Source: Microthyrium microscopicum
Taxonomy: Eukaryota
DNA length: 64,000 nucleotides
Assembly (NCBI GenBank): GCA_010405405.1
Contig: MU004233.1
Span: 65,067 to 129,066 of the forward strand
Reading direction: 5' to 3'
Shown here: one piece after another, positions 1 through 64,000 of the stretch
Layout of the letters: every line of letters begins with the position of its first letter
Numbering within the stretch: position 1 is the stretch's first letter
Made by a program: the position numbers and the translations under genes
The notes under the pieces: generated by a model
The model's database searches: none
The model's input: the letters and a program-made list of their open reading frames with translations, nothing else
What the model was told of the DNA's origin: nothing

Positions 1-2694
1 AACTATACTATATATCTTTAATTATTAGTTCTTAGGCTATAATAGTCTTTTAGAAACCCTTTATAGAGAGATATATAATAAAGGATAATTTCTTCTTTCT
101 TAAAATTAATATCTTATTACTATAAATTTAGCTTATCTTAGTAATAGTAGAAATATACTAGTTATTTTTATTTAGGGTCTTAATAAACTTTAAGTTATAA
201 TTATCTACTCTTTTATTATAATAAACCTTATTGCTAATACTCTTTAAGAGTATACTAGCTACTTTAATAGAATAATCTTACTAGAGTACTTATATACTTT
301 TAATAGTTAGGTATTAGGCCTAATCCTTCTATTTAGCGTCTTTAAAAATAACTTAAAGATTACTATTTTATAGAAAGCGTATACTTATAATATCTATAAA
401 TATCTTTTTAAGTTCCTTAAGAACTTCTAGAAGAGTCTTTATATATTATCCTATTTTAAGTTATAGAATAATAGAACGACCTTTTAGTTTACTTACGTAT
501 AGTTTAATATAAAAGGTAATTACTACTTAAGAGTATAGCTTTAGAGCTAGTATAATAGAATAACGTTAAATTGCTACTTTAATCTTATTAAGCTAATTAA
601 AGATAGTTTTAAAGAAGGTAAGTTTAGGGGTAGAATATTTAGCTATTAGAGGCTCTTCCTCTTAATAGAGAATATAGTCCTTTAGCTTAATAAGCTTCTC
701 TATAGTATTATAGAGGACTTATTTTAAGATAATTATTTCTAATCCTTTTTATATACCTTTTTATATTTTAGATAGGGATATTCTTACTACGTTAACTATA
801 TTAAGTAGTTCTAAAGGGCTACTATTAAGTAAGCTCTTATAGCTCTTAAAATTAGAGTCTTATTCTTTTATATTTTAGTCGTTTAGTTCTATTATACTTC
901 TAGCTATAATAATACTATAGCGCGTATGAACGTCTTACTAAAAATTCGTAAGTATAATCCTTAAGCCTTAGTAAAGGGGTTCTAATAGTTTATTTAAATT
1001 AAATTAATAAAGTAGTGCGAATTAAGCTATATAGAAGCTAAAGAAGGTCCTATAATAGCTATTTAAATAATTATACTATTTATATTATCTTAAATATATA
1101 AGTTATAAATAATATAATAGTAATTATAGTATACTAGTTATTTATACTATTTATTTTATATAAATTATTAAATATATTTAGATTATATTAAATATAAGTC
1201 TATTTTACTTATTATATTTATATATATAATAATTATTATCTTAGTTATTAAATAATTTTAAGTATTTATTTTATTTAAGTAATAATATTTATTATAAATA
1301 TATACTAGTTCTAGCTATTAATATTAGTTAAGTTATAAAGTATATTAGACTTATTTAAGAATTCTAATTATTTATCTTATTTAAAGAATATCTTTTATTA
1401 GCTTTATAAAAGTACTTTAATAGTTTATCTTATTTTATTAATTTAAATACTATAAGTAGTTTTAGTTCTAATTTCTATTTAATATATCTTAAATTAGTAA
1501 ATTTATTTTAATTATTCTAGATATTTTAAATAAATTAGATATTAAGTTAAGTACTTAGATATAGAACTACGTATTATAGTAATAAGTAGTTATAATATTA
1601 TTAAATAACTTAAATTAATAATAATTTTTTTATAATATAAGAAGTTTATACTTATTTTATTTCTCTTCTTTTTAATATATTTTTAAATAGAGTACTAAAC
1701 TTCTATAGTTTCTCTTAGCTTCTATAATTAAGAATTAACTACTTATTTTTATATTTATTAATTATTAAAAGAAGTACTAACTTATTAATAAAGAGAAATA
1801 TATAGCTTTACTTTAAGAAATATTTATATTTCTTATATTTTAACTTATTAATTTTATAGTATACTTATTAGTAAAGTAATTTTATATTACTAGTAAAACT
1901 AATATTCTTACTAGAGTATATAGTACTAAATTAACCTATATAATATTTTAAAAGTAAAGCTTAGTTCTAGTTAAAATTATTTTAAAAAACTTTAACTTTA
2001 AAGAATTTAGAAACCTAGTAAAGCTAAAAGAATACTAATATTTTAGTACTTATATATTAGAGGAAATAGTATATTCGTTTCTAGAAAGATAAGATTAGTA
2101 AAATAATAACTTTAATATTAAAGGAAATTACTTTTTATAATTAATAGTAGTTACTATTAAGAGTATATATTATAGAAGTAAGTAATAAGAAAATACTATA
2201 TAAAATATACTATAAAGAGAAGTATTCTATAAGAATCTTCTACTATTTTAGTATTATTACTAAATCTTTATATATAGCTAAAAAGTAGTAGTAAATTTAA
2301 TAATATTTCTTTCTAATACTACTAGAGACTTTTAAATCTATAAGCTAGACTTCTATAATAATTTTTAAGTTTATAGTTTTTTATATACGTTATAACTCTT
2401 TATAATTAATAATAAAAGATTTATAAAGTTTTTACTACTATTTATTATATAGTTATAAAGTATAAAATCTAAGAAACTATAGAAAATACTACTATTTAAG
2501 TATAATAATAAGATAAACTTTCTAAACTAGCTAAAAAGTATAAACTATAAATATTAAAAATAAATAGAGTTACTAGAACTAAAGTAAAATACTAAGATAT
2601 TATTATATTTCTATTTAGTTATTAATAATATTATATAGAGTATAATAATTACTACTTATAGTTATATATAGTTCTAAGTACCTTCTTATAGTTT

Positions 2695-3496
2695 TATTAA
2701 TAAAAGTTAAGCTCTACTAGTAGTCTTAGTAGGTACCTACTAGGATGTTAGTTTGTTAGTCTATATCTAATATATTAAGTTAACTTATTACCTAAGAACT
2801 AGTAGGATGGGAGCTAAATTTTAGTAGGAGCTAATAGGGATCTTAGCTTAGTAAAGAACATTAAAACCTCTAAGTCTTTAATAACTAATAGCTAACTAAC
2901 CTTCCTATTACTAGCTATCTAGCCTAATACAAATACTATCCTTTCGCCTATAGGTAAAAGTAACGAGTTTTATAGGTATTTTAAAAGAACTAGCTAAATC
3001 TATTAAGGTTTTATAGAGTTAGTAAGGGTAGAAGATATAAAACGCTACTTAAACTTTAGGTTATTAAGCTATACTTTTTATATTTAGGCTATACTTAGTA
3101 ATAAGGCTTTAATAATCTATAACCTATATATATTAATACTCGTCTTAACGAGCTCTATCTAATAGTGCTAGTTCTATTACTATAGCTAGCCTAATTAGGA
3201 AGTTATTATAAAAGTTATTTTTAGCAAAATAATAATCGCTTTATCTTAATGGCTATTAGGGCTAAGGTAATATAAATTACATAATAATATAGCCCTAGTC
3301 TAGGGCTATAGAACGATATATAAAATACGCGCTAAACCTAACTAGAAAGTAAAATAATAATAGAAACGTTTTTAATCTAATAATAAAAAATATTTCTAGA
3401 CTTATAGAATCTGCTAGGACCTGCTAGGACCTATAAGATTCTTTAGGACTACTAGGATATTTTCTCTTCCTAAGCTAAGCTTAACTTTTACTAATA
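2695..3496. mobile_element. possible small non-autonomous TIR element (RIP-degraded)
   Basis: 19-bp inverted ends match 18/19 (TATTAATAAAAGTTAAGCT at 2695; AGCTTAACTTTTACTAATA ending 3496). Interior is more GC-rich than the flanks, with tandem CTGCTAGGAC repeats at 3411-3430. Confidence 0.45.
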
Positions 3497-3841
3497 TTAA
3501 GATTTATTAAGCTTAAATTTTTTTTACTTTTTTTTTATATATTTTCCTTTACTATTTAGTATACTAGGTTTTATAAGTAATCTATTTTCTAGTCTACTTT
3601 ATAGCTATAGAAAAAGACTTATAGCTATACTATAATATTTATTTCTCTAAAAAGAAAAACTACTTAAATAGTTATAAAAGTTAAAATAAGCTAAGTATTT
3701 CTAGATTTTAATATAATTTAATATATAAAACTTATTTCTTTAAGCTTAGAAACTTAATATAATAAGCTTCTACGTTACTAGATCTAAATTATAGAATATT
3801 ACTAATAATTTCTACTAAATCTTTTTAAAGCTTTAGCTTTA

Positions 3842-6800
3842 GATCGTTATTAATTTCCTACTAATAACTATCTTATTTTCCTACCCTTTTTAATTAATTT
3901 CCTACTCCTTTCTAAAGATTAGGCGCTTTACCTAAATAGGATAAAATTAATTACCTATTTAGAGTAGTAGTAATTAGGGAATAGTTATTTAAGTCTACAA
4001 AGTTAATCTTACTACTAAATCTTACTACTAGATCTCTCTATAGGTTATATTTTAAAGTAGTAATTTAATAATAATTTAATAATTACTAGACTAAATTTAA
4101 TACTTTTAAAGCCTAAATATTACTAAATTATACTACTACTACCTCTTCCTTATCCGCGCCCTCTACTAGATCCTCTTAGTCGTCCCTTACCTCTTCCTCT
4201 ACTTCTCTCTAGTCCTAGCGGAGTTATAGTTATAGTATATAATTACTCTTTAAGAGCTTAAATTTAAAGGCGTAATTCCTAGTTCTCCTTCTATTTATAC
4301 GTTAATTTAGTACGCTATTTAAGTAATTATAAACGTACCTCTACTACGTAGCGTTTAGATAATAGTTCTTTAAAATTAGACAATTCTTCTAAATCTAATT
4401 ACTAAAGATTATCGTCTTAATAAAGCTATTCTAATATCTCTTACTCTATAAGATTAAGAAGCTTATTAAAGGTATTAATATCTTTAGCTTAAGATCTAGT
4501 AATAGGCTATTTAATAGCAGGTAGTTTAATAATAGGTAGCCTTATAGTATTTAAAGCGCTACTAATAGCATCTTCTTCCTAATATAAAGGATCTTAATAA
4601 GTTATATTTCGCTATAAAGCTAGTTAAGGACGTCTACTACTTTGAACGACGTTAGGAGGTAGGATTATTAGTATTCTCTCTACTCTTTAAGGTAGTAGAA
4701 AGAGTAGTAAATTAGTATTTAGCCTTAAGTTACTATTTACTATAGTAAGCTCTAGTAAAGCAAGTTGAATTAAAGGTTGCTCTCTACCTACGAGTATATA
4801 GAATCTTAATTAATCTAAGAACTAGTACTTATTAACGTAATTAACTAAAGATAACTACTATTTAGGATCTCTATAAAGGTAACGTTAAATGGTGTAATTA
4901 TAAGGAAGACTATAAATATCTTTAAAAGCTTTAGAATAGTAGCTTTAATAAATAGAAGTAAGATCTTCTTTATCTTTAAACTTACGATACTATTTAGTAA
5001 TATGCTCTAGAGTATAGTTTAATACTAGCTTAAACGCATCTATAGAAACGATAGGAAGAGCTTTTAGCTTTAGATTAAATCGCTCTTAAATTAATTTAAT
5101 ACTAAAAATACCCTTAAGCTTTAAAAGCTAATTATTAGATACTTTATAGAGTATCTTTACTACTATATCTAGGTCTCTACGATAAGTAACAAGCTAGTCT
5201 TTTATACTACTATAAAGACCCTCTAATAATAAAGTTATAATATATCTATAATATTAAAACTAATTAATATAGGCCTTTACGAAGTATTGCTTCTTAACGA
5301 GCTATATTATTTAAAGATAGAAGATAAGATCTAGCTAAGATATACTAAAAATACGCTAAAAATTAGCCTATTCTCGCTCGTATTTATCTACTATGCTAGC
5401 TTTAATAATCTAATACTATAATATTAGCTATAGAATAGGTAGAAAGAGTAGAATTACCTTTTTCTAGAGAGATATAACTTATTTACGGTCTTAAATGATT
5501 CTATAATATTCTAAGGACTCTAAGTCAAGATATTAAAATTTAAAGCACTTATTAATATAGGATTTAATAGCCTTATTAATATACTACTAGCAAAGAAGCT
5601 AAGGTACTTATTTAAAGTCTATATCCTTCTTTAGAGCGTTTTTTAGTGCTTAGTAATCATTAGTAAGTATAACATCTAGTAGATTTATTAACGGGCGTAG
5701 TAGCTCTAGTAAATTATCGTTATTACTAGCTTCTTCGTTGCTATTAAGCTAAGCTTTATTATTAGGCTAAGAATAAATTAAATAAGAGCGTATAAATATC
5801 TAGAGGGCCTATATATAATCTTCTTCTAATTTGCTAGACATCTAGATAAAAGTAACTAAGTAGAAGTAGTTTATTAGCGTAATAGATCTAATATAAAGCA
5901 ATAGTATATTATAGCAGTTTGTGTAGTATATATAATCTATAAGAAGCACTTTAGGATATTCTTAATATAAAGTAACCTAATCTCGTAATACTACTAAAAT
6001 TAACTTTAGCTTGCCTTCTTATTTCTAAATAGCAGCAAGATAGGATTTATCTTCTTTAAGATAATTAATAAGGGCTTTAATTAGTGTACGCCTATTAATC
6101 TAATTCTTACGTGTCCTTACTCGTTAATTATAAACGTTTTATAGAGTAAAAGTAGTTCCTAGATACGCTATTTAAAGCTCTAAGATAATAATACTAAGCT
6201 TCACGCTAGTAGCTAACATTCTAGTAATAGTAGCTAATATATTATAATTTTAGAGGTCTATTCTTTAATAATCTTCGTACGTAGCTAGTTCTAGTAAAGA
6301 AATATAATTATATAGTTTAAGATGAACGTTAAGTATCTAAAATAGCATCTTTTTAGTCTTTTTAATCATTATAGTAAATTTATAGCTATAAGCCTTTAAA
6401 GTAGTATTTTTACGTTATCTAGTACTCTTTAAATTATAAACGCGTACGCAATTATAATAAAATTTAAAATGTATCTTATATTCTTAAAGGACGTAATTAG
6501 GCTTTAATTATAGCTTCGCTATATAATAACTATATTCTTTTACATGTTTTTACATATAGTTAATAGCTTCTTAAGTAGAGATAAAGGTAATAGCATTTTT
6601 AAGTTAAGAGATTTCTATTTTATAAAGTTATAGTAGTTTAAAGTTTAGTTAAAATATATAAAGATTTAGTATAATTATAGTAAGAGAGATATTAATTAGG
6701 ACGCACTATAACGCATTAAAAAGATAGAAACCAAAATAACTATTTCCTAATTACTACTATCCTAAATAGGTAATTAATTTTATCCTATTTAGGTAAAGCG

Positions 6801-6884
6801 CCTAATCTTTATAGAAAGGGGTAGGAAATGAATTAAAAAGGGTAGGAAAATAAGATAATTATTAGTAGGAAATTAATAACGATC
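3842..6884 (-). mobile_element. RIP-inactivated Mutator-like (MULE) DNA transposon
   Basis: ~150-bp inverted termini (3842-~3990 GATCGTTATTAATTTCCTAC...; ~6735-6884 ...GTAGGAAATTAATAACGATC). Identical 9-bp flanks TTAGCTTTA at 3833-3841 and 6885-6893. Minus-strand relics revert by RIP-type changes to MULE motifs D(C)(T)YxTNxYN(M)(P)LL(H)I (~5890-5940) and (Q)LLCx(W)(H)INK (~5570-5607). Confidence 0.9.
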
Positions 6885-9800
6885 TTAGCTTTATACTAAG
6901 ATTAAAAATTAGAATCTTTTTTAGTCTTTATTTAATACTTATTATATAATAAGATTAGATATATATAGTACTATAAGTAATTCTCTACTAGTAACTTATT
7001 TAAACTCTAACTATCTAGCTTTTTTTATTTTAAAAGTATAAAAACTATAAACTCTTTAAATTTTATAACTTTAAAGAATTTAAATTTTTACTTATAATTA
7101 AATAAATCTTCTCTATTCTTAATAAGAAAGTCTAGTTATAGAAATAGCTCTAATAAAGTACTTAGCTAAATACTTCTAATTAAATATAAAAACTATAATT
7201 TCTACTACTATACTTTTAATCTCTTTATAATTTATATAGTTTTAATTAGAAATAGAAAAAGTATTTAGATTTATTTAATAGTATCTTAAAAGCTTTCTAA
7301 AAGTATTAATAGTTTATTATATATATTAAAATTAATAATATATTTATTTATAAAACTAGTTTAATAATATTTTATCTAAATCTCTTTCTAGAATAAGGTA
7401 GTTAAAGTTTTATACTAATTAAAATAAATATATATAGTACTTATATTTTACTATAAACTAGAAAGATTAATATTATTTATAAAGTAACTATCTTTTTAAG
7501 TACTATAATTAAGTAGAAATAACTTTTTACTAAGTCTAATAAATATTCTTCTTTTTAAAAAGCTAGATTTAAACTATAACTCTTCTAGAATATTTAAAGT
7601 ACTAAGTATATATAAGTTTTATTTATAAATATTTAATTTTAAAGGTTTTACTAGTATATAACTAGCTAGTACGTTATCTCTATTTATTAATACTAATATA
7701 AAATTAGTAGTCTTTTTAAAATAGTAGTTAGTTATATTCTATATATAAAGATTAGTAGTAATATATAATTAAAGAAGCTAGAAAGTCTTAAAGTTTTACT
7801 TAATTCTACGTATAACTCTACTAGAAATATAATATAAAGTTATTTATTAGTAAGCTAGATTATAGTTATAGTATTTAATTATTTACTTTATAAATTTATT
7901 TACTACTTTTATAAGAAACTAAAGCTATAAAAAGAGTAAAGTTATTATACTTTCTAAATACTTTAAAAAAGTTAATTAAAAAGTATTATAAGTAATAATA
8001 ATTGTCTTTTTTAAATAAAGAAAAAGAAATAAATATCTTTATATTTACTAAATATAAAGTAAGTATAATATTATATAAATTATTTTATATATTTTTTTTA
8101 GCTATTAATATACTAATATATTACTTAATTACTAGCTAGAACTAGTATATTATAAATAAAGTACTTTATTTCTAGTAACTAGTAGCTCTTTACCTAGTAA
8201 ATATATATTTATTTTAAAATAATAAATAATTTCTAAATATAGAAAAACTATAAAATTCTAAAGAATATAAACTTTACTATTATTATTTAAAGTAATACGT
8301 ACTAATTATATAGCTTAAGTAAAATAAGTATAATTTAGCTTACTAAATAATTTTATTAAATAAAAATAGAAATATATATAATTATAAAATTAACTAAAGT
8401 CTTTTAATTATAATATAATATTTACTTAATAATATTTTTAGTTTCTTTATTTTTTAAATAAACTACTATATAACTTATTATAACTTATTTAATTATTAAT
8501 ATAAAGCTTTTTATAATATTTATTACTTTAGTAGTATTAAGCTCTAATATCTTTATATTACTTACTATAAATATTATAAAAGTAGTTTATTAATCTTTAG
8601 TAATTTATACTAAATTAGTAGAAACTAAAAGTCTTATTTTTAAAGAGAAATATATTAACTCTACTTCTTAAAATATTAAAATAATATATTTAACTTATTA
8701 TATAAAGGAATTATTTAATTAACTAAGTAATAAGTAATATAAAAAAATAGTAAAAAAAGTACTTAAGTTATATCTTAGTATAAAAGAAATATTCTTTTAT
8801 TAGAAAATATTAGTATTTCTAGTAAAAGAAATAGTTAAAATAATAAAGTCTACTAGTAATATAATTAGAAGCCTATACTAGATTATTTCTCTAAATATAC
8901 TACTAGTTATAGTATATAAGCTATTATATATAGTATATTTATTTATTTAATATATAACTACTAGTAATTTAGTATTTAATTTAGTATTAAAATTATTATA
9001 AACTATAGTAAGTCTTTATAATCTTTATAGTACGCTTTTATTTTAGTTTTTTAAAGTTATTTATAGTACTAGCTATATATAGCCTATTATTAAAATTTCT
9101 ATTAATTTTAGTAAGTAAATTTTTATAAAAAAATACTATAATTATAAAGTCTTTATATATAATTTATAGCTTTTTAATATAAATAGTAATCTAAGTACTT
9201 TAAAATACTAGCTTATAATATATTATTTATTTTAAGATTATAACTATTTATTACTCTTTAAAATTATATAGTAAAACTAAAGTTTAATAGAATTAATAAG
9301 TATTTTAAAGCCTAATACTATTATATTCTTTATTAATTTAATATACTTAAAATATAAAATTTTTAAATATAATAATAATTAAAGTTTCTAATTAGAAGGA
9401 CTATACTAGTAATAAAAACTAGTAATTAAAAAACTAAAGTATAAGTATAACTATACTTAAGTTATATAGTCTTACTTATATATTATAAAAAATATTTTAA
9501 TTTAAAAAAAATAAATAAAATAAATAATATAATTAATAGTTTCTACTTTTATTAGTTATAATATCTAATAAGTAGTATAGTTTATTATTAATTTTATTAC
9601 TTACTCTTAATATTACTAAGCCTTTATAATATTTAATAAAAGCTATATTATAGATATTTAATAAAATTTAATTAGGTTTAGTAATAGCTAGTATAATATA
9701 TAAAATAATACTATTTATTTTATTATTTAGTTATCTTTTAAGCTTTATTAATATAAGTATAATATAAAAAATCTTTTTATATAATATATAGTAGTATATA

Positions 9801-10031
9801 TAGTAGATTTTTACACTTAGCTAATTATAAGATATTATACTTTAGTCTTCTTAATTCTAGAAGAACGCTATAAATATTAATAAATTTAAACGCTACTAAA
9901 GGCTCCTATAGATATTAACCCTCTAGTCGTTTGTACCTTTTACGTACTATTAATTTTCATACAAGTACGACCCATGTTTACCTTCAAGTCGAGAACTTAG
10001 TACAAATCCTTATCATTTTAGAAAAGGAAAA

Positions 10032-11311
10032 ATGTCTCCCAGACTCTTGTCCACTTCACTTGTTCTAGCCCTCGCTAGCTTGTCCGCCACCATGCCTACT
10101 CCTTCCTCAACTCCAGTGCCACGACCCTGTGTCAACTCTCGAGTAACCGTAGCAGTTAACAGGATCAATCAGCAATACAATGCTTCTCCAGTAAACGGCA
10201 CATATGACCCCGTCAAATTGGTTACCAGTCTCGAGACTTAAAGCTCTCCCAATACAACACAAAGAGTTAGAGGGAATATCAATGTGCAGCCGAGTTTTTT
10301 ATTAGTGCACGACTTCCCGTTCCAAAGAATGGAACAAAAAAAGATATATTGCAGATTGCAACACATGGCGGTAGATTTAGTAAAACGTAACTTCTCGCGA
10401 ACCTGGTTTTCAAAGCCAAATGTAATTGATCGCCTTCTGCTTCAGGTACTAGGACCCGGAACTACAACCTCAGAAATATTCCTGTATCGACGCGGCTCTA
10501 GATTCTGGATATTTAATCATAATATACGATCGCTAGGGAACCGATCGATCAGAGAAGCCAGATGCTTACGAGATTGTTCAAGGGCCGACACAGATCGAGA
10601 TACTCAATCAACTTATAGCTCTCGCTCGCTCCGGGAGGCTTGGTTTGTCAGTCAAACAGCAGCAATGTACGTTAACAAACTTCAATAAGACTGTGGCCCT
10701 TAGACATTTAATTGGCTCCATTGTCACCTCGGGGCTACTCACGAGACATCCAAGTGCTGCTAATGGCGCCGTATTAACCGGCTTCCTTCTAAGCACTAAA
10801 ACTCTAAACACGCAACCTCCCGGACTTATTCTTGCACGCTCCGACAGCAATCAGCGGTTCCAGAACCTACCAAATGGCTATCTGGTTCAGGCTACCCAAG
10901 GCGATATCCATCATGATTTCTTCTTGTCTGGGAACCTTGAGCTTAACGTTCTGGACTATACTTTTCCTGTCAAGGATTCAAGCACAGTCGGCGAAAGAGT
11001 GGGCCTTCCAGTCATTACGGGTGTCCCAGCTCCCAACGATACAAACACGCTGTTGGTAAGTAATTCTGCCCAATCTAATGGTGGTTCTCTTTTGCTAACT
11101 TCTTAGATGTCCAATGGGGATCACGATTTCCCCGTCTGTGGAGGATGTTGTCCAGGTACATACACTGTTAATTTACAGAAAGCTCTTTCCAAACGCAAAA
11201 AACTTGTAGATCAACCTTCAGCCAAACACTGGCCATAGCTTGACACTCCATACCAATGCCACGGCACATTATAAGGTAATCATGGAATATTTGAGGGATA
11301 ACGGTTTGTGA
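10032..11311 (+). pseudogene. secreted alpha/beta-hydrolase pseudogene damaged by RIP leakage
   Basis: Signal peptide and motifs QIATHGG, Y*D, YDR*GTDRSEKPDAYEIVQ, ALRHLIGS (from GHSxGS), GAVLTGF, GDHDFPVCGG, NTGHSLTLH. In-frame stops at 10239, 10450, 10534 and 11207, plus an apparent frameshift near 11180. Confidence 0.85.
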
Positions 11312-11488
11312 ACTTAACCTGGAGACATACGGATGATGCAACAAAGAGAAGACGGCAGTAATATCGGTCTATAATTCATCATTATGGTTGGAACTATTTT
11401 GCTAGCTAATTGATTACATCCTCCTCTTATGGCTATTATCACAGGTCGGTGATAACATTGCATTGTAATGATCAACATAACAGGTTGT

Positions 11489-11956
11489 TCACTGTCCTTT
11501 GGCTTTGTATGATGGAATATGGTTGCTGATTCGTTTCCTTTCGAGGAGATATGCAAACCACGGAAGAAAAAAGAGACTAGAAAACAGTGGTATTTGAGGT
11601 GCAATCATCCTTCCATCGTCGAGTTCTGGATCAGTCCAACCGGAACCAGGGTAGAAAATTGCACTTATTCCAGTGAGATAGTATACTGATCCTGTCAAGG
11701 CTGCGAGAAATGTCGAGTCTAGGATCTCTTTCGGTGACGACTTTGTATTAACTCTCCAAGTCAGGTAAAATGTAAGGACTCCTAGACATAAACCCATGGA
11801 CATGGTTTGACCGTTATGAAAGCGAGCATGTGGTGGCCAGTTGGGGTTTTTGACGTGCGTCTCATTCCAGTCTGCGAGAAAACCTCCGAAAGAAGTTGCG
11901 ATGGCGACGAGTGAAAGCACCAGGCGACCAGTGGATATGAGTAATTTCGAGGACAT
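11489..11956 (-). CDS. DUF6640-like small membrane protein
   Basis: Intronless ORF with the motif ADWNETHVKNPNWPPHARFHNGQTMSMG and about four hydrophobic segments. ATG at 11956. Confidence 0.75.
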   Translation of the reverse strand: MSSKLLISTGRLVLSLVAIATSFGGFLADWNETHVKNPNWPPHARFHNGQTMSMGLCLGVLTFYLTWRVNTKSSPKEILDSTFLAALTGSVYYLTGISAIFYPGSGWTDPELDDGRMIAPQIPLFSSLFFLPWFAYLLERKRISNHIPSYKAKGQ

Positions 11957-12428
11957 GATGTTGCTATCTTTTGTGTCCTTAAGTCTTTCCACTTCTGATA
12001 GACATATAAATACCGAGCCCTCATTACTTTCTGCTTTCTAATATGAACTGTTTCTGCTAACAGTGAGCGGGAATAGTGAATGGGCTTACGAGGCCAGGCT
12101 GACAAGGCTTATTAAAGGGGCGGCATCCGTAACCATCCGTCGATACAAAACTCGGAGCAACTTTTAAGTCCGAATACTTTGAGCTTCATGGAACAATTCA
12201 ATGAAATGCCTTTCAAAACATACGTAGAGTACGGCAACCATAGCAGGATATATCAGGAAACGAACTAAATTAGCAGGCTGGCTGCTGGCATGCAGAAACA
12301 ATTCAATGAGCATGGTTCCAGAACATCATCTGTAGATCTAAGAGGAGGCTCAAGAACCTAGAAAAGTCTGAGATTGCATTTTTTCCAATTCAAATGAGTA
12401 GCTATCGTTAACTTTCGACCCAATCCCT

Positions 12429-13880
12429 CTATTTTGTATCGCGAAGTCTAGCAAATTGAACATTGAGAACGCCCATTTCTTCGGCGGTGTTTCCATCAAG
12501 ATGGGATCGTCTAGAAGCCTGTTAATGTATTTGTGATGATACTTTCACAGTAAACTTACGCTGGATGCTTGTTGAGATCATATCCGGCATCAATGACCAG
12601 CTTGTCGCCTTTCTTCACTGGAATAGGGTCTTTGCAGGTGGTCATTTCCTTGATTGTGTCCCATTTGGCGTCTCCGGCCTTGCCAAAATACTCTGGTTGG
12701 GAGGTGCAAATTTCTTTACCATTGACGATAACCTTCAAATAATCACCGCCATCGTGCAAGTGTCCACCTAATACAGAAGTCAATGAACAGCAAGCATTTG
12801 CAATAATATTGAGTGCCTTACGAGAGCCAAATAGAACTCCATCCATTTGAATGGTCATTTCTTTGCTGACGGCACCGAACTTCATCTGACCTGCAGCTGG
12901 CTTTAATCCAATCGATGTACCGTCGCATTGTGTTACACTGATGGCTTCTGCTGAGACTTCGTATTGGGTCTTGCCTTCAACGTATTCCATATCGAGAGTG
13001 GTGTAAACATCTCTGGTCGTATTTGCATAGTTCACGATCTCGGCAAAGAGGGCAACTCGATCGCCTTTACCGAGATAATATCCACCACTGAACTTTGGAT
13101 CATCGGTAGTGAACTTGTATTGACCACCCTCTTCTCCAGCAGAAGCGAGGATAGCGACAGGTACAGAGCCCGCCGCCGATTTACCAGGGCATGCTACAAA
13201 TGCGTTGGGGGCTTTTTGTGCGTCGGCGACCACGGTGTGACTGGAACATTTGTTAATAACTGTCGTCTAGGACCAGAAGATTTTTTCGCAGCTTACTGAT
13301 TGTAAACACCATCCTTCACACCCAACGGCTTGCCATTGATATCTGCAACGTTTATTTTTGAAGCAAGGACTGATATGTCGGTGGGAAAGTTGGCAGCTTG
13401 GCTATACCAGGTATTACCTTGAGGATCGAGGCCAATCTTGTTGGGGATCTTAAGTTTGTACTGCTTCAAGTCAGCATCTATTCATCAGTCTGTGTCTGAA
13501 TTGATTCTTACGGCTGCGCTTTCCAACAACATTGGCCCATAATAGAGTCGGACACGCTTCGCTCCAGGAACTGAGCTTTGCGGCTTCAGAGTTTCCGTCT
13601 TGTTTACGGGTATCTTTGGCATCAAGATAGCTCCATAGTACAAGGCATTTGAGATCATGTTGGAGATGGTAGGATTTGTGATATCAAAGCCGCCCATGCC
13701 CATTCCTCCTCCACTTTTGGCCTCTGCACCACCGCCGTGGTTGTGTCCTCCCATTTCCTGCCGAGAATCTGTCAGAAGTCAACTCTGACCTCAGGCTGAA
13801 ATGATGTACATACTCAATCTGAAAACCGGTCCAGCCTGAGCTCTTGCAGCCAGTGCGAACAATGCAATAGTCGCAATCAT
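12429..13880 (-). CDS. secreted protein with copper type II (PHM/DBH-like) monooxygenase-type ligand motifs
   Basis: Multi-exon model with signal peptide MIATIALFALAARAQA. Contains GVYNHH (split by an intron), GHLHDGG and C-terminal AEEMG. Stop TAG at 12429-12431. Confidence 0.7.
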
Positions 13881-14870
13881 GATCAAGGATGCTTTGCAAC
13901 AAGAAATTAGTAAACTCGGTAGGTATATCGAGTATTGACGGAATCCAAAGTCCAGTCTCAATAACGAGTCCCAATGCTTATTATTATATGCTTCTTAGCC
14001 AAAGCTCGACAGCTTTGCCTCCAAGTCTTAGATATACTTCAGTCCAACCATTGCAAAAGAAGGTAGGTAGTCTGGACCTCCAATGCGCTACCGTAGATTA
14101 GAATATTCTTACGGTTCTCGGAGACATGTATATTCGAGCCTGTCCCTTGCTATGTCGCATAATTAGCCAATCATAGTATAGTAGAGGCCATTGACAGCTC
14201 TAGCTCAGACCAGGCTAGTTAATGGATCTACAGAGGATAAGGTCAAAGAATTGGTTTCCCGACTTGCTGAAACACATATCGAGCAGACCAGGGCAAGTCC
14301 ATATTAGATCTACCAGCTGCTCCGGAAAGACATGCCGAGACCTGGTTCCTGGCAATACAGGGTTCAATCAATGCTTTGAGCAGAATTTGGGCATTGAGGT
14401 TTTCACATGGAATGTAACCGAACATCCTGTTATCATTCCGAAAAAGCTACTTCCGCTTTCTTTGATTCTGTTTGTCGTAAACGAAAGTAGAAGTCGTACA
14501 ATAATGGAACACGAGCTTCTAAATTCCTGTCTTGCTAATGTCTTTACATTAATAATTTGAACATCACTCTAACGAAAGAATTATACTCAGAGCCTAGGCA
14601 GTTGTCTTGCCATGTTTGGAACCCTGCATAATATCTTAGCCGGTACTGTACGTATTTAACTTAATAACATATAGTTCTTATGTTGTAAATATATCTTGTA
14701 GGGGAAGTAGGCAAACTCTTAGGAGCTTCGTAATACTAGTAATGGATACAATTCACTAGCCCCTTAATATGGTCGCACCACCCTTGGCGAAATATAGCTT
14801 AGGGAGTAAAAGAACAAAATAAGGTAAATAAGTTCTATACTTATAACTAGGAGCAGAAGCCTACTATATA

Positions 14871-15101
14871 CTATAGCGGGCGACGGGAGGTTATAGAAAT
14901 AGTATTACAAGGATGTTTTTATAATTTCTAATAATATTTAGTAAAAAAATAGTACTTCTTAGAATAGAAAAAAAAATTATAGATTTATTTAGAAATAGTA
15001 TTTTCTTTAGAAGTACTATTTTTAGGCTAAAAATAGTCTTTTAAAAGTAATACTTTTTATAATACTAAAAAAAAGGGTATAATAGGCTAAAACTAGTACC
15101 T

Positions 15102-15135
<34 letters not shown>

Positions 15136-15487
15136 TTTCTTATATTTAAACTACGAATTAGGCTAGTATAGTATTATATTATAATAAGAGTTATAAGTCT
15201 ATAGTTCTACTATAATTATAATTTACTAAGTTAAGAATTACTCTTAATTAAGTTATATAGAAGTAGGAGTAAGGCTTAGTAATTTACTCTTACTAAAGTA
15301 CTTATTATAACTTCTTTCTTTTCTATTAAAGATACTTAAAGTAGATAAATATAGACTTAAGCTAAAGATAGGTAAATATAACGCTTAAATAATAAATAGA
15401 TTATATTACGAAGTTTTAATTATAACTTTATACTCTATAAAAACATCGCTAGAAATAATTTCTATAACCCTCTCTACTACGCTATAG
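14871..15487. mobile_element. RIP-degraded MITE-like element flanked by TA (Tc1/mariner-type), with internal poly-T
   Basis: AT-rich island with ends TA|CTATAGCG...CGCTATAG|TA. About 50-bp imperfect inverted termini share GGTTATAGAAAT and GATGTTTTTATA. T29 tract at 15104-15132. Confidence 0.65.
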
Positions 15488-15630
15488 TAAACATCTTCCG
15501 TAAGCTTATTATTTAACCGTAATAATGACTTCCTAGCACTTCCTATCACTTCATGCAAAGATTAACATTAGATTTTTGAGTTCTAGCGGATCTATCAGTC
15601 TTTTAATAATATAGAAGCTATTGTCTGTTC

Positions 15631-17126
15631 TCAAGAACTAGTAGTACAGTTTTGTCTCGCATAAGCTCCATAAAATGCTGCAGCAGTTCTTTGGCTATAG
15701 GGAAGATTGTTGACGGTAACATTAGAAGCCCAGCATGTACTCATGTAACCGGTATAGAACACAAAACTGAGGCAATCGGAATGAGGCAGACAGCCTTGCG
15801 TGTAACACTCCTCGGCGGTGTCGACTTCAATGGTGACGATAGTATTAGCAGCTGGAGGACTGTCCGTGCCACCTCTGGATAGAAAATAAGGAGAGCAGGC
15901 TGATGAAGATGCGGATGCGGTGGAGCTTGTAGACGTCGCTGGTAGTAAGCTGGTTGACGATACAATGGCGCTGCTTGATGAGGGCACTGGTATGCATGAC
16001 CGGTCATAGAAGGAATATGGGCTTCCTGCAACTGCAACGAAGTTTCCAGTAACTGGAGCCGCGTACAGCAGGCAGGCACCTCCAGCCGCGAAGCTGCGAC
16101 ATGCACTATTGGCTAGACAGATGGCTGAGCAGGATGTGAAGTTGGAGTTTGCCAGTGTGTCATCGTAGAAAAACGCTTGTGGAGTTCCAGAGTCGTACCC
16201 GGGGGATCCACAGACTGCTGGTGCGGACAATGAAGTAGTAGGAGCACTGGATGTTGACGACGCCTGCTGCACTAAAACCGATGATGACTGCTGAAGTGAG
16301 GTTGACGGGGACAGCTGTACTGAGCTTGATGATGACTGCTGTCTTGAGCTTGTTGACGGCACTTGTGGTCCTGATGATGACTTTGTCGTTGGTGGCGCCG
16401 ATGATGTTGAAAGTACTGTTGCTTGAGAAGAGAACACAGATGTAGTTGACTTTGTCTGTGGCACTGATATTGAGGAAGATGATGTAACTTTAACGAGCGT
16501 GCTGCTTGCTGTTGATGTTGCTGCGATTGATTGCTTTGCTGAGGTGGAAGAGGATGATGCCGATATACACGCTTTGTCATAAAAGACATACGGGCTGCTT
16601 GTAATTTTGTTGACATTGCTTGCTCTAGTATCAAATTAGATTGGTTCTCCATGACTATTTGCATTCAACGGGTCGACAAAATAAATGGCGAGCCCCCAGC
16701 GAGTGTGATGTGTACCGCCGCACCTTATGAAGATCATACTCTCTAACTCGCATCGTATCCAATATTCCACTGTTATTTCTTCTTGTTCGAAAGGAAATAA
16801 AGCAGTTTATAGAAGAACGTAGCGGATGGGAGGCAACGAAGCTGATGGGAGCGTGCCATTTATTTTGTGCTTTGGATGGCATGCTGATTTGACTCTTACA
16901 CTGAGGTTGAATAGAGCAAGCAGGTACTGGATCCAACAGCAAAAGATTTACAGCTCGCATCATTCTGACATTGACCACTGCACCCAGCATAAGTCGCAAT
17001 GGAGGACTTGGTGCTAGAATAATATGCCGAAACACCTTTGTCATAACCGTTGACTCCACAAGATATGGATTGGGAAGAGACCAGTGTTGTTGAAAGAAAA
17101 ATAGCGAGCGAAATCGATGAAAACAT
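15631..17126 (-). CDS. secreted Ser/Thr-rich protein with three Cys-rich PAN/Apple-like modules
   Basis: ATG 17126 with signal peptide. Exon 1 is 17126-16900, the intron 16899-16625 and exon 2 runs to 15631. Repeated module CGxxGYD...C...C.....C.SFA.G..CLLY...SPY.FYD..C. Confidence 0.8.
16625..16899 (-). mobile_element. introner-like long hairpin intron (275 nt)
   Basis: GTAAG...CTAAT...TAG, frame-restoring. Perfect 14-bp inverted repeat at 16676-16689/16855-16868. Segment CATCCAAAGCACAAAATAAATG..CCCATC..TTCGTTGCCTCCCAT resembles intron 32816-32585. Confidence 0.6.
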
Positions 17127-17980
17127 CGTGAAGAGATGGTTGTGTCGGAAAGAAACGACGAGATTACGAAGCTCGTCGGCGTAGTGGAAAAAAATGCAGG
17201 AAAGTTGAAGATTTTCGTTCATAGAGAGTGACCAGGAGTTGCTCAAGACTTCTTTATGAGTTTGTAATATTGTAGATAGGCTGCAAAAAGGCTGCAATTC
17301 TTCCCGTATCTTTGTGCGCCCACAGACGGCCAAACTGAAAATTCAACCCAAAGTTCAGCTGGGCGGCATAAGGAGAGTTACACATTATTCCTACCGCACT
17401 GACAATTTGTGCGAAGGCGGGTGTATTTACCAACCAAAACGTACGAAGCGAACGAGGCGTCGAATAACCTTGCTTTGCCAAGTTGGATACCCCATACTCC
17501 GTAGCCTCATCGTGGTTGTGGCAGTTGTTCCTGGAAATAGGAGAAGCTGGTAATCAACCAGTCGTTGCCTTTAGTCTTTAAGGGATATTGATATTCTACA
17601 GCATATTCATATTCTTTGGTGAGGCCAAAATATCTCATGCTCATGGTCATAATAAGATATAAGAAGTACTTGGTATGCAGTCAAGCATTGGTGAAACCGA
17701 GGATAAGCTTTCTGATAAGCTTTATGTATGCTGGCTGGCTGAGAATGAGATCAATCCTGACTTGTCCCAGGTCATCAAGTACTGCATGGCAGTGGTGCAT
17801 GCATGGCTGGGAGACTCTGGCGCGGTCAAAAATAAGCCAGAACATTCTTAACGAGCGTTTGATGTTTGCGATCTGAGCCGAATGCTAAGACAAAAGGATT
17901 GCTAATCTGCGCAGCTCCAGGAGGAAGACAATTGCAAGTCGTGAGATTCATAGACTTTCATTCCTCGCAAAATCTCTCAA

Positions 17981-19609
17981 CTATCCTAGCCAGTCATACC
18001 ACAACGGCTGACCTGTCGTAATGCAGTTATAACTCCAAAAGTCATTGAGATGGCCGGTATACCGAGCGAGACTTATTCCAGCGGTGACAACTGCTACATA
18101 ACTTGGAACCATATACTTGTTATTGGCTGGAACAAGCTCATTTGTGAGTGCTTTGAGATGGCGGCTTAATCGTGATGATTTTGGTGCGCAATATGTGAGC
18201 ACCCGTAAACATATAGCTGGAAGTACTGGAGAGGCTATCGTGAGTAACAGCTTGAAGTATAGCAGGAGAAACCCCGGTTGTAGGCATGTGCCAATTATTA
18301 TGGGTAGTTTCTCTATTGGCTGCAATACCACATAAAGCCAGCGAGGTAGCGCTGAGAAATCCCATGTTTTGAAAATGTAGAAGAACGGTATAACCAGAAA
18401 GTCTGTCGAATAGGAGACTGGGACCCAGAGATTGAAGGCTGTCTGCAACCAGATCACAAGTGCTCCTAATATCATGGCTGTCGTCTGAGAATAGTCAAAT
18501 ATGCTCCAATTCCATTTGAAAGGATTCGATTCAATATCTTCCTGTTCAACATCTTTGCGCAACAGTGCACTAAAAGTGACTGCGCTGGATTTCTCGCTAG
18601 AATTCAGTTCTCTGCTCCCGCTAGCAATGAGAAGAAATTCCACAGCGAACCATCCTATCACAAACATGAGACCAAACAGTTTGGGGCCAGTCAGTGGGTT
18701 CCATCCACCGGAAACGACAGCCAGCTTGGCTATTAGCATCAGCATTGGTAGCCAGGCGAACACTCGATACGATATGGCCGTTTCCCGTCGAGAGACTTCT
18801 TCAAGTTGAGACAGAAAGATTTTGTCTTTGATTTGCTCATTCCATCGGTAGCCCAACCAGCGTGCCTGTTTCTGTGCCTCTCTTTGCCGTTCAACCTCCC
18901 TTTGTGCATGATAGATCTTCATCTTGGCTTCCACAAGAGCGCTTACGGCGAGAATTTTCCCCATTTCATCCTTTGTTCGACCCTCCTCAGCTCCCACAAT
19001 CTCAATGGTAGGTGTACGTTTGTAAGCGGAGGTAGTGGAGACCTCGTCTCGAGCGGTCGAATGAGCTTCGTTGGTTGAGTTATCGTCAACTTTGTCTTCT
19101 GCTTTCTTGGCTTTGTCTTTGTCTTCGATCTGAGCCCGAGCAATATCGTACACCGAGGTAGGTAGGGTATTGCTTGATCTCACAGCTAATATGGTCGAGC
19201 ACACAACTCGCCATGAGTAGCCACCAATCTTGCCCCGAATAACCGCATACAATATGGCGAGTGTCTCAACGAAGACAAATAGAGGCACAAGCCGCCATAC
19301 CCGTCCGGATTGATTGAAGGCGAGGGAGCCGGGTAGATGAGCGACGCAGCAGAAGGCAAGGGACGCGAGGGTGAAAAAGGCCGCGCCTGGGGACCAGTTG
19401 TTGTTGGCGCATGACGAAGGGTAGTTGGAAGTATTGCTGGTATTATTTGAAATCGAAATGGAAGAGCTGGCCTCAAGAGTTTGTGGTAGTATTGAAGACG
19501 TCGTCGCGGTTGCGAAGGCTGGTGTCGTTAATAATGCCAAGAGGATCAGCGACGCAGCTTTTGGTGGTTGGAATTGTGGATATATCCAACTCCAGGCTTT
19601 TTGGTTCAT
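17981..19609 (-). CDS. hypothetical multi-pass membrane protein (542 aa)
   Basis: Long intronless ORF with a signal-like N-terminus, several hydrophobic helices and a charged central loop. No family recognised. Confidence 0.7.
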   Translation of the reverse strand: MNQKAWSWIYPQFQPPKAASLILLALLTTPAFATATTSSILPQTLEASSSISISNNTSNTSNYPSSCANNNWSPGAAFFTLASLAFCCVAHLPGSLAFNQSGRVWRLVPLFVFVETLAILYAVIRGKIGGYSWRVVCSTILAVRSSNTLPTSVYDIARAQIEDKDKAKKAEDKVDDNSTNEAHSTARDEVSTTSAYKRTPTIEIVGAEEGRTKDEMGKILAVSALVEAKMKIYHAQREVERQREAQKQARWLGYRWNEQIKDKIFLSQLEEVSRRETAISYRVFAWLPMLMLIAKLAVVSGGWNPLTGPKLFGLMFVIGWFAVEFLLIASGSRELNSSEKSSAVTFSALLRKDVEQEDIESNPFKWNWSIFDYSQTTAMILGALVIWLQTAFNLWVPVSYSTDFLVIPFFYIFKTWDFSALPRWLYVVLQPIEKLPIIIGTCLQPGFLLLYFKLLLTIASPVLPAICLRVLTYCAPKSSRLSRHLKALTNELVPANNKYMVPSYVAVVTAGISLARYTGHLNDFWSYNCITTGQPLWYDWLG

Positions 19610-20002
19610 TGTTCAATTTGTTCTAGATTTCTTACGCGCTGAATTGCTGAATTCTTCAAATCCAACTCATCTCCTCAGGAGCAGTGAGCTTTCGTATTTT
19701 GAAGCGCCGCTCGCCACATGCATTCTCCATAAATACATCTGCCCCTGAGTTCTAGAGTCTACACAGCCTTCACGCTGAACGCCACAAACGAGGCTTCCTC
19801 TGAGCTGATTCCTGAAAGGGCATCCAACAACGCCAAATAATTCCATCATTACGCGCCTAGTTCTGAGATACACGTGCGGAATTTCCAGTAGCTTAGTCTT
19901 TCTTCGCTGTTACTTTGGTGTACCAGATGTCGCAGGCCAATACGCACAAATCTGGAACATATTTGGAAATCAGCATAGAAATCCAACTTACGGATAGACA
20001 AC

Positions 20003-22465
20003 ATGCAAACCGACGAGTACCTGCCCATTCGGCAGGCTGGAACTCCAGAGTATCAACCATACACCGCTGCTCCTCCGGCCTACAAACCACCATGCAGCTG
20101 CCCTGACTGCGACTCCTACTGGTACACATATCAAGAGCAACACACTGACAGATATTGTTACGTCGACCAAGTCACGAACGCACAAGCTCAAAAGATTATC
20201 AGCACACATATTGAACAGATCAAAGCTGATCGACAAACTCTTGTAGATCGCTGCGCCCTTCATGGTGACCGCATTATTACTCGTTGGAAGAAAAAGAGCA
20301 GAGACCAAAGAGCATCCTGCTTAATTCAGGCGGAACCCGATCTTTATCCTCAACAGTGGTTCTTGCCCAGGTATACAAACACCGATCCGCATTGGAAAGA
20401 AGTCCGACAATATCATAGATTCCACATGCTGCTCCCCTACTTGAGTGTTGAGCTTCTCAAAAGTTCCCCCATGGTTTTGTTTGGTCTTCTTCACAATCGG
20501 ACCGCATTTGACCCAGAAAGATGGATACCATTTGATAGCCGAGAATTGAAAACAGCATGGGCAGGTGGGTTTCTAGATGTCGATTTCAATCCATCCTGTG
20601 TTGTCATGCATGGTCAAGAACTTGGGAACTTGATACCCTGGCAGGCAAATATAGTCCATCGAGCCGATGCTATTGGATTTCCACGAGCTCGTTTGATCTT
20701 CGAAGCACAAGCACGACTTCTCAGACTGTTGTGCCGAATCACAGATTTGATCTTGGATGGAGTCAAGCCTGATGCACCAGCTGCCTGTCTGAAATGGACT
20801 GAGATGACAGGGCAAGGTTTTAAACAACCAGGAGATATCGCCTTCTGGTCACAATATACCAACCAGGCTTTCTCAAAGCCACCCGACTTTAAAATTGAAG
20901 TTCTGCTCTCTAAAGCAAAAGCAAGAACCGACGCTTTGGCTGATCACTTTTGGCTACTACAAACAGATGTACCTTATATGCGTCGCTACGTTAAACAAAT
21001 ATCTGAAGCTTCTGTTATCAAGAATTCTAGGAGACAACCTGGGACAGAGGCTTCGGAAATAGTTGCAGTTGAGATTTGCTACGATCTCAGCGTATATTGG
21101 TTTTGGCGAACCATCAATGACGAGCTGGAGCATATTCAAAGTTGCCGGAACAGATTTAGAGATCATATCAATCCAGGAGAAGCATTGCCACCCAAGTACG
21201 ACGAAGCTCTAGGAACGATTGAACTGTTGCTAGTCAATGCTATGCGTAAGCGATCAAGGCATCTTCAAGCAATCGTACCCCAAAGGCCTGGTTTTGCCCA
21301 GTATTATCAACATTCTCCTTCCAACGAGGAGGGTGTGCTCACCTATCGACGAACACGTAAAACAAAGATCACTGATCTGTTCAATGAAGACCCACTGGAA
21401 TGGGCACTTATACAGCTTCAGGGTGAGCCGGACGCGGCTCTGCGATTCGATCATGCCATGTTGTTCAACTTTCTCGATAATCATCTTGTGGACTGCTCTG
21501 CCAAAGATCGAGCAAGGTTGGATCAAATTCTGTTCCAAAAGCTGTCTGATTATGCTGCAATTCATGAAATGCTCATTGCAGTACGTCTTCATCGACCCCA
21601 AAATACCAATTTGGAGCTCGACGCCATCTTGCCATATGATCACAGAGAACAATATGGCTTCGGACCTAAGACGGAACTTAAGCTTGGACGAAAGGATTTT
21701 GCGATTCTAGGTGTTGCACTTCAAGAGTTTTTAGACACACCTGCGCCTACCGGCACGAAAGATCGGAACTGGCTCCAACAATCTGATCTCACCAACGACA
21801 GAATGATCAAGTTCTGGGTCATGGTCCGTCTAGTGTACGAAAATCAAATCAGCACTCTAGGATTATCGCCCGAACGCATGTTAGACGTCTTGGGTGCCTG
21901 TGATGGTCCAGAAAATGCGGAAGAAATCAAGTTGCAGCGAGATGCAGTGATGAAAGTCATTGTTCAGACCGAAGAGTCATCAGAGTACCCACAGCAATCA
22001 TCTCAAAACATTCCGGATAACCAAAAGAAATCTGTTCAACAAAGTCAGAATTTCAAGACCAAGGCAAAAACTCGTGGAGAACCAACAAGTCAATCACAAT
22101 TCACAGAAGAAAGTAATGATTCAGGAGACGAGAAAGTCGTGCCAACATTACTTGTAAAGTCTCGCTTTTTGCCTATATTCACGGGCATGTATCCATTGAC
22201 TGGAGAAGAAGGCACCAAGACTGTGGATTGGGATTCCTTTGTTCAAGCACTTGGTGACGTTGGCTTCTCCTCAAGCAACAGTGGTGGGTCTGCTGTGGTT
22301 TTTGAGGGAGGAAAGAATGCGCAGGGAGAACAGGCAGGTGGAAGAATCATTGTTCATAAACCTCATCCTGTGAGCAAAATCGATCCGATTATGCTCCGTT
22401 CATTAGGCAAAAGGTTCGGGAAATGGTTTGGATGGCAGCGAGCTGTCTTTGGCGCCGAAAAATAA
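20003..22465 (+). CDS. conserved-type fungal protein (820 aa) with C-terminal HicA-like domain
   Basis: Intronless ORF. C-terminus VDWDSFVQALGDVGF..GGSAVVF..RIIVHKPHP..IDPIMLRSLGKRF resembles HicA toxin-fold sequences. Confidence 0.8.
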   Translation: MQTDEYLPIRQAGTPEYQPYTAAPPAYKPPCSCPDCDSYWYTYQEQHTDRYCYVDQVTNAQAQKIISTHIEQIKADRQTLVDRCALHGDRIITRWKKKSRDQRASCLIQAEPDLYPQQWFLPRYTNTDPHWKEVRQYHRFHMLLPYLSVELLKSSPMVLFGLLHNRTAFDPERWIPFDSRELKTAWAGGFLDVDFNPSCVVMHGQELGNLIPWQANIVHRADAIGFPRARLIFEAQARLLRLLCRITDLILDGVKPDAPAACLKWTEMTGQGFKQPGDIAFWSQYTNQAFSKPPDFKIEVLLSKAKARTDALADHFWLLQTDVPYMRRYVKQISEASVIKNSRRQPGTEASEIVAVEICYDLSVYWFWRTINDELEHIQSCRNRFRDHINPGEALPPKYDEALGTIELLLVNAMRKRSRHLQAIVPQRPGFAQYYQHSPSNEEGVLTYRRTRKTKITDLFNEDPLEWALIQLQGEPDAALRFDHAMLFNFLDNHLVDCSAKDRARLDQILFQKLSDYAAIHEMLIAVRLHRPQNTNLELDAILPYDHREQYGFGPKTELKLGRKDFAILGVALQEFLDTPAPTGTKDRNWLQQSDLTNDRMIKFWVMVRLVYENQISTLGLSPERMLDVLGACDGPENAEEIKLQRDAVMKVIVQTEESSEYPQQSSQNIPDNQKKSVQQSQNFKTKAKTRGEPTSQSQFTEESNDSGDEKVVPTLLVKSRFLPIFTGMYPLTGEEGTKTVDWDSFVQALGDVGFSSSNSGGSAVVFEGGKNAQGEQAGGRIIVHKPHPVSKIDPIMLRSLGKRFGKWFGWQRAVFGAEK

Positions 22466-23085
22466 ACTTGACGTACATCTTCCGCAGAGAAACAAACGAG
22501 CCATTCCAATCCAGTCTCAGATCTTGGAGCGCTGACTTTGCCAACTTTGATAGGTCCGTTTGGCGCAAAACAAAATCAGGAAACACATGCAAAAGCTCCA
22601 AGTCATAGCACCATTTGATTCCGAAGCACAGTACCCTCCAAGTTGTTCTAACATGTTTAATTCGTGCAGTTCTGCAAGTGGTCTTATCTCTGAGATTGTG
22701 TATACAAAGTATTAATATCCATAACTCCAGATGAGGTTAGACTCTAACCACGGGATCGACGGCATACATTACTAGCACGAACCTTTGCCTTGACATTTGA
22801 AGCAGCACAGGGCTCCACGAGCTTCCTCTCTCTCTCCTCATCCTGTGAGCCACTTAATCCTAGTCAATCTGCTATCAGTGTACATCCCATCCAACTCGCT
22901 TCCAAAACGGCAGGTTAGAATGTAACCATGTACCGGGCTTACCAGAGCGAGTGCAACTACACCTCTCAGGACCTCTCCACGCCAGATCCCGATCATACAT
23001 ATCGTGAAATAACTGCCGCTAAGCTTCAGCTTCAGTGGCTTCATCTACTACTAATATAATACTCTGTCATCGTCGCCAACTGGAC

Positions 23086-24943
23086 ATGTTTACAAGATCA
23101 AATACTCATACTTGGATGCCCGCATGGGTTCCCGAGTCAACTACAACGCTTGCATTTCTTCTCTTGATATGTTCCGCCGTACAATCAAGTGTAAGTTCCA
23201 TTTCTATTTCCAGCCACAATGACTAATTGTCCTTAGACTAATGGCTATGATGGCTCCATGCTCAACGGACTCAATATCCTGCCATCATACACGAACTATT
23301 TCCATCTCAATCCAGCTACTACTGGTCTCAACACAGCATCAGTGTTTATCGGCGGATTCTTTGGTCCAATGGTCTCTGGAGTGATTACCGATCGACTTGG
23401 TCGTCGCCCTGCTATCTTCTGGGGATCTGTCATTACTCTAGTTGGGATTTTACTCCAAACTGCTGCGCAGAACGTTGCCATGTTTGTTATTGCTCGAATT
23501 ATTCTAGGTTTTGGAACTGCGTTATCGGGAATTGCTGCCGGGGTTTATCTTACGGAAACGTTTCCTAGTCGATGGAGGGCCTGGGGTGTAGGCATACTGA
23601 ACAATTTCTACTAGTAAGTCTACTGTAAAGGTACACGCCGAAAGTCTTCCAGCTTATCGGTACAGCGTGGGTGCTCTCATTGCGGCTGGAATTACTCTCG
23701 GAACATCCAAATGGGAATCAACTTGGGCATGGAGAGCCCCATCATTATTCCAAGGAATCTTCTCCCTGCTTTGCATTCTCATACTTCCTTTCATGTAAGC
23801 AAATCATACCTACGAAACGACAAAACTAATCCCACAGACCTGAATCACCTCGTTGGCTAGCTCATAACGGTCATTACGAAGAAGCTCGTACCGTAGTCGC
23901 AGAGACGAATAGTAACGGCAATCTTGTGGACCCAGTCGCCATTACCATATACAAAGAAATCGTCGACACATTAGATTGGGAGAAAAAAGATGGCCGGACT
24001 ATGAGTCCTATGGAAATGTTCAAAACTCCTGTGGCAAGAAAGCGGATGTTGATTGGCATGTCACCAGGTCCAATCTCCTGTGTTGTTGGCAACATTATTG
24101 CCTCCTATTATCTAGGCGATGAACTCACTACAGCGGGAATCACCAACTCAGACGACCAACTCAAAGCTGTAAGTTTCTAGTTTCCGATAAAGCTTCAAGA
24201 CTAACGCATCATAACAGAATATCGTGCTGAACGTATGGTGCTTACTTTGCGCTCTTTTTGGTACACATCTCATCGCCTTATGGGGACGTAAGTCTACTGC
24301 TCTATTGTCGCAGTCTCTACTCATAGTCTGTCTCTTCATCATTGGAGGTCTCTCCAAAAAATACGCGGATAATCCGGGCGGAGCGTCACATAGCCTCATT
24401 TACGGTGATGTGGCGGTGATGTTCTTGTTCCAAGGCTTCTACTCCATCGCATGGACGCCTCTTCTTTTTCTTTATCCACCGGAAGTTATGAATTATTCCA
24501 TTCGTGCCAATGGTTTGGCCTTTTCAACCTTTGCTCTCAATGCATTAGCGTGCGTACCTATTCTACTCCACGTTTTGAGCGTCAAACTTGACTAAACTAA
24601 TCTAGTTGCTTATTGGTCTTTGTAATGCCAATAGCGATCAACAACATTGGCTGGAAGACTTATATCATCAATGGATCCTGGGACATAGTCATTCTGGTCA
24701 TCATTGTAAGCATTTAAGCATACTAAGCTATTCAGTCCTGTTCGCTAATTCTGAGTGTATTAGGCCGTCTATTGGGTTGAAACGAAAGGCAAGACCCTAG
24801 AAGAAATTGATGTGATATTTGAGGGAGAAAAACATTCTTCTGTTCCCAATGTGGAAGCAGTTCGAACAGGTCAAGCTACTGTCGACGTCGATGCAATAGA
24901 GCATGAGCTACATGGAGAGAAAGGAACCATGAAGACTGAATAA
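23086..24943 (+). CDS. MFS sugar porter (lactose permease/cellodextrin transporter-like)
   Basis: Multi-exon. Motifs NGYDGSMLNGL, DRLGRR, ARIILGFG, PESPRWL, YPPEV, VETKGKTLEEID. Stop TAA at 24941-24943. Confidence 0.92.
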
Positions 24944-25174
24944 ACCCACTGCAATAGCTCAACCATCTAAGAGGAGTCCCTTATCGCAGCTCTCAAACAA
25001 AAGCTCTGCTAGATCTCTCCGTATGTGGAACCGCTTCTTGGTACGTTTGACATGCGTACCACGCTGAGAATATGTGCTAGTTACCATCAAGCTAGTATCC
25101 TGAAGCAGCCTACAACGTTAGCCAGAATGCACCGGCTGGTATGCAAGGCAGCAGTAACATTAATATATGATATT

Positions 25175-27135
25175 CTATGTGATATAAAGCTTCCCATCGT
25201 CTTTTCTCGTGAACACTTCCGAGCCAACGCATGGATAACACCACAACGTGTTATTTGGGTCATACTTTTGCTTGATTTTCAAAAGTCGAGGGTAGTTTGA
25301 GCCCCAAAACGTCTTCTGCCAATCGGGTTCTAAATAACTTGCCTACTTGAAGTCAGATATTGATCAGGATGCCGGTCACAGAGGCTGAGAAGCTTACCTC
25401 ATTCAGATATGCTGCAGACTGGACCGAAAATTTGTCAAGCATTGAAATATCTGCTTGTGTAGCGACATAACTTTGCAACACTTGACGATTCGTTGTGAAC
25501 TTTGACTGGTTCAATGGGAGAATCGACATGTGTACAATTGCATCTCGCCAGGCTGGATTCAATCCAGTACTCTCTTTACTCTTTTCCACCGCTCCTCCTG
25601 CGATGTTGAAAGGTTCGAGGACATGACCATTAGCAAAGAGTTCCCCAAGTACTTTTGCCATGCCATCAACATCCTGAAGACCTTTGCGGCCCAAAAGTCT
25701 AGAAGCCATAATACCAGCATCTCCTTCTGTTATTTCCGTTAATCCATCATTCAAAGCCAAATTCAAGGATATCAGTAAGGTATTCAAAGCGTCTGGAACC
25801 GGGTAGCTTGTGACCTTCAAGCCCATTGCAGTCAAATTCTTGCCATACGGATCCAGAAATTTGTTCATTTCGTCCATCGTCTTTCCAGGGGCACTGAGCA
25901 GGGTCCGAAATATATTGCTGTACATGAGAGGATATCCGCTGATTCCATAATCGCACCACTCCGGCATGACGCTGAGTAAATAGGCCATGCCTTTCAAGTA
26001 TCCAGCATTTCCAGAGCTTCCAGGAGTGACAGAAATTTTGATTCCGTTCAGCGTTGTAGGGTCGTGAGTCTTCATGGTAACCTTCGTTACGATTCCCCAA
26101 GTACCACCACCTCCACCACGTAAGGCCCAGAACAGATCAGGGTGGCTGTTCTTGTTGGCAATTGCAACTTCTCCAGTGGGGAGCACGACTTCGAATTCCA
26201 GTACGTTATCGACTCCTAGGCCTTTGTAATTGCTGAAAAAGCCATGTCCTCCTCCTTGAAGCCAGCCACCTGCTGCACCGACGCTCTTTCAGTTGTTAGA
26301 TCTTGATCATATATTAACTCGGTTGTTCTTACCCCACTTGTGCCTCCGGTAACAATCTTCTTTTGCGTGTATGCAGCGGAATACAAGTCCTTCCATTGTA
26401 TACCACCACCGTAAATTACCACACTCTGTGCCGTTGTATTCTCAAAAATGTTATTTGATTTATCCAATCTTTGCGACTGAGTAGTAGCGGTCGGGGTCCA
26501 GTCGTTTGACCATTTTATTCCCTTCAGATTATGTACCCATATCCCCAGACTGCCATAGCCTAAGTTTCTACCAAGAGATCAGTATGAAAGGTTCTTGTTT
26601 TGACAATGAGTTTGACTCACTTGCCGAGGAAATCATGGCCGGTGTTCTTGATGCTGATCCTTAGATTCCATTTGTTTGCAAATTTGACAGCAGCAACGAC
26701 ATCAGATACTGACATTGCCTTGACGACATAGGTCGGATAGTTGCCAAGCGAGCAAGTCACTGCCGCGTATTTGGATGGACAGTCAAGACACCCGAATCCT
26801 CCCCACCAACCCGATTTCACCAGCCATGGATCATTATCGAAATCTTTGGTCCGTAGCCCACATCCCAAGACACCTCCTTTGGCTTGTGTCTCATACTTGC
26901 CCGTGTTGGACAGAACTGGCGTCAAAAGTTTCCCATTAATAGTTTTATTGAAAACAAGCCAGTCATCACTCTTCGGATAGGATTCGTCTCCTGGATACTG
27001 AATTGCGATCAGCGTGATAGTAGAATATTTCGGGAATGTATACGTACTGTCTTGGCCAGCTTCTGAGCAACCGCTGTCGAGCTCGAGGAAGATAGCAAGG
27101 CACAAACAGCAATTATGCTGGTACCGATATGCCAT
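25175..27135 (-). CDS. FAD-linked oxidoreductase (berberine bridge enzyme/VAO family)
   Basis: KNTGHDFLG flavinylation motif, GGWLQGGGHG, DLFWALRGGGGGTWG, AYLNEA and the BBE tail FWGSNYPRLLKIKQKYDP. Confidence 0.9.
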
Positions 27136-28123
27136 CGCATGCCTAAGGAGGATTTATGTATTCAACAGCAACCCAAGAGGAATCGTATCGCCAGTATTCA
27201 CGCATCTCAGGCGCTTGTGGCTATCTTTAACCAATGACAATAGTATTTTCCCATGGCTGTTCCACAATGATACGACTATAAAGAATCGCGAAATTGATTG
27301 AACCTGCGATCTAATATCGCTATTCAGTGTTTACGGGACAGTGTCAGTGCCCGATGTGAATCCAGGCTCCCGGCAGCCGTTTGGTCATCTGTACACCAAT
27401 AGGGCAGAGTGTGCTGGTTATGCCTGTCCATCTTCGTAAAAGCCCACTATTTTCCAGGCGCTTGGAGACCTAAATGAAGAATACTCCAAGATCTAGACTG
27501 GACTGATTGGTCTTATGCCCTGGAAGCTAAGGATATTATATGACCAGGAGTATCGAGATTCAGATCTATATTGCTTCCGACATTCGCGAATACGTAATAC
27601 AGTCTTATTGAATCTCGGGCCGAGAATGAGAGTAGGGATCCCGTTTCTACAGATACTTGAATAATGGCATTTCTGCAGTGATGTACGGAATGTTAATCAC
27701 AGCAACTTCTTATTTCTTGTCCATTGGAAATATACATAGTATAAGATGTAAAGCCACACTGCGAAATGTGTATAGAATTGTGGAAACAGCTCACGAAATT
27801 CAACTGCTAGCACATGTCTTCCCACTTTTCTAGTATCTACAAGTACATGTACTACTACTAGTCAGCATATGAATGACTACTACTTACCGGTATAGCTACT
27901 TCCACTCTATACAAGCGAACCAAGAGTGCCAGGCTGTCCAACCCTCCTGTGGTTAGCTTGAAGGAAATGGAAGATCACTGGCAGGTTCTACCTTTACAGG
28001 TACGCCCTATGCATGACCATTTCACCGCTGGGTTTGAATAGAAAGACATAGGGACAACATGCCCCTCAATCCTCTATTCACTTTTCTTGCGAGAGAATAG
28101 AATGTACGAAAAAATCCAGTTTG

Positions 28124-29137
28124 ATGCCTTCATCTACCCGAAAAGTTCTCTTGTTGAGTCACACAAACTATGATCCAGGCAATTCCAACAATGAGAGCTC
28201 TGCGCCAGCTCGAATCCTCACTGCGGCTGGTAATTCTCGTGCTGGGCTAGCTCGAATCCTTACTGCTGCTGGTGCATCAGTTTCTGCCACATCGTGGAAC
28301 GACGATTGCCTTGATCCGGAATATCTGGCAGCTTACGATGTCGTCAGCTTCATAGGTTGTTGGTTCTATGATAAGCAGCCAAAAAGGTTTTGTGCATTAG
28401 TCAAAGACAAAATCATCCCGGCCCAAAAGCTCAATTCGGAACTGAGAATCCTCAATAATCCCGAAATTGTCCTCTGGAACATGGAAAAAACATACTTGCA
28501 AGATCTCGAAGAAGCAGGCTTCCAGGTTCCCAAAACACACTTCATTGATGATCTTTCGCAAATTTCTGATCCCGAGATGTTATGCAAGCATCTCAATGAA
28601 GTTGCAAATGATTTTGGACAGAGAAAATCATATGTGCTCAAGCCATCCATTTCTGCCTCTGCTAAACAGACGCATCTCGTTCTCGATCGCTTCAACTACT
28701 CGAAGGCGGATCACGAGTACCTTTCCTCTGTACTGACAAACGGCCTCGATGGAAGGTTGATGGTACAGCACTTTGAGCCCACCATCCACAGTGGTGAATA
28801 TAGTCTGGTCTTTGTGGGTGGTGAACACACGCATACCGTGCTCAAAATGCCTGCAAAGAATGACTTTCGAAGCCAGAAAGCATTTGGCGGCCAACGGATT
28901 GAGATTGGCAAAGCGGAGCTGCCCAGCGAGGCCAAAAGAGCCGCAGAAAAATTGATTATATGGCTAGAGCAGCGCTTTGGCGAAGTGTCTTATTGTAGGA
29001 TCGATGGTGTCATTCGTGACGATGGCGAATTTGTCTTCATGGAGGTGGAAGCGATCGAGCCAGAGCTATGGTGGGAAAGTGCCAGCACTTCTCGAGCAAA
29101 GGACCTTTTATGCCAGGTTTTTCTTGGGAAAGGCTGA
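28124..29137 (+). CDS. ATP-grasp protein (RimK/glutathione-synthetase-like)
   Basis: Intronless. Motifs NNPEIVLWNMEKTYLQDL, VLKPSISASA, GEYSLVF, DFRSQ..FGG, YCRIDG, FMEVEAIEPELW. Confidence 0.85.
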   Translation: MPSSTRKVLLLSHTNYDPGNSNNESSAPARILTAAGNSRAGLARILTAAGASVSATSWNDDCLDPEYLAAYDVVSFIGCWFYDKQPKRFCALVKDKIIPAQKLNSELRILNNPEIVLWNMEKTYLQDLEEAGFQVPKTHFIDDLSQISDPEMLCKHLNEVANDFGQRKSYVLKPSISASAKQTHLVLDRFNYSKADHEYLSSVLTNGLDGRLMVQHFEPTIHSGEYSLVFVGGEHTHTVLKMPAKNDFRSQKAFGGQRIEIGKAELPSEAKRAAEKLIIWLEQRFGEVSYCRIDGVIRDDGEFVFMEVEAIEPELWWESASTSRAKDLLCQVFLGKG

Positions 29138-29829
29138 AAGTGGTACAATCTCTTACATCACTTCATACTAGATTCCACCATATTTTACATTGTGGAGTGA
29201 AGAAAGTGGTCATTGTAAGTATTTGCAGAGACCAGAGGTAAAAATTATATAATATGACAGATTTAGTTTTCAGCCAAATACTATAAGACTCTAATTCGTA
29301 GGCATTTCCAACCTTTGGTGAATTTTATGTATTGATATGATGAAAGGTGAGTTCCTACACAGATACGGAGTACATAGGTCCTGGATCAAACTTTAATGCT
29401 TCAGCCTTCTCGAAAAAGTAGAGAACCAACACTGTAAGCATTCTTTCGCTGCCTCAGCGAACTTATATACATATCAAAATCCAAACAATATGACTTCGGA
29501 AGTTCCGAGCTGTTCGACCTAGCCACGAAGATGCGCGAGGGCATGTTCAACATAGGTGCCGCGGGTCAGAATTATACGCCACCTTCAAATATATTGATTA
29601 TCTTCATGGCCCTATGAATCTGGTAGTAGTTTGTCTCACTCGGTTAGGAGCGAGGTTAGTGGCGTTAAAGACTCATTTATTCACTAAGCAAAAGGCTATG
29701 ATCTTCGATCAATCAAACAACCTTATCTTGAGAACCATCTATAAGTGTGTAGAGAGTCTTTCTTATGGATCTAGTAGTTTCGCGATTGCTTTTCGTGATT
29801 CTATCCAGTATTGAGTCAAATTTCGAAAG

Positions 29830-31250
29830 ATGCGAGCTACAACAATTTCTTTGCTCTTTGCGGGTGCTGTCTCGGCCCATAGTGCCGTCTGGAATATCAC
29901 CATCGATGGGACAGTGTAAGAAGTTCACAGTCGAAGATATTCCATAGGCTCATATCTCCAGATACCCAGCTCGTGACGCGCGAATCGATCCTTTCGTGAA
30001 GGCCAAGCGTATTGAGTGGGGATTTGATAACGCTCAGAACTTCACTTGGGCGGCGGTCACTAATGTAACCGACAAGGGAATCGCATGTATGCTCTGTAAA
30101 TGCTCGATATGGAGGCGCCATGAACTGACCACTACAAGGCGGAATCAATGCACAACCTCCTGCGCTCACAGCAAAAGCTCGTGCTGGTGCCAAAGTGACT
30201 GTCCAATGGTCTGGCGTAATCAAAGGACATCAAGGCCCTTACATGACTGTGAGTAATTACGGAAAGTCACCAGTGCCGCTTTTAATGGGAGCTGTAGTAT
30301 CTAGGAGAATATAAGCCGGGCCAATCTCCAAACGATGTCGCATTTTTCAAGATAGATGAGGTCGGCTACGACAAGGAGAAGAGTGAGTATACCGTCAAAC
30401 AAAACATTTGAACTGCTCTAACACATGAATCTACAGAGATATGGGCCAACGAAAAGCTGATCCAGTCCGGAACGCGGGAAACCTTCCAAATTCCAAGTGA
30501 CATCAAGCCGGGTGTTTATGTCATGCGAACTGAACTATTGTCTCTTCATGGTAACATGTGGAACAAAGATAATGATGTCGAGCCATTTGGTGGACGTGGT
30601 CCTCAATTCTATACCCATTGCTTCAACGTTGATATCTCAGGTTCTGGAAATGCCGAGCCCAAGGGTGTCAAGTTCCCCAGTCCAGAAGCTATGAAGCAGG
30701 ATGACTACGGAGTCAAGTTCAATGTTTTCGATCAGCAAAAGTTCCCATGGCCATCATATGTAAGCTGGTCTCATTCACTCGTGAAGACGATTACTAACGA
30801 ACGTGCAAAAAGACACCTCCGGGACCACCCAAGTACAATGGAAAATATGCCGAACCAGTAGGACCAGCGCCAGTAGTTACGCCAAAAGAATTGGGAGCTT
30901 TCTCCGAACCATTCGAGTCCAAATACCAAGCCTTCAAGAGATACTGGGATCATGATGCTCGAAGCACAAATGATTTCGTCAATTCGTTGTCACCTGGCAC
31001 TAAAGAAGGCGATAAGCCCCGACCGATGGCTCCACCCAAGGCTGGCTCTGGCTCACCTGGAGCATATGACAAGGATACCAGCAAGGATTTCAATCTGACG
31101 GCAAACACGGAAGGAATTTTCAAGGCCTTTGAGAAAGATCCCAAGTCGGCAGACTTCTTCAAGAAGCAGGGTGCGGAGCGAAGGAAGTTCCCAGAGGAGC
31201 TTGAAGCTTTGCGACAAGAAGGTATTAAACTTGGCGCGGTAACTCCATAA
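29830..31250 (+). CDS. AA9 lytic polysaccharide monooxygenase with long C-terminal extension
   Basis: Signal peptide MRATTISLLFAGAVSA followed by His1 (HSAVW). Second His in GHQGP, FFKIDE, PSDIKPGVYVMRTELLSLH and PQFYTHC. Multi-exon. Confidence 0.88.
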
Positions 31251-31396
31251 AGGACAGAACGAGTAAATCTATGAGGAGTCAATGAAAGCCGACTTAGAAA
31301 CTCACATTCATTCAGTGATGTTGAATGACCAGTAATAGAGCCAATGCGTAAGCATCAAGGGGATATCATATTCAGTCATAATCCAATACAAACTGC

Positions 31397-33069
31397 TCAG
31401 TGAGCTTGAAGCCAACCAAGCATCTGTCCAAATGCTAGCTGTTGAGCTTCCTTGATCTTTGAATCCTCGTAATCACCCAATACTGCAAAGCCGTGGGGAA
31501 CTTCAGGATATACCTTGACCTCATGTTCAATCTCGGCTTTTTCGAGTGCCTCAACACCAGCTATGCGCACCTCATCTGGGAACAGTGGATCGTTTTCCAC
31601 GCAAACCAGAATAGTCGGGACTTTAAGCTTGCTGATATCCTCAGGGGCAATTTGTGTGCCGTGAGCGATGGCGCCAACCTTGATCACCGGACCGCTCGTC
31701 GCAGCGGCTTGCGATTCCTCATCGTCTTTTGGTGCTGCGCTTTGTGGTGTAGCATTTCCGCCTTCACCGCCAAGTAAGAGAACGTATCGCGCGCCAAAGC
31801 AGTAACCCACAGCATATATGCCACCTCCATTGGCAACAGCGTCTGCGAATTCTTCCTTGGCGCCTTCGATGACTTTGTGCAGGATGGGCAAGACCTTCTC
31901 TGGCGTGTGTCTGGCAAGCCACATATCTATCATGAAGGCTTTGGCTGTGTCGGCTACACCCATTTTGATACGCTCTAGTAAAGATAGCTCTGCGCCGGCA
32001 TCAGTGACACTGTTCCCAGTTGCCGTATCGCCTCCAAACCTAGAATTCCTATCAGAACCATTGTAAATATATGATTAGAGTTTCGACTCACTGATCTGGC
32101 ATGATGACCAAAAAGCCTTCCGAAGCAAACTTGTCTGCTTGTAACTGATTGTTTGCGGATTTTAGACCAGTACCTGGATTGATTAGTATGCATTGTATGG
32201 TTTGGGTCCCTCATAAGTTGGGAACCAAAAGCGGATTTTCATACCTCCTGTCAAAAGCAGAAGCAATTTGGACGGAGAATGCGGATAGTCAGCCGGCTTC
32301 GCGATGTACACCTTGTATGGTCAACTTGGAACTTTCGAAATGTATGACATGGGACAATGGAACGTTCATACATCGACGTCTCCAAGCTTCGTAAGCTCCT
32401 AGTTTGCGAGTCAATGTAAAGAGCTTTGCAAAACTCATGAAAGCTTACTCCCGTTGGCACCTCACCAGCAGCTATATCAGTTAGCATTGCAGAGTGTAAT
32501 AGTTTGGGTGGCATGTTTTACGTGAAGGTCTATCCGTTGTACAGTGCTCACCCATTGTTGGCCCAGTTTGAGCAACAGAGTCTCCTAGAAATTCTTAGAT
32601 CAAGATTGCGAATAAAGCTAACACGCGCTGAAAAGACCAAAATGGTCTGGTCAGGATCAACAAATAGAATAATCGCATAATCCATCGCATTCGACGGCAT
32701 CCATAGCATTCGATTAGAAACGCCTTATGGGAGCCATCGAATGCGATGTGGGACACATTGATTTTGTGTTCATTGGATGTCGTCAAGAAATGCTGTTTGA
32801 CACGGCGGAATCTTACCTGCAAATTGTCAATATACGATTACGACTAGACCTGACATGCTGGAAAGATCACTTAGGCTTTTCGTGCCGAAACCGTTAAACA
32901 CCCATTGCATTCGATGGTAGCCATCGAGTGCGATGGGAGACAAGATTACTTTGGTCCATAGCATGTCATCAAGAAATATAACTTAGCATGGAGGAATCTG
33001 ACCTTGAAATGGGGAGTCTTCAACAGCGTCACTTTCGGGAGCCTTGGTGGCAAGCTCTGGGTCGGACAT
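31397..33069 (-). CDS. dienelactone hydrolase family protein
   Basis: Exons reconstructed as MSDPELATK..FQ / GDSVAQTGPTMGEHCTTDRP / ... / VYIAKPADYPHSPSKLLLLLTGG / TGLKSANNQLQADKFASEGF / final exon with GYCFGA, ENDPLF and VPHGF (Cys-Asp-His triad). Confidence 0.88.
32585..32816 (-). mobile_element. introner-like intron B (232 nt), directly abutting intron A
   Basis: GTAAGATTCC...CTAAGAATTTCTAG. Hairpin CATCGCATTCGA...TCGAATGCGATG. Colinear similarity with intron 62712-62925. Confidence 0.8.
32817..33002 (-). mobile_element. introner-like intron A (186 nt) in the dienelactone hydrolase gene
   Basis: GTCAGATTCC...ATTGACAATTTGCAG. Core hairpin CCCATCGCACTCGATGGCTACCATCGAATGCAATGGG. First ~100 nt align with intron B. 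Confidence 0.75.
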
Positions 33070-33337
33070 GATTGTAAAGTTACGACCGGTTACAGTGAGG
33101 CACTGCGATAATTCAAAGTTGATATTCGAAGATGAAAGTGAAGGTTATGTAACTAATGGTGAGCATCTGCATTCGTAGACCAAACGCCTGGATGACATCA
33201 AATAGATAAGCGCGCGGCAGCTTCTTCATGCACGCCGCATTTATATATGCGCGGGCCCGGGCGGCTGCACTTTTCACATCAGGCATCTCGCGACCACCAG
33301 CGTTGAAGCATACACCTCATTCATTGCCGGCTATTCG

Positions 33338-34641
33338 TCAATACCCGGTATTATTATAAGCAATCTCCTCCGCCTTCAGTCCTAGACCATAGTCCGAATA
33401 CTGGTCCCACGTCTCGCTGACGCCCAGCCCATTGACAGCCGCTCCACTTACATGCGCCAGCGTCGAAGTTGTCAACTCGATTACATACAAGCTTCCGCGA
33501 TGAGAGATCATACGATGAGTCCAGCTTCCCTACGTGGGCAGCATGATCGTATTCTGTATCGCCATTCTCGGTTTCGCGGTGCCGTTGGTCGCTATACTTT
33601 CGATCTGCACAGTGAACACGGCATTGACGCAAGAAGGGCACACCGTCGACGACCCTAGGAGCCAGAAACGTGATGGATCTTGGTCAAACGCGAGGTGAAT
33701 AATAGGCGCGGTACTGCCTTCAGCTGAAGAGAGCGTAAACCTCTCGATGGACGCGTCTTTGTTGATGCGGCCAAAAGGTTCCCGTGCCTGAAGTCGTGTC
33801 GCCCAGCAAAACAACCCAAGCATTTCCATCTGCTCCAGCAATTAGACCGACAGGCGTGCTGCCTTGTTTTGGGGTGACGGCGATTTCTTCGCCCTTGCCT
33901 CCATCGTTCTTGTAATGCCAGATCTTGCTACTCGTGTCAAGGCCAGAGTATACATCACCGCTAGTAGGATGTATTGCGATGAAAATTGGGCGCCCGCTGA
34001 CGGCCCAGACTTGGTGATCGTTCGGGTTGCTGATGCTAATTCTAACCTGGATTTTTTTAGTCTAAGATCCATAAAGAGCATTGTATTCTATGGAAGCCAA
34101 TATGCGCTAATATGATCATGGGGACTCTTACCACGTGCGAACTATCCTTACACGATATCCACAAATTCCCATCATTCTACAATACGCCGTGAGGTCCGAA
34201 AGCGGGAGAAGATATCGGAATGGTCTTGATAACCTTTGGGGGTGAATTGATTATTGATATCGTCGCCTTTGGGGTCGATCAGAAGCATGGCATTGTCGAA
34301 CTGAACAGTGGCCCAAACCGTGCTAGATGCGTTGGTTCCGGATCCCGGATGAAGTGCTAGTCCATGTAGACCAGACACTGATTTGTCGCAGTCCATTTAC
34401 GAGACCCGGTGGGTCGTCCATTGCTATCAAGTCCTGCCTTGATGAGACTGCCATCGGTTTGCTGGGAAATGAGTAGCAGCTCATCGCTGACGGCTTGTAC
34501 CTCGTGCGTTTCTTCAGCAGCTGGTAGAGGATATTCGACGATCGATTTGACGGGTAAGGAGCTCAGTGTGCTGGAAGTCCATTTGGGAACGGAAAAGAGA
34601 TTTCAAGCAAGTTGCACGCAGTAGGCAAACGCGACTTTCAT
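33338..34641 (-). pseudogene. degenerate beta-propeller (Vgb lyase-like) gene
   Basis: Stitched frames give EYPLPAAEETHE..LISQQTDG..SGLHGL..GPHG..PIFI..GSTPVGL..GTFGRI..IIHLAF..WTHR. In-frame TAG stops at 34177 and 33530, and frameshifts near 34380, 34240 and 33800. The start position is uncertain. Confidence 0.65.
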
Positions 34642-35411
34642 ATTAGTTTTTATATCGCACGCCAGTCAATTGGCGGATGGTGTTTATACTATTTCGAGCT
34701 AGAACACGATGCAAACGTGCCGATCTCTGTCCTCCCAACTTCCCAAGAACATGAGAAAGAAGGCAACACATTTCTGAATCCGGTAACGCTCGGTGGAGCC
34801 GCGGCGCCTCATTTGATACTACTACAAAGTAGATAATGTTACGCCCGTCCCGGATTGCCGAGGTTTAATTTCCCACGATCGTTATGGTGTACCATAAATA
34901 CGAATTCTTGTAAAACTGAGAACATGTTGATGCAGCCTTTGCGAATGGCGGTCAAACCGTCGTGTACACATGCAGCCAAGACAGCCCAGACCTCAGGGAT
35001 ACTCATTAGAGTACTTGAATACACCGGCTACATAGGTAAGGTAGGTAGTATCTTATGGCAGCCTCAGCTCTGCGACCTCATCTAGCATATTGGAGGAAAG
35101 AGAGGTTTTCAAAATACATTGTAAACGATATGGCCATGGTGACACAAATGATCATGTACAACAGATCTCGACACGCCTAAGATCTAATGATAAATTAGGT
35201 ACTAAAACAGTACCAGTAGTATGAGCGTTATCAAGTTATTACTGCAGTACTGAGCATCATGTAGCAAGTCCTGAAAATCATGGATTCATGGCAATGCCTC
35301 ATCATTAAATCTACCAAAGCCTATTCCATAGTAGGCGCAGACACGAGATTGCTAGAGCAACGATAGGCTTAGCGATCGTACAATGTAAAACTAACCGAAA
35401 CAAAACTCCTA

Positions 35412-38400
35412 TCAAACACCAGCCGCACTAGAAGCCTCTTCTTCCGCCGTTCGTCTAAAGTAATCAGTCTCACTACCACTGAGAACCGCAGTGGTAGGAA
35501 TCTCAGATCCGATGCCTGAGTCTGCGTCAGCTTGGAAAAGAACCAGCTTCTTCTCCGCCGGCACAGGAGTCGAGTCCTTGTCTTCCTCCAAGATCTCCTC
35601 CTCATGCTCAACTTCGCTCTCTACATCACCACCGCGCTCAGCGCCCGCACTGACTTCACTATCAGTCTGCATCACACTCTCTGTCTCCGTCTGTTCCTCC
35701 TCATCCTCGCTCTCCCCGCGCATACTCTCCGTAACATCACTACTCCGTCGTGATATCTCGCTCTCCGTGAAATATTCGCCAGTGCTATAACTCACTGCAC
35801 TGCCCGCGCTCGTTCTCCGCTCACTCTCATCACCAAGCGAGCTCTCTCCATCCGCCATCTGACTCTCGCCATCACCCTCATGAATCGTCACAGTTCCGGT
35901 ACTCTCAACATCCTCTTCATCTTCATCGCGAATGTCTTCGAGTAGCGAGTTCTCCTTGTCATCATCTTCATCCATCAAGCCACCACTGACGCGTCGCTTC
36001 TCAACACCGCCCCAAGAAGACTTGCGCACACTACCCTGGCTCCGCACACTCTGGCTACGCTTCAACGCGGCGGCACCTAGCCCGGCGCCCAGAGTGGCTT
36101 CAGGTCGATATGCATGTGCGCCGGTAGGCGTGTTATGTGTGATTTGACTCAGGCTTAAGATACGTCGACTCGCGCTATTTGGTGTAGCTGGTGCACGACG
36201 TGCTGCTCGCGTCTTCAGCGCCATGCTCAGACCGGAAGTGGCAGCACTATTCGGCAGAGGAGCCAAAGTGCTTGCGTTGCTGGGGGCGCGTGGCCGACCA
36301 GCGTTAGCTGAGATGCCGCGGGACATAAGGAGTGCGCGGCTCTGGTCCATGATGCCTTCGAGGATGCGACGTTCAAGAGCATCGGCTTTGGCGTCCATGG
36401 CGTGGAGTTCGTCTTTGCGGATCGAGAGCGCGGTGTGTAAGGAGGACACGTCTGCTGCCAGACGAGCCTTGTGCCCGACGAGGGCATCGCGTTCGGCGCG
36501 GAGGTCAGAAACGATTGCGCGTAAGCTCTCCTTTTCGCTGGTCAAGGAGGTGATGTCGGACTCAAGATGTTCTTTCTCAGCTAGGCGACGCTCAAGGACG
36601 AGTGCGGTGTCGGCTGCTTCGCGTTCTTTGGATTCGTGGCCTTCTGTCAACAGTCGAGTCTGCGTAGAGACGAAGGTGGAGACTTCGGCAGCAGTAGCGA
36701 GGACTTGTTGGTGAATCTTGTCAAGGCGGTCGAGCTGCACAGCTGAATCACGGGGCTCGCTGAGGAGCGTCGTAAGGTCGTCGAGTTTGGCGTGAACTTC
36801 AGTGTCATCATACTTTTCGGGAGCCTCGATGGTGGGAACTGGTGCTGGAAGGAGGGCAGGCAGACCGGACACTGTGCTCTTGATTTCTTCAGTGAGTGAG
36901 CGAGAAGCTTCGGTAGCAGAGCGGTCGCGTTCTTCAAGTTGTTCTTTAGTTTGCTTGACGTGCTCGAACTGCTGATTGATGATTTCGCGGATTTCTTCAA
37001 GGGTAACCATAAAGCGGGGATGATACTCTGTCACGTCTGCTTGGAGAGCTTCGACAACAGTGGTGATTTTCGAGACATCTTCGCGAGTTTGCTCATGTTC
37101 TGCCTTCGCAGAAGTGCGTGTCTCGACGTTATCAATCTTGCTGAAGCCATCATCAATACGAGTGAATACCGTAGCCGAATCTTCCGAAAGCTTTTTGGTG
37201 ACTGTTTCAAAATCTTCCTTTACACCTGTAATAGCAACACCAAGAGTATCAACAGAGATACGGAGATCATCTGAAGTTTGCTTGGTCAAATCAATAATCT
37301 CTTTTTGCTCGGCGGTAGCAGCGAGAGAATCTATCTTGGACTCGTCATACTTGGACGCCATAGCATCAAAACGATCATCAAGTTTCTCAGAGATATCCTT
37401 GACCATAGCATCGCGGACTTCTTCGCTCTTGGTGTTGATGGCGGCGGTTTGTGCATCCTGACCTTCAGTAAAGGCAGACATGGTACCAACCACACCTTCA
37501 AACTCGCGTTCAACCTTCTCTCGAAGATCCTTGACCACCTCAGTAATGGCAAAGTGGTCTTTGATGGTTTGTTCCATGCCGTTCACGTTGGCGGACAAGA
37601 TCGTGAGATCGTCACCATTGGTAGTGAGTTTGGAGGTAACCTCCTCCTTGACCGATTCGACAAATTCTTTGAGTTGTTGAACGTTGTCGAGTATGCTTTG
37701 GGCTTCGAGTTTGCGATCGTCAAATGCTTTGGCAGTGATACCAATGTCAGCTTCGTAGCTCTCGCGCATCTTGTCGTGGCTATCTCGGAAGTCGTGGATA
37801 AGACCAGTAATTTGCTCAACGTCAGATTTGACTGGGGCGTTGTCGGAGCGGTCTTGTTGCATTTCGAGTACCTTCTCTTTGACCTCCAAAGCCACTAGTT
37901 GGAGAGCATCGAGTGATGTCTGTAGCGACTTCTTTTGCTCTTCAATGTTGGTTTGGTGGGCGGACTTGAGCTCTTCAAGCTTTGGTGTCACGTCAAGGAG
38001 AAGTTGTTGAACAGTGTCGAGGTCTTCCTTCTTCGGCATGTTTTCCATCATCTCTTCGGACATGGCTCCAATGGCAGTTTCAAGTTTCTCGGACAATTCT
38101 GCGATCTGCTCGCTGCTTACTCCTGCAGGTATAGCTTGTGTCTGCATCTCCTCCAATTGTGATTTGGTGTTGCGAAGCAAAGTCTCAATAGCGTCAGTAT
38201 CATCCTTCTTGGCCAAGCCATTGGTGTCCGTCTCGCGGCTGGCGATGAGATCGAGAGTAGCTTGCATATCTTTGAGGAGGTTTTCGATCGGGCTAATATC
38301 TTCCTTAGTGGCAGCACTCTCAACAGACGATGGTGTCGAAGCTTGATTTGAGATCTCGCCGATGTTGGCATCCATGGCATCGACCTTTACCTCAAGAGCG

Positions 38401-41400
38401 GCAAGCATAACTTCCATCTTTTGCAGATCGTCACGCTGGAGAATACTCGAGGCTGGAATGCTAGCTGGAGCGCTGACTGCTTTGCTGGCCACTGTCGGAG
38501 CTGCTTCATCACCTTCCTCGACAAGAACAATTTCATTGCCAGGGGATGCGATTGATCGTTCAGTTGTACTAGACTTGGGCCGGTCTTTGATGGCGTCAAT
38601 ATCTCCTTTGAGAGACTTGATGCCGTCTTTCAAGGTCTCAAGGATATCGTAGCAGACTGTAAGATCAATTGGCTTCTCAACCTTGTCCGCAAGCTCAGTC
38701 TTGAGTGTTTCCGAGTGTTCATTGAGAGCGTCGAGGATCTGACCATATGCCTGAGTGTGTGTTTCCGGGTTGTCGAGCTTCTTGAAGATGTCACCTCGTA
38801 GATCGTCCAATCCGCAGCGAACAGTGGTCATGATTTCTTCGTAATCGGCCTTGGTGTTTTCGCGGACATTATTAAGTGCCGCTGCGACCTTGGCTAACTC
38901 AACTTGTACACCTTGGAGCGTCTCAGGAGACATTCCGTGTCCCGTCGATAAAGCAGAGGCCTCTTTGATGGCGTCAAGTGTGCTTTGCAACGAGCTCATG
39001 ACATGTTCATCGGGTTCGCCGTCAACAGAACGTACCATGGCACCACCAGAAACACGATCCTTGAGTGACTCGAATTCAGCGAGAATAGTAGCAAGCATAC
39101 TACGCTCCTCATCGCCATCCTCGCCTACCGTACGGGTTTTGAGATCATCCAGGCACAGCCGAATATCTTCCAGCAACTCGCCGCTTTGTGATGAGCCCAT
39201 GCTGCCTGCAATGGTTGAGCGCAAGTGCTCAAGCTCAGCTTTCACCTCCTGCAAATCGCCATCACCGATCTTCGCCTCAAGAATATCGAAGCCCATCTTG
39301 ACAGCGTCTAGGATCTGTTCTTTATGGCCCTCGGAGCGCATGATGACCGTGTCACGAACACTCTCAAACTCTCCCTTGACAGCTTCGCCAAAGACGTGAC
39401 CCGACGGATCCGCAAGCGCACGAGAGCCTTCAGAAGAACGCATCTCCTCAAAGCCAGCATGTAGAGCAGTAAGCACAGCCTGATGATGCTGCTCGCTCTC
39501 AACACGAGTCAGCGCATCTTGGATGCTCTCAAATTGCTCGCGCACATAGTTCATGCTGAACCGCGCCTCACCCTGCGGGCCCGCCGCAATGGAGCTCTCA
39601 AGCTCCTTGAGCAGGTGGCTGACACCAGCGCGAATTTCATCGATAACCTCGTCTTTGCCTGTGACGTCCTGCGCGCGATCAACATACTGCTCGATATCTG
39701 ATCGCAGGGTCTCCTGGCCGTCTTTGAACGAATCGAGAAGCTGCTCAGTGTCTCGGCCATGGGCCGTAGAATACTCCTTAAATTGGAGATGGAGGTCGGA
39801 GATGATATCTTCGAGACCTTTGCGGATCTCATCGCCGAAACGACCAAGTGGATTGACTGACTCATCGAGAGCGCGTGTGACTGCGTCAAAGAGGTCATCG
39901 GCGCTGATCTCCAGTTGTTGAGTGGCATTCGGACCGTGCGCTGTTAGACCTGATTTTACAGCCTCCGCGACGATTTCTGGAAGTGCGTCAAGCTCGCGGC
40001 TACGTGTCGGTTCACTGGAAGCAGCCAGGGCGAGAGTGGGTTTATATTCATCCAGGCATTCTCGTACAGCACAGAGCACTTCATCACGAACTTCTTGAGC
40101 TTCGTTGATGGGTCGGGGCGGGTTAAAGGATTGCATGGCTTCGTGGATGGTTTCCATGATTTCTGCGCGGTTCAGGCCTTCAGTAGCCTCTGGTGCCGGG
40201 GAACGGTATTCTTCGAGCCCGGCTTTGAGGCAGTCGAGAATCTCATCACGCTCAAGGCCAATTTGCTGAATCTCGACGTTAGGTTGATAGGCTTCGTATG
40301 CTTCTTTGATCGCATCTACAATAGCTTCCTTGTCGAGATTGGTGGCTTGGTCGGCAACCGCATTGCTGGGCATGCGATCGAGGCCACGTTCAGTGAGGGC
40401 GTGCTTGACTACATCGTAGACTTCTTGGTTATCAACAGTGCCGCGCGAGATAGTGCTGCTGGAGCTCTGGCGGCGTTTTTCGCGCATAACTGTATCGAGA
40501 TGTGTCTTGAGCTCCGAGAGGCCTTCAGTGACGATGCGCGCAATATCTTGCTTGCCGGAGCCATCCTCAATCGCCTTTGCGGTAGAAGCTGGTTTTCTGG
40601 CCTCATCGATTTTCTGTGCAAGGTTTCGTCCAATGCCAAGTACTTCGGAGCGGAGATCGCGCTGCTGAGCCTTGACTTCGCTGATGACGGCCCCAGAATG
40701 GAAGACACTATCCTTGATTTTCTTGAGCAGCGCAATCATCTCTTCGCTGACAAACTCCTCTGGCTCTGGGCGACTGGCACCAGCAGTAGCAGAGGCAGTG
40801 CTCAAATCACGCGAGCCGAGGGTTAGTGCACCGGACTGCGATTCAAAAGAGAACGCACGTTGCTGCTGGCCAGATGGTCGCACGGGGTGCCCATTAGTGC
40901 ACACAAGAGCGCTGCTGGCAGGTCCAGCTTTAATGAACTCGACGAGATCCGCGACTTTCTTGGCAGTGTCGGTATTTTCGATGGTAGCCTTTTCGAGGAG
41001 CTTGCTAAGTCCATCGATGAGCCGCTCTTGACCGTCTTTTGTGACCATTTCGCGGATGATCTTCTCCAACATGGCGACGCTGGCAGCACCCTCAACTGAG
41101 TATGGGTTTGGACTACCAATGCGGCTGCCTATGCCATCATCGAACAGTGAGCCGGGGCTAGGAATGCGTGGGAGAGTGAAGGCGCGCGTTGCGGGTGGTG
41201 GAGTTGCATTTAAATTGTAGTTTGGTTGCCGAGAGCCAACACTAGCTGCTCCGCCAGTAGTGTGAGAAGAGTTATTGTTGGCTGGGAGATGAGTAACAGA
41301 ATGAAGCAAATCTTTTAGACTCTTGCGAATATCCTCGTCTCGAAGGTTGGTAGCCTCTCTGAGGCTTATAAGATCACTAGCATTGTCTTTGCTGCGACGA

Positions 41401-42133
41401 CTCAGCTGAGTCATTTCTTTTTGGAGGCTCGTTGCGATATTTGTCAAGCTTGAGATCTGTGTTAAAAGAGCATCGAAGCTCTGTGGGGCTCGAGGAGTCG
41501 AGTTGTTGCTAATATCTTCAAATGGAGGGTCTTTGTAGTCTCGAACAGTCATAGTTTGGAGAGCCAACATGGTTGCGGATGGTGGTGTGTTTTCGCCGAG
41601 TATTGACATCGGTGGACGAGAGGATGGTCGGCGACTGGGAGTCTCTTTCGATGGGGTTTCTGGAGAACCAGGCGGCAGAAAAGAAGGAGTGGGTGCTCGT
41701 TCCTGGCGCTCAGGCGAGCGTTCCGGTGTTCTGTTTCCATCCAGAACAGCTCGTATATCACGAACAGATTGGAGTCGGCGGTGAGTAGCACCTTTAATCA
41801 ACGATCGCTCCGGAGACCGCTCAGCGGATCGTTCTGGCATAGGATTTGTGGTATAATGAGAGGGAGTGACGCTTTCACGAGCCTTATCGGCAAGAAGCTG
41901 AGCAGCCTGGGCAATACCCGATGATGTTCCAGTCTTGACGGTCGGCGAAGCGGTTGATGGATTTAGCGGAAGAGGTGGAGGGTTTCTTGCTGGATCACTG
42001 GAATCCCACCTAGAGAAGAGTTTACGTTTCAGCGATTTTGTTGAGTCAACCATTAGAACAGTGGTTTTGCTTACATTGGTAGTTTCTTGGTGGGTGAGCG
42101 CTCTGGAGAGCGATCGCCATCTCGAGATGGCAT
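35412..42133 (-). CDS. very large acidic coiled-coil protein (type often annotated 'chromosome segregation ATPase family protein')
   Basis: 2270-codon open frame. Likely true start is ATG 42133 (MPSRDGDRSPERSPTKKLP), with an intron at ~42074-42011 giving MWDSSDPARNPPPLPLNP. Long heptad-rich regions. Confidence 0.85.
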
Positions 42134-44073
42134 CGTGGAATGGAGTGGCCTCTGGCCCGGCAACAGGATTAAGACGACAGGGCGCGCGACGGGAAGTTGT
42201 TGGATGAGCGATTGAAAAACTCACACTTCAGTTGAAGGCGAAAAATCACTGGTGAGAATGTAATATGAGGGTAACACGATAGTAGTAGTGGTGCGGTAAG
42301 CGGGCGGTAGGATCAATCAATTGGTAGGGGAGTGGAAGTTTTGATGTTGGATGATTGGGGTTTGGTTTGTTTACAATTTTGGGTCAGGGATTTGTAAACA
42401 ACCAGGAGCTTGGGCCATTCAACCGGGCCAGCGAGTCGCTCCTTCCTCCATCAACCAACCCCTGTCAGCCAATCATTCTCAGCCTCATGACGTTGAATTT
42501 TCGACGACTCCAACCAGACACGACAGTGCAGTCCAGACAACCTCGAGTTTGAGGCATTCGTCCCACCATGTGCTGTTCATGGCCAGCATATAAGACAACA
42601 TCCAGTACTATTCTACTGCCTATACAGTGAATATTGGCTTACCATCTCCGGGCGATTAGGGAACCCGGCTCTCCAAGAACAAAATAAACGAGCACTTTCA
42701 TCATCGAATACGTTGGTGATTGAAGAAGTCACTCTTTGATAAGTGTTATGACAGCTATCGTAATCGGTGTCAATAGTCGTCGGTAAAACTTAATAGTTTT
42801 TGTCCCCGAAGAACTAAGACACTGGAACAGCATTGGTACTAATCATCGGTCATGAAAATAATCTGTTTCGGATTGTTTTCACTCGCTCCTATTCTTTATA
42901 CCGTACTCTATCATCAAATACCTTTTCTACTATTGAGTACTTTAGATATAGCTACAAGATATTGGATATGACAGAAGTTGAAGAGTATGCTCTTTAGAAG
43001 GTGCAGTAGTAGACAAGCTGATATGGAAGTCGATGGAATCGTGACAATCTTTCTGTCGAGTGTCGACTCTTTGGCAGTACTATCACTTGTCTAGGTACGC
43101 ATGGGAAATTTTTGATCCGGCAAACCTTACGATATGTACGGTAACCAATATCAAGGCAATTCGAATTCAGCTCGCGACCCGTCCGTTGATACCCCTACAC
43201 GCCAATCTCTGAGCTGGCAACACTAAAACACACCACTTTAAGCAAATCCGCATCTACCTTCCTCAAAGGTCCAAATGATGATGATACATCAACTTGTGCT
43301 TCAAGAAATCGCCCCCCACAATCCAGCGAGATAATTCGGGTCCCCTCTTTCTAGCCAGAGCAGCTAACATTACCCCTCATCTCCAACTCGCACCATCTAT
43401 CCTGCATCCGGCGCAAAACAGACCATACTATCTTGTAAATCCACTCCCGGCACCGGGATGATAGCTCAAGAGATGAACGTTATCCAATGGGCTATACCAG
43501 GAGTAGACAGTCCAACCGGAGCCAGGAAGGCGGAAGCGCGGGTGATTCGTCTTGTACGACTGAGATCAACTCCAAGCTGCAAGCACGGGGAAAACAATCA
43601 CGCAGCAGAGGGATGAATCTGGACCAGAAGGGGAAAATTTGATAGTGGTTTTGTGCAGAATGTTGATGCACGTCGGGTGCTGTATACAGTATGCATATTT
43701 GATATGCTGAAGCACATTGGAGATTGAGCTTAGGCCTTCTCTTTATGGAGCATCGGGTAGGTTATCAGCCCAGTGAACGTTGCGAGATTAGTGGAAACTG
43801 GGGTATGGGGGTCAGATCTGTCTGGACTCTGCACCGCTCGTTTGGTTGTCAAATGTTAAATCGTGGGAGGCGTTATGGAAGGGTCCAAAATCACTCCGTC
43901 ATGAGGGGCCAAAAAGTCAATGGGAATAGGATTGGATTCTGTTGAGCTACTGCTGTTATTTCACTACATTCCACGGCGTTTGTTCTATAGGCTGCCGAAC
44001 ATATTTATATATTCTACCGGACCTGTCCTCATTTTATGCTGAATTGCTCAAACGCGATTGCGGAGGTATCACA

Positions 44074-46513
44074 ATGTTTTCGACAAATGTGGAACAAGAA
44101 CACTACATAATACCGGACATCATACGGACAAGACACCCGTTCGCCAGCTTGTCCGAAGATGAGATTGCTCAAACCGCATCTGCCATTCGAAGTCTTTGGC
44201 CCAAATCAGTCGACCTACAATTCAAGGCTTTGACCTTGCACGAGCCACCCAAGGCCGAAGTATTGGTATATCTTGAAGCGGAACACACTGGAGTCATCCT
44301 CCCCCAACTGCATCGTAAAGCATTTGTCAATTACTATATCCGGAATACAGTCAGTCGCTCCTGTTTACACTATCACTAGCGTCGATTAACTCATTTCGTA
44401 TAGAATCGATTCCATGAAGCGGTAGTCAACATCTCAAGACATGTAGTTGAGCGTAATGTCAGACTCGGGCCAAATATACATGGCCCAGCAGATGGAGAAG
44501 AAATTTTGGCCATGGAAAGAATCGCTCTAGATGATGAAGGTGTCCAAAGACAAATTCAAAAGCTAAAGCTCCCGGCGGGAACGGTTGTAGTGATTGATCC
44601 GTGGATATACGGTTCGAAAACCCAAACCTTTTGATATGCCATTGCTCACTAACATTATAGGCTCCGATGGTGTGGAAGATGATGACAGAATGTATCAATG
44701 CTTCCTGTACATGCGAGATCCTACCAACTCTGAGGAAGCTGATTCAAATCACTACGCATTTCCTCTACCAATCTCACCTGTTATCAGCACTTTGAATAGA
44801 AAAGTCATTCGAATAGACATGATCCCAACTGGAGCTGATAGTCGAGTGCGAGATGTGCAGCCATATGTTCCGAGGCTGCCGAATGAGTACATCTCAGAGC
44901 ATCAAGATTTACGAACTGATCTCAAACCTCTGCATGTTGTTCAACCAGAAGGCGTGAGCTTTCAGGTCATGGAGCAGGATGGCACAAACATCGTCGAGTG
45001 GCAAAAGTGGCGGATACGAGTGGGATTCAACCAGAGAGAAGGTGTGGTTCTTCACGATGTATGTATTTTTCTCATAGTATATCCAGCTGATTGTTGGAAT
45101 TTTCAAAATCTTGAGTCCGTCACTGACGAGTAAAAATAGGTACGCTACGACAGTCGATCATTATTTTATCGAGTATCTCTTTCAGATGCCAACATCCCTT
45201 ACGCAGATCCTCGTGCCCCTTTACACAGGAAAAGTGCTTTCGATCTCGGCGATGTAGGCGCTGGAATCATGTCCAACAATCTCAAGCTAGGCTGTGACTG
45301 CCTTGGCTCTATATACTATATGTCTGGTCTCTTAGCAGACGATAAAGGTCAACCCATGCCCATGCCAAATGTTATCTGCATCCACGAACAGGACGGAGGA
45401 ATTGGTTGGAAACACACCAACTACCGTACAGGACGCGCATCCGTCGTTCGTTCACGAGAGCTAGTCATCCAAAGCATTATCACCGTAGCCAACTATGAAT
45501 ACATTCTCGCTTTCAACTTCAATCAAGCGGCCGAAATGCACTACGAAGTCCGCGCAACCGGCATTCTCTCCACCCAACCCATCGACGCTGATGTTGGTGT
45601 TCCATATGGGACCATAATCCATCCTGGAGTTCTAGCTGTTCACCATCAACATATATTCTCTCTCCGCATTGACCCACACATCGATGATTCTCCCAACAAC
45701 CGCCTCGTCTACACTGAAGCACACCCTATGTCCATCAACGAAATCAATCCTCACGGTACGGGCTACACTATTCAGCAAACACCCATCAATACTTCTGGCG
45801 GCTACGACCTGGATTTCCAGCACAGCCGCGTCTACGCCATCCAAAATACCTCCTCCCTCAACCCCATCAACAATCTCCCGGTAAGCTCCGCGTATCAACC
45901 CACATTTTCTGCCGATGTATCAAGGGAGTGTTGACTGCCAGCATTTTGGTGGCTTCAATAGCATGTATCCTTGCTCGAGTGCTATGCTCCCAACAGATGC
46001 GATTGCTTCTGTGACGCATTTATTCATACTAACAAATCTCAGGTCAGCTACAAAATCAGTCTCCCACCTGTCCAGCCCATCCTCGCAAATCCATCTAGCC
46101 TCAACGCCAAGCGCGCTGAGTTTGCCGACCACGCGATCTACGCCGTCCGATATCGCGAAGACGAGCTCTATGCTGGTGGACGCTACACAAACCAAAGCCG
46201 GGGAGGAACAGGTGTATCCTCCTGGGCGGCGCGGAATGATGATATACTGAATCAGGACTTGGTGTTGTTCGTTCAGTTTGGGCTGAATGATGTGCCAAGG
46301 TGTGAAGACTTTCCAGTGATGCAATGCGAGAAGGTGGTGGTGGGCTTTAAGCCTGTGAACTTCTTTGGCAGAAATCCGGCAATTGATGTACCTCCTAGCG
46401 AGCAACAGGTCAATAAGAGCGTTGGCCTCAATCAGGAAGCAGGAAAGCATATGCAAGGGGCGGCGCAATTAGTGATTGAGGATGGAGGGTGCTGTGCTGG
46501 TTCTAAGCTCTAA
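44074..46513 (+). CDS. copper amine oxidase, peroxisomal (C-terminal SKL)
   Basis: HPFASLS, WQKW, AFDLGD, LKLGCDCLG, TVANYEY (TPQ site), HHQH, EDFPVM. Five introns. Confidence 0.93.
45881..46042 (+). mobile_element. introner-like intron (162 nt) in the amine oxidase gene
   Basis: GTAAG...CTAAC...CAG, in frame. TCGAGTGCTATGCTCCCA..ATGCGAT matches the family core (TCGAGTGCTATGGTTCCCA at 62809). Confidence 0.6.
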
Positions 46514-47136
46514 GAGGCTTGGAGGTGTAGAGAGGGATAGAGAAAGATTGTTTCGTGATATGACTGATGATTTATGCTTACGACTGGGGACGAGAAATGA
46601 TGGACTAATTTAACTATCAGCTATAATGCATTTTTTAATGCGAGAGGATTGGCTCTGGTGGATCGGTTGACTGTACAATTCTTTTATCTACCTAGTCCAT
46701 CAAGCCCATTAAATTTGTTTGCCTGGACAACTTACTGGGCAACAAGTCGGCAAAATATGGCGCACCCCCATCAGGTTCGCCGACTCCAGACGCTCCGCTC
46801 TTGTATTGAGTTCTTCATTTGCCGTGAAGGACGCTTAGATTCGAATGAGTTATCGAATACGACGGGAAATATAGCACCTATTGCTTAAGGCCGTTGGTGG
46901 CAGCTATCAGAGTAGATGGGAGAGCGCCATTCGTTTTGTCACGTCGTTGACTGAGAATTTTCTGTTTTTCCTCTAATATGAGCTGCTGCTAACGAGAATT
47001 CACAGCCGCAAAAATGTTCGATTAGCCTTGAAGGTCAGCCTTATCAACTCAGGCATTGACCAATCACAACTGACAAGGCTGAAAGTGGGCAGGGGTTCTT
47101 TTCACGTGACTGCGCGGTTCTCCTTCGCGAACTTAG

Positions 47137-47142
47137 ACGCGT
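47137..47142. promoter_or_regulatory. MCB element (ACGCGT) upstream of MSH2
   Basis: Exact MluI box ~60 bp before the MSH2 ATG, with nearby CGCG cores. MCB control of replication and repair genes is established in yeasts. Confidence 0.45.
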
Positions 47143-47203
47143 TACCTTTTCCAACTTCAAGATCATTTCACTGAATGCCAAACTCCGTTTCCCACCCAAC
47201 ACT

Positions 47204-50059
47204 ATGTCGTCAAGACCGGAATTGAAGGTCGATGATGAGCTAGGCTTCATCAAAGCTTTCAAAGGACTTCCTACCCTTGAAGAAGGAACGATCCGCTTAT
47301 TCGACCGCAGCGATTACTACACTGCGCATGGCGAGAACGCCGTGTTCATAGCGAAATCAGTGAGTGTAACTTCTAATGGAGGCAAGCTAGCATAGTCGCT
47401 GATAAATGACAGGTCTATAAAAGCACGTCTGTGCCTCGTCAACTTGGTCGCAATCCTGGCCTCGATTCAGTCACACTTTCCAACACAGTCTTCAAAAGCT
47501 TCCTTAGAGACGCTCTCTTCAGACTGGGCAAACGGATTGAGATATGGGAGAACTCTGGTCGCGGAAATTGGAAGCTTGCGAAACAAGCAACCCCTGGAAA
47601 CTTACAGGACATTGAGGATCAATTAGGGGAAAACATCGGCGAGCAAGCACCAATTATACTTGCAGTCAAGATCAGCGCCAAAGCGTCAGAGGTCCGACAA
47701 GTCGGCGTTTGCTTTGCAGACGCAACTGTCCGCGAGCTAGGCATCTCAGAGTTTTCGGACAACGAGCTGTACAGCAACTTCGAGTCACTTCTCATCCAGC
47801 TTGGTGTTCGGGAATGCATTGTTCAGGCAGATACGAACAACAAAGATGTTGAGTTGAAGAAGATCCGCTCAATTGTGGATAATTGCGGCTGCGCTATCAC
47901 AGTTCGATCTTCTGGGGACTTTGTTGATAGAGATGTTGAGGAGGATCTCACCAGACTCCTCAAGGATGAGAGTGCCCCAGGACGATTACCACAGACTGAC
48001 CTGAAGCTGGCCATGAGTTCTGCCGCTGCATTGATCAAATACCTTGGTCTCATGTCACAACAATCGAACTTTGGACAGTATGCGCTATATCAGCATGACC
48101 TTGCACAATACATGAAGCTGGATGCTGCAGCTTTACGCGCCCTCAATCTCATGCCAGGACCTCGAGATGGCTCCAAAACCATGAGCTTGTTTGGTCTCCT
48201 TAACCATTGCAAGACACCTATGGGCCCACGCTTACTGGCACAATGGCTCAAGCAACCATTGATGTCACTGGATGCCATCGAAAAACGACAACGGCTTGTC
48301 GAGGCGTTCGTTGAAGATACCGAGCTTCGGCAGACCATGCAGGAAGAGCATCTGCGATCAATGCCGGACTTGTTCAGGCTGACGAAGAAGTTCCAACGTA
48401 ACAAAGCTGGCTTGGAGGATGTCATCCGAGCATACCAAGCAGCATCAAAACTCTCCGGTTTTCTCGGAACATTTGAAGGTGTTATGGATGAGAAATACAA
48501 GGACCATTTGACGGCAGAATATATAACGAAACTGGAAGAATGCAACAATAGCCTTGGCAAGCTTCAAGAAATGGTTGAGACAACCATCGATCTTGATGCT
48601 CTTGATGCTCACGAATATATCATCAAATCCGAGTTCGACGAGCGATTAAAGGTGATCAGAAAGAAGCTTGATCGTGCCAAGGGTGAAATGGAGGAGGAAC
48701 ATCGCCGGGTGTCTGAAGATCTTAATCAAGACATGGAGAAGAAGTTGTTCCTGGAGAACCAAAGAGTTCATGGATGGTGTTTTCGGCTGACTCGTGCTGA
48801 AGCTGGCGCTATAAGAAACAAGAAGGATTACAAGGAGATTACTACTCAGAAGAACGGCGTCTATTTTACCACCAACAACATGCAAGATCTTCGACGGGAG
48901 CATGATCAACTTTCAGAGAACTACAACAGAACACAAAGTGGACTAGCATCAGAAGTTGTAACTGTTGCAGGTATGTCATTAAGCTCTCTTCTTCTCACTC
49001 ATCGACTAACATAAAGCAGGATCATATTGTCCTGTTCTAGAAAAGCTCGCTGGCGTCCTCGCTCATCTTGATGTCATAATCTCTTTCGCACACGTTTCAG
49101 CACACGCGCCAACGCCATACGTAAAGCCAAAGATGCACGCCCGCGGCACTGGTAACACCATCCTCCGCGAAGCCCGCCATCCATGTATGGAGATGCAGGA
49201 CGACGTCAACTTTATCACGAACGACGTAACTCTCGAGCGTGGATCCTCCGAATTTGCCATCATCACTGGCCCCAACATGGGCGGCAAGTCCACTTATATC
49301 CGCCAAATTGGTGTCATCGCCCTAATGGCCCAAACCGGCTGTTTCGTACCCTGCAGTGAAGCCGAGCTGTGCATATTCGACTGTATCCTCGCCCGTGTAG
49401 GCGCCAGTGACAGCCAGCTCAAGGGCGTATCAACATTTATGTCTGAGATGCTTGAGACTGCCAACATCCTTAAATGCGCGACTCGCGAATCCCTAATCAT
49501 TATTGACGAGTTAGGTCGCGGGACTAGCACATATGATGGCTTTGGACTGGCATGGGCAATCGCAGAGCATATCGTAAAAGAAATTGGCGCCTTTGCGCTG
49601 TTCGCTACGCATTTCCACGAGCTGACTGCACTGGCTGATCAATGGCCACAAGTCGCCAACTTACATGTCGTGGCGCACGTGGATGGCGATGACCGCCCAG
49701 GGGGCCAGCGCCAAGTGACGCTTCTCTACAAAGTCGAGCCAGGTGTCTGCGATCAGAGCTTCGGTATCCACGTTGCAGAATTAGTACGCTTCCCAGAGAA
49801 GGTGGTCAACATGGCTAAGCGCAAGGCCGATGAGCTTGAAGATTTCGAGGGCAAGCACGAGCAGGGAATGGAGTCTATTGCACCGGCGGATGTGGAGAAG
49901 GGCAGTGAGCTCTTGAAAGAGGTGCTAGTCAAGTGGAAGGAAGCCACGGAGGGAAAGGATATGTCGACTGAGGAGCAAATTTCGAAGATGCGGGAGTTGG
50001 TGGATGGTAATCAAGCGTTGCTTGACAGTCCTTTCTTCAAGGGCGTGCTGGCGTTGTAA
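47204..50059 (+). CDS. MSH2: DNA mismatch repair protein Msh2
   Basis: [12 protein letters not shown] start, DYYTAHG, Walker [41 protein letters not shown]. Two introns. Confidence 0.97.
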
Positions 50060-50981
50060 GATTATCAAAATTGCGCGTTCTAATACCCATCCTTCAAAGG
50101 TAGCTAGGCATTGGGCGAACGAGATGCCGTGATGTCGTGTATCAAGTACCTGTATATCTAATGATCAGAACCTCTATGTTCCATGTGTTATGCCTTAATG
50201 TAGTTCCGCGAACCTGGTCTTCGATCGTCCAAACATTAAATAACAAGAAAAGTAAGATAGGAATTGACAAAAAGTTCACCACCCAACTCTTTCGAGTCAG
50301 ATGGCTATGAAAATCAGGTGAACTGATTTTACTTTATTAGTGTTTTTTTGTTTTTGTTTTTGTTTAGCTTGTCGTGGAATTGAACCGGAGGCATCGTGAT
50401 TGTCGTGTATTATTATCTTGCTGAGGTGGCTGCTGTTCTGCATCAGGTTAGCATTATCAATACCAGCGGATAATGCGTCCCCTTCATCTGCGCCATTTGA
50501 ACCTAATATCGTTACGGGATTAGTACGTCAGATATTGCCAACAGTGTGTATATATAAAGCAGTATTTCCGACCAAATGGTAGCTAAGGCCTCGCAACTCT
50601 CCAACACAATTTGATGGGATGATGGCAGCCTAGTGACTTCGTGGACAAGATCATAGGCTTCAGGATATATGCTACATCCCAATTCTTTTGTCTAAAAGAG
50701 GTTCTGAGATATCAGGACTAGGTACATATGGAGTTTTGGCTCGTACTTGCCGTATTCTTATTCAATATAAAGCAGTCATTACCTGTTGAATTTCAGCAAG
50801 AACCGCTCACGAATCATCCTTGGATCCCTCAAACTCTCAGACCTCTCAACTCTTCTGCTCATCATCTCCAACCCTTCTTCATAAACCTTACCATCTTCAT
50901 CCTCGGGCTCTCAGCAATGCAAAATTTCTAAACCCACATTCATTTCCATCGTCGGACCCACCTTGAAGCGCCTACCAACTC

Positions 50982-51709
50982 ATGAATCACTACGATTTCA
51001 ACGATCAGCATTACTGCAACCCCCTACATCACCACTCCAACATAGCTTGCCCACCTCCCTACCAGCAACCTAAAGTAATGCGAGTCGAACACAAGCCAAG
51101 TCTCGCTCTCCCAGCTTCCCACCATACCAGCAATAGAGGGTTTTACAGCCCGGCATCAGACGATACGTTCTTTACCGCCCCACTCGTTCCCGCCCAAGAC
51201 ATCGTTTCTCGCCCATCGCCTGCGATGGGCCCCAGAAGAGGCGATGGGGAAATCGCACATTTGCCAAGAGGACGATCCGCGAGACGAAGTGCGTTTCCGG
51301 GACGTGGAATTCGGCTGGGAAAGCATGTTTCTGAGAGGAAAAGAGATGACATGCCGTATGTTTCGATCGTTCCCAGCCTTTTGGAATTTTGCTCAAACTC
51401 CCATCGCATTCGATGGTTCCCATCGTATCTGTTAATTATCACCGTCGATGGGCGCCATCGCATCTGATGGGAAATTTGCGTTTTTTGCTGCCCATCCGTT
51501 TCCCTTTGAAATTCACTGTTCTGATGGTGCTAATGCGATAAATCTGCAGGCCAGCCAAGATCAAAATGCACATATATCTCATCAAGATGGAACTCCGATG
51601 GCTCAAATTCCAGAACAAACATCCCATTCTACGAAGTCAACGACGGATGGATTCGCGAGCTGGACGAATTCGACGGAAAATGGATCGATTGTTTGCCATG
51701 ACAAAGTGA
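50982..51709 (+). CDS. hypothetical protein
   Basis: ATG 50982. Removing intron 51356-51549 joins an open basic C-terminal exon ending at TGA 51707-51709. Confidence 0.5.
51356..51549 (+). mobile_element. introner-like intron (194 nt)
   Basis: GTATG...GCTAAT...CAG. Contains CCCATCGCATTCGATGGTTCCCATCG...CGATGGGCGCCATCGCATCTGATGGG, the family core in nested hairpins. Confidence 0.7.
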
Positions 51710-52195
51710 TTGATGGGTCCGAGTCGCTGTTTCTTGAAATGGCCGAGCTAGTCTTTGGGAAGGAGGGTTTTGGGAAGAGAAGAGTGTGGTGATGATCAAA
51801 TCCTACGAATGACGGAAGTGGAAACTATTGGTAGATTGAGTGAACAGAGAGAATGGTAAATTGTTGTGTTGGACTAGTTGTTCTCATATGACGTGATGAT
51901 GCTGTGCTTGTGACTTGAGCTTGTGTTGAGTATGGGTTGGGTCTGGAGTGATCAGAGGCTTCCCTGATTTGAATGCGGTGTGTAATGGGTTTGATAGGAG
52001 TTCAAGGAGCCGAAGCTGTTGATTATATTACAACAAGGCTCTATGTTCACTCTCGGAGGTCAAGGCAAAAGTTTCAATCACCAATATATTCAATTTCACT
52101 AATCAAGCATAAATCAATGGGGTATCAACCATCCAGTAGCCAACTCCAAACCAAAAAGCATTCATCATACTACTAATAACATGCATCATCTGTCT

Positions 52196-52924
52196 TTAAT
52201 TTGGAAACCCCATCGAATTCCTTCGCCTCATTGGCGATGACGCCGATTGCTCCGCAGGGACCGGCTGTTCCGCCTCTTTCTCTCCGAAGATCGCTTGCTG
52301 AGAGAAAGATTTTCGATAGTCCACAAGAGCGAGTATAGCATGTTGCTGAGGTATCGACCATTTACTAGTCATAGACTCGTCAATGAACCACGCATTCAGG
52401 GATCTGAATGCGTCTTGCATCTTCCTCTCAACGTCCTTATCATTAGCGCGATCCGTCGCATCCGCCCAGGCCATCCAGTCGCTTTTGCCTTTTGGTGCGC
52501 CAGGTTCTTTGAGCCATGGAAGGAAGTGTGTGAAGACAACGATATTGCGGAATGACTTTGCGTTGCCGCGCTCAATGTTGAAGTACAAGTCTTTGACTCG
52601 CTCTTCCCATTCTTTGTTGAAGTCTTCCTTTAGTCTTCGCAGATCTCGGATGTACGAGAAAATTTTGTCGGGAGTCTCCTCGCGGTCCCAGTTGGAGTTG
52701 GTTTCGGTGAACTCGTCGATTAGTGCTTGGACTCCCGTGTAGTAGAGCATGAAGACTATCTTGAGACCGCCAGGTTGGATCTGGCCTGGATCGGGCAGTC
52801 CAATGCCATTAGTGCAGTACTTCATTAGGTCAATGTAGCGATGGAATTCGTTGTGGATCTTGACTGAGTCGTAGTCTTCTTTTGGGGGTTTCCGTTCGCC
52901 TTGGGTTCCTGAAGGAGTTGCCAT
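52196..52924 (-). CDS. hypothetical helical protein (~242 aa)
   Basis: Protein-like open frame from ATG 52924 (MATPSGTQGE). No family recognised. Confidence 0.6.
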   Translation of the reverse strand: MATPSGTQGERKPPKEDYDSVKIHNEFHRYIDLMKYCTNGIGLPDPGQIQPGGLKIVFMLYYTGVQALIDEFTETNSNWDREETPDKIFSYIRDLRRLKEDFNKEWEERVKDLYFNIERGNAKSFRNIVVFTHFLPWLKEPGAPKGKSDWMAWADATDRANDKDVERKMQDAFRSLNAWFIDESMTSKWSIPQQHAILALVDYRKSFSQQAIFGEKEAEQPVPAEQSASSPMRRRNSMGFPN

Positions 52925-54969
52925 CTCGGATGAAACAAGTAGTCGTGTGAAGTATTGAAGTAGTATGATAGTAGTCAAGTACAATTGTTTTTGTGTATTT
53001 CCAAACTCAAACCAGTTGAGATGATGTTTTCTGTTGTTGATGTTCTTTCCATTTCTCCAGCCATGGAAATAGCCGTTATATGGGCAGGAATTATGACCAG
53101 TGTTTGCAGCATCGTGACTTCCATGTAAACGACTCACGGATCTTTTGTTGGATAAGATCGTTGGCGCTGACCGATTGATACCAAGTGTTTGAATTTCGTT
53201 GGCAGTCAAACTGAGTCGACTGCAATACCTTTCCACCAGCATATCGTGGCTGTTGGTATATCCAAACGCCCATGAACTATGAGGCTGAGAAATTGACACA
53301 GCCATTCACTTGACGTGTAGTACAGTGGCGTACATCAGAAGACACACCCGAACAACCAGAAGTCGGTCGGAATAGTCACGATAGAATATAGTCTGTTGGC
53401 ATGAAGTTACAGTCCCAAATACTTATCAATGATGCCACCGAGTTCTCCCACGCCATTGGACTAGTGTGGTTGGCGCCAATGGGCCCACCATCTATAAGCG
53501 GGGTCTGGTATTCTTCTAGAACATATTGATCCTACTAAAATATGTTCTAGCGGGTGAATTGATCACGAGAGCTTGGACTTTGACGAGCGTCTGGTGTGAA
53601 ATTTGGCCAACGTTACTTCAAAGGCACGTTTGATAGCAACCCGAGAATATGGTAAGTTATGTACCCATGTCAGTAAACTGTGAAACAAAAAATAATGCCT
53701 GCTAAAAACTGCGGAAGAAGAAAAATATGCGGATTGGCTCGCGATCGGGAGACCAGGATGGCGGTGTTCTGTTTACTTTTTATAACCAGATAATCGGTTG
53801 GAAAAGTCAATCTCTGTTTACTTTTGGCCAGTAAGCCTGTAAATCATGCCTACATTTTCTGTTCTCGCTTTCGTCATTCATATCACGACAACAACCTCAT
53901 ATTCAATGATAAAAATGAGCTGATTATGGGGTTGCACGACTGGTTCAAGGACAAGTCAAGTGGCAAGTAAGATATCCACAGAATTGAAGGTTCCTGAAGG
54001 CAGTCGCGCAGTGTTCCTGGATGGCAAAAATGGTGGAGCAAGGCACAGGGAAAATGCTCGATCTTGAATCTTGACGGGCGTACAGCGTGCATTGCACTGC
54101 GCAGCAAGCGTGCAGCGTGGAGGGTTGTTAGTGGTGGAGGGCTACTGTCTCGTCTGGATTGGGTTTGTTGATGCATGAGAGTCGAGAAGGTGACTTGCAA
54201 AGTCGAGATGTGTTGTTTACTCTAAATATTATTGTATGAATTATGTTGTAGACGAAGAAGGACTAGCTTTTTTTATAGGGGGCAGCAGGCAGGTAATAGG
54301 TAATGGGCGTGCGTATGATATTGTAGATAGACGACGATGAGTGTTGTATGGAAGCATTCCAATCAAAGCAATAACAACGCGCTTGTGGTTGACCGCGCCT
54401 GCCCTGTTTGGCTGTTTGTGAATCGCGGTTGCCTCTGTCATCGCCCTGTAGGCTTTGGCTCAGGAACGGAAGGAACGACCAGTCGACCACTCCTTGGGTC
54501 CTTCCTCATCCAAAGACTGACACTTCTTCTCGTCAATTCCTTTGCAACACCAAAAGTTATCCATCATCCTCCATCATACATTCCAATTTCCGACAATTAT
54601 CGCGCGTGTTTCACCCATTTAAACATCCACGAAGGCCCCTTTAAGCTAGTTGAGTAGTTTCATGCAAACTGGCCACTGCAAAACGCCTCCAAGCCTCCCC
54701 CAAGACCAGCAACGCCACGCTCGGAATTATTCAACTTCAGTCTTCAACTGCGCATTTCTTACCGCAACTGCTTGCATCTGTCGCTCAATATAGCATTGCA
54801 TTGATACTCAGCCAACAGTTATTATCGTGCATATCATGACAACAAATATAGCAGCATCCAAGAACCACTTTTTCTAGAAGATTGAGCCTTCAAAAGGCAG
54901 TCTGGTCACCCGTTGACTACTGCAGCATACGCTCCACCATCTGAGCGCGTTCCGAGACCCCTGTCAGAA

Positions 54970-57900
54970 ATGTCCCAATCAACTCACACCCCTGCTCCCC
55001 TGCCCTCAACTACACCTTCCACTGCTCACACCCGACCAAGACCATACTCTCTCTTCTCACCAGGCACTTTCGACTATTCTCCAACTCCTCAAGCAGTCAC
55101 TCCATCCCCTTCGCCTGCTGTCCTTCAGGATCGCGATCCCAACATCTCTGGAGTCTCCTCTGCCCTCAAGCTTCTTCGCAAACCAGCCCCAGGTCTGCTG
55201 AAGCGTCTGAAGGCATTGGATACACGAACAAAACGTCGCAAATCCCTCCCCGAACCTGACGTTGGTCGCATCCCCGAAGAACAGATTCGCGAACTCGACA
55301 GCCTCCAAAAGTTACGGAACGAAATCACAATCCAGCGGCGCGGCCGGCCGTGGACTCCGCCAAGGTCGTCGCTGCCTGATTCTGAAAACCCTATGGCTCT
55401 ATCAGGACCTCAACAGCTTGGGTTGGGGGACTCCTTCCAGAGTTCGGTTATGGCTGCATTGGCTGATCATGATGATCATGAAGCCAGTGACTTGTCTTCA
55501 GTCATCAGTACTAGTGATCATCCTGTCCTCTCCGAATCGGACGCAAGCGAAGAGATTCTGGATACTCAGAAATATCATCTTCCAGACATGGGTATGGCTC
55601 TCTCGCGTCATCTGATGGCCATTGATGGATGGACAGAATGTATGGCACAACCCCTCGAGGAACTTGACTATCATAGACCTTCATAAGAGGAGTGTGCTTT
55701 TTCTCCATGGCATGCGATGAGTCTTTGATTTGTCAACGCATTCTATGGTGAAACAGGCACCCCATCAAGCCAAGTAAACTGGAAACAGAAGAGTCACAGG
55801 GTCCCGCTATATATTTTGTCCATTCGTCTTGCGCCAGCAAAGTGCACAATACTGATCGCAAAATGCTAACTACAATAGGCAAATCTCGTGGCTCTTCACG
55901 CGCTGGATTCATTCTAGAGGATGGAAGAGCTGTTGAGCGCGATAGACCGCCGTCTCCACCCCCTAAAGATCCTCAATACATACCGAACCGCCCAATCTCC
56001 ATGTCTACGGAATCCCTCAATGGAGATCGCGAGGATCCATATTTCAATCCATACGGACTGCAAAGAACGGGTTCCATATACACACTTTCAAGAGCCTCGC
56101 TTTCGAATCAGCTTCAACAGCTCACCTCTATCAAACTTCCAGATTCCTCTTCGCTGGAATCGAGTATTGCATCAATTCCAACTTCTGTCGCTGCTGCCAA
56201 GGTCCTTAACGATGCCGCCCATCAGATACGGATTTGGATCAAAAAGGCAAATGAGGTCTTGGAAACGTTGGACGCCGAGGACGATGTTGAGTGGGCCGCT
56301 GCAGCTGGTCGAGAAGGACTCGGCGAAGTGGACACTGCTATAAATGTCTTTGAGCGACTCATAATTGTCTTTGTTAATGCTATCGAAAACCTCGAATCGA
56401 GACCGGATATTCAAAGCATACCAACTTCTGATCAGACGGCAATTGTTGATCGTATGGAAAAGATACTGGAAGATTGGGAAAAGATAAAATCGTCACTGAA
56501 CAAGACGAAGGAACAGGTTGAAATCGCCATGGAATTTGAAGAGCTCTGGAATACTGTTCTGGGCGAAATTGGAATGGAACAAGACAAACTCAGCCGTTTA
56601 ATCTTTGAGATGGAAGAGAGACGCCACAAAAACAGTCTACTCGATGCAATGGCAGAACCTGGTCAAGGCTTGGATATCAAGGAACTCGAAACTATTGTTG
56701 AGGAGGCACCTGGTCGGGCTATGGATGCTCGTGCAGGAGCCAGCAAGATCAGTCTCGTCGTAGGCTTTGAAGATGCTGAATCTGCAGTACCACAGGAAGC
56801 TCCAAGTCAAGAAGTCTCCAACCTTTTGGCGTTAACAGCTCGTATGCAGCCTCTACGCGCATCGCTTGATTTCTTGCCAATGCGCCTGGCTGGTTTCCTA
56901 CATCGCGGAAAGGATCTCTTCCCCTCGGCGTGTGAGGAGCTTGACAGTCGTATGCAGACATTAGAAGCCAGATTCAAGAAACTACAGGGCGATGCTGAAG
57001 CTTTGCGAAAAGAACTTGGCGAGGATCGATGGGTTTTGATTTTCCGAAAAGCCGGTCGACAAGCACTTAAGATGTGCGAATCTGTCGAAAGAAGTGTCGC
57101 CAAATTGCGCGAGTCCTTAGACGAAGGAATACATCACACCAACCCCCCAGCTTTGACCAAGAAAATCGAAAACTACGAGGCCAAGCGAGAACACTACGGC
57201 CCTGCTATCCAGCAAGTTTTGGCTATCATAGATCGTGGTGTTTCATCGCGTTTGACTGTCAATGGCGAGATTTTGAGACTACAAGCAGACATGCAGCGTC
57301 GGTGGGCGGATATCGAAGGTCTTATGAAGAGCATGGATTTTGCACTTGATCAGTTGAACATTTCGCGGCATCGGCAACTACGAGATTCGGTATCAACGGT
57401 TCTTTCCGAGCAACGCTCAATCGCAAGCAGCACTGGTACACTGGTTGATACCCCTGGTAGTTCACCTGCATCTTCGATCGTTCTTCTCAACCATCGGAGG
57501 GCCAGCGATAACGGTTCAACGACCCCTTTCAGTTCCAAGTCAAGACAAAGTAGTTTCACGAGCAACACAACCGCACGAGGAAAGCGAATGTCAAGTCTCC
57601 CAACCCCAAACAATGCTGGTGGTGCAAGAAAGATCCCATTGGGAAAAGCCAGTGCATCGAACCTTCGCTCAGGTGTCATTGGCGCTTCGTCGCGATTGTA
57701 TCCGCCTCCAACTCCAAGAAGTGTATCAAGACAAGAAGTTATCGAGGAGCGACCGTCAAATAAGCCCAGATGGAACTCGTCCACAAACACGCATGACACT
57801 GCAATAGGACATAACTTTAAACCTCTCTCTGCCACAACTCCATCACCTTATCGCAAAGGTATGCCAGCTCTTCGATCGCCTCGCAGCTTCTCACACTCGA

Positions 57901-58583
57901 CAACCACAAACTCTACCATCCCATCGCCTCTTGGTCCAGGCTCTCGACCAGCAAGCGCTGTACCTCCAACCACCCCTCTTGTCCAGCCAAAGCGGAGTCA
58001 TATCGGGTTGAGACCGCCAGCCTCTTCTTCCCATACCACCACCGGAATCCCTCAATCGAATCGAACAAAATCATCATCCCATATACCCACTACCCCTCGC
58101 TCCGCTCTACCCCGAGGCACATCCTTCGTCACTCCCGGCGCAACTCCACATACCCCTGGTCGACCAGAATCGCGGCACTTCTCCCATTCCTCCATTGCGT
58201 CCTCAACTTCCACCCACACCTTGACAGAGCGCAACCTCCAACGCAACGCGTCCATGCCTACGCCTCAAGATACACCCTCCTCATCCACTGCCGACGCCCA
58301 GCCCGACGACAGCCCATCTTCACGCGGTACAGCTCGACCAAGCAGGCCCGGCACCGCCATGGCTCTCGGTGGTAACAGACGCCAAAGTCTCCTCCCGCAG
58401 CCAAAGCGCGCTGTCAGCCACGTCGCCACCGCCGCAGCAGCCTCCGCCATGACCACAGCCGCAAATGGTCGAACAAGTCGCAGTGGTTCTACTACCACGA
58501 ATGGACGTAATAGCCGCATGGGCAGAATGTCGAGTCTCGGCACTAATGCCAGCGACGAGAATAGACCAAAGTGGAGAGGCTAG
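54970..58583 (+). CDS. KAR9: karyogamy/cortical microtubule-capture protein with KAR9 domain
   Basis: GSIYTLSRAS, EDDVEWAAA.GREGL, LFEMEERRH, ARMQPLRASLDFLPMRL, LRKELGEDRW, RLTVNGEILRL and a basic S/T/P tail ending KPRWN..RPKWR. Intron ~55640-55878. The start position is uncertain. Confidence 0.85.
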
Positions 58584-59434
58584 GCGATCTTTGGATTTTT
58601 CAATCAGTCTTCTTTTGCATACCCATATACACTCGCTCCCGTTGATATCATTTGGCTTCCGTTTACTTTTTTTCCTGTAGCATTGGTGTTGGTGGTGTTT
58701 AATCTGTAGTTTGTATAGCGAAATAATATCCATCCACAGCTTTCTGCTTGTTTTATGTATTTTGTCTTTTCTCATGGATGTGCGACTTCACCTATTTTGA
58801 TAAATATATACGCAAGAGTAGGAATAGCAGTCACGGAAATTTGGTTTATCGATTGCGCCAGGTCCAGTTGCCAATTATCTACGGTGGTCCCGGATCCAGC
58901 AGCGGAAGTAGTAGAAAAGGCGTAGAGGTGGAGGAAGCGTTCGGTTACCGGTGCTCGGTCGATAGTGGAGATATTCTATGATACAGTTGTAATTGTAGAA
59001 AGCAAAGCAAAGCAAGTTGCACATCGAATATAACATTTCAAGATTCAAATCCGGGTCATATCAATCAGGTCATGTGTGAAATGACTGGTCTAGTCCATTT
59101 CTCATACTTGGGCGACAATAGCTGACACAATGTACCTTAGATTGCACGATAACTCGTTGTATGAGAGTTAGGATGATTTCGTCGAAGAGCCGCATTGGAC
59201 TGGGCGCTTAATTTGTTGCTCCTTTTACTTACTGACATGGTGAAGGCTTGAGTTATGTGACAAGTTGGGATAATCTGGTATTTCTATCTACCTGATCATA
59301 TTTCCCAGCCTCTCAAACCCTTGAGAATTCAACCGTTCATACACCGCTCTTTTCAAGCATGCTCATCACACACTATCAAAGTTTTCCCATGCAATCCTAC
59401 CAGCGCTCACATCTTCTCGACAAACAGGGCAAAC

Positions 59435-60293
59435 CTAAGCTTCCGACTTGAAGGCATCAGGGAAGCGGCGGATGTTTTGAGCCAAGTTTCCGTGGTTGGA
59501 AAGGAATTGCACATAAGCACCATCAACCTTGACGCGTCCTTCCTGGCGGAGCTTGACGTAGTCGTCACGGCGGAGGGGAGTGAAGCCCCAGTTCTTGCTG
59601 ACGATGATCTTCTGGCGACCGGGGAACTTGTACTGGCTACGGCGGATGGCTTCAATGGCAGTGGCGCGGTCTTTTCATCATAATTGTTAGCCAATTCTTT
59701 CTCTCGCAGCTTTTTAGGGTCAGAACTTACGATTGTCACGGGTCCGCACACTCAAGAGAATCTGACCAATGTTGACACGAGCGACCTTGCCGTTAGGCTT
59801 GCCAAAGGCACCACGCATACCCGTTTGCAGGCGATCGGCGCCGGCACACGACAACATCTTGTTGATGCGGACGACGTGGTAAGGGTGAGCGCGAATGCGC
59901 ATGTGGAAACCTTCCTTTCCGGCAATCTTCACGAGGTATTTGTTGGCGCAAATGCGAGCGGCTTCGAGGGCTTCGGAGGAGAGTTGTTCATACTCGTCTA
60001 TTTTCCTTTGTCAGCAACTTTGTTCTAGCGGTATCAGGTATTGTGGGAAGAAGGGACGTACTGGAGACGAGATGAACACAGGTTGGGAACTCATCGACAC
60101 CTGCGCGCTTGCGACCGAGATCGTAAATGCGGATTTTGGCACTGGGAATTGTTAGTTTGGGGTTGCGTAATTTTTGGACTCATGAGGTGAGGTTGGGGAG
60201 TAAGACGTACTCAGGCACACCACGGTTGAAGCGGGACTTTGGATAAGGCTTGTTCTTGCAGTAACGGTAGCATCTTGCTGGACGACGAGCCAT
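59435..60293 (-). CDS. RPL10: 60S ribosomal protein L10 (uL16)
   Basis: [52 protein letters not shown]. Three introns. Confidence 0.97.
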
Positions 60294-60838
60294 TTTTGGA
60301 GTTGTTTTCCTGAATGGTTCTGAGTGGTGGTTGTAGGAGAGGAAGAGGGAGAGAGAGCGGTGGTGATGTCTGGAGTTGGCTTGGTGGTGGTGGAGGGCTC
60401 GGGTGTGGCAAGGATTATTTTCGGCCCACAATCGCTTGCTTTGTGCAGTGCTTAGAAATCAATAAGACCCCAGTCCGTTTTATTGGCGATTATCAAGCAC
60501 CTGCCTGTTTTTAATTGCCCTAAAATTGCTTTCATTCTTATTTTGCCCGAAAGCTCAATTATTTCAATCGCGCTACTGAGCTTACTCAGCCACGTATCTT
60601 TTGAACATTGGCAACAAGCAGTTAAGATCAATTCTTATGCAGACGAACCGCAGTATCTTCACTTTTCACACATACATAATTTGGTCACATGGCAACTGCA
60701 AACCGGAGACGTCGAGCACATTGAAAGTTTTCATTGCTATCATTGTCTACAAGAGCAGAAGTCGGTGAAAGAGTTCATCCGACGGCCTAATGATCCTTCC
60801 ATCACCAATTTTGTGACGCTTGGAAAGAACACAGACAT

Positions 60839-61508
60839 CTATGCAGCGCTAGTGGACAGAATATCTGAGTCACCAGCGTCCAGAATGGAGAGGGTGGAGC
60901 AGCGGAAGAGTTTACCGCACGCAGTACCGAGCTCAATCTGCAGGGGAAACACATGTTAGCCAACTATTCATGTCCTCCAAAGCCTCGAAAAGATGGCTTT
61001 TTCTCAGGACACGCCCTCAAGGCATGAAATGCCTGGTCTTTGGGATGGAATATGTAAGAACTTACGTTGTTTCCGGAGAAATGATGGACGGGTGTCTTGG
61101 CCAACATGCTGTAGTACTCAAGCTCAGACTTCTTCAATGGTGGGGTGTTTCCAGCCTGGTTTTGGTAAGTATTTGGAGGAGTGTGATTGATGGTGGTGCC
61201 TTACAATGATGACAAGCTTGGCCTTTCCAGAGCGGAGGTGCTTGAGTGTGCCTGTTCAATCAAGTCAATCAACGTCCAACGAGCACCAATAGGTTTCCAT
61301 ACTCTTGTATCCCAAGGTCACCTTGCCAGATTTCATAACAAGTGCCAGGCGGGAGTTCTACAAATTTTGTAAGTCGAGGTCGTCTAAGGGAATATTTGAG
61401 GGGCTTGGAAACTGACGATGGAGTCGGCGGTCTTCTTGGATTTCTATATAGAGGTTAGCGCAATGATTTTGGAGCTCGGGAGAAGATCAGACTGACTTTT
61501 GGTGCCAT
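60839..61508 (-). CDS. RPL30: 60S ribosomal protein L30 (eL30), six short exons
   Basis: Spliced translation [109 protein letters not shown]. Absent from the ORF track. Confidence 0.96.
60970..61012 (-). promoter_or_regulatory. predicted kink-turn RNA element in the last RPL30 intron
   Basis: Transcript reads GUGUCC-UGA-GAA-AAAGCC..loop..GGCUUU-GGA-GGACAU: 6-bp C stem, 3-nt bulge, tandem G.A/A.G pairs and a 6-bp NC stem. Confidence 0.7.
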
Positions 61509-62172
61509 CGTTGCGCTTCAGCTGTAGTATTTTGCTGACGTGAATTGTTGCGCTCCGGTCGGATGTTGTTGGTTGAAAGTTGATGGAGAGTTCTTCACAA
61601 AATTTAGTGTGTGTAGTGGGCGCGAAGTCTTGGCATCGCGGCTCCACATTTCTAAGCGCGCGGCTCTGCCCAACGACAACTCAACTCCAATGTTTTATCC
61701 GAGTCCATTTTGACCATCTGCAAAGGTAAATTTCGCATGTACGAAGATCTGGAGATCGGGTAACTTTGTGGAACGAATACAACAGCAAGTTGTCAAAGAT
61801 TTGGCCCTTTTGCGGAGCGCCAAACCATCGACAAAACGACCAGCGTGCTCAGCTGCTCCCATGCTATATCTTTGATCCAGTGCTTTATTTCCCAAAGACA
61901 GTCATAAATTCTTGACCGTTCAGCGAGTACGCTGGCAATCAAAGTAAACTGTGATGAGAGACACCACAGTCGATGGGAGCGCATCGCTTATTGTGTCAAC
62001 CCATTGATACGCCAACTTGTCTTGTCCCCTATTCGCCAACTTGATCCTTCAATCCCACGAGTGCATCCTCATCCCTCAACCTTGTCGCAACTGCCTTGAT
62101 ATTAACCCCTAGCATCTGCCGATGCCTTCAAAGAAATGCCTCCAGGTTGAATGACCCGGCTCTTATATCACC

Positions 62173-64000
62173 ATGTGGTTCCTTATCCGTGTAGCTCTGG
62201 CGGTAGTGACGAGCTTTGTCTCACTATCTTATGGTTCTCAAAGCGTCCTGTCTGCAGGAGATCATCATATTCCTCAAGCAGTAAGCACATAATCTCCAAC
62301 AGGAACCCTGCGCAGGTATATTAACAAGCCAGTGTAACGCCATTGAACTGGCCATCAATGGCGATGTCTACCACCGCCGTACATCCGAGTACAATGACCA
62401 GCAAAAGGATTACTGGCTACTGCAACAAGCAAAGGACTATTCGCCTCATTGCCGCGTCACTCCTCGGGATGCCAAGGATGTCAGCATTGCTCTGAAGCTT
62501 TTTGGCAAACATCAGACTCCATTTGCTGTCAAGAGCGGTGGCCATAGCTTTCTCTCCGGGGCTTCCAATATCAACAATGGCATTACGCTCGACCTATCGC
62601 GCCTAAATTCAATCAAGCTATCAGAAGACAAGCAAAGCGTTCGGCTGGGTCCCGGCGCTACCTGGAAGGAAGTCTACCAGGTCCTTGAACCACTTGGTCT
62701 CACAGCACTTGGTAAGATTTCCCCATTTGGCATCTGAAATGTCTTGACAACATTCGATAAACGGGAAAAACGTCGTTTCATCATCGGAATCAATGGTAGC
62801 GTTTCTAATCGAGTGCTATGGTTCCCACTGAGTACGATGAGCCCTCCATGGTTTCACCCCGAAAAGATATGATGGTTGTCTCGGGCGTGTTTGCTCTCAC
62901 TGTAATAAAATACTGACAATGCCAGGTGCGCGAGCCGGTAGCGTGGGCGTAGGAGGATTCATTCTCGGTGGAGGATCAACATGGCTCTCGAATCGCCATG
63001 GATGGGCAGTAGACTCAGTACTGGAGTTTGAAGTCGTTGTCTACGGCAAGATCAAAACTGCATCAAGCACAGAGAACCCCGACCTATTCTGGGCTCTCAA
63101 AGGAGGCGGCAGCAACTTTGGCATCGTTACTGCCATCGCAATGGCCACTCATCCCCTTGGCGATCTTTATGTCTATGGTCAAAGCTGTCCCCAAGAATCA
63201 GTACCGCAAGGCCTTAAGGCGCTACAAAGCTTCACTGACGCCGGCTCAAACGATACTGGCTCTAGTGCAATAATGGGCGTCATGTTCACTCCGGGCCAGG
63301 AAGAACTCGCCGCAGCCATAACAGTTGTGAATATAGACAACGACCTGAATGCTGAAGGCTTGAAGTATTTTACGGACATACCGCAGTTTCATGCTGACAA
63401 CTTTACGATCAAGTTGACTGAACTCAGTGATCAAATGAGCCAGTATGCTGATCGAGAATATCGGAAGATCAAATTCTCGATTACTGTACATAACAACGCT
63501 ACTCTTCTTGGTCATTTATTTGAGGAATTGGAGAATTTGGTCCGCGATCATGATCTTGATGATATGCTTGGTAAGTTCATTTCGTCTCAAGTGGATTCTG
63601 AGAGCATGCCAACATAAAGTTCGTGATTTACGTATGACACCTCGGCCAGTCTATTACAGCTCTGGCTCCCATTTTGCCATTCTCATGCGTAAATCAATGA
63701 CAAATTTCCGCTAACATCGTACAGCCTTGGGCACTAGCTTCCAACCACTCACCAGATCGCATATCAGCAACCGCAACAATGCTCTCGGACTCTCTCACGT
63801 CACCTCTGGTCTAATGCTAGTCTCCTTTGAAATCTACTGGTCGGACGCCGCCAACTCCACCTACTTCGAAAAGCTCTCCAGAAATTTACATGACAAGCTC
63901 TGCGCTCGGGCAAGCGAGAAGCAAATGCTGCACAGATTTACATATCTGAACTATGCGGCAAGCTGGCAGGAACCGTTCAGTGGCTATGGAACAGAGAGTT
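62173..64000 (+). CDS. secreted FAD-binding oxidoreductase (BBE/6-HDNO-like), 3' end beyond the window
   Basis: Signal peptide, FAVKSGGH, GARAGSVGVGGFILGGG, DLFWALKGGGSNFGIVT, FTYLNYA. Confidence 0.9.
62712..62925 (+). mobile_element. introner-like intron (214 nt) in the FAD oxidoreductase gene
   Basis: GTAAGATT...CTGAC...CAG, restoring LTALG|ARAG. 62799-62821 matches the reverse complement of 32701-32723 at 22/23. Confidence 0.8.

Follow-up and report, generated by a model that had tools for sequence, protein, structure and literature searches.

The window analysed here, a 64,000-nt stretch of contig MU004233.1 from the Dothideomycete Microthyrium microscopicum, harbours six long introns, each running from GT to AG when read along the transcript. 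As the preliminary description had pointed out, they sit in unrelated genes: the five hosts encode a PAN/apple-domain protein (I1), a dienelactone hydrolase (I2 and I3, which abut head to tail), a copper amine oxidase (I4), a 177-aa protein with no Pfam match (I5) and a FAD oxidase (I6), and the exons flanking I2, I3 and I6 are unrelated (similarity in 0 of the 20 flank pairs compared). The family introns span 162-275 nt (418 nt for the I2/I3 pair), compared with 49-81 nt for seven other RNA-supported introns. Related sequences were also found outside introns (Table 1).

Table 1. Positions of the long introns and their non-intronic relatives in the 64-kb window.
Feature	Position	Strand	Host or context	Character
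I1	16625..16899	-	PAN/apple-domain gene, phase 2	internal module of ~211 nt (about 16657-16867) bounded by inverted repeats
I3	32585..32816	-	dienelactone hydrolase gene, 3′ unit of pair	full-length; leader, 16-bp-stem hairpin plus inner hairpin, trailer
I2	32817..33002	-	dienelactone hydrolase gene, 5′ unit of pair, starting after codon 22, phase 1	full-length without central loop
Fragment	42959..43015	+	transcribed region upstream of amine oxidase coding exons	matches central I1 (positions 135-191)
I4	45881..46042	+	copper amine oxidase gene, phase 0	weak, decayed member; RNA joint
E467	46706..47005	+	between amine oxidase stop codon and MutS-family gene (3′ UTR or spacer)	non-spliced relative of I1 module
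I5	51356..51549	+	177-aa protein gene, phase 2	double palindromic core; RNA joint
E619	61910..62024	+	~150 nt upstream of FAD oxidase start codon	decayed partial copy
I6	62712..62925	+	FAD_binding_4 oxidase gene, phase 1	full-length; hairpin decayed

Splicing was assessed with contigs of run X1 aligned to the 20 kb from 32400 to 52399, which covers I2 plus I3, I4 and I5 (I1, I6 and 61910-62024 lie outside it); the run is labelled 'RNA? (a guess)', and the sole ground for treating it as derived from transcripts is that ten canonical GT..AG segments are missing from its contigs. Exact skipping was found at all three family loci within this stretch: I4 (162 nt) and I5 (194 nt) were each precisely removed, and 32585-33002 was skipped as a single 418-nt block. 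The remaining seven of the ten joints are introns of 49-81 nt, in agreement with the earlier statement that the long introns lie among mostly short ones. The junctions proposed previously were therefore upheld by RNA at I4, I5 and the outer ends of the I2/I3 pair, whereas the inner boundary of the pair (32817/32816) would be placed by homology; no partly spliced form of this pair was seen, which is uninformative as the X1 contigs drop rare variants. For the two other introns, comparison with proteins was used: the exons around I6 abut gap-free on the solved chain 9p1o_A (residues 121/122/123), and the I1 junction is spanned gap-free by the homolog P0001 across codon 148, with the frame remaining open.

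The core CCCATCGCATTCGATGG, with up to three mismatches, occurs 11 times in the 64-kb window versus 0.09 expected, a count reached by 0 of 100 shuffles. Each of the six introns has at least one partner scoring above all 200 shuffles, yet the pairwise scores are uneven: I2-I3 (z 21), I3-I6 (z 18.6), I2-I6 (z 10), I2 or I3 with I5 (z ~10), I1-I3 (z 7.3), I3-I4 (z 6.1) and I4-I6 (z 5.2). The 23-mer previously reported to recur was indeed found at 22 of 23 identical positions between 32701-32723 (I3) and 62799-62821 (I6), and nowhere else in the window. The copies are 58-66% identical to one another. Profile searches with nhmmer gave E values between 1e-22 and 1e-45 for the seven copies on which the model had been trained and which it is bound to match; outside the training set the best E values were 0.0015 (61910-62024) and 0.018 (51204-51261). 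Three weak nhmmer matches (51204-51261, which lies inside an exon, 42673-42769 and 55701-55749) were not counted as members. Loose contig ends and a 32-letter replacement in X1 at 32914-32938 and 51416 point to other transcriptome contigs carrying the core at 95% or above, and the loose ends hint at further copies. A 22-mer common to I2, I3 and I5 had no exact match in metagenome contigs, and a literature search with the core motifs as text returned no paper. Thus the claim that six introns share sequence holds in that every one has a significant partner, but judged from their sequences they are not equal members: I2, I3 and I6 are full-length, I1 and I4 are partial or decayed, and I5 shares the core only.

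The three full-length introns are colinear from the 5′ splice site through the 3′ splice site. Each unit consists of a leader of ~65 nt opening with a 5′ splice site of its own (GTAAGATTCC...), a palindrome in the centre with CCCATCG...CGATGGG arms, and a trailer of ~80-90 nt that ends with its own branch-site-like motif and YAG; in I3, for example, the trailer carries the branch-site-like CTAAG and TAG, and the inverted repeat of I2 has 17-nt arms and a 3-nt loop. I2 and I3 are 73% identical over their first 90 nt, and the I2 trailer matches that of I6 to within 6 nt of both ends. With the 5′ consensus excluded from the leader and YAG from the trailer (500 shuffles each), leader-only similarity among the three was reached by 0, 2 and 7 of 500 shuffles and trailer-only similarity by 0, 0 and 10 of 500, the modest values being those of I2-I6 (7 of 500) and I3-I6 (10 of 500), respectively. 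The I3-I6 alignment begins at intron base 1 even when 40-nt flanks are offered. The end-to-end colinearity of these two introns described before is confirmed. The start and the end of I6 each align at the point where I2 and I3 meet, which reads ...CAG/GTAAGA... with zero bases between the units and no splice element split.

The other three introns retain less. In I1, the inverted repeat has 23-nt arms that are 87% complementary, positions 21-74 of the intron resemble I3, and the module leaves ~30 nt at each end, flanks that together (~55-60 nt) equal an ordinary intron in size. In the second apple repeat encoded by the I1 host gene, the corresponding site lacks an intron, the sole indirect hint of a gained position. 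I5 harbours an exact core at 51400-51416 and 27-nt arms that are 81% complementary, and no test found significant similarity for its leader or trailer. No inverted repeat was found in I4, for which similarity to I3 and to I6 was each reached by 0 of 200 shuffles and leader similarity to I3 by 1 of 500. The junctions of I4 are flanked by an imperfect direct repeat of ~22 nt (4 of 1000 and 6 of 2000 shuffles; rank 1 of 13). An origin of I4 by tandem duplication of a neighbouring exon was rejected, as the similarity of I4 to the upstream exon was reached by 116 of 500 shuffles and that to the downstream exon by 198 of 500. Hence the proposition that homology reaches the splice sites and stops at the exons applies to I2, I3 and I6, fails for I5 and is only partial for I1 and I4.

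The family is not confined to introns, as the I1 module stands unspliced at 46750-46958 and upstream of a gene at 61910-62024. E467 is related to I1 with z 25.7 (nhmmer E 2.4e-32), its segment 46750-46958 being 62% identical over 211 of 275 nt, the best intron-to-spacer pair; its flanks outside this segment match no intron leader or trailer, and X1 contig 3 runs unbroken from 46042 to 46863, into E467. E619 matches I1 positions 188-250 (z 11.4, 0 of 300 shuffles). The fragment at 42959-43015 is 75% identical to I1 over 57 nt (E 9e-07) and lies within an unbroken X1 contig piece (42853-44349).

All these copies differ from the first 10,000 nt of the window (1-10000), which are heavily RIP-like, in bearing no RIP signature, as noted earlier. 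Inverted repeats were found in I1, I2, I3, I5 and E467, and none in 61840-62060; they are central or internal rather than terminal in I2, I3 and I6, and module-level in I1 and E467. Folding was better than that of shuffled controls for I3 (z −5.5), I5 (z −3.0) and I1 (z −2.8), marginal for I2 (z −1.9) and no better for I4 and I6 (z −0.5 each); for comparison, eight ordinary introns ranged from −1.5 to +1.1, versus −5.5 to −1.9 in four of the six. No fixed-length or consistent target-site duplication was found at I1, I5 or I6, and the repeat at the junctions of the tandem pair was reached by 9 of 1000 shuffles but ranks only 5 of 13 against other introns. An apparent excess similarity of upstream exon ends to intron ends varied with the length of the segments compared and was discarded, with the exception of I4. 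The long introns gave no Rfam match at the gathering score and no tRNA, snoRNA or other known RNA. For orthologs, a metagenome search with exon 2 of the FAD oxidase returned none among the best 80 of at least 560 relatives (at least 597 pattern matches), these 80 being distant paralogs of 33-54% identity; a second FAD oxidase gene in the window aligns over residues 162-218 and 123-151 only, too little to place the I6 junction.

On balance, the long introns are probably the remains of an old burst of a decayed introner-like element built around a MITE-like palindrome. Of the introner-like family proposed in the preliminary description, the long, partly structured, spliced introns in unrelated genes and whole-intron homology in three of them were sustained, and the other members proved partial. 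The burst would be old rather than active because the copies are only 58-66% identical, whereas active elements are defined by copies that are nearly identical. The family may be lineage-specific and intron-generating in character; its full-length copies are only three, two of them in one gene, and its multi-copy status is that of one 64-kb window. The proposed unit would be a complete spliceosomal intron. Transcribed with its gene from the sense strand, it would be removed by the ordinary spliceosome (as the RNA shows at three loci), so that its insertion would be harmless, and the hairpin probably draws the two ends of an over-long intron together. The palindrome also appears to be a MITE-like module in its own right, given its unspliced copies and its presence inside unrelated introns (51356-51549 and probably 16625-16899). 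Since the CAG/GTAAGA joint of the pair holds zero spare bases, the copied unit would be exactly the intron; copying at the intron level, by reverse splicing into an exon-intron junction or by local duplication, would fit better than cut-and-paste with target-site duplications. Decay may then have cost hairpin stability (62712-62925) or recognisable sequence (45881-46042).

A plain MITE-like palindromic repeat that landed in pre-existing introns and elsewhere would leave the introns old, with only the insert repeated and none created. Such an insert is what I5 and I1 resemble, I5 having the core only in common and I1 an internal module whose leftover flanks are of ordinary intron length, and the same module occurs unspliced at two places; moreover, repeats nested in introns are a confounder described in three other fungi (Collemare et al. 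2013, PMC3609843). It is the full-length copies that make this explanation rather unlikely: their similarity extends past the palindrome as far as either splice site and ends where the exons begin, a pattern that separates introner-like elements from repeats nested in ordinary introns; they leave 120-165 nt, not 49-81 nt, when the palindrome is removed; and two complete units are joined in the pair. That long introns resemble one another by chance, through splice signals in common and palindromes of low complexity, a view for which the shortness of the I4 links and the I3-I6 trailer value of 10 of 500 could be adduced, is highly improbable and already contradicted by the core count, the pair scores (z 10-26, 0 of 200 shuffles) and the leader and trailer tests; the nhmmer matches also speak against it.

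A DNA-transposon-type introner, that is, a non-autonomous cut-and-paste element which carries splice signals, inserts into DNA at any place and persists within genes only where its orientation allows splicing, appears unlikely. The inverted repeats in four introns and in 46706-47005, the copies outside introns and the imperfect ~22-nt direct repeat across both I4 junctions speak for it, as do intergenic intron homologs in Zymoseptoria, sometimes with flanking duplications (in the portion of PMC5647799 available). However, in the full-length copies the inverted repeats are internal, no consistent target-site duplication was found, as listed above, the units of the pair have no spare bases between them, the non-intronic copies are without leader and trailer, and a Pfam scan of 44 ORFs found no transposase-like ORF. 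Thus, among the features of DNA-transposon introners and MITEs, copies outside genes are present, and terminal inverted repeats and fixed-length target-site duplications are absent. Under the preferred reading, an old burst of decayed introner-like elements, the pair could tentatively be taken to record an introner copy inserted precisely where the exon meets a copy already in place, and together with the free palindrome to show the birth of an introner, in which a mobile hairpin was taken up by an intron that afterwards spread whole, a doubtful scenario at present. Insertion at such a junction is predicted by reverse splicing into a pre-mRNA-like target, not by cut-and-paste with target duplication.

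In some fungi, most of the intron gain that has been documented comes from introner-like elements, whose mode of copying is unsettled. The M. microscopicum family would be an old, decayed one in a lineage scored zero by a large published screen (PMC12130899, consulted in part), which suggests that screens for near-identical copies underestimate how widespread such bursts are. One 64-kb stretch displays a free palindromic module, a module nested in an intron, whole-intron copies and a zero-spacer tandem pair. Such forms are the wanted intermediates for the questions of a hairpin-transposon origin of introners and of the intron itself as the unit that is copied.

Introner-like elements (ILEs) of Dothideomycetes were reportedly described by van der Burgt et al. 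in 2012. The family resembles ILEs (PMC3609843; PMC4457414, the latter in part) in consisting of canonical spliceosomal introns in unrelated genes of a Dothideomycete host, with whole-intron homology (here in I2, I3 and I6), about two to four times the ordinary intron length, visible decay towards ordinary introns and a stable predicted structure, here in the better-preserved copies. Unlike the near-identical ILEs of these sources, it has 58-66% identity and three full-length copies in a 64-kb window, and two units abut head to tail, a pair of a kind that the accessible part of PMC4457414 does not describe. Literature searches combining introner with tandem, abutting or zero-length-exon introns, or with Microthyrium, returned no paper. 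In supplementary file 6 of Gozashti et al. 2025 (PMC12130899, in part), M. microscopicum, Tothia fuscella, Venturia species and Verruconis gallopava are each entered as '0 0', taken, from a table read without its column headings, to mean that neither introner families nor introners were scored there; presumably the family has diverged too far to be caught by a screen for recently active elements.

Intron homologs outside genes, with similarity that falls at the flanks, are shared with the intergenic intron homolog elements (IIHEs) of Zymoseptoria tritici (Wu et al. 2017, PMC5647799, in part). IIHEs were defined there by a minimum of 80% for both identity and length covered, whereas I1 and 46750-46958 are 62% identical over 211 of 275 nt and the spacer copy is without intron ends. 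The sister stwintrons and cropped sister introns of Hypoxylaceae (Fekete et al. 2021, PMC8469720, in part) are likewise low-copy, internally symmetrical introns, integrated seamlessly with no consistent target-site duplications, present more than once in one gene and less symmetrical in older copies. They differ, as far as that source extends, in that their inverted repeats are terminal and 45-55 nt long and their donor is interrupted by an internal intron, neither of which occurs here, where inverted repeats are internal and units simply abut; moreover, their hosts belong to another class, the Sordariomycetes. With the transposon-derived introners surveyed in eukaryotes at large (PMC12130899, in part), the family has in common that a repeated element is removed by splicing like an intron and also has relatives outside genes.

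The analysis draws on the 64-kb window, one public sequencing run (X1, its type guessed as 'RNA?') and the literature. Contigs of X1 aligned to 32400-52399 omit ten segments, and as all ten are GT..AG-ended, the contigs behave as transcript contigs. Seven of the ten are 49-81 nt long, the remaining three being I4 (162 nt), I5 (194 nt) and a block of 418 nt (32585-33002) in which I2 and I3 are removed jointly; the loose-end letters at 32448 match exons downstream of two more short introns (50 and 60 nt). I1 and I6 fall beyond the stretch covered by these contigs. At I6, the 5′ exon was aligned to the solved chain 9p1o_A up to chain residue 119 (query residue 140) and the 3′ frame from chain residue 117 (residue 24 of that frame), and the flanking exons, counted from the splice sites, abut at residues 121/122/123 without a gap. 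The spliced frame of the I1 host contains no stop, and P0001, a homolog of the host protein, was aligned gaplessly over junction codon 148 (51% identity, 74 residues). The evidence fits all six segments claimed as introns in the preliminary description, with I2 and I3 supported by RNA as a single block.

Positions of the six long introns, their non-intronic relatives and neighbouring features in the window
Feature	Position	Strand	Ends (transcript orientation)	Phase	Host or setting
I1	16899-16625	-	GT..AG	2	PAN/apple-domain gene
I2	33002-32817	-	GT..AG	1 (I2+I3)	dienelactone hydrolase gene
I3	32816-32585	-	GT..AG	1 (I2+I3)	dienelactone hydrolase gene
I4	45881-46042	+	GT..AG	0	copper amine oxidase gene
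I5	51356-51549	+	GT..AG	2	gene of a 177-aa protein
I6	62712-62925	+	GT..AG	1	FAD oxidase gene
Downstream copy	46706-47005				after amine oxidase stop codon
Upstream copy	61910-62024				~150 nt upstream of FAD oxidase start codon
57-nt fragment	42959-43015				within continuous X1 contig piece
Exonic palindrome	51204-51261				first coding exon of I5 host, unspliced
I4 junction windows	45866-45893 / 46028-46055				imperfect direct repeat, ~22 nt
RIP-like region	1-10000				gene-free, 20% G+C
Inverted pair (152 nt)	3841-3990 / 6734-6885				in RIP-like region, 95% identity
I1 host gene	15634-17342	-			at least two apple/PAN-type repeats encoded
2271-aa open frame	35415-42227	-			transcribed, one 65-nt intron near 5′ end
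KAR9-family gene	55752-58580

I1 interrupts only the first apple/PAN repeat of its host, between ...LLYSTSV and ASNV...; the second apple-type repeat is encoded in a single exon and is uninterrupted at the corresponding site. The PAN-domain exon, searched at the 'longer' length setting, had just two matches, both from Microthyrium microscopicum, and the 2271-aa frame had no Pfam match at E 0.001.

The core, a palindromic 17-mer, occurs 11 times in the window at up to three mismatches, versus 0.09 expected. The 23-mer reported to match at 22 of 23 positions between I3 and I6 does so, and is found nowhere else in the window. By local alignment against 200 dinucleotide shuffles, similarity was highest between I1 and a copy at 46708-46958 (z 25.7), followed by I2-I3 (z 21), I3-I6 (z 18.6), I2-I6 (z 10), I1-I3 (z 7.3), I3-I4 (z 6.1) and I4-I6 (z 5.2); I2-I5 and I3-I5 reached z of about 10 whichever orientation was compared, an effect of the palindromic core. 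Pairwise identity among I2, I3 and I6 over full length is 58-66%. No Rfam family or tRNA was found in the window. Other X1 contigs match the I2 core (32914-32938) and the I5 core (51416) at 95% or more and then run into unrelated letters, and in one contig (depth 18.9) the 3-nt loop of I2 is swapped for 32 other letters; such contigs suggest that the transcriptome includes additional copies from other loci, with greater similarity.

Whether homology reaches the splice sites tells an introner-like element (a spliceosomal intron multiplied as a repeated unit) apart from a repeat lodged within an old intron. The leader (base 7 to core) and the trailer (from the core on, less the last 3 nt of the intron) were therefore each tested alone against 500 shuffles. 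For I2-I3, no shuffle reached the score of either part; for I3-I6, 2/500 and 10/500 did so for leader and trailer, respectively, and for I2-I6, 7/500 and 0/500. Two other leaders passed, I3-I4 (1/500) and I3-I1 (0/500), and all I5 tests failed. With 40-nt flanks included, the I3-I6 alignment begins at the first intron base. The I2-I6 alignment extends ~17-20 nt into the upstream exons under looser gap costs; exon flanks beat shuffles in 0 of 20 pairs, these upstream exons, tested directly, included. Therefore, of the six introns proposed as one homologous family, I2, I3 and I6 are whole-intron homologs, I1 and I4 are partial ones and I5 shares the palindrome only.

The unit that was repeated is delimited by the head-to-tail pair in the hydrolase gene, where the end of I2 (...TTGCAG) is joined directly to the start of I3 (GTAAGATTCC). 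The first base of I6 aligned with the first base of I3, and the trailers of I6 and I2 align with no more than 6 nt left over at either end. Both I6 ends thus map to the inner junction of the pair, and the repeated unit is therefore exactly one intron, even without adjacent exon. Retention of either I2 or I3 alone would lead to a stop codon within 37 codons.

In the full-length copies, a leader beginning GTAAGATTCC (GTCAGATTCC in I2) is followed by the palindrome and then by a trailer that has, near its end, a branch-site-like motif lying 10-15 nt upstream of YAG. The hairpins attributed to the family held against shuffled controls for I3 (16-bp stem plus inner hairpin; fold z -5.5) but not for I4 and I6 (z -0.5 each), with eight ordinary introns ranging from -1.5 to +1.1. 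I2 has 17-nt arms and a 3-nt loop, and I5 a double palindrome with 27-nt arms.

Relatives of these introns were also found outside introns. A profile built from an alignment of 46660-47006 with the six introns, seven copies in all, matched the downstream copy at E 2.4e-32, a value that holds by construction because that copy was in the training set; its tie to I1 rests instead on pairwise comparisons (62% identical to I1 positions 32-243). This copy has 16-nt inverted arms, a continuous X1 contig piece (46042-46863) runs through its start, and its flanks match no intron leader or trailer. The upstream copy, outside the training set, was matched at E 0.0015 and resembles I1 positions 188-250 (z 11.4), the 57-nt fragment matches the middle of I1, and the rest of the window gave weak profile matches only. 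Each of the three copies outside introns gives its better alignment in sense to the transcript next to it, a three-of-three outcome that is not significant. The exonic palindrome CCCATCGCCTGCGATGGG weakly resembles the core (nhmmer E 0.018), and for 81 nt enclosing it the fold z is -3.1.

Since the non-intronic relatives match the interior of I1, its shared part is an internal module, outside which ~30 nt remain at each end; added together, these ends are roughly as long as an ordinary intron. Reading I1 and I5 as older introns that hold a nested repeat is no worse than reading them as introners. For the three full-length copies, a plain nested repeat, one of the two main rivals of whole-intron copying, is unlikely, given the leaders and trailers shared by I2, I3 and I6. 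An introner carried as a DNA transposon, the other main rival, is also unlikely: exact and gapped comparisons of both junctions gave no consistent target-site duplication. Only at I4 do the junction windows form a direct repeat (reached by 4/1000 and 6/2000 shuffles, and ranked first among 13 introns), which may reflect either a long target duplication or coincidence. There, the end of the exon upstream looks like the branch site plus acceptor of the intron, and the start of the downstream exon like a 5′ splice site; an origin of I4 as a duplicate of the neighbouring exons was ruled out by comparison with those exons. Whole-intron copying is modestly favoured for the three full-length copies. 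Overall, the family is real but old, a decayed introner-like family around a MITE-like palindrome (of the small transposon-like kind) that is also present outside introns.

The copies are free of RIP, as had been stated, with (CpA+TpG)/(ApC+GpT) of 1.2-2.1 against 1.33 in the rest of the window; copies too short and too diverged to trigger RIP are the proposed cause. The RIP-like region, which has internal repeats, shows a strong RIP-like dinucleotide bias (0.09 for the same index; TpA/ApT 1.62).

Among known systems, passages of Wu et al. 2017 (PMC5647799) describe Zymoseptoria introns with intergenic homologs and sometimes flanking duplications, and passages of Fekete et al. 2021 (PMC8469720) describe symmetrical intron families of Hypoxylaceae, integrated seamlessly at low copy number without target duplications. 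In supplementary file 6 of Gozashti et al. 2025 (PMC12130899), '0 0' follows Microthyrium microscopicum, Tothia fuscella, Venturia species and Verruconis gallopava, which would stand for no introner family and no introner if the presumed column meaning holds. The best named matches of the KAR9-family protein come from Tothia fuscella (59%), Verruconis gallopava (53%) and Venturia (51-53%), with unnamed metagenome proteins reaching 69%. Together with the matches of the PAN-domain exon, this places the window in a Dothideomycete close to these taxa. A narrow literature search and the passages of PMC4457414 on 'tandem' or 'adjacent' yielded no description of a zero-spacer tandem introner pair, which on this narrow support is the one feature of the family for which no description was found. 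The introner-like elements of Collemare et al. 2013 (PMC3609843) are high-copy, near-identical introns in unrelated genes, with canonical signals, a lower folding energy and roughly double the length of normal introns; they decay into regular introns and explain most gains, and repeats inserted in regular introns were explicitly left out. Compared with them, the present copies are not near-identical, yet they agree in splicing and length, and three are homologous as whole introns.

Follow-up and report, generated by a model that had tools for sequence, protein, structure and literature searches.

A 418-nt intervening sequence in a dienelactone-hydrolase-family gene of Microthyrium microscopicum consists of two homologous introner-like units, here called A and B, that lie head to tail with not a single base between them. 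The whole segment is precisely removed from the transcript, yielding a conserved protein. As an overall explanation we consider it reasonably probable that two introner-like elements (ILEs) are stacked at a gained intron position, that they arrived by two insertions, and that they are spliced at least partly in two steps.

The gene is read from the minus strand of the window, the whole stretch of 64,000 nucleotides (64 kb) analyzed here. Exon 1 (33003..33069, minus strand; 67 nt) opens with an ATG at 33069, comprises 22 codons and one further base, the first of Gly23, and ends ..TTTCAAG. It is followed by element A (32817..33002, minus strand; 186 nt), which has the 5' site GTCAGA, starts with GTCAGATTCC and ends with ATTGACAATTTGCAG; a branch-like TTGAC box places its A at 32827, 10 nt before the 3' CAG end, and a central hairpin is predicted at 32937-32901. 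Element B (32585..32816, minus strand; 232 nt) has the 5' site GTAAGA, starts with GTAAGATTCC and ends with TTCTAG; its branch-like box, CTAAG, has its A at 32595, likewise 10 nt before the 3' TAG end, and a long nested hairpin is predicted at 32748-32683. Exon 2 (32522..32584, minus strand; 63 nt) starts with GAGACTCT and contains an internal ATG that encodes Met33. At the joint, A ends where B begins (internal AG|GT at 32815..32818, minus strand): the sequence reads directly as ..TTGACAATTTGCAG|GTAAGA.., that is, CAG|GTAAG at 32817/32816, with 0 bases between the units. Together the units (186 + 232 nt) split the Gly23 codon after its first base. Were A removed by itself, the resulting junction, CAAG|GTAAGA, would regenerate a 5' site. 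The layout of a recursive splice site is therefore present, with juxtaposed 3' and 5' sites inside 418 nt that are wholly absent from the transcript contig described below. The first-pass annotation had drawn this picture from the letters alone, and its coordinates and end sequences proved exact to the base on the minus-strand read. The same read, together with an alignment of A and B, bears out its two homologous introner-like units with a zero-nucleotide exon between them and its AG|GT on both sides of A, and the coding sequence rebuilt from transcript joints confirms that the G of exon 1 and the GA of exon 2 restore the frame as Gly23.

Transcript evidence came from one public run, whose RNA label was guessed, as assembled contigs rather than reads. 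The first contig record (4797 nt) matches this stretch with 0 mismatches and lacks six GT..AG segments; a contig without six canonical introns presumably derives from spliced RNA. The largest of the missing segments is exactly 32585-33002, with 33003 joined to 32584. The other joints define the regular introns of the host gene (32472-32521, 32399-32448, 32312-32371, 32174-32244 and 32040-32091, minus strand; 50, 50, 60, 71 and 52 nt), all within the remainder of the gene (31397..32521, minus strand), which also holds the last exon and the stop codon at 31397-31399. The host locus is small and, in the one run examined, highly expressed.

Joining the exons at these transcript joints, with GT..AG intron ends, gives a full protein of 323 aa. 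Its last exon matches P0001 at 100% identity (213 aa); P0001 is a deposited 291-aa protein named by its source as a dienelactone-hydrolase-family protein of M. microscopicum. P0001 belongs to this family by its match to PF01738 (76.4 bits against a curated cut-off of 21, E 3.1e-21), a domain present in 120 of 120 relatives among the matches listed, of 1500 proteins at E <= 0.001. P0001 begins at Met33 of the 323-aa model, and the deposited model thus lacks exon 1. The product of exons 1 and 2 can nevertheless be aligned with the start of orthologues 322-330 aa long (P0008, P0010, P0017, P0033, P0034 and others), including a ..F-x-G-D-S.. motif that spans the A+B insertion point. Exon 1 is a real, coding, spliced and conserved exon, as a transcript joint lies at its 3' end and the N-terminal peptide is kept in orthologues. 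The first-pass annotation had raised the prospect of transcripts starting downstream, with exon 1 being no exon at all; the spliced contig and the conserved N-terminus both place exon 1 in the message. A non-coding leader was also considered for exon 1 and rejected, as the conserved peptide is encoded in frame.

For the intron position we compared 77 orthologous loci from metagenome contigs, whose last exons are at most 64% identical to that of the host gene. An unbroken frame free of stops runs over residues 12-30 in 67 of them and so covers the Gly23 site, giving 43 distinct peptides, the longest of which has 41 residues for a query stretch of 19; the other 10 loci carry no N-terminal information, either because the contig ends or because the locus is a distant paralogue. 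None of the 67 informative loci has an intron at the Gly23 site. Judging from this comparison, the A+B position is a lineage-specific intron gain, loosely dated because even the closest of these loci reaches no more than about 64% identity in the last exon. The orthologues also dispose of the idea that a micro-exon was lost at the joint: the sequence from ..F-x to G-D-S.. is complete, and hence no micro-exon ever lay between A and B.

Searches of the 64-kb window by BLAST and profile, with leave-one-out single-sequence nhmmer runs, place A and B in a family of repeated elements. An alignment of the two extends from end to end, with a mean column identity of 77% and two larger indels. With B as the query, nhmmer returns A (B positions 2-226, E 5.7e-10, 34.3 bits) and a third element, C (B positions 2-211, E 9.1e-10, 33.7 bits); with C as the query, it finds B at E 1.9e-9 and A at E 5.4e-6. 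The full-length alignment and these E-values agree with the earlier description of A and B as diverged homologues. Element C (62712..62925, plus strand; 214 nt, GTAAGATTTCC ... ACTGACAATGCCAG) is a full-length third copy that stands as a lone intron in an unrelated gene, where the following exon has a weak match to FAD_binding_4 (PF01565, E 5.5e-4, below the curated cut-off). Like A, it has a GT directly downstream of its 3' AG. On both sides of the joint the similarity among A, B and C, which is far above chance, runs up to the last base; border choice therefore does not explain the zero-length spacing. A further intron-like stretch, element D (51357..51549, plus strand; 193 nt, GTATGT ... 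CTGCAG), has in common with A and B only a palindromic core of the CCCATCGCATTCGATGG type (D to B, E 1.5e-5, about 84 nt). The window thus holds three full-length copies (A, B and C) in two unrelated genes. Further matches to the cores of A and B, at 90-99%, come from transcript contigs of other places, with different flanks. At 186, 232 and 214 nt, the family units are three to four times longer than the 50-71-nt regular introns of the host gene. The possibility that the A+B pair is itself a dimeric family unit was rejected, given that C is a monomer.

Each unit looks like a complete intron in its own right, with what appears to be a full set of splice signals. The 10-nt distance from branch A to intron end in both units compares with 9-12 nt in the five regular introns, and a TTGAC-type branch box like that of A occurs in two of those five. 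The 5' site of B, GTAAGA, is more canonical than the GTCAGA of A. Setting the signals against C, with a family consensus based on three full copies in one 64-kb window, we found that at the internal joint the 5' end of B equals that of C for 9 nt and the 3' box of A is TTGACAAT where C has CTGACAAT; at the outer ends, the 5' site of A has a C at +3 and the box of B is CTAAGAAT. The internal signals thus seem at least as near to the termini of C as the outer ones, the opposite of what free decay would be expected to leave, an observation that is anecdotal with one outgroup. The predicted folds differ among the units. B folds at -72.8 kcal/mol (z -5.43, 0 of 200 shuffles as stable) and A at -47.4 kcal/mol (z -2.14, 2 of 200), and C has no excess stability (z -0.43, 65 of 200). 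When the whole 418 nt is folded (z -5.36), the A and B hairpins remain separate domains. An Rfam search of 32400-33200 found no known RNA family in A or B; its two matches, both to miRNA hairpins, were at chance level, with 20.9 and 20.3 bits where the gathering scores are 86 and 84.

Two separate insertions are, from these sequences, the most likely origin of the pair. Two members of one ILE family would have inserted separately at one nucleotide position, head to tail. As an ILE would remake AG|G at either end, a resident copy would present two targets of one kind. Across 185 gap-free sites, A has 23 unique changes, B 25 and C 29, and with D as the fourth sequence the quartet sites divide as AB|CD 4, AC|BD 5 and AD|BC 6; the alignments are at 61-71% identity and such counts depend on them, one of three MAFFT modes giving quartets of 4, 7 and 3 and unique changes of 15 in A, 24 in B and 36 in C. 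Indels are specific to each unit as well: A lacks a 33-nt hairpin tip common to B and C, and B lacks a segment common to A and C. This star-like pattern favours two insertions, or else a duplication that would be as old as the spread of the family.

Within the two-insertion reading, the order of arrival is a separate matter. The first-pass annotation had proposed that B was resident and that A inserted exactly at its 5' junction (AAG|GTAAG), an order that is possible but that we regard as doubtful. It accounts for the AG|GT on both sides of A, and C likewise has a GT just past its 3' AG. An arrival of B after A, at the 3' junction of A (CAG|GA), is equally consistent with the sequence, and the near-equal counts of unique changes (23 and 25) do not single out A as the newcomer. 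A is moreover the shorter unit, lacks the hairpin tip, has the less stable predicted fold (z -2.14 against -5.43) and carries a mutated 5' site. According to passages of PMC3609843, ILEs decay in length and sequence with age; as A is the more decayed-looking of the two, it may be the older resident, and B a newcomer at the 3' junction of A.

How the 418 nt leave the transcript can be envisaged in three ways. Removal of A first would remake a 5' site at exon 1 (exon1|GTAAGA), from which B would then be removed, a recursive step over a zero-nucleotide exon. Removal of B first would bring A to lie directly before exon 2, and A would follow. Possibly in parallel, a single step could join the 5' site of A to the 3' site of B. 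All three routes give the same mRNA, and for this reason the complete 418-nt skip does not discriminate among them. None of the six transcript joints, seen in assembled contigs only, falls at 32816 or 32817; contigs drop rare forms, so the absence of internal joints speaks neither for nor against two-step splicing. In the one run, the interiors of A and B are without a contig at 99% identity or above, and bins 32586-32662 and 32817-32893 have almost zero depth in the transcript contigs. We infer that at least some transcripts, and probably a substantial share, go through two reactions, given that each unit is self-sufficient, that the internal 5' site is stronger than the outer one, and that the 3' site of A is transcribed 232 nt before that of B. 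The spacing between branch and 3' site, which resembles that of regular introns, and the central hairpin that each unit has to itself point in the same direction.

A rather unlikely alternative to two-step processing is that the 418 nt now behave as one ordinary long intron removed in a single reaction, the internal AG|GT being a fossil that is never or negligibly used. The complete skip is indeed the only form seen in the transcript contigs, the 5' site of A is needed in any case, and 418 nt lies within the range of the fungal spliceosome, introns of 375-391 nt being mentioned in the parts of the literature consulted. The internal signals, however, show no damage and are no less canonical than the outer ones. 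The spliceosome would have to ignore the GTAAGA of B, a better site than the GTCAGA of A, and to pass over a 3' site in A that is transcribed 232 nt earlier than the one in B. In both documented fungal cases of such size, moreover, the internal site is used, as described in the portions of the two reports that bear on it (bioRxiv 10.1101/224170, 10.1101/226894).

Local tandem duplication is the less probable account of the pair's origin, and we judge it unlikely. A single resident ILE would have been copied in place, by slippage or unequal exchange between its border AGGs, and the copies would then have diverged. The same 3-nt microhomology, AGG, occurs at both borders (CAAG|G.., ..CAG|G / ..TAG|G), making a duplication placed exactly on the intron ends mechanically possible. 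Tandem duplication is moreover a recognized route of intron gain in passages of PMC4457414 and PMC8469720, and a tandem genomic duplication as described there would likewise give two homologous head-to-tail introns with AG|G borders. What sets A+B apart from such a product is that the divergence between A and B equals their divergence from a copy in a different gene: with B as the query, A receives 34.3 bits and C, 30 kb away in that other gene, 33.7 bits. Nor do the quartet sites unite the pair, with 4 for AB|CD against 5 and 6 for the alternatives, and each unit has its own indel (the hairpin tip in A, the segment in B). A and B are thus not mutual nearest relatives, which disfavours a recent local duplication. 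An old one, of the age of the family's spread, predicts identical distances, and the A-B distance and the unit-specific indels indicate that any duplication would have to be about that old. [quoted passage not shown] 2015 (PMC4457414, in part).

The elements resemble the ILEs of Dothideomycetes, which passages of PMC3609843 and PMC4457414 describe as repeated, long, structured introns at gained positions. A, B and C share with them, as so described, their repetition in unrelated genes, a length several times that of regular introns, canonical signals and, for the A+B pair, a gained position; the stable structure typical of ILEs is uneven here (z -5.43 in B, -2.14 in A, -0.43 in C). In the published examples covered by those passages, genes may carry two gained ILEs at different positions, and ILEs may lie within 15 bp of intron positions of other species (PMC3609843, PMC4457414). 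A+B is unlike such pairs in that its members abut with no exon between them, an arrangement of which the same passages describe no case. Abutting or tandem introner copies and zero-length exons were likewise not found in the main-text portions of the introner literature that were searched (PMC4457414, PMC3609843, PMC9860276, PMC7789003, PMC4540971), nor did wider literature searches turn up a paper that ties introners to such arrangements. Among titles and abstracts on M. microscopicum, none with introns as its topic was found. The founding paper on ILEs is reportedly that of van der Burgt et al. 2012.

Ratchet points in Drosophila are a familiar case of recursive splicing at zero-nucleotide exons. 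Two fungal cases have been shown experimentally, according to the parts of the reports that describe them: BOT1 of Cryptococcus neoformans, where a zero-nucleotide exon splits a 375-nt intron into 210 + 165 nt (bioRxiv 10.1101/224170), and SPNCRNA.445 of Schizosaccharomyces pombe, where one splits a 336-nt intron (bioRxiv 10.1101/226894). The splicing behaviour that we propose for A+B would therefore not be new in kind, as zero-nucleotide-exon splicing is already documented in two fungi. All three loci have a 3' site set against a 5' site inside a stretch absent from the mRNA, on a similar scale (418 = 186 + 232 nt here). They differ in that, within those same descriptions, intermediates, branches and junctions were measured for BOT1 and SPNCRNA.445, whereas A+B is known from its final product. 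They differ also in that the halves of the two documented introns are not traced there to one repeated element, whereas A and B are homologues from one mobile intron family.

Stwintrons invite a closer comparison. Sections of the reports on this class describe strict forms ([D1,2] and others) in Hypoxylaceae (PMC9024468, PMC8469720) and, in Lipomyces, a form sensu lato with abutting donors (PMC7138796). Stwintrons as so described and A+B both consist of two U2-type units that may be removed by consecutive reactions, and the Hypoxylaceae stwintron units, like the ILEs here, proliferate and carry internal symmetry (PMC9024468, PMC8469720, in part). In a strict stwintron, however, one unit is nested in the other and interrupts its donor, branch or acceptor, which imposes an obligatory order of removal (passages of PMC9024468 and PMC8469720). 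In A+B the units lie side by side and interrupt no signal, and either order, or a single step, would give the same mRNA; the donors, branch-like boxes and acceptors of A and B are all intact, in keeping with the earlier view that this is no stwintron in the strict sense. The stwintron sensu lato of L. starkeyi can alternatively be removed in one reaction, as the relevant section of PMC7138796 reports. A+B was rejected as a case of that type by the definition given there, its units being consecutive rather than nested and its donors 186 nt apart (PMC7138796).

The novelty of A+B lies in the apparent origin of a zero-nucleotide exon from stacked introner-like elements. Tentatively, we suggest a wider rule, which we hold to be possible rather than probable: ILEs may prefer AG|G(T) targets and remake them at both ends, so that they can stack and in stacking make zero-nucleotide exons, and stacked introners would then be one source of recursive splice sites in fungi. 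On the stacking reading, the template for integration would still have held the resident intron, as DNA or unspliced pre-mRNA, and would not have been spliced mRNA, since recombination with the cDNA of the latter would substitute for the resident copy instead of placing another beside it.

Several consequences follow for the gene and for the element family. Because the host locus is small and highly expressed, its splicing pathway is directly testable. Composite introns of the A+B type may cause N-terminal truncations in genome annotation, of which the public 291-aa model is an example. For the documented fungal zero-nucleotide exons, BOT1 and SPNCRNA.445, the origin is not known from the portions of the reports that describe them; if the stacking reading is true, A+B would be a natural case of a zero-nucleotide exon whose origin can be read from its sequence. 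The ascomycete introner families are an outlier, described in the relevant passages as being without the transposon signatures seen elsewhere. If true, the stacking of A and B would constrain the mechanism by which fungal ILEs integrate.

The deposited protein model of the host dienelactone-hydrolase family gene (P0001, 291 aa) starts at an internal methionine, Met33, whose ATG lies at 32552 on the minus strand within 32522-33069. It therefore lacks a conserved 32-residue N-terminus, for which exon 1 and the beginning of exon 2 code, an omission likely caused by the 418-nt composite intron having been left unmodelled. Upstream of the ATG at 33069, a TATATAAA box is found on the minus strand at 33240-33247, at a distance of about 171-178 nt; its presence agrees with a gene that begins with exon 1. 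Even so, the spliced transcript contig assembled from X1, a public sequencing run presumed to be RNA, is 4797 nt in all and extends past both ends of the host gene, probably through overlap with neighbouring transcripts.

Other X1 contigs match A and B, the two abutting introner-like elements that form the composite intron, at 90-99% identity in the hairpin core of each (32901-32940 in A and 32683-32748 in B). Similarity is confined to these cores and then gives way to unlike sequence, indicating that X1 contains further copies of the family from other places in the genome. Within the window, D, an intron-like stretch of 193 nt at 51357-51549 on the plus strand (GTATGT..CTGCAG), carries two palindromic CCCATCG..CGATGG cores; this core is common to A and B, but the ends of D are unlike theirs, and D may belong to a different subfamily or be a decayed copy. 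Another palindrome resembling the core is located at approximately 51205-51244. Profile searches of the window gave weak matches to the family core at 46803-47005 (plus strand) and 16740-16887, with E values of 0.014-0.19; the former reads as a GT..AG stretch of 203 nt with GCTAAC close to its end and may be another long, decayed element. An AT-rich block occupies 1-10000 (GC 14-27% vs 44-53% in the remaining window) and appears similar to isochores known from some Dothideomycetes, which are rich in AT and derive from repeats.

In many orthologues (L005, L011, L013, L015, L056, and L059-L066, among other metagenome loci), an intron lies directly after the S-M-G codons and before E-H-C, about 100 nt past the start codon. 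The host gene in the window has no intron between S-M-G and E-H-C, and its next intron (32472-32521) follows nine codons later. Intron positions in the 5' part of this gene have thus turned over between lineages.

Follow-up and report, generated by a model that had tools for sequence, protein, structure and literature searches.

A candidate autoregulatory k-turn close to the branch point in the last eL30 intron of Microthyrium microscopicum and its fungal relatives

The ribosomal protein L30 of Saccharomyces cerevisiae binds a kink-turn (k-turn) in its own transcript, formed by exon 1 together with the beginning of the intron (Eng and Warner, 1991; Vilardell and Warner, 1994; Chao and Williamson, 2004; Macias et al., 2008, as cited in PMC11585973 and PMC3706390). 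According to the literature, archaeal L7Ae also autoregulates through a k-turn, located in this case in the 5' leader of the L7Ae mRNA (Daume et al., 2017; Huang, Ashraf and Lilley, 2019, PMC6298567). For the Pezizomycotina, Li and Breaker (2017; BMC Genomics 18:785, PMC5640933) reported the 'rpl30 motif', a candidate structured RNA of L30 genes with 47 examples, found in genera (Table S1) that include at least Aspergillus, Ajellomyces, Arthroderma, Coccidioides, Botryotinia, Chaetomium, Gibberella, Leptosphaeria, Magnaporthe and Myceliophthora. Autoregulation by L30 was proposed in that report, where the motif is placed mostly in 5' UTRs and, as described, is not termed a k-turn. Intronic k-turn-type elements have been described as mammalian Kink-loop RNAs (bioRxiv 10.64898/2026.08.03.742641); these number in the thousands, possess terminal C/D motifs, are bound by 15.5K and are not tied to the gene of their binder.

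A standard k-turn has a 3-nt bulge followed by a G and an A that form tandem sheared G·A and A·G pairs with the opposite strand; in three dimensions it is tightly kinked, with A-minor contacts between the strands. The reference standard k-turn is Kt-7 of Haloarcula marismortui, a ribosomal RNA element with a core of GAA opposite GGA, A·G at 3b·3n and C:G at position -1, as in the fungal hairpin described below, which is intronic instead. The loop of the yeast RPL30 site reads GGAG/AGAGAU. Published rules for k-turn folding ask for G at 3n or C at 3b, together with C:G at -1b:-1n, and the combination of 3n = G and -1b:-1n = C:G favours ion-induced folding (PMC6298567).

The DNA analysed here, referred to as the window, is a 64-kb stretch of contig MU004233.1 of Microthyrium microscopicum, and all coordinates are window positions. 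The minus-strand gene at 60839..61508 is eL30 (RPL30), with the following structure:

60839..61508, minus strand: eL30 coding region, six exons and five introns, product of 109 aa
61508-61497, 61443-61417, 61357-61303, 61251-61205, 61155-61066 and 60937-60839, minus strand: eL30 exons, the last one including the stop codon
60938..61065, minus strand: intron 5, the last eL30 intron, 128 nt, GUAAGU...CAG

In silico splicing of the six exons yields an open frame of 330 nt. Exon 5 and exon 6 correspond to successive parts of PF01248, and among PDB chains exon 6 best matches eL30 in the ribosome structures 7r81 and 7olc. RNA evidence comprised three runs (X1, X2 and X3), all in the form of assembled contigs. 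An X1 contig of 477 nt joins the six exons at the inferred borders with no mismatched letter and skips 128 nt at 60937/61066, which corresponds to removal of the last intron. The RPL30 identity given in the original prediction is in agreement with the domain, the PDB chains and this six-exon contig alike. The contigs of X2 (a soil metatranscriptome) and X3 are partial and belong to relatives (88-99% alike). In run X1, only the fully spliced form of the gene is represented, and no intron-retaining contig was seen among the assembled contigs, which cannot demonstrate absence.

The other four eL30 introns measure 53, 59, 51 and 49 nt; the last intron is therefore 2.2-2.6 times as long, as the original prediction had put it with "about twice". 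If intron 5 is retained, the reading frame continues for 33 codons inside the intron and ends at UAG. The intron contains the following elements:

60969..61013, minus strand: branch-point-proximal k-turn hairpin (KT2), called from fold, covariance model and covariation among orthologues
61013-61007 with 60975-60969, minus strand: C stem of KT2
61006-61004, minus strand: bulge of KT2, L1-L3 = UGA
61003-61001 opposite 60978-60976, minus strand: GAA opposite GGA, i.e., the G·A and A·G pairs and 3b of KT2
61000-60995 with 60984-60979, minus strand: NC stem of KT2
60994-60985, minus strand: loop of KT2
60955..60960, minus strand: GCUAAC, branch-point consensus with branch A at 60956, inferred from the consensus
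61014..61044, minus strand: KT1-like upstream hairpin, degenerate and k-turn-like, a weak call

The letters and coordinates predicted for the k-turn (61012-60970, minus strand; GUGUCC-UGA-GAA-AAAGCC...GGCUUU-GGA-GGACAU) were confirmed, and an extra C-G pair extends it to 61013-60969. Its placement just upstream of GCUAAC was also borne out, with branch A 60956 lying 13 nt 3' of KT2 and 18 nt from the intron end. The KT1-like hairpin (61044-61014) is composed of CCC / AAA / GA / CC, followed by AGGCAU-UUC-AUGCCU and by U / GA / GGG. Its inner helix is present in both the minimum free energy (MFE) and centroid folds of intron 5, but the hairpin fails the k-turn rule in having one surplus nucleotide on the 5' strand and a C stem of just 3 bp. 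A second, better k-turn occupies this place in 30 of 79 long last introns, the Microthyrium intron being counted among them.

KT2 is the MFE as well as the centroid fold of a 51-nt stretch (-19.9 kcal/mol; z = -3.36), and none of 200 shuffles was as good; the stability of the whole intron 5 is unremarkable (z = -0.60). A strict rule for k-turn hairpins (C stem of ≥4 bp, NNN, GA, NC stem of ≥5 bp, GA) was matched by 6 of 2000 dinucleotide shuffles of the Microthyrium intron 5 and, across both strands of the window, by five places, KT2 among them. KT2 scores 43.1 bits with a covariance model the seed of which included the Microthyrium sequence, and no second match to this model was found in the window at E ≤ 0.5. 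In Rfam 15, no family fits the intronic k-turn or the 5'-UTR k-turn described below (positions 60000-62500 at E ≤ 10; five loci of relatives at E ≤ 1). The only Rfam matches were sub-threshold, sR32-like and antisense, fell within conserved coding sequence, and were judged to be due to chance.

For comparison with relatives, metagenomic fungal eL30 loci were collected with a degenerate DNA pattern. The covariance-model search of 115 such loci (about 163 kb, both strands) gave 127 matches at E ≤ 1, all on the eL30 gene strand. Of these, 124 are in the last intron and three in 3'-UTR introns of a single locus (L060); none was found elsewhere in the 115 loci at this threshold. Of 78 distinct long introns that occupy the position of intron 5 in these genes, 72 contain a hairpin obeying the strict rule, compared with 0.47% of dinucleotide shuffles, and under a relaxed rule the count rises to 75/78, against 12% of shuffles of these orthologous introns (6% for shuffles of intron 5).

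Two alignments were used for analysis of covariation. The first (A1) consists of 67 distinct hairpins retrieved by a finder that required G1b, A2b, G2n and A1n. It contains two-sided pair changes in 107 cells, a count inflated by kinship among the sequences, compared with 48.5 ± 5.4 in shuffles, 0 of 500 of which reach 107; the covariation score is 0.351, as opposed to 0.04-0.15 with the partners slid. The C-stem pair next but three to the bulge, for instance, is GC in 22 cases, GU in 18, AU in 16 and UA in 7, while NC-stem pairs vary between UA (36), CG (16) and UG (7) or between CG (47), UG (6), AU (5), UA (3) and GU (2). The second alignment (A2; MAFFT followed by RNAalifold) comprises the last 90 nt of 79 long introns unselected for the motif. 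The same two stems were recovered from it, with compensatory changes in 9 of 10 pairs, and the columns of the G·A/A·G core are among the most conserved. The conservation of G·A pairs and stems in orthologues, which the original prediction had proposed as a check, is thus found in 72 of 78 introns, with covariation in both stems.

The element is not universal. It is absent from three short last introns (58-73 nt) of relatives, which suggests that the last intron is long because it holds the k-turn. Three unique loci (L027, L081 and L052) have neither an intron at this site nor a downstream k-turn match, and two others (L026 and L080) have long last introns without a canonical k-turn core. The intronic k-turn is dispensable where other sites exist.

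With its UGA bulge, the GA that follows and the opposite GGA, KT2 agrees with the sequence definition of a standard k-turn, and it has Watson-Crick stems on either side, the C and NC helices, both of which covary. Several A1 positions not required by the finder are near-invariant: L2 is G in 66 of 67 hairpins, 3n is G in 67/67 and -1b:-1n is C:G in 66/67. The letters GAAGUC/GACUUU of the core and NC stem are conserved to a striking degree as well. Since hairpins of the KT2 type have both of the latter features, which are those named in the folding rules, the intronic k-turn is predicted from its letters to fold in Mg2+ without protein. Such protein-free folding would imply control by occupancy and not by refolding, so that 'switch' may be the wrong word. 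Archaeal L7Ae sites differ in this respect: neither 3n = G nor -1b:-1n = C:G is present in those described, and their folding requires protein (PMC6298567). The fungal sites, in the 5' UTR (see below) as in the intron, have both features and are predicted to fold by themselves; the intronic k-turn is accordingly not a folding switch of the archaeal L7Ae kind.

Among the 67 intronic hairpins, L3, the nucleotide in the protein pocket, is A 41 times and C 26 times, and never U or G. Yeast L30 prefers C or A at L3, while Snu13p/15.5K and L7Ae strongly prefer U (Clery et al., 2007, PMC1874613); the argument from L30 versus Snu13 specificity is based on the secondary summary given in that source. 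A and C are the preference of yeast L30, and together with the conservation in orthologues this makes a k-turn of the eL30 type that would affect splicing close to the branch point the best reading. Of the original prediction of an eL30-type k-turn switch, the k-turn type is upheld by conservation and by an L3 identity of the yeast-L30 kind, but the word 'switch' fares less well given the predicted pre-folding.

The last intron is not the only place in this gene where a k-turn is found:

61505..61558, minus strand: k-turn of the 5' UTR and start codon, with opposite strand topology, called from its register with the ATG in relatives

This element consists of CC-GGA-GCGC ... (inner stem UCAGC/GCUGA) ... 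GCGC-AAC-GAU-GG. The A of its A·G pair (2b) is the A of AUG (61508), and the NC stem includes the U and G of AUG. Among relatives, 28 of the 57 unique loci that could be assessed have it in the exact ATG register, and its C stem covaries; a generic finder for the reverse topology (NC stem of 2 bp) lacks specificity, with ~230 places matched in the window, and only the ATG register across relatives counts. The Microthyrium fold has the same architecture with a z of only -0.9, and RNA contigs upstream of eL30 reach only 61533 and 61549, short of 61558. In Microthyrium, 9 nt separate the end of this k-turn from the 5' splice site of intron 1, an intron that many relatives lack. L3 is C in 8 and A in 11 of 19 distinct 5'-UTR elements, and both kinds of element share the loops GGA opposite NN(A/C)GA(A/U). 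At least one k-turn (in the 5' UTR, the last intron or the 3'-UTR introns of L060) is present in the transcripts of 56/56 loci assessable at both ends, and in two lineages (L005 and L027) the 5'-UTR site is the only one. Thus, the description of the element as wholly intronic is correct for KT2, which lies fully inside intron 5, but not for the gene, which has a second k-turn covering the AUG.

The loop description of the rpl30 motif, compared by description, applies to both Microthyrium elements, while its 5'-UTR location applies to 61558-61505 and not to the intronic KT2; by description, therefore, the motif fits the 5'-UTR/AUG k-turn better than the intronic hairpin (PMC5640933). No earlier report that describes an intronic eL30 k-turn was found in the literature.

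The position of the intronic element is closely related to splicing signals. In 76/76 introns, a distance of 5-19 nt (median 14) separates the end of the hairpin from the first CTNAY adenosine, which follows it, and the CTNAY column is aligned across all 79 introns of A2. In locus L060, the coding region is intronless, and three GT...AG intervals follow 3' of the stop codon, each holding one k-turn just before CTAAC or CTGAC. Such tight spacing from the branch site, together with the retention of k-turns within introns even in a 3' UTR, points to a splicing step.

Based on these data, KT2 is probably an autoregulatory site through which eL30 represses splicing of its own message, the most likely candidate function on the sequence evidence available. 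We infer the binding of eL30, the repression, the U2/branch-site step and the fate of the unspliced RNA as follows. KT2 would be the binding site for the product of its own gene, eL30, an L7Ae-family k-turn-binding protein, and would be occupied when free eL30 is in surplus over the demand of ribosome assembly. With its end 13 nt 5' of the branch adenosine, the k-turn lies within the stretch that the U2 snRNP must hold, and an occupied k-turn may hinder branch-site recognition, leaving the last intron retained. The unspliced RNA would encode a protein without the C-terminal 32 residues, with a stop inside the intron, and would presumably be kept in the nucleus or degraded, which would lower eL30 output. 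By means of the second k-turn, the stem of which includes the AUG, the same protein may also block translation initiation.

As proposed, this arrangement resembles the yeast RPL30 site as described in having the same family member on its own transcript, the same motif class, A or C at L3, and spliceosome assembly at the U2 step as the suggested target; the Microthyrium 5'-UTR k-turn is likewise at the 5' end and touches the translation start. In contrast to the yeast site, KT2 contains neither the first exon nor the start of the first intron with its 5' splice site. It lies in the last of five introns, near the branch A, involves no 5' splice site and is often duplicated in tandem in relatives. 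Furthermore, the yeast site has been called a 'peculiar' k-turn with a small internal loop (PMC1874613), whereas KT2 has a standard 3-nt bulge. With the archaeal L7Ae system, as reported, it would share an L7Ae-family ribosomal protein and a k-turn in its own message, and the 5'-UTR element also covers the translation start. However, any action of the intronic element would be on splicing, a step that archaeal mRNAs do not go through.

It is also conceivable, though unlikely, that eL30 binds KT2 with an outcome other than repression of splicing: it may mark or chaperone the transcript, titrate eL30, aid splicing of the long intron, or act chiefly at the 5'-UTR site, the copies in introns being auxiliary stores. 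The A or C at L3 serves this explanation equally well, and the predicted pre-folding of the k-turn, the representation of the spliced form alone in RNA contigs, and the lineages with a 5'-UTR site alone are all in its favour. The constant distance to the branch site, the confinement of k-turns to introns even in the 3' UTR of L060, and the yeast precedent, which is one of repression, argue for an effect on splicing instead.

Another L7Ae-family protein (Snu13/15.5K, Nhp2 or an RNase P/MRP subunit) might bind, the hairpin being a snoRNP-type or K-loop intronic RNA that is processed from the intron or slows its excision, with eL30 not the sensor. For the family as a whole, a standard k-turn with a 3-nt bulge and G·A/A·G pairs is the generic site; Snu13, a binder of standard k-turns, is plentiful in the nucleus; and no report was found that eL30 is favoured over other family members at such a site. 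Suppressed excision of the host intron has been reported for the intronic K-loop RNAs that 15.5K binds in mammals (bioRxiv 10.64898/2026.08.03.742641). Locus L060 carries one k-turn in each of three tandem UTR introns. Such a pattern of one element per intron recalls snoRNA host genes, where the consensus of box C is RUGAUGA and that of box D is CUGA, and the box C/D k-turn has U·U at 3b·3n. The fungal hairpins depart from this in several ways: L3 is U in none of 67, intron 5 of Microthyrium contains no box C (RUGAUGA) and no UGAUGA, all 67 hairpins have GGA, not CUGA, as the 3' strand of the core, and 3b·3n is A·G or U·G. The hairpin loops in A1, at about 3-17 nt, leave no room for a guide sequence, and Rfam 15 gave no sense-strand snoRNA match in 60000-62500 or in the five loci of relatives. 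Membership among box C/D snoRNAs or K-loop RNAs was rejected on the lack of box C, the GGA in place of CUGA and the short loops. In the sequence searched, comprising the loci of relatives (about 163 kb) and the 64-kb window, the element is moreover seen only in eL30 genes, in contrast to the mammalian K-loop RNAs. A binder other than eL30 appears improbable.

A role as protein-independent structure, in which the hairpin shortens the distance from 5' splice site to branch point or positions the branch site, is very improbable. The length of intron 5 relative to its neighbours would agree with it, and structures that join splice signals are known in yeast, e.g., the RPL7B 'zipper stem'. A spacer, however, needs no invariant G·A/A·G core, no G at L2 and 3n and no C:G at -1; the length itself comes from the element, as the 58-73 nt introns of relatives without it indicate, and a k-turn with the same core signature occurs at the AUG, where intron length cannot be at issue. 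Chance resemblance without function, which the matches of the relaxed rule to 6% (intron 5) and 12% (orthologous introns) of shuffles might suggest, is refuted by the conservation, covariation and positional data and can be given next to no weight.

Thus, an eL30-binding k-turn that represses splicing near the branch point is the reading preferred here. A broader proposal, somewhat less likely than not, is that filamentous ascomycetes sense free eL30 with a movable intron module, a k-turn 5-19 nt before the branch point that blocks the U2 snRNP from the upstream side, present in tandem in some lineages, together with an AUG-covering k-turn in others, and relocated to three 3'-UTR introns in one lineage or more whose coding region has no introns. 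If this is true, it is the act of splicing itself that is regulated, not the reading frame, and the same protein-RNA pair would have been rewired to a spliceosomal contact different from that used in budding yeast.

For genome annotation, the k-turn explains a last intron 2-4 times the normal fungal intron length, and the 2017 catalogue entry, which had no motif class and no mechanism, is refined. Autoregulation of RPL30 in budding yeast is the textbook case of control by a ribosomal protein over splicing of its own transcript, but work on it has in essence been confined to a single lineage and a single position, the region of the 5' splice site. The same protein family and motif class are now encountered at the other end of the intron in a large fungal group. 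If eL30 does bind, the hairpin would be a natural, compact (~45 nt) and portable protein-responsive splicing element that would act by steric block of branch-site recognition, and a clear example of an autoregulatory circuit whose binding site shifts within the gene while the logic is preserved.

The eL30 (RPL30) gene lies on the minus strand of the window, and its six exons join into an open frame of 330 nt with a 109-residue product. Exons 5 and 6 align with adjoining segments of PF01248 (L7Ae/L30e domain), and the best matches of exon 6 are the eL30 chains of ribosomes 7r81 (E = 4e-13) and 7olc (6e-13), followed by dozens more eL30 chains. A 477-nt contig from a public RNA run (X1), with zero differing letters, joins all six exons exactly at the inferred borders and skips 128 nt between 60937 and 61066; the gene model is therefore correct, and the last intron is spliced out in vivo. 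In order, intron lengths are 53, 59, 51, 49 and 128 nt, which bears out the original prediction that the last is about twice as long as the others. Directly downstream on the same strand, translated frames at about 59700-60260 (-) reveal a uL16 (RPL10)-like gene, so that two ribosomal protein genes stand in tandem, ~0.6 kb apart. The first 94 coding nucleotides of the window gene (61303-61508) are split into exons of 12, 27 and 55 nt, whereas the first three exons are fused, without introns 1 and 2, in many relatives (e.g., loci L007, L018, L021 and L058); the intron content at the 5' end of the gene is therefore evolutionarily fluid.

Features of the eL30 gene in the window (all on the minus strand), with the basis of each assignment
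61508-61497, 61443-61417, 61357-61303, 61251-61205, 61155-61066, 60937-60839: six eL30 exons (in silico splicing and X1 contig)
61013-61007 with 60975-60969: k-turn C stem (sequence and fold)
Between the stems: k-turn bulge UGA, three nucleotides (sequence)
Next to the bulge: k-turn core, G.A and A.G pairs, then A.G at 3b.3n (sequence)
Beyond the core: k-turn NC stem, six pairs with a 10-nt closing loop (sequence and fold)
60960-60955: branch consensus GCUAAC (consensus match)
61044-61014: degenerate upstream k-turn partner (sequence)
61558-61505: 5'-UTR k-turn, non-bulged strand first, C stem closing an inner hairpin

Intron 5 (61065-60938) contains GUGUCC-UGA-GAA-AAAGCC ... GGCUUU-GGA-GGACAU, and both the minus-strand sequence and its fold confirmed the k-turn as originally described, with the branch consensus just 3' of it. 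The 51-nt stretch folds as a k-turn hairpin at -19.9 kcal/mol (z = -3.36; none of 200 shuffles did as well), and the fold of the whole intron has no unusual stability. The branch adenosine, as placed by consensus, lies 13 nt past the hairpin and 18 nt before the intron end. We take the core to be similar to that of Kt-7.

Relatives were gathered from a metagenome collection; the query was a degenerate pattern covering ten exon-6 residues and was independent of the intron. Each of the 115 loci returned has an eL30-like exon 6, and the loci are inferred from eL30 sequence and intron style to be filamentous ascomycetes. The end of exon 5 was placed in 106 of the 115; the nine loci left out (L009, L016, L022, L096, L104, L107, L111, L112 and L114) are partial contigs or have a divergent exon 5. 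Four loci have no intron at the exon 5/6 codon boundary, and the remaining 102 share precisely this intron position, with 81 distinct introns, three short (58, 60 and 73 nt) and 78 long (119-242 nt). Under a strict rule (C stem of at least 4 bp, NNN, GA, NC stem of at least 5 bp, GA), a k-turn hairpin was found in 72 of the 78 long introns versus 0.47% of their dinucleotide shuffles, and under a relaxed rule in 75 versus 12% of shuffles. The strict rule matches 6 of 2000 dinucleotide shuffles of the window's intron 5. Among the three relaxed-rule misses, L047 forms the hairpin with a single mismatched pair in the C stem (covariance model score, 24.4 bits), L026 has a variant loop, and the long intron of L080 holds nothing recognisable as a k-turn hairpin. 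Tandem copies are common: counted as non-overlapping hairpins under the relaxed rule, with its background of 12% per intron, 46 of the 79 long introns (window included) have one hairpin, 27 have two and three have three. Lineages differ in how many k-turns a gene has and where these sit; L027 and L081 have lost the last intron, and in L005, L057 and L106 it is short (58-73 nt) and free of k-turns.

The original prediction proposed comparison across RPL30 relatives, and this revealed that the stems and the G.A core are kept and that both stems covary. In an alignment of 67 distinct hairpins picked by a k-turn finder (A1; 66 loci and the window), 81.4% of cells pair versus 73.1% in shuffles, and both sides change in 107 cells, a count inflated by kinship among loci, versus 48.5 +/- 5.4 expected (0 of 500 shuffles reach 107). 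The covariation score is 0.351 and falls to 0.04-0.15 once partners are shifted by 1-3 columns. Pairs outside the finder's demands vary as well, one in the C stem (GC 22, GU 18, AU 16, UA 7) and two in the NC stem (UA 36, CG 16, UG 7; and CG 47, UG 6, AU 5, UA 3, GU 2). For a test free of motif selection, MAFFT was used to align the 3'-terminal 90 nt of every long intron (78 and the window, 79 in total); the RNAalifold consensus consists of exactly the two stems of the A1 k-turn around the conserved loop, with compensatory changes in 9 of 10 pairs, and CTNAY aligns just 3' of the hairpin. In most A1 sequences the NC stem (columns 16-21/42-47) reads GAAGUC/GACUUU, a conservation exceeding the need for pairing, for which direct contact with eL30 and mimicry of rRNA helix 58 are possible reasons.

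Among positions that the finder left free, L2 is G in 66 of 67 hairpins, 3b is A in 53, U in 13 and G in one, 3n is G in all 67, and -1b:-1n is C:G in 66. According to the available part of Huang, Ashraf & Lilley 2019 (PMC6298567), k-turns with 3n = G (or 3b = C) and -1b:-1n = C:G fold with metal ions alone. The match to these features supports the k-turn assignment and implies that the RNA should be kinked even without bound protein.

A covariance model built from A1 was run on the 115 loci (~163 kb) and the 64-kb window. At E<=1 it gave 127 matches in 106 loci, all on the gene strand, those to seed sequences arising by construction; 124 end at most 260 nt upstream of exon 6, and the other three lie past the stop codon in L060. 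The nine loci without a match have a short intron (L005, L057, L106), are intronless there (L027, L081, L052, L016), or are L026 and L080. Nothing matched elsewhere in the loci at E<=1, and the next-best matches in the rest of the window reach only E = 0.5 and 1; it is this silence, not the seed matches, that constitutes the evidence for placement. In 76 of 76 hairpin introns (window included), the first CTNAY adenosine lies 5-19 nt past the hairpin (median 14) and, by consensus match, 10-29 nt before the intron 3' end (median 17). The eL30 coding region of L060 is one uninterrupted frame. Past its stop codon (560-940, -) stand three GT...AG intervals in tandem, and in every one a k-turn (20.5, 29.5 and 34.2 bits) precedes CTAAC/CTGAC by a few nt. 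These look like 3'-UTR introns; if real, the k-turn stays with the intron and branch site even once the protein is uninterrupted.

A second k-turn, of opposite strand topology (CC-GGA-GCGC ... GCGC-AAC-GAU-GG), was found in the 5' UTR of the window gene and many relatives. The A of its A.G pair is the A of AUG, and its NC stem, formed by CC with GG and a G.U pair, contains the AUG. When the C stem had to span 4 bp, the element stood in the exact ATG register in 17 of the 39 unique loci whose upstream sequence was long enough, and no other offset from the ATG gives more than 3 matches; a 3-bp C stem and a looser start pattern yield 28 of 57 loci, with 19 distinct sequences. In these 19, L3 is C in eight and A in 11, and 3n is always G; the C stems are GCGC/GCGC (8), GCUC/GAGC (3), GCG/CGC (2), GAGU/GCUU (2), and GCAC/GUGC, GAGC/GCUU, GCGC/GCGU and GCGCU/AGCGC once each. 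The same architecture came back when RNAalifold was applied to 16 finder-selected sequences. The C stem covaries; finder-selected sequences show seven double-change cells versus 1.5 in shuffles (0 of 500 reach seven). The window copy adopts this fold weakly (-12.5 kcal/mol, z = -0.9), and its 5' strand (to 61558) lies beyond the RNA contigs, which extend to 61533 and 61549. L005 and L027 retain the 5'-UTR k-turn, and at least one k-turn is present in the transcript of 56 of 56 loci assessable at both ends, with the L060 3'-UTR copies counted.

To judge by the published description, the 5'-UTR element is probably the 'rpl30 motif' catalogued in Li & Breaker 2017 (PMC5640933; 47 examples, 26 species, all those listed being Pezizomycotina), whose available text mentions neither k-turns, nor introns for the motif, nor branch points. 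The accessible portion of Gao, Jones and Rivas (2021) lists no RPL30 structure, Rfam 15 matched neither element (window 60000-62500 at E<=10, five loci at E<=1), and a full-text search of one literature collection found no paper describing a k-turn close to the branch point of a fungal RPL30 intron. Sub-threshold matches to Rfam sR32 (archaeal C/D-box; 16-19 bits versus a gathering score of 40), antisense to eL30 and upstream of exon 6 (L020:655-707 (-), L002:1299-1337 (+), L045:700-745 (-)), are most likely due to chance, the repetition reflecting the homology of the three sequences.

With moderate confidence, we propose that eL30 feeds back on the splicing of its own last intron. Yeast L30, which represses the splicing of its own transcript, has an effect on translation too, and its binding site in the ribosome is a k-turn in helix 58 (PMC3706390). 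It is possible, albeit unlikely, that eL30 binds with an outcome other than splicing repression. Binding by another family member such as Snu13 appears improbable. Intronic K-loop RNAs bound by 15.5K suppress excision, according to the accessible part of a 2026 preprint (bioRxiv 10.64898/2026.08.03.742641), but the nucleotide at loop position 3, which occupies the protein pocket, is A in 41 and C in 26 of the 67 hairpins and never U. As far as the available text of Clery et al. 2007 (PMC1874613) goes, Snu13p/15.5K and L7Ae strongly prefer U there, whereas yeast L30, in a secondary summary, prefers C or A and tolerates G, its acceptance of U being undemonstrated; the nucleotide thus points toward eL30 and away from Snu13. 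A protein-free spacer hairpin is very improbable, and chance resemblance can be neglected.

Under eL30 feedback, free eL30 would occupy the pre-folded k-turn or k-turns immediately upstream of the branch site and hinder stable U2 snRNP binding or branch-site recognition. SF3a/SF3b contact the intron over a stretch of ~20 nt upstream of the branch point. If intron 5 is retained, 33 codons and a UAG replace the last 32 residues. The GKLF loop lies among those residues, and in yeast L30 its aromatic residue makes the main contact with RNA. The 5'-UTR k-turn may add translational control to such a circuit.
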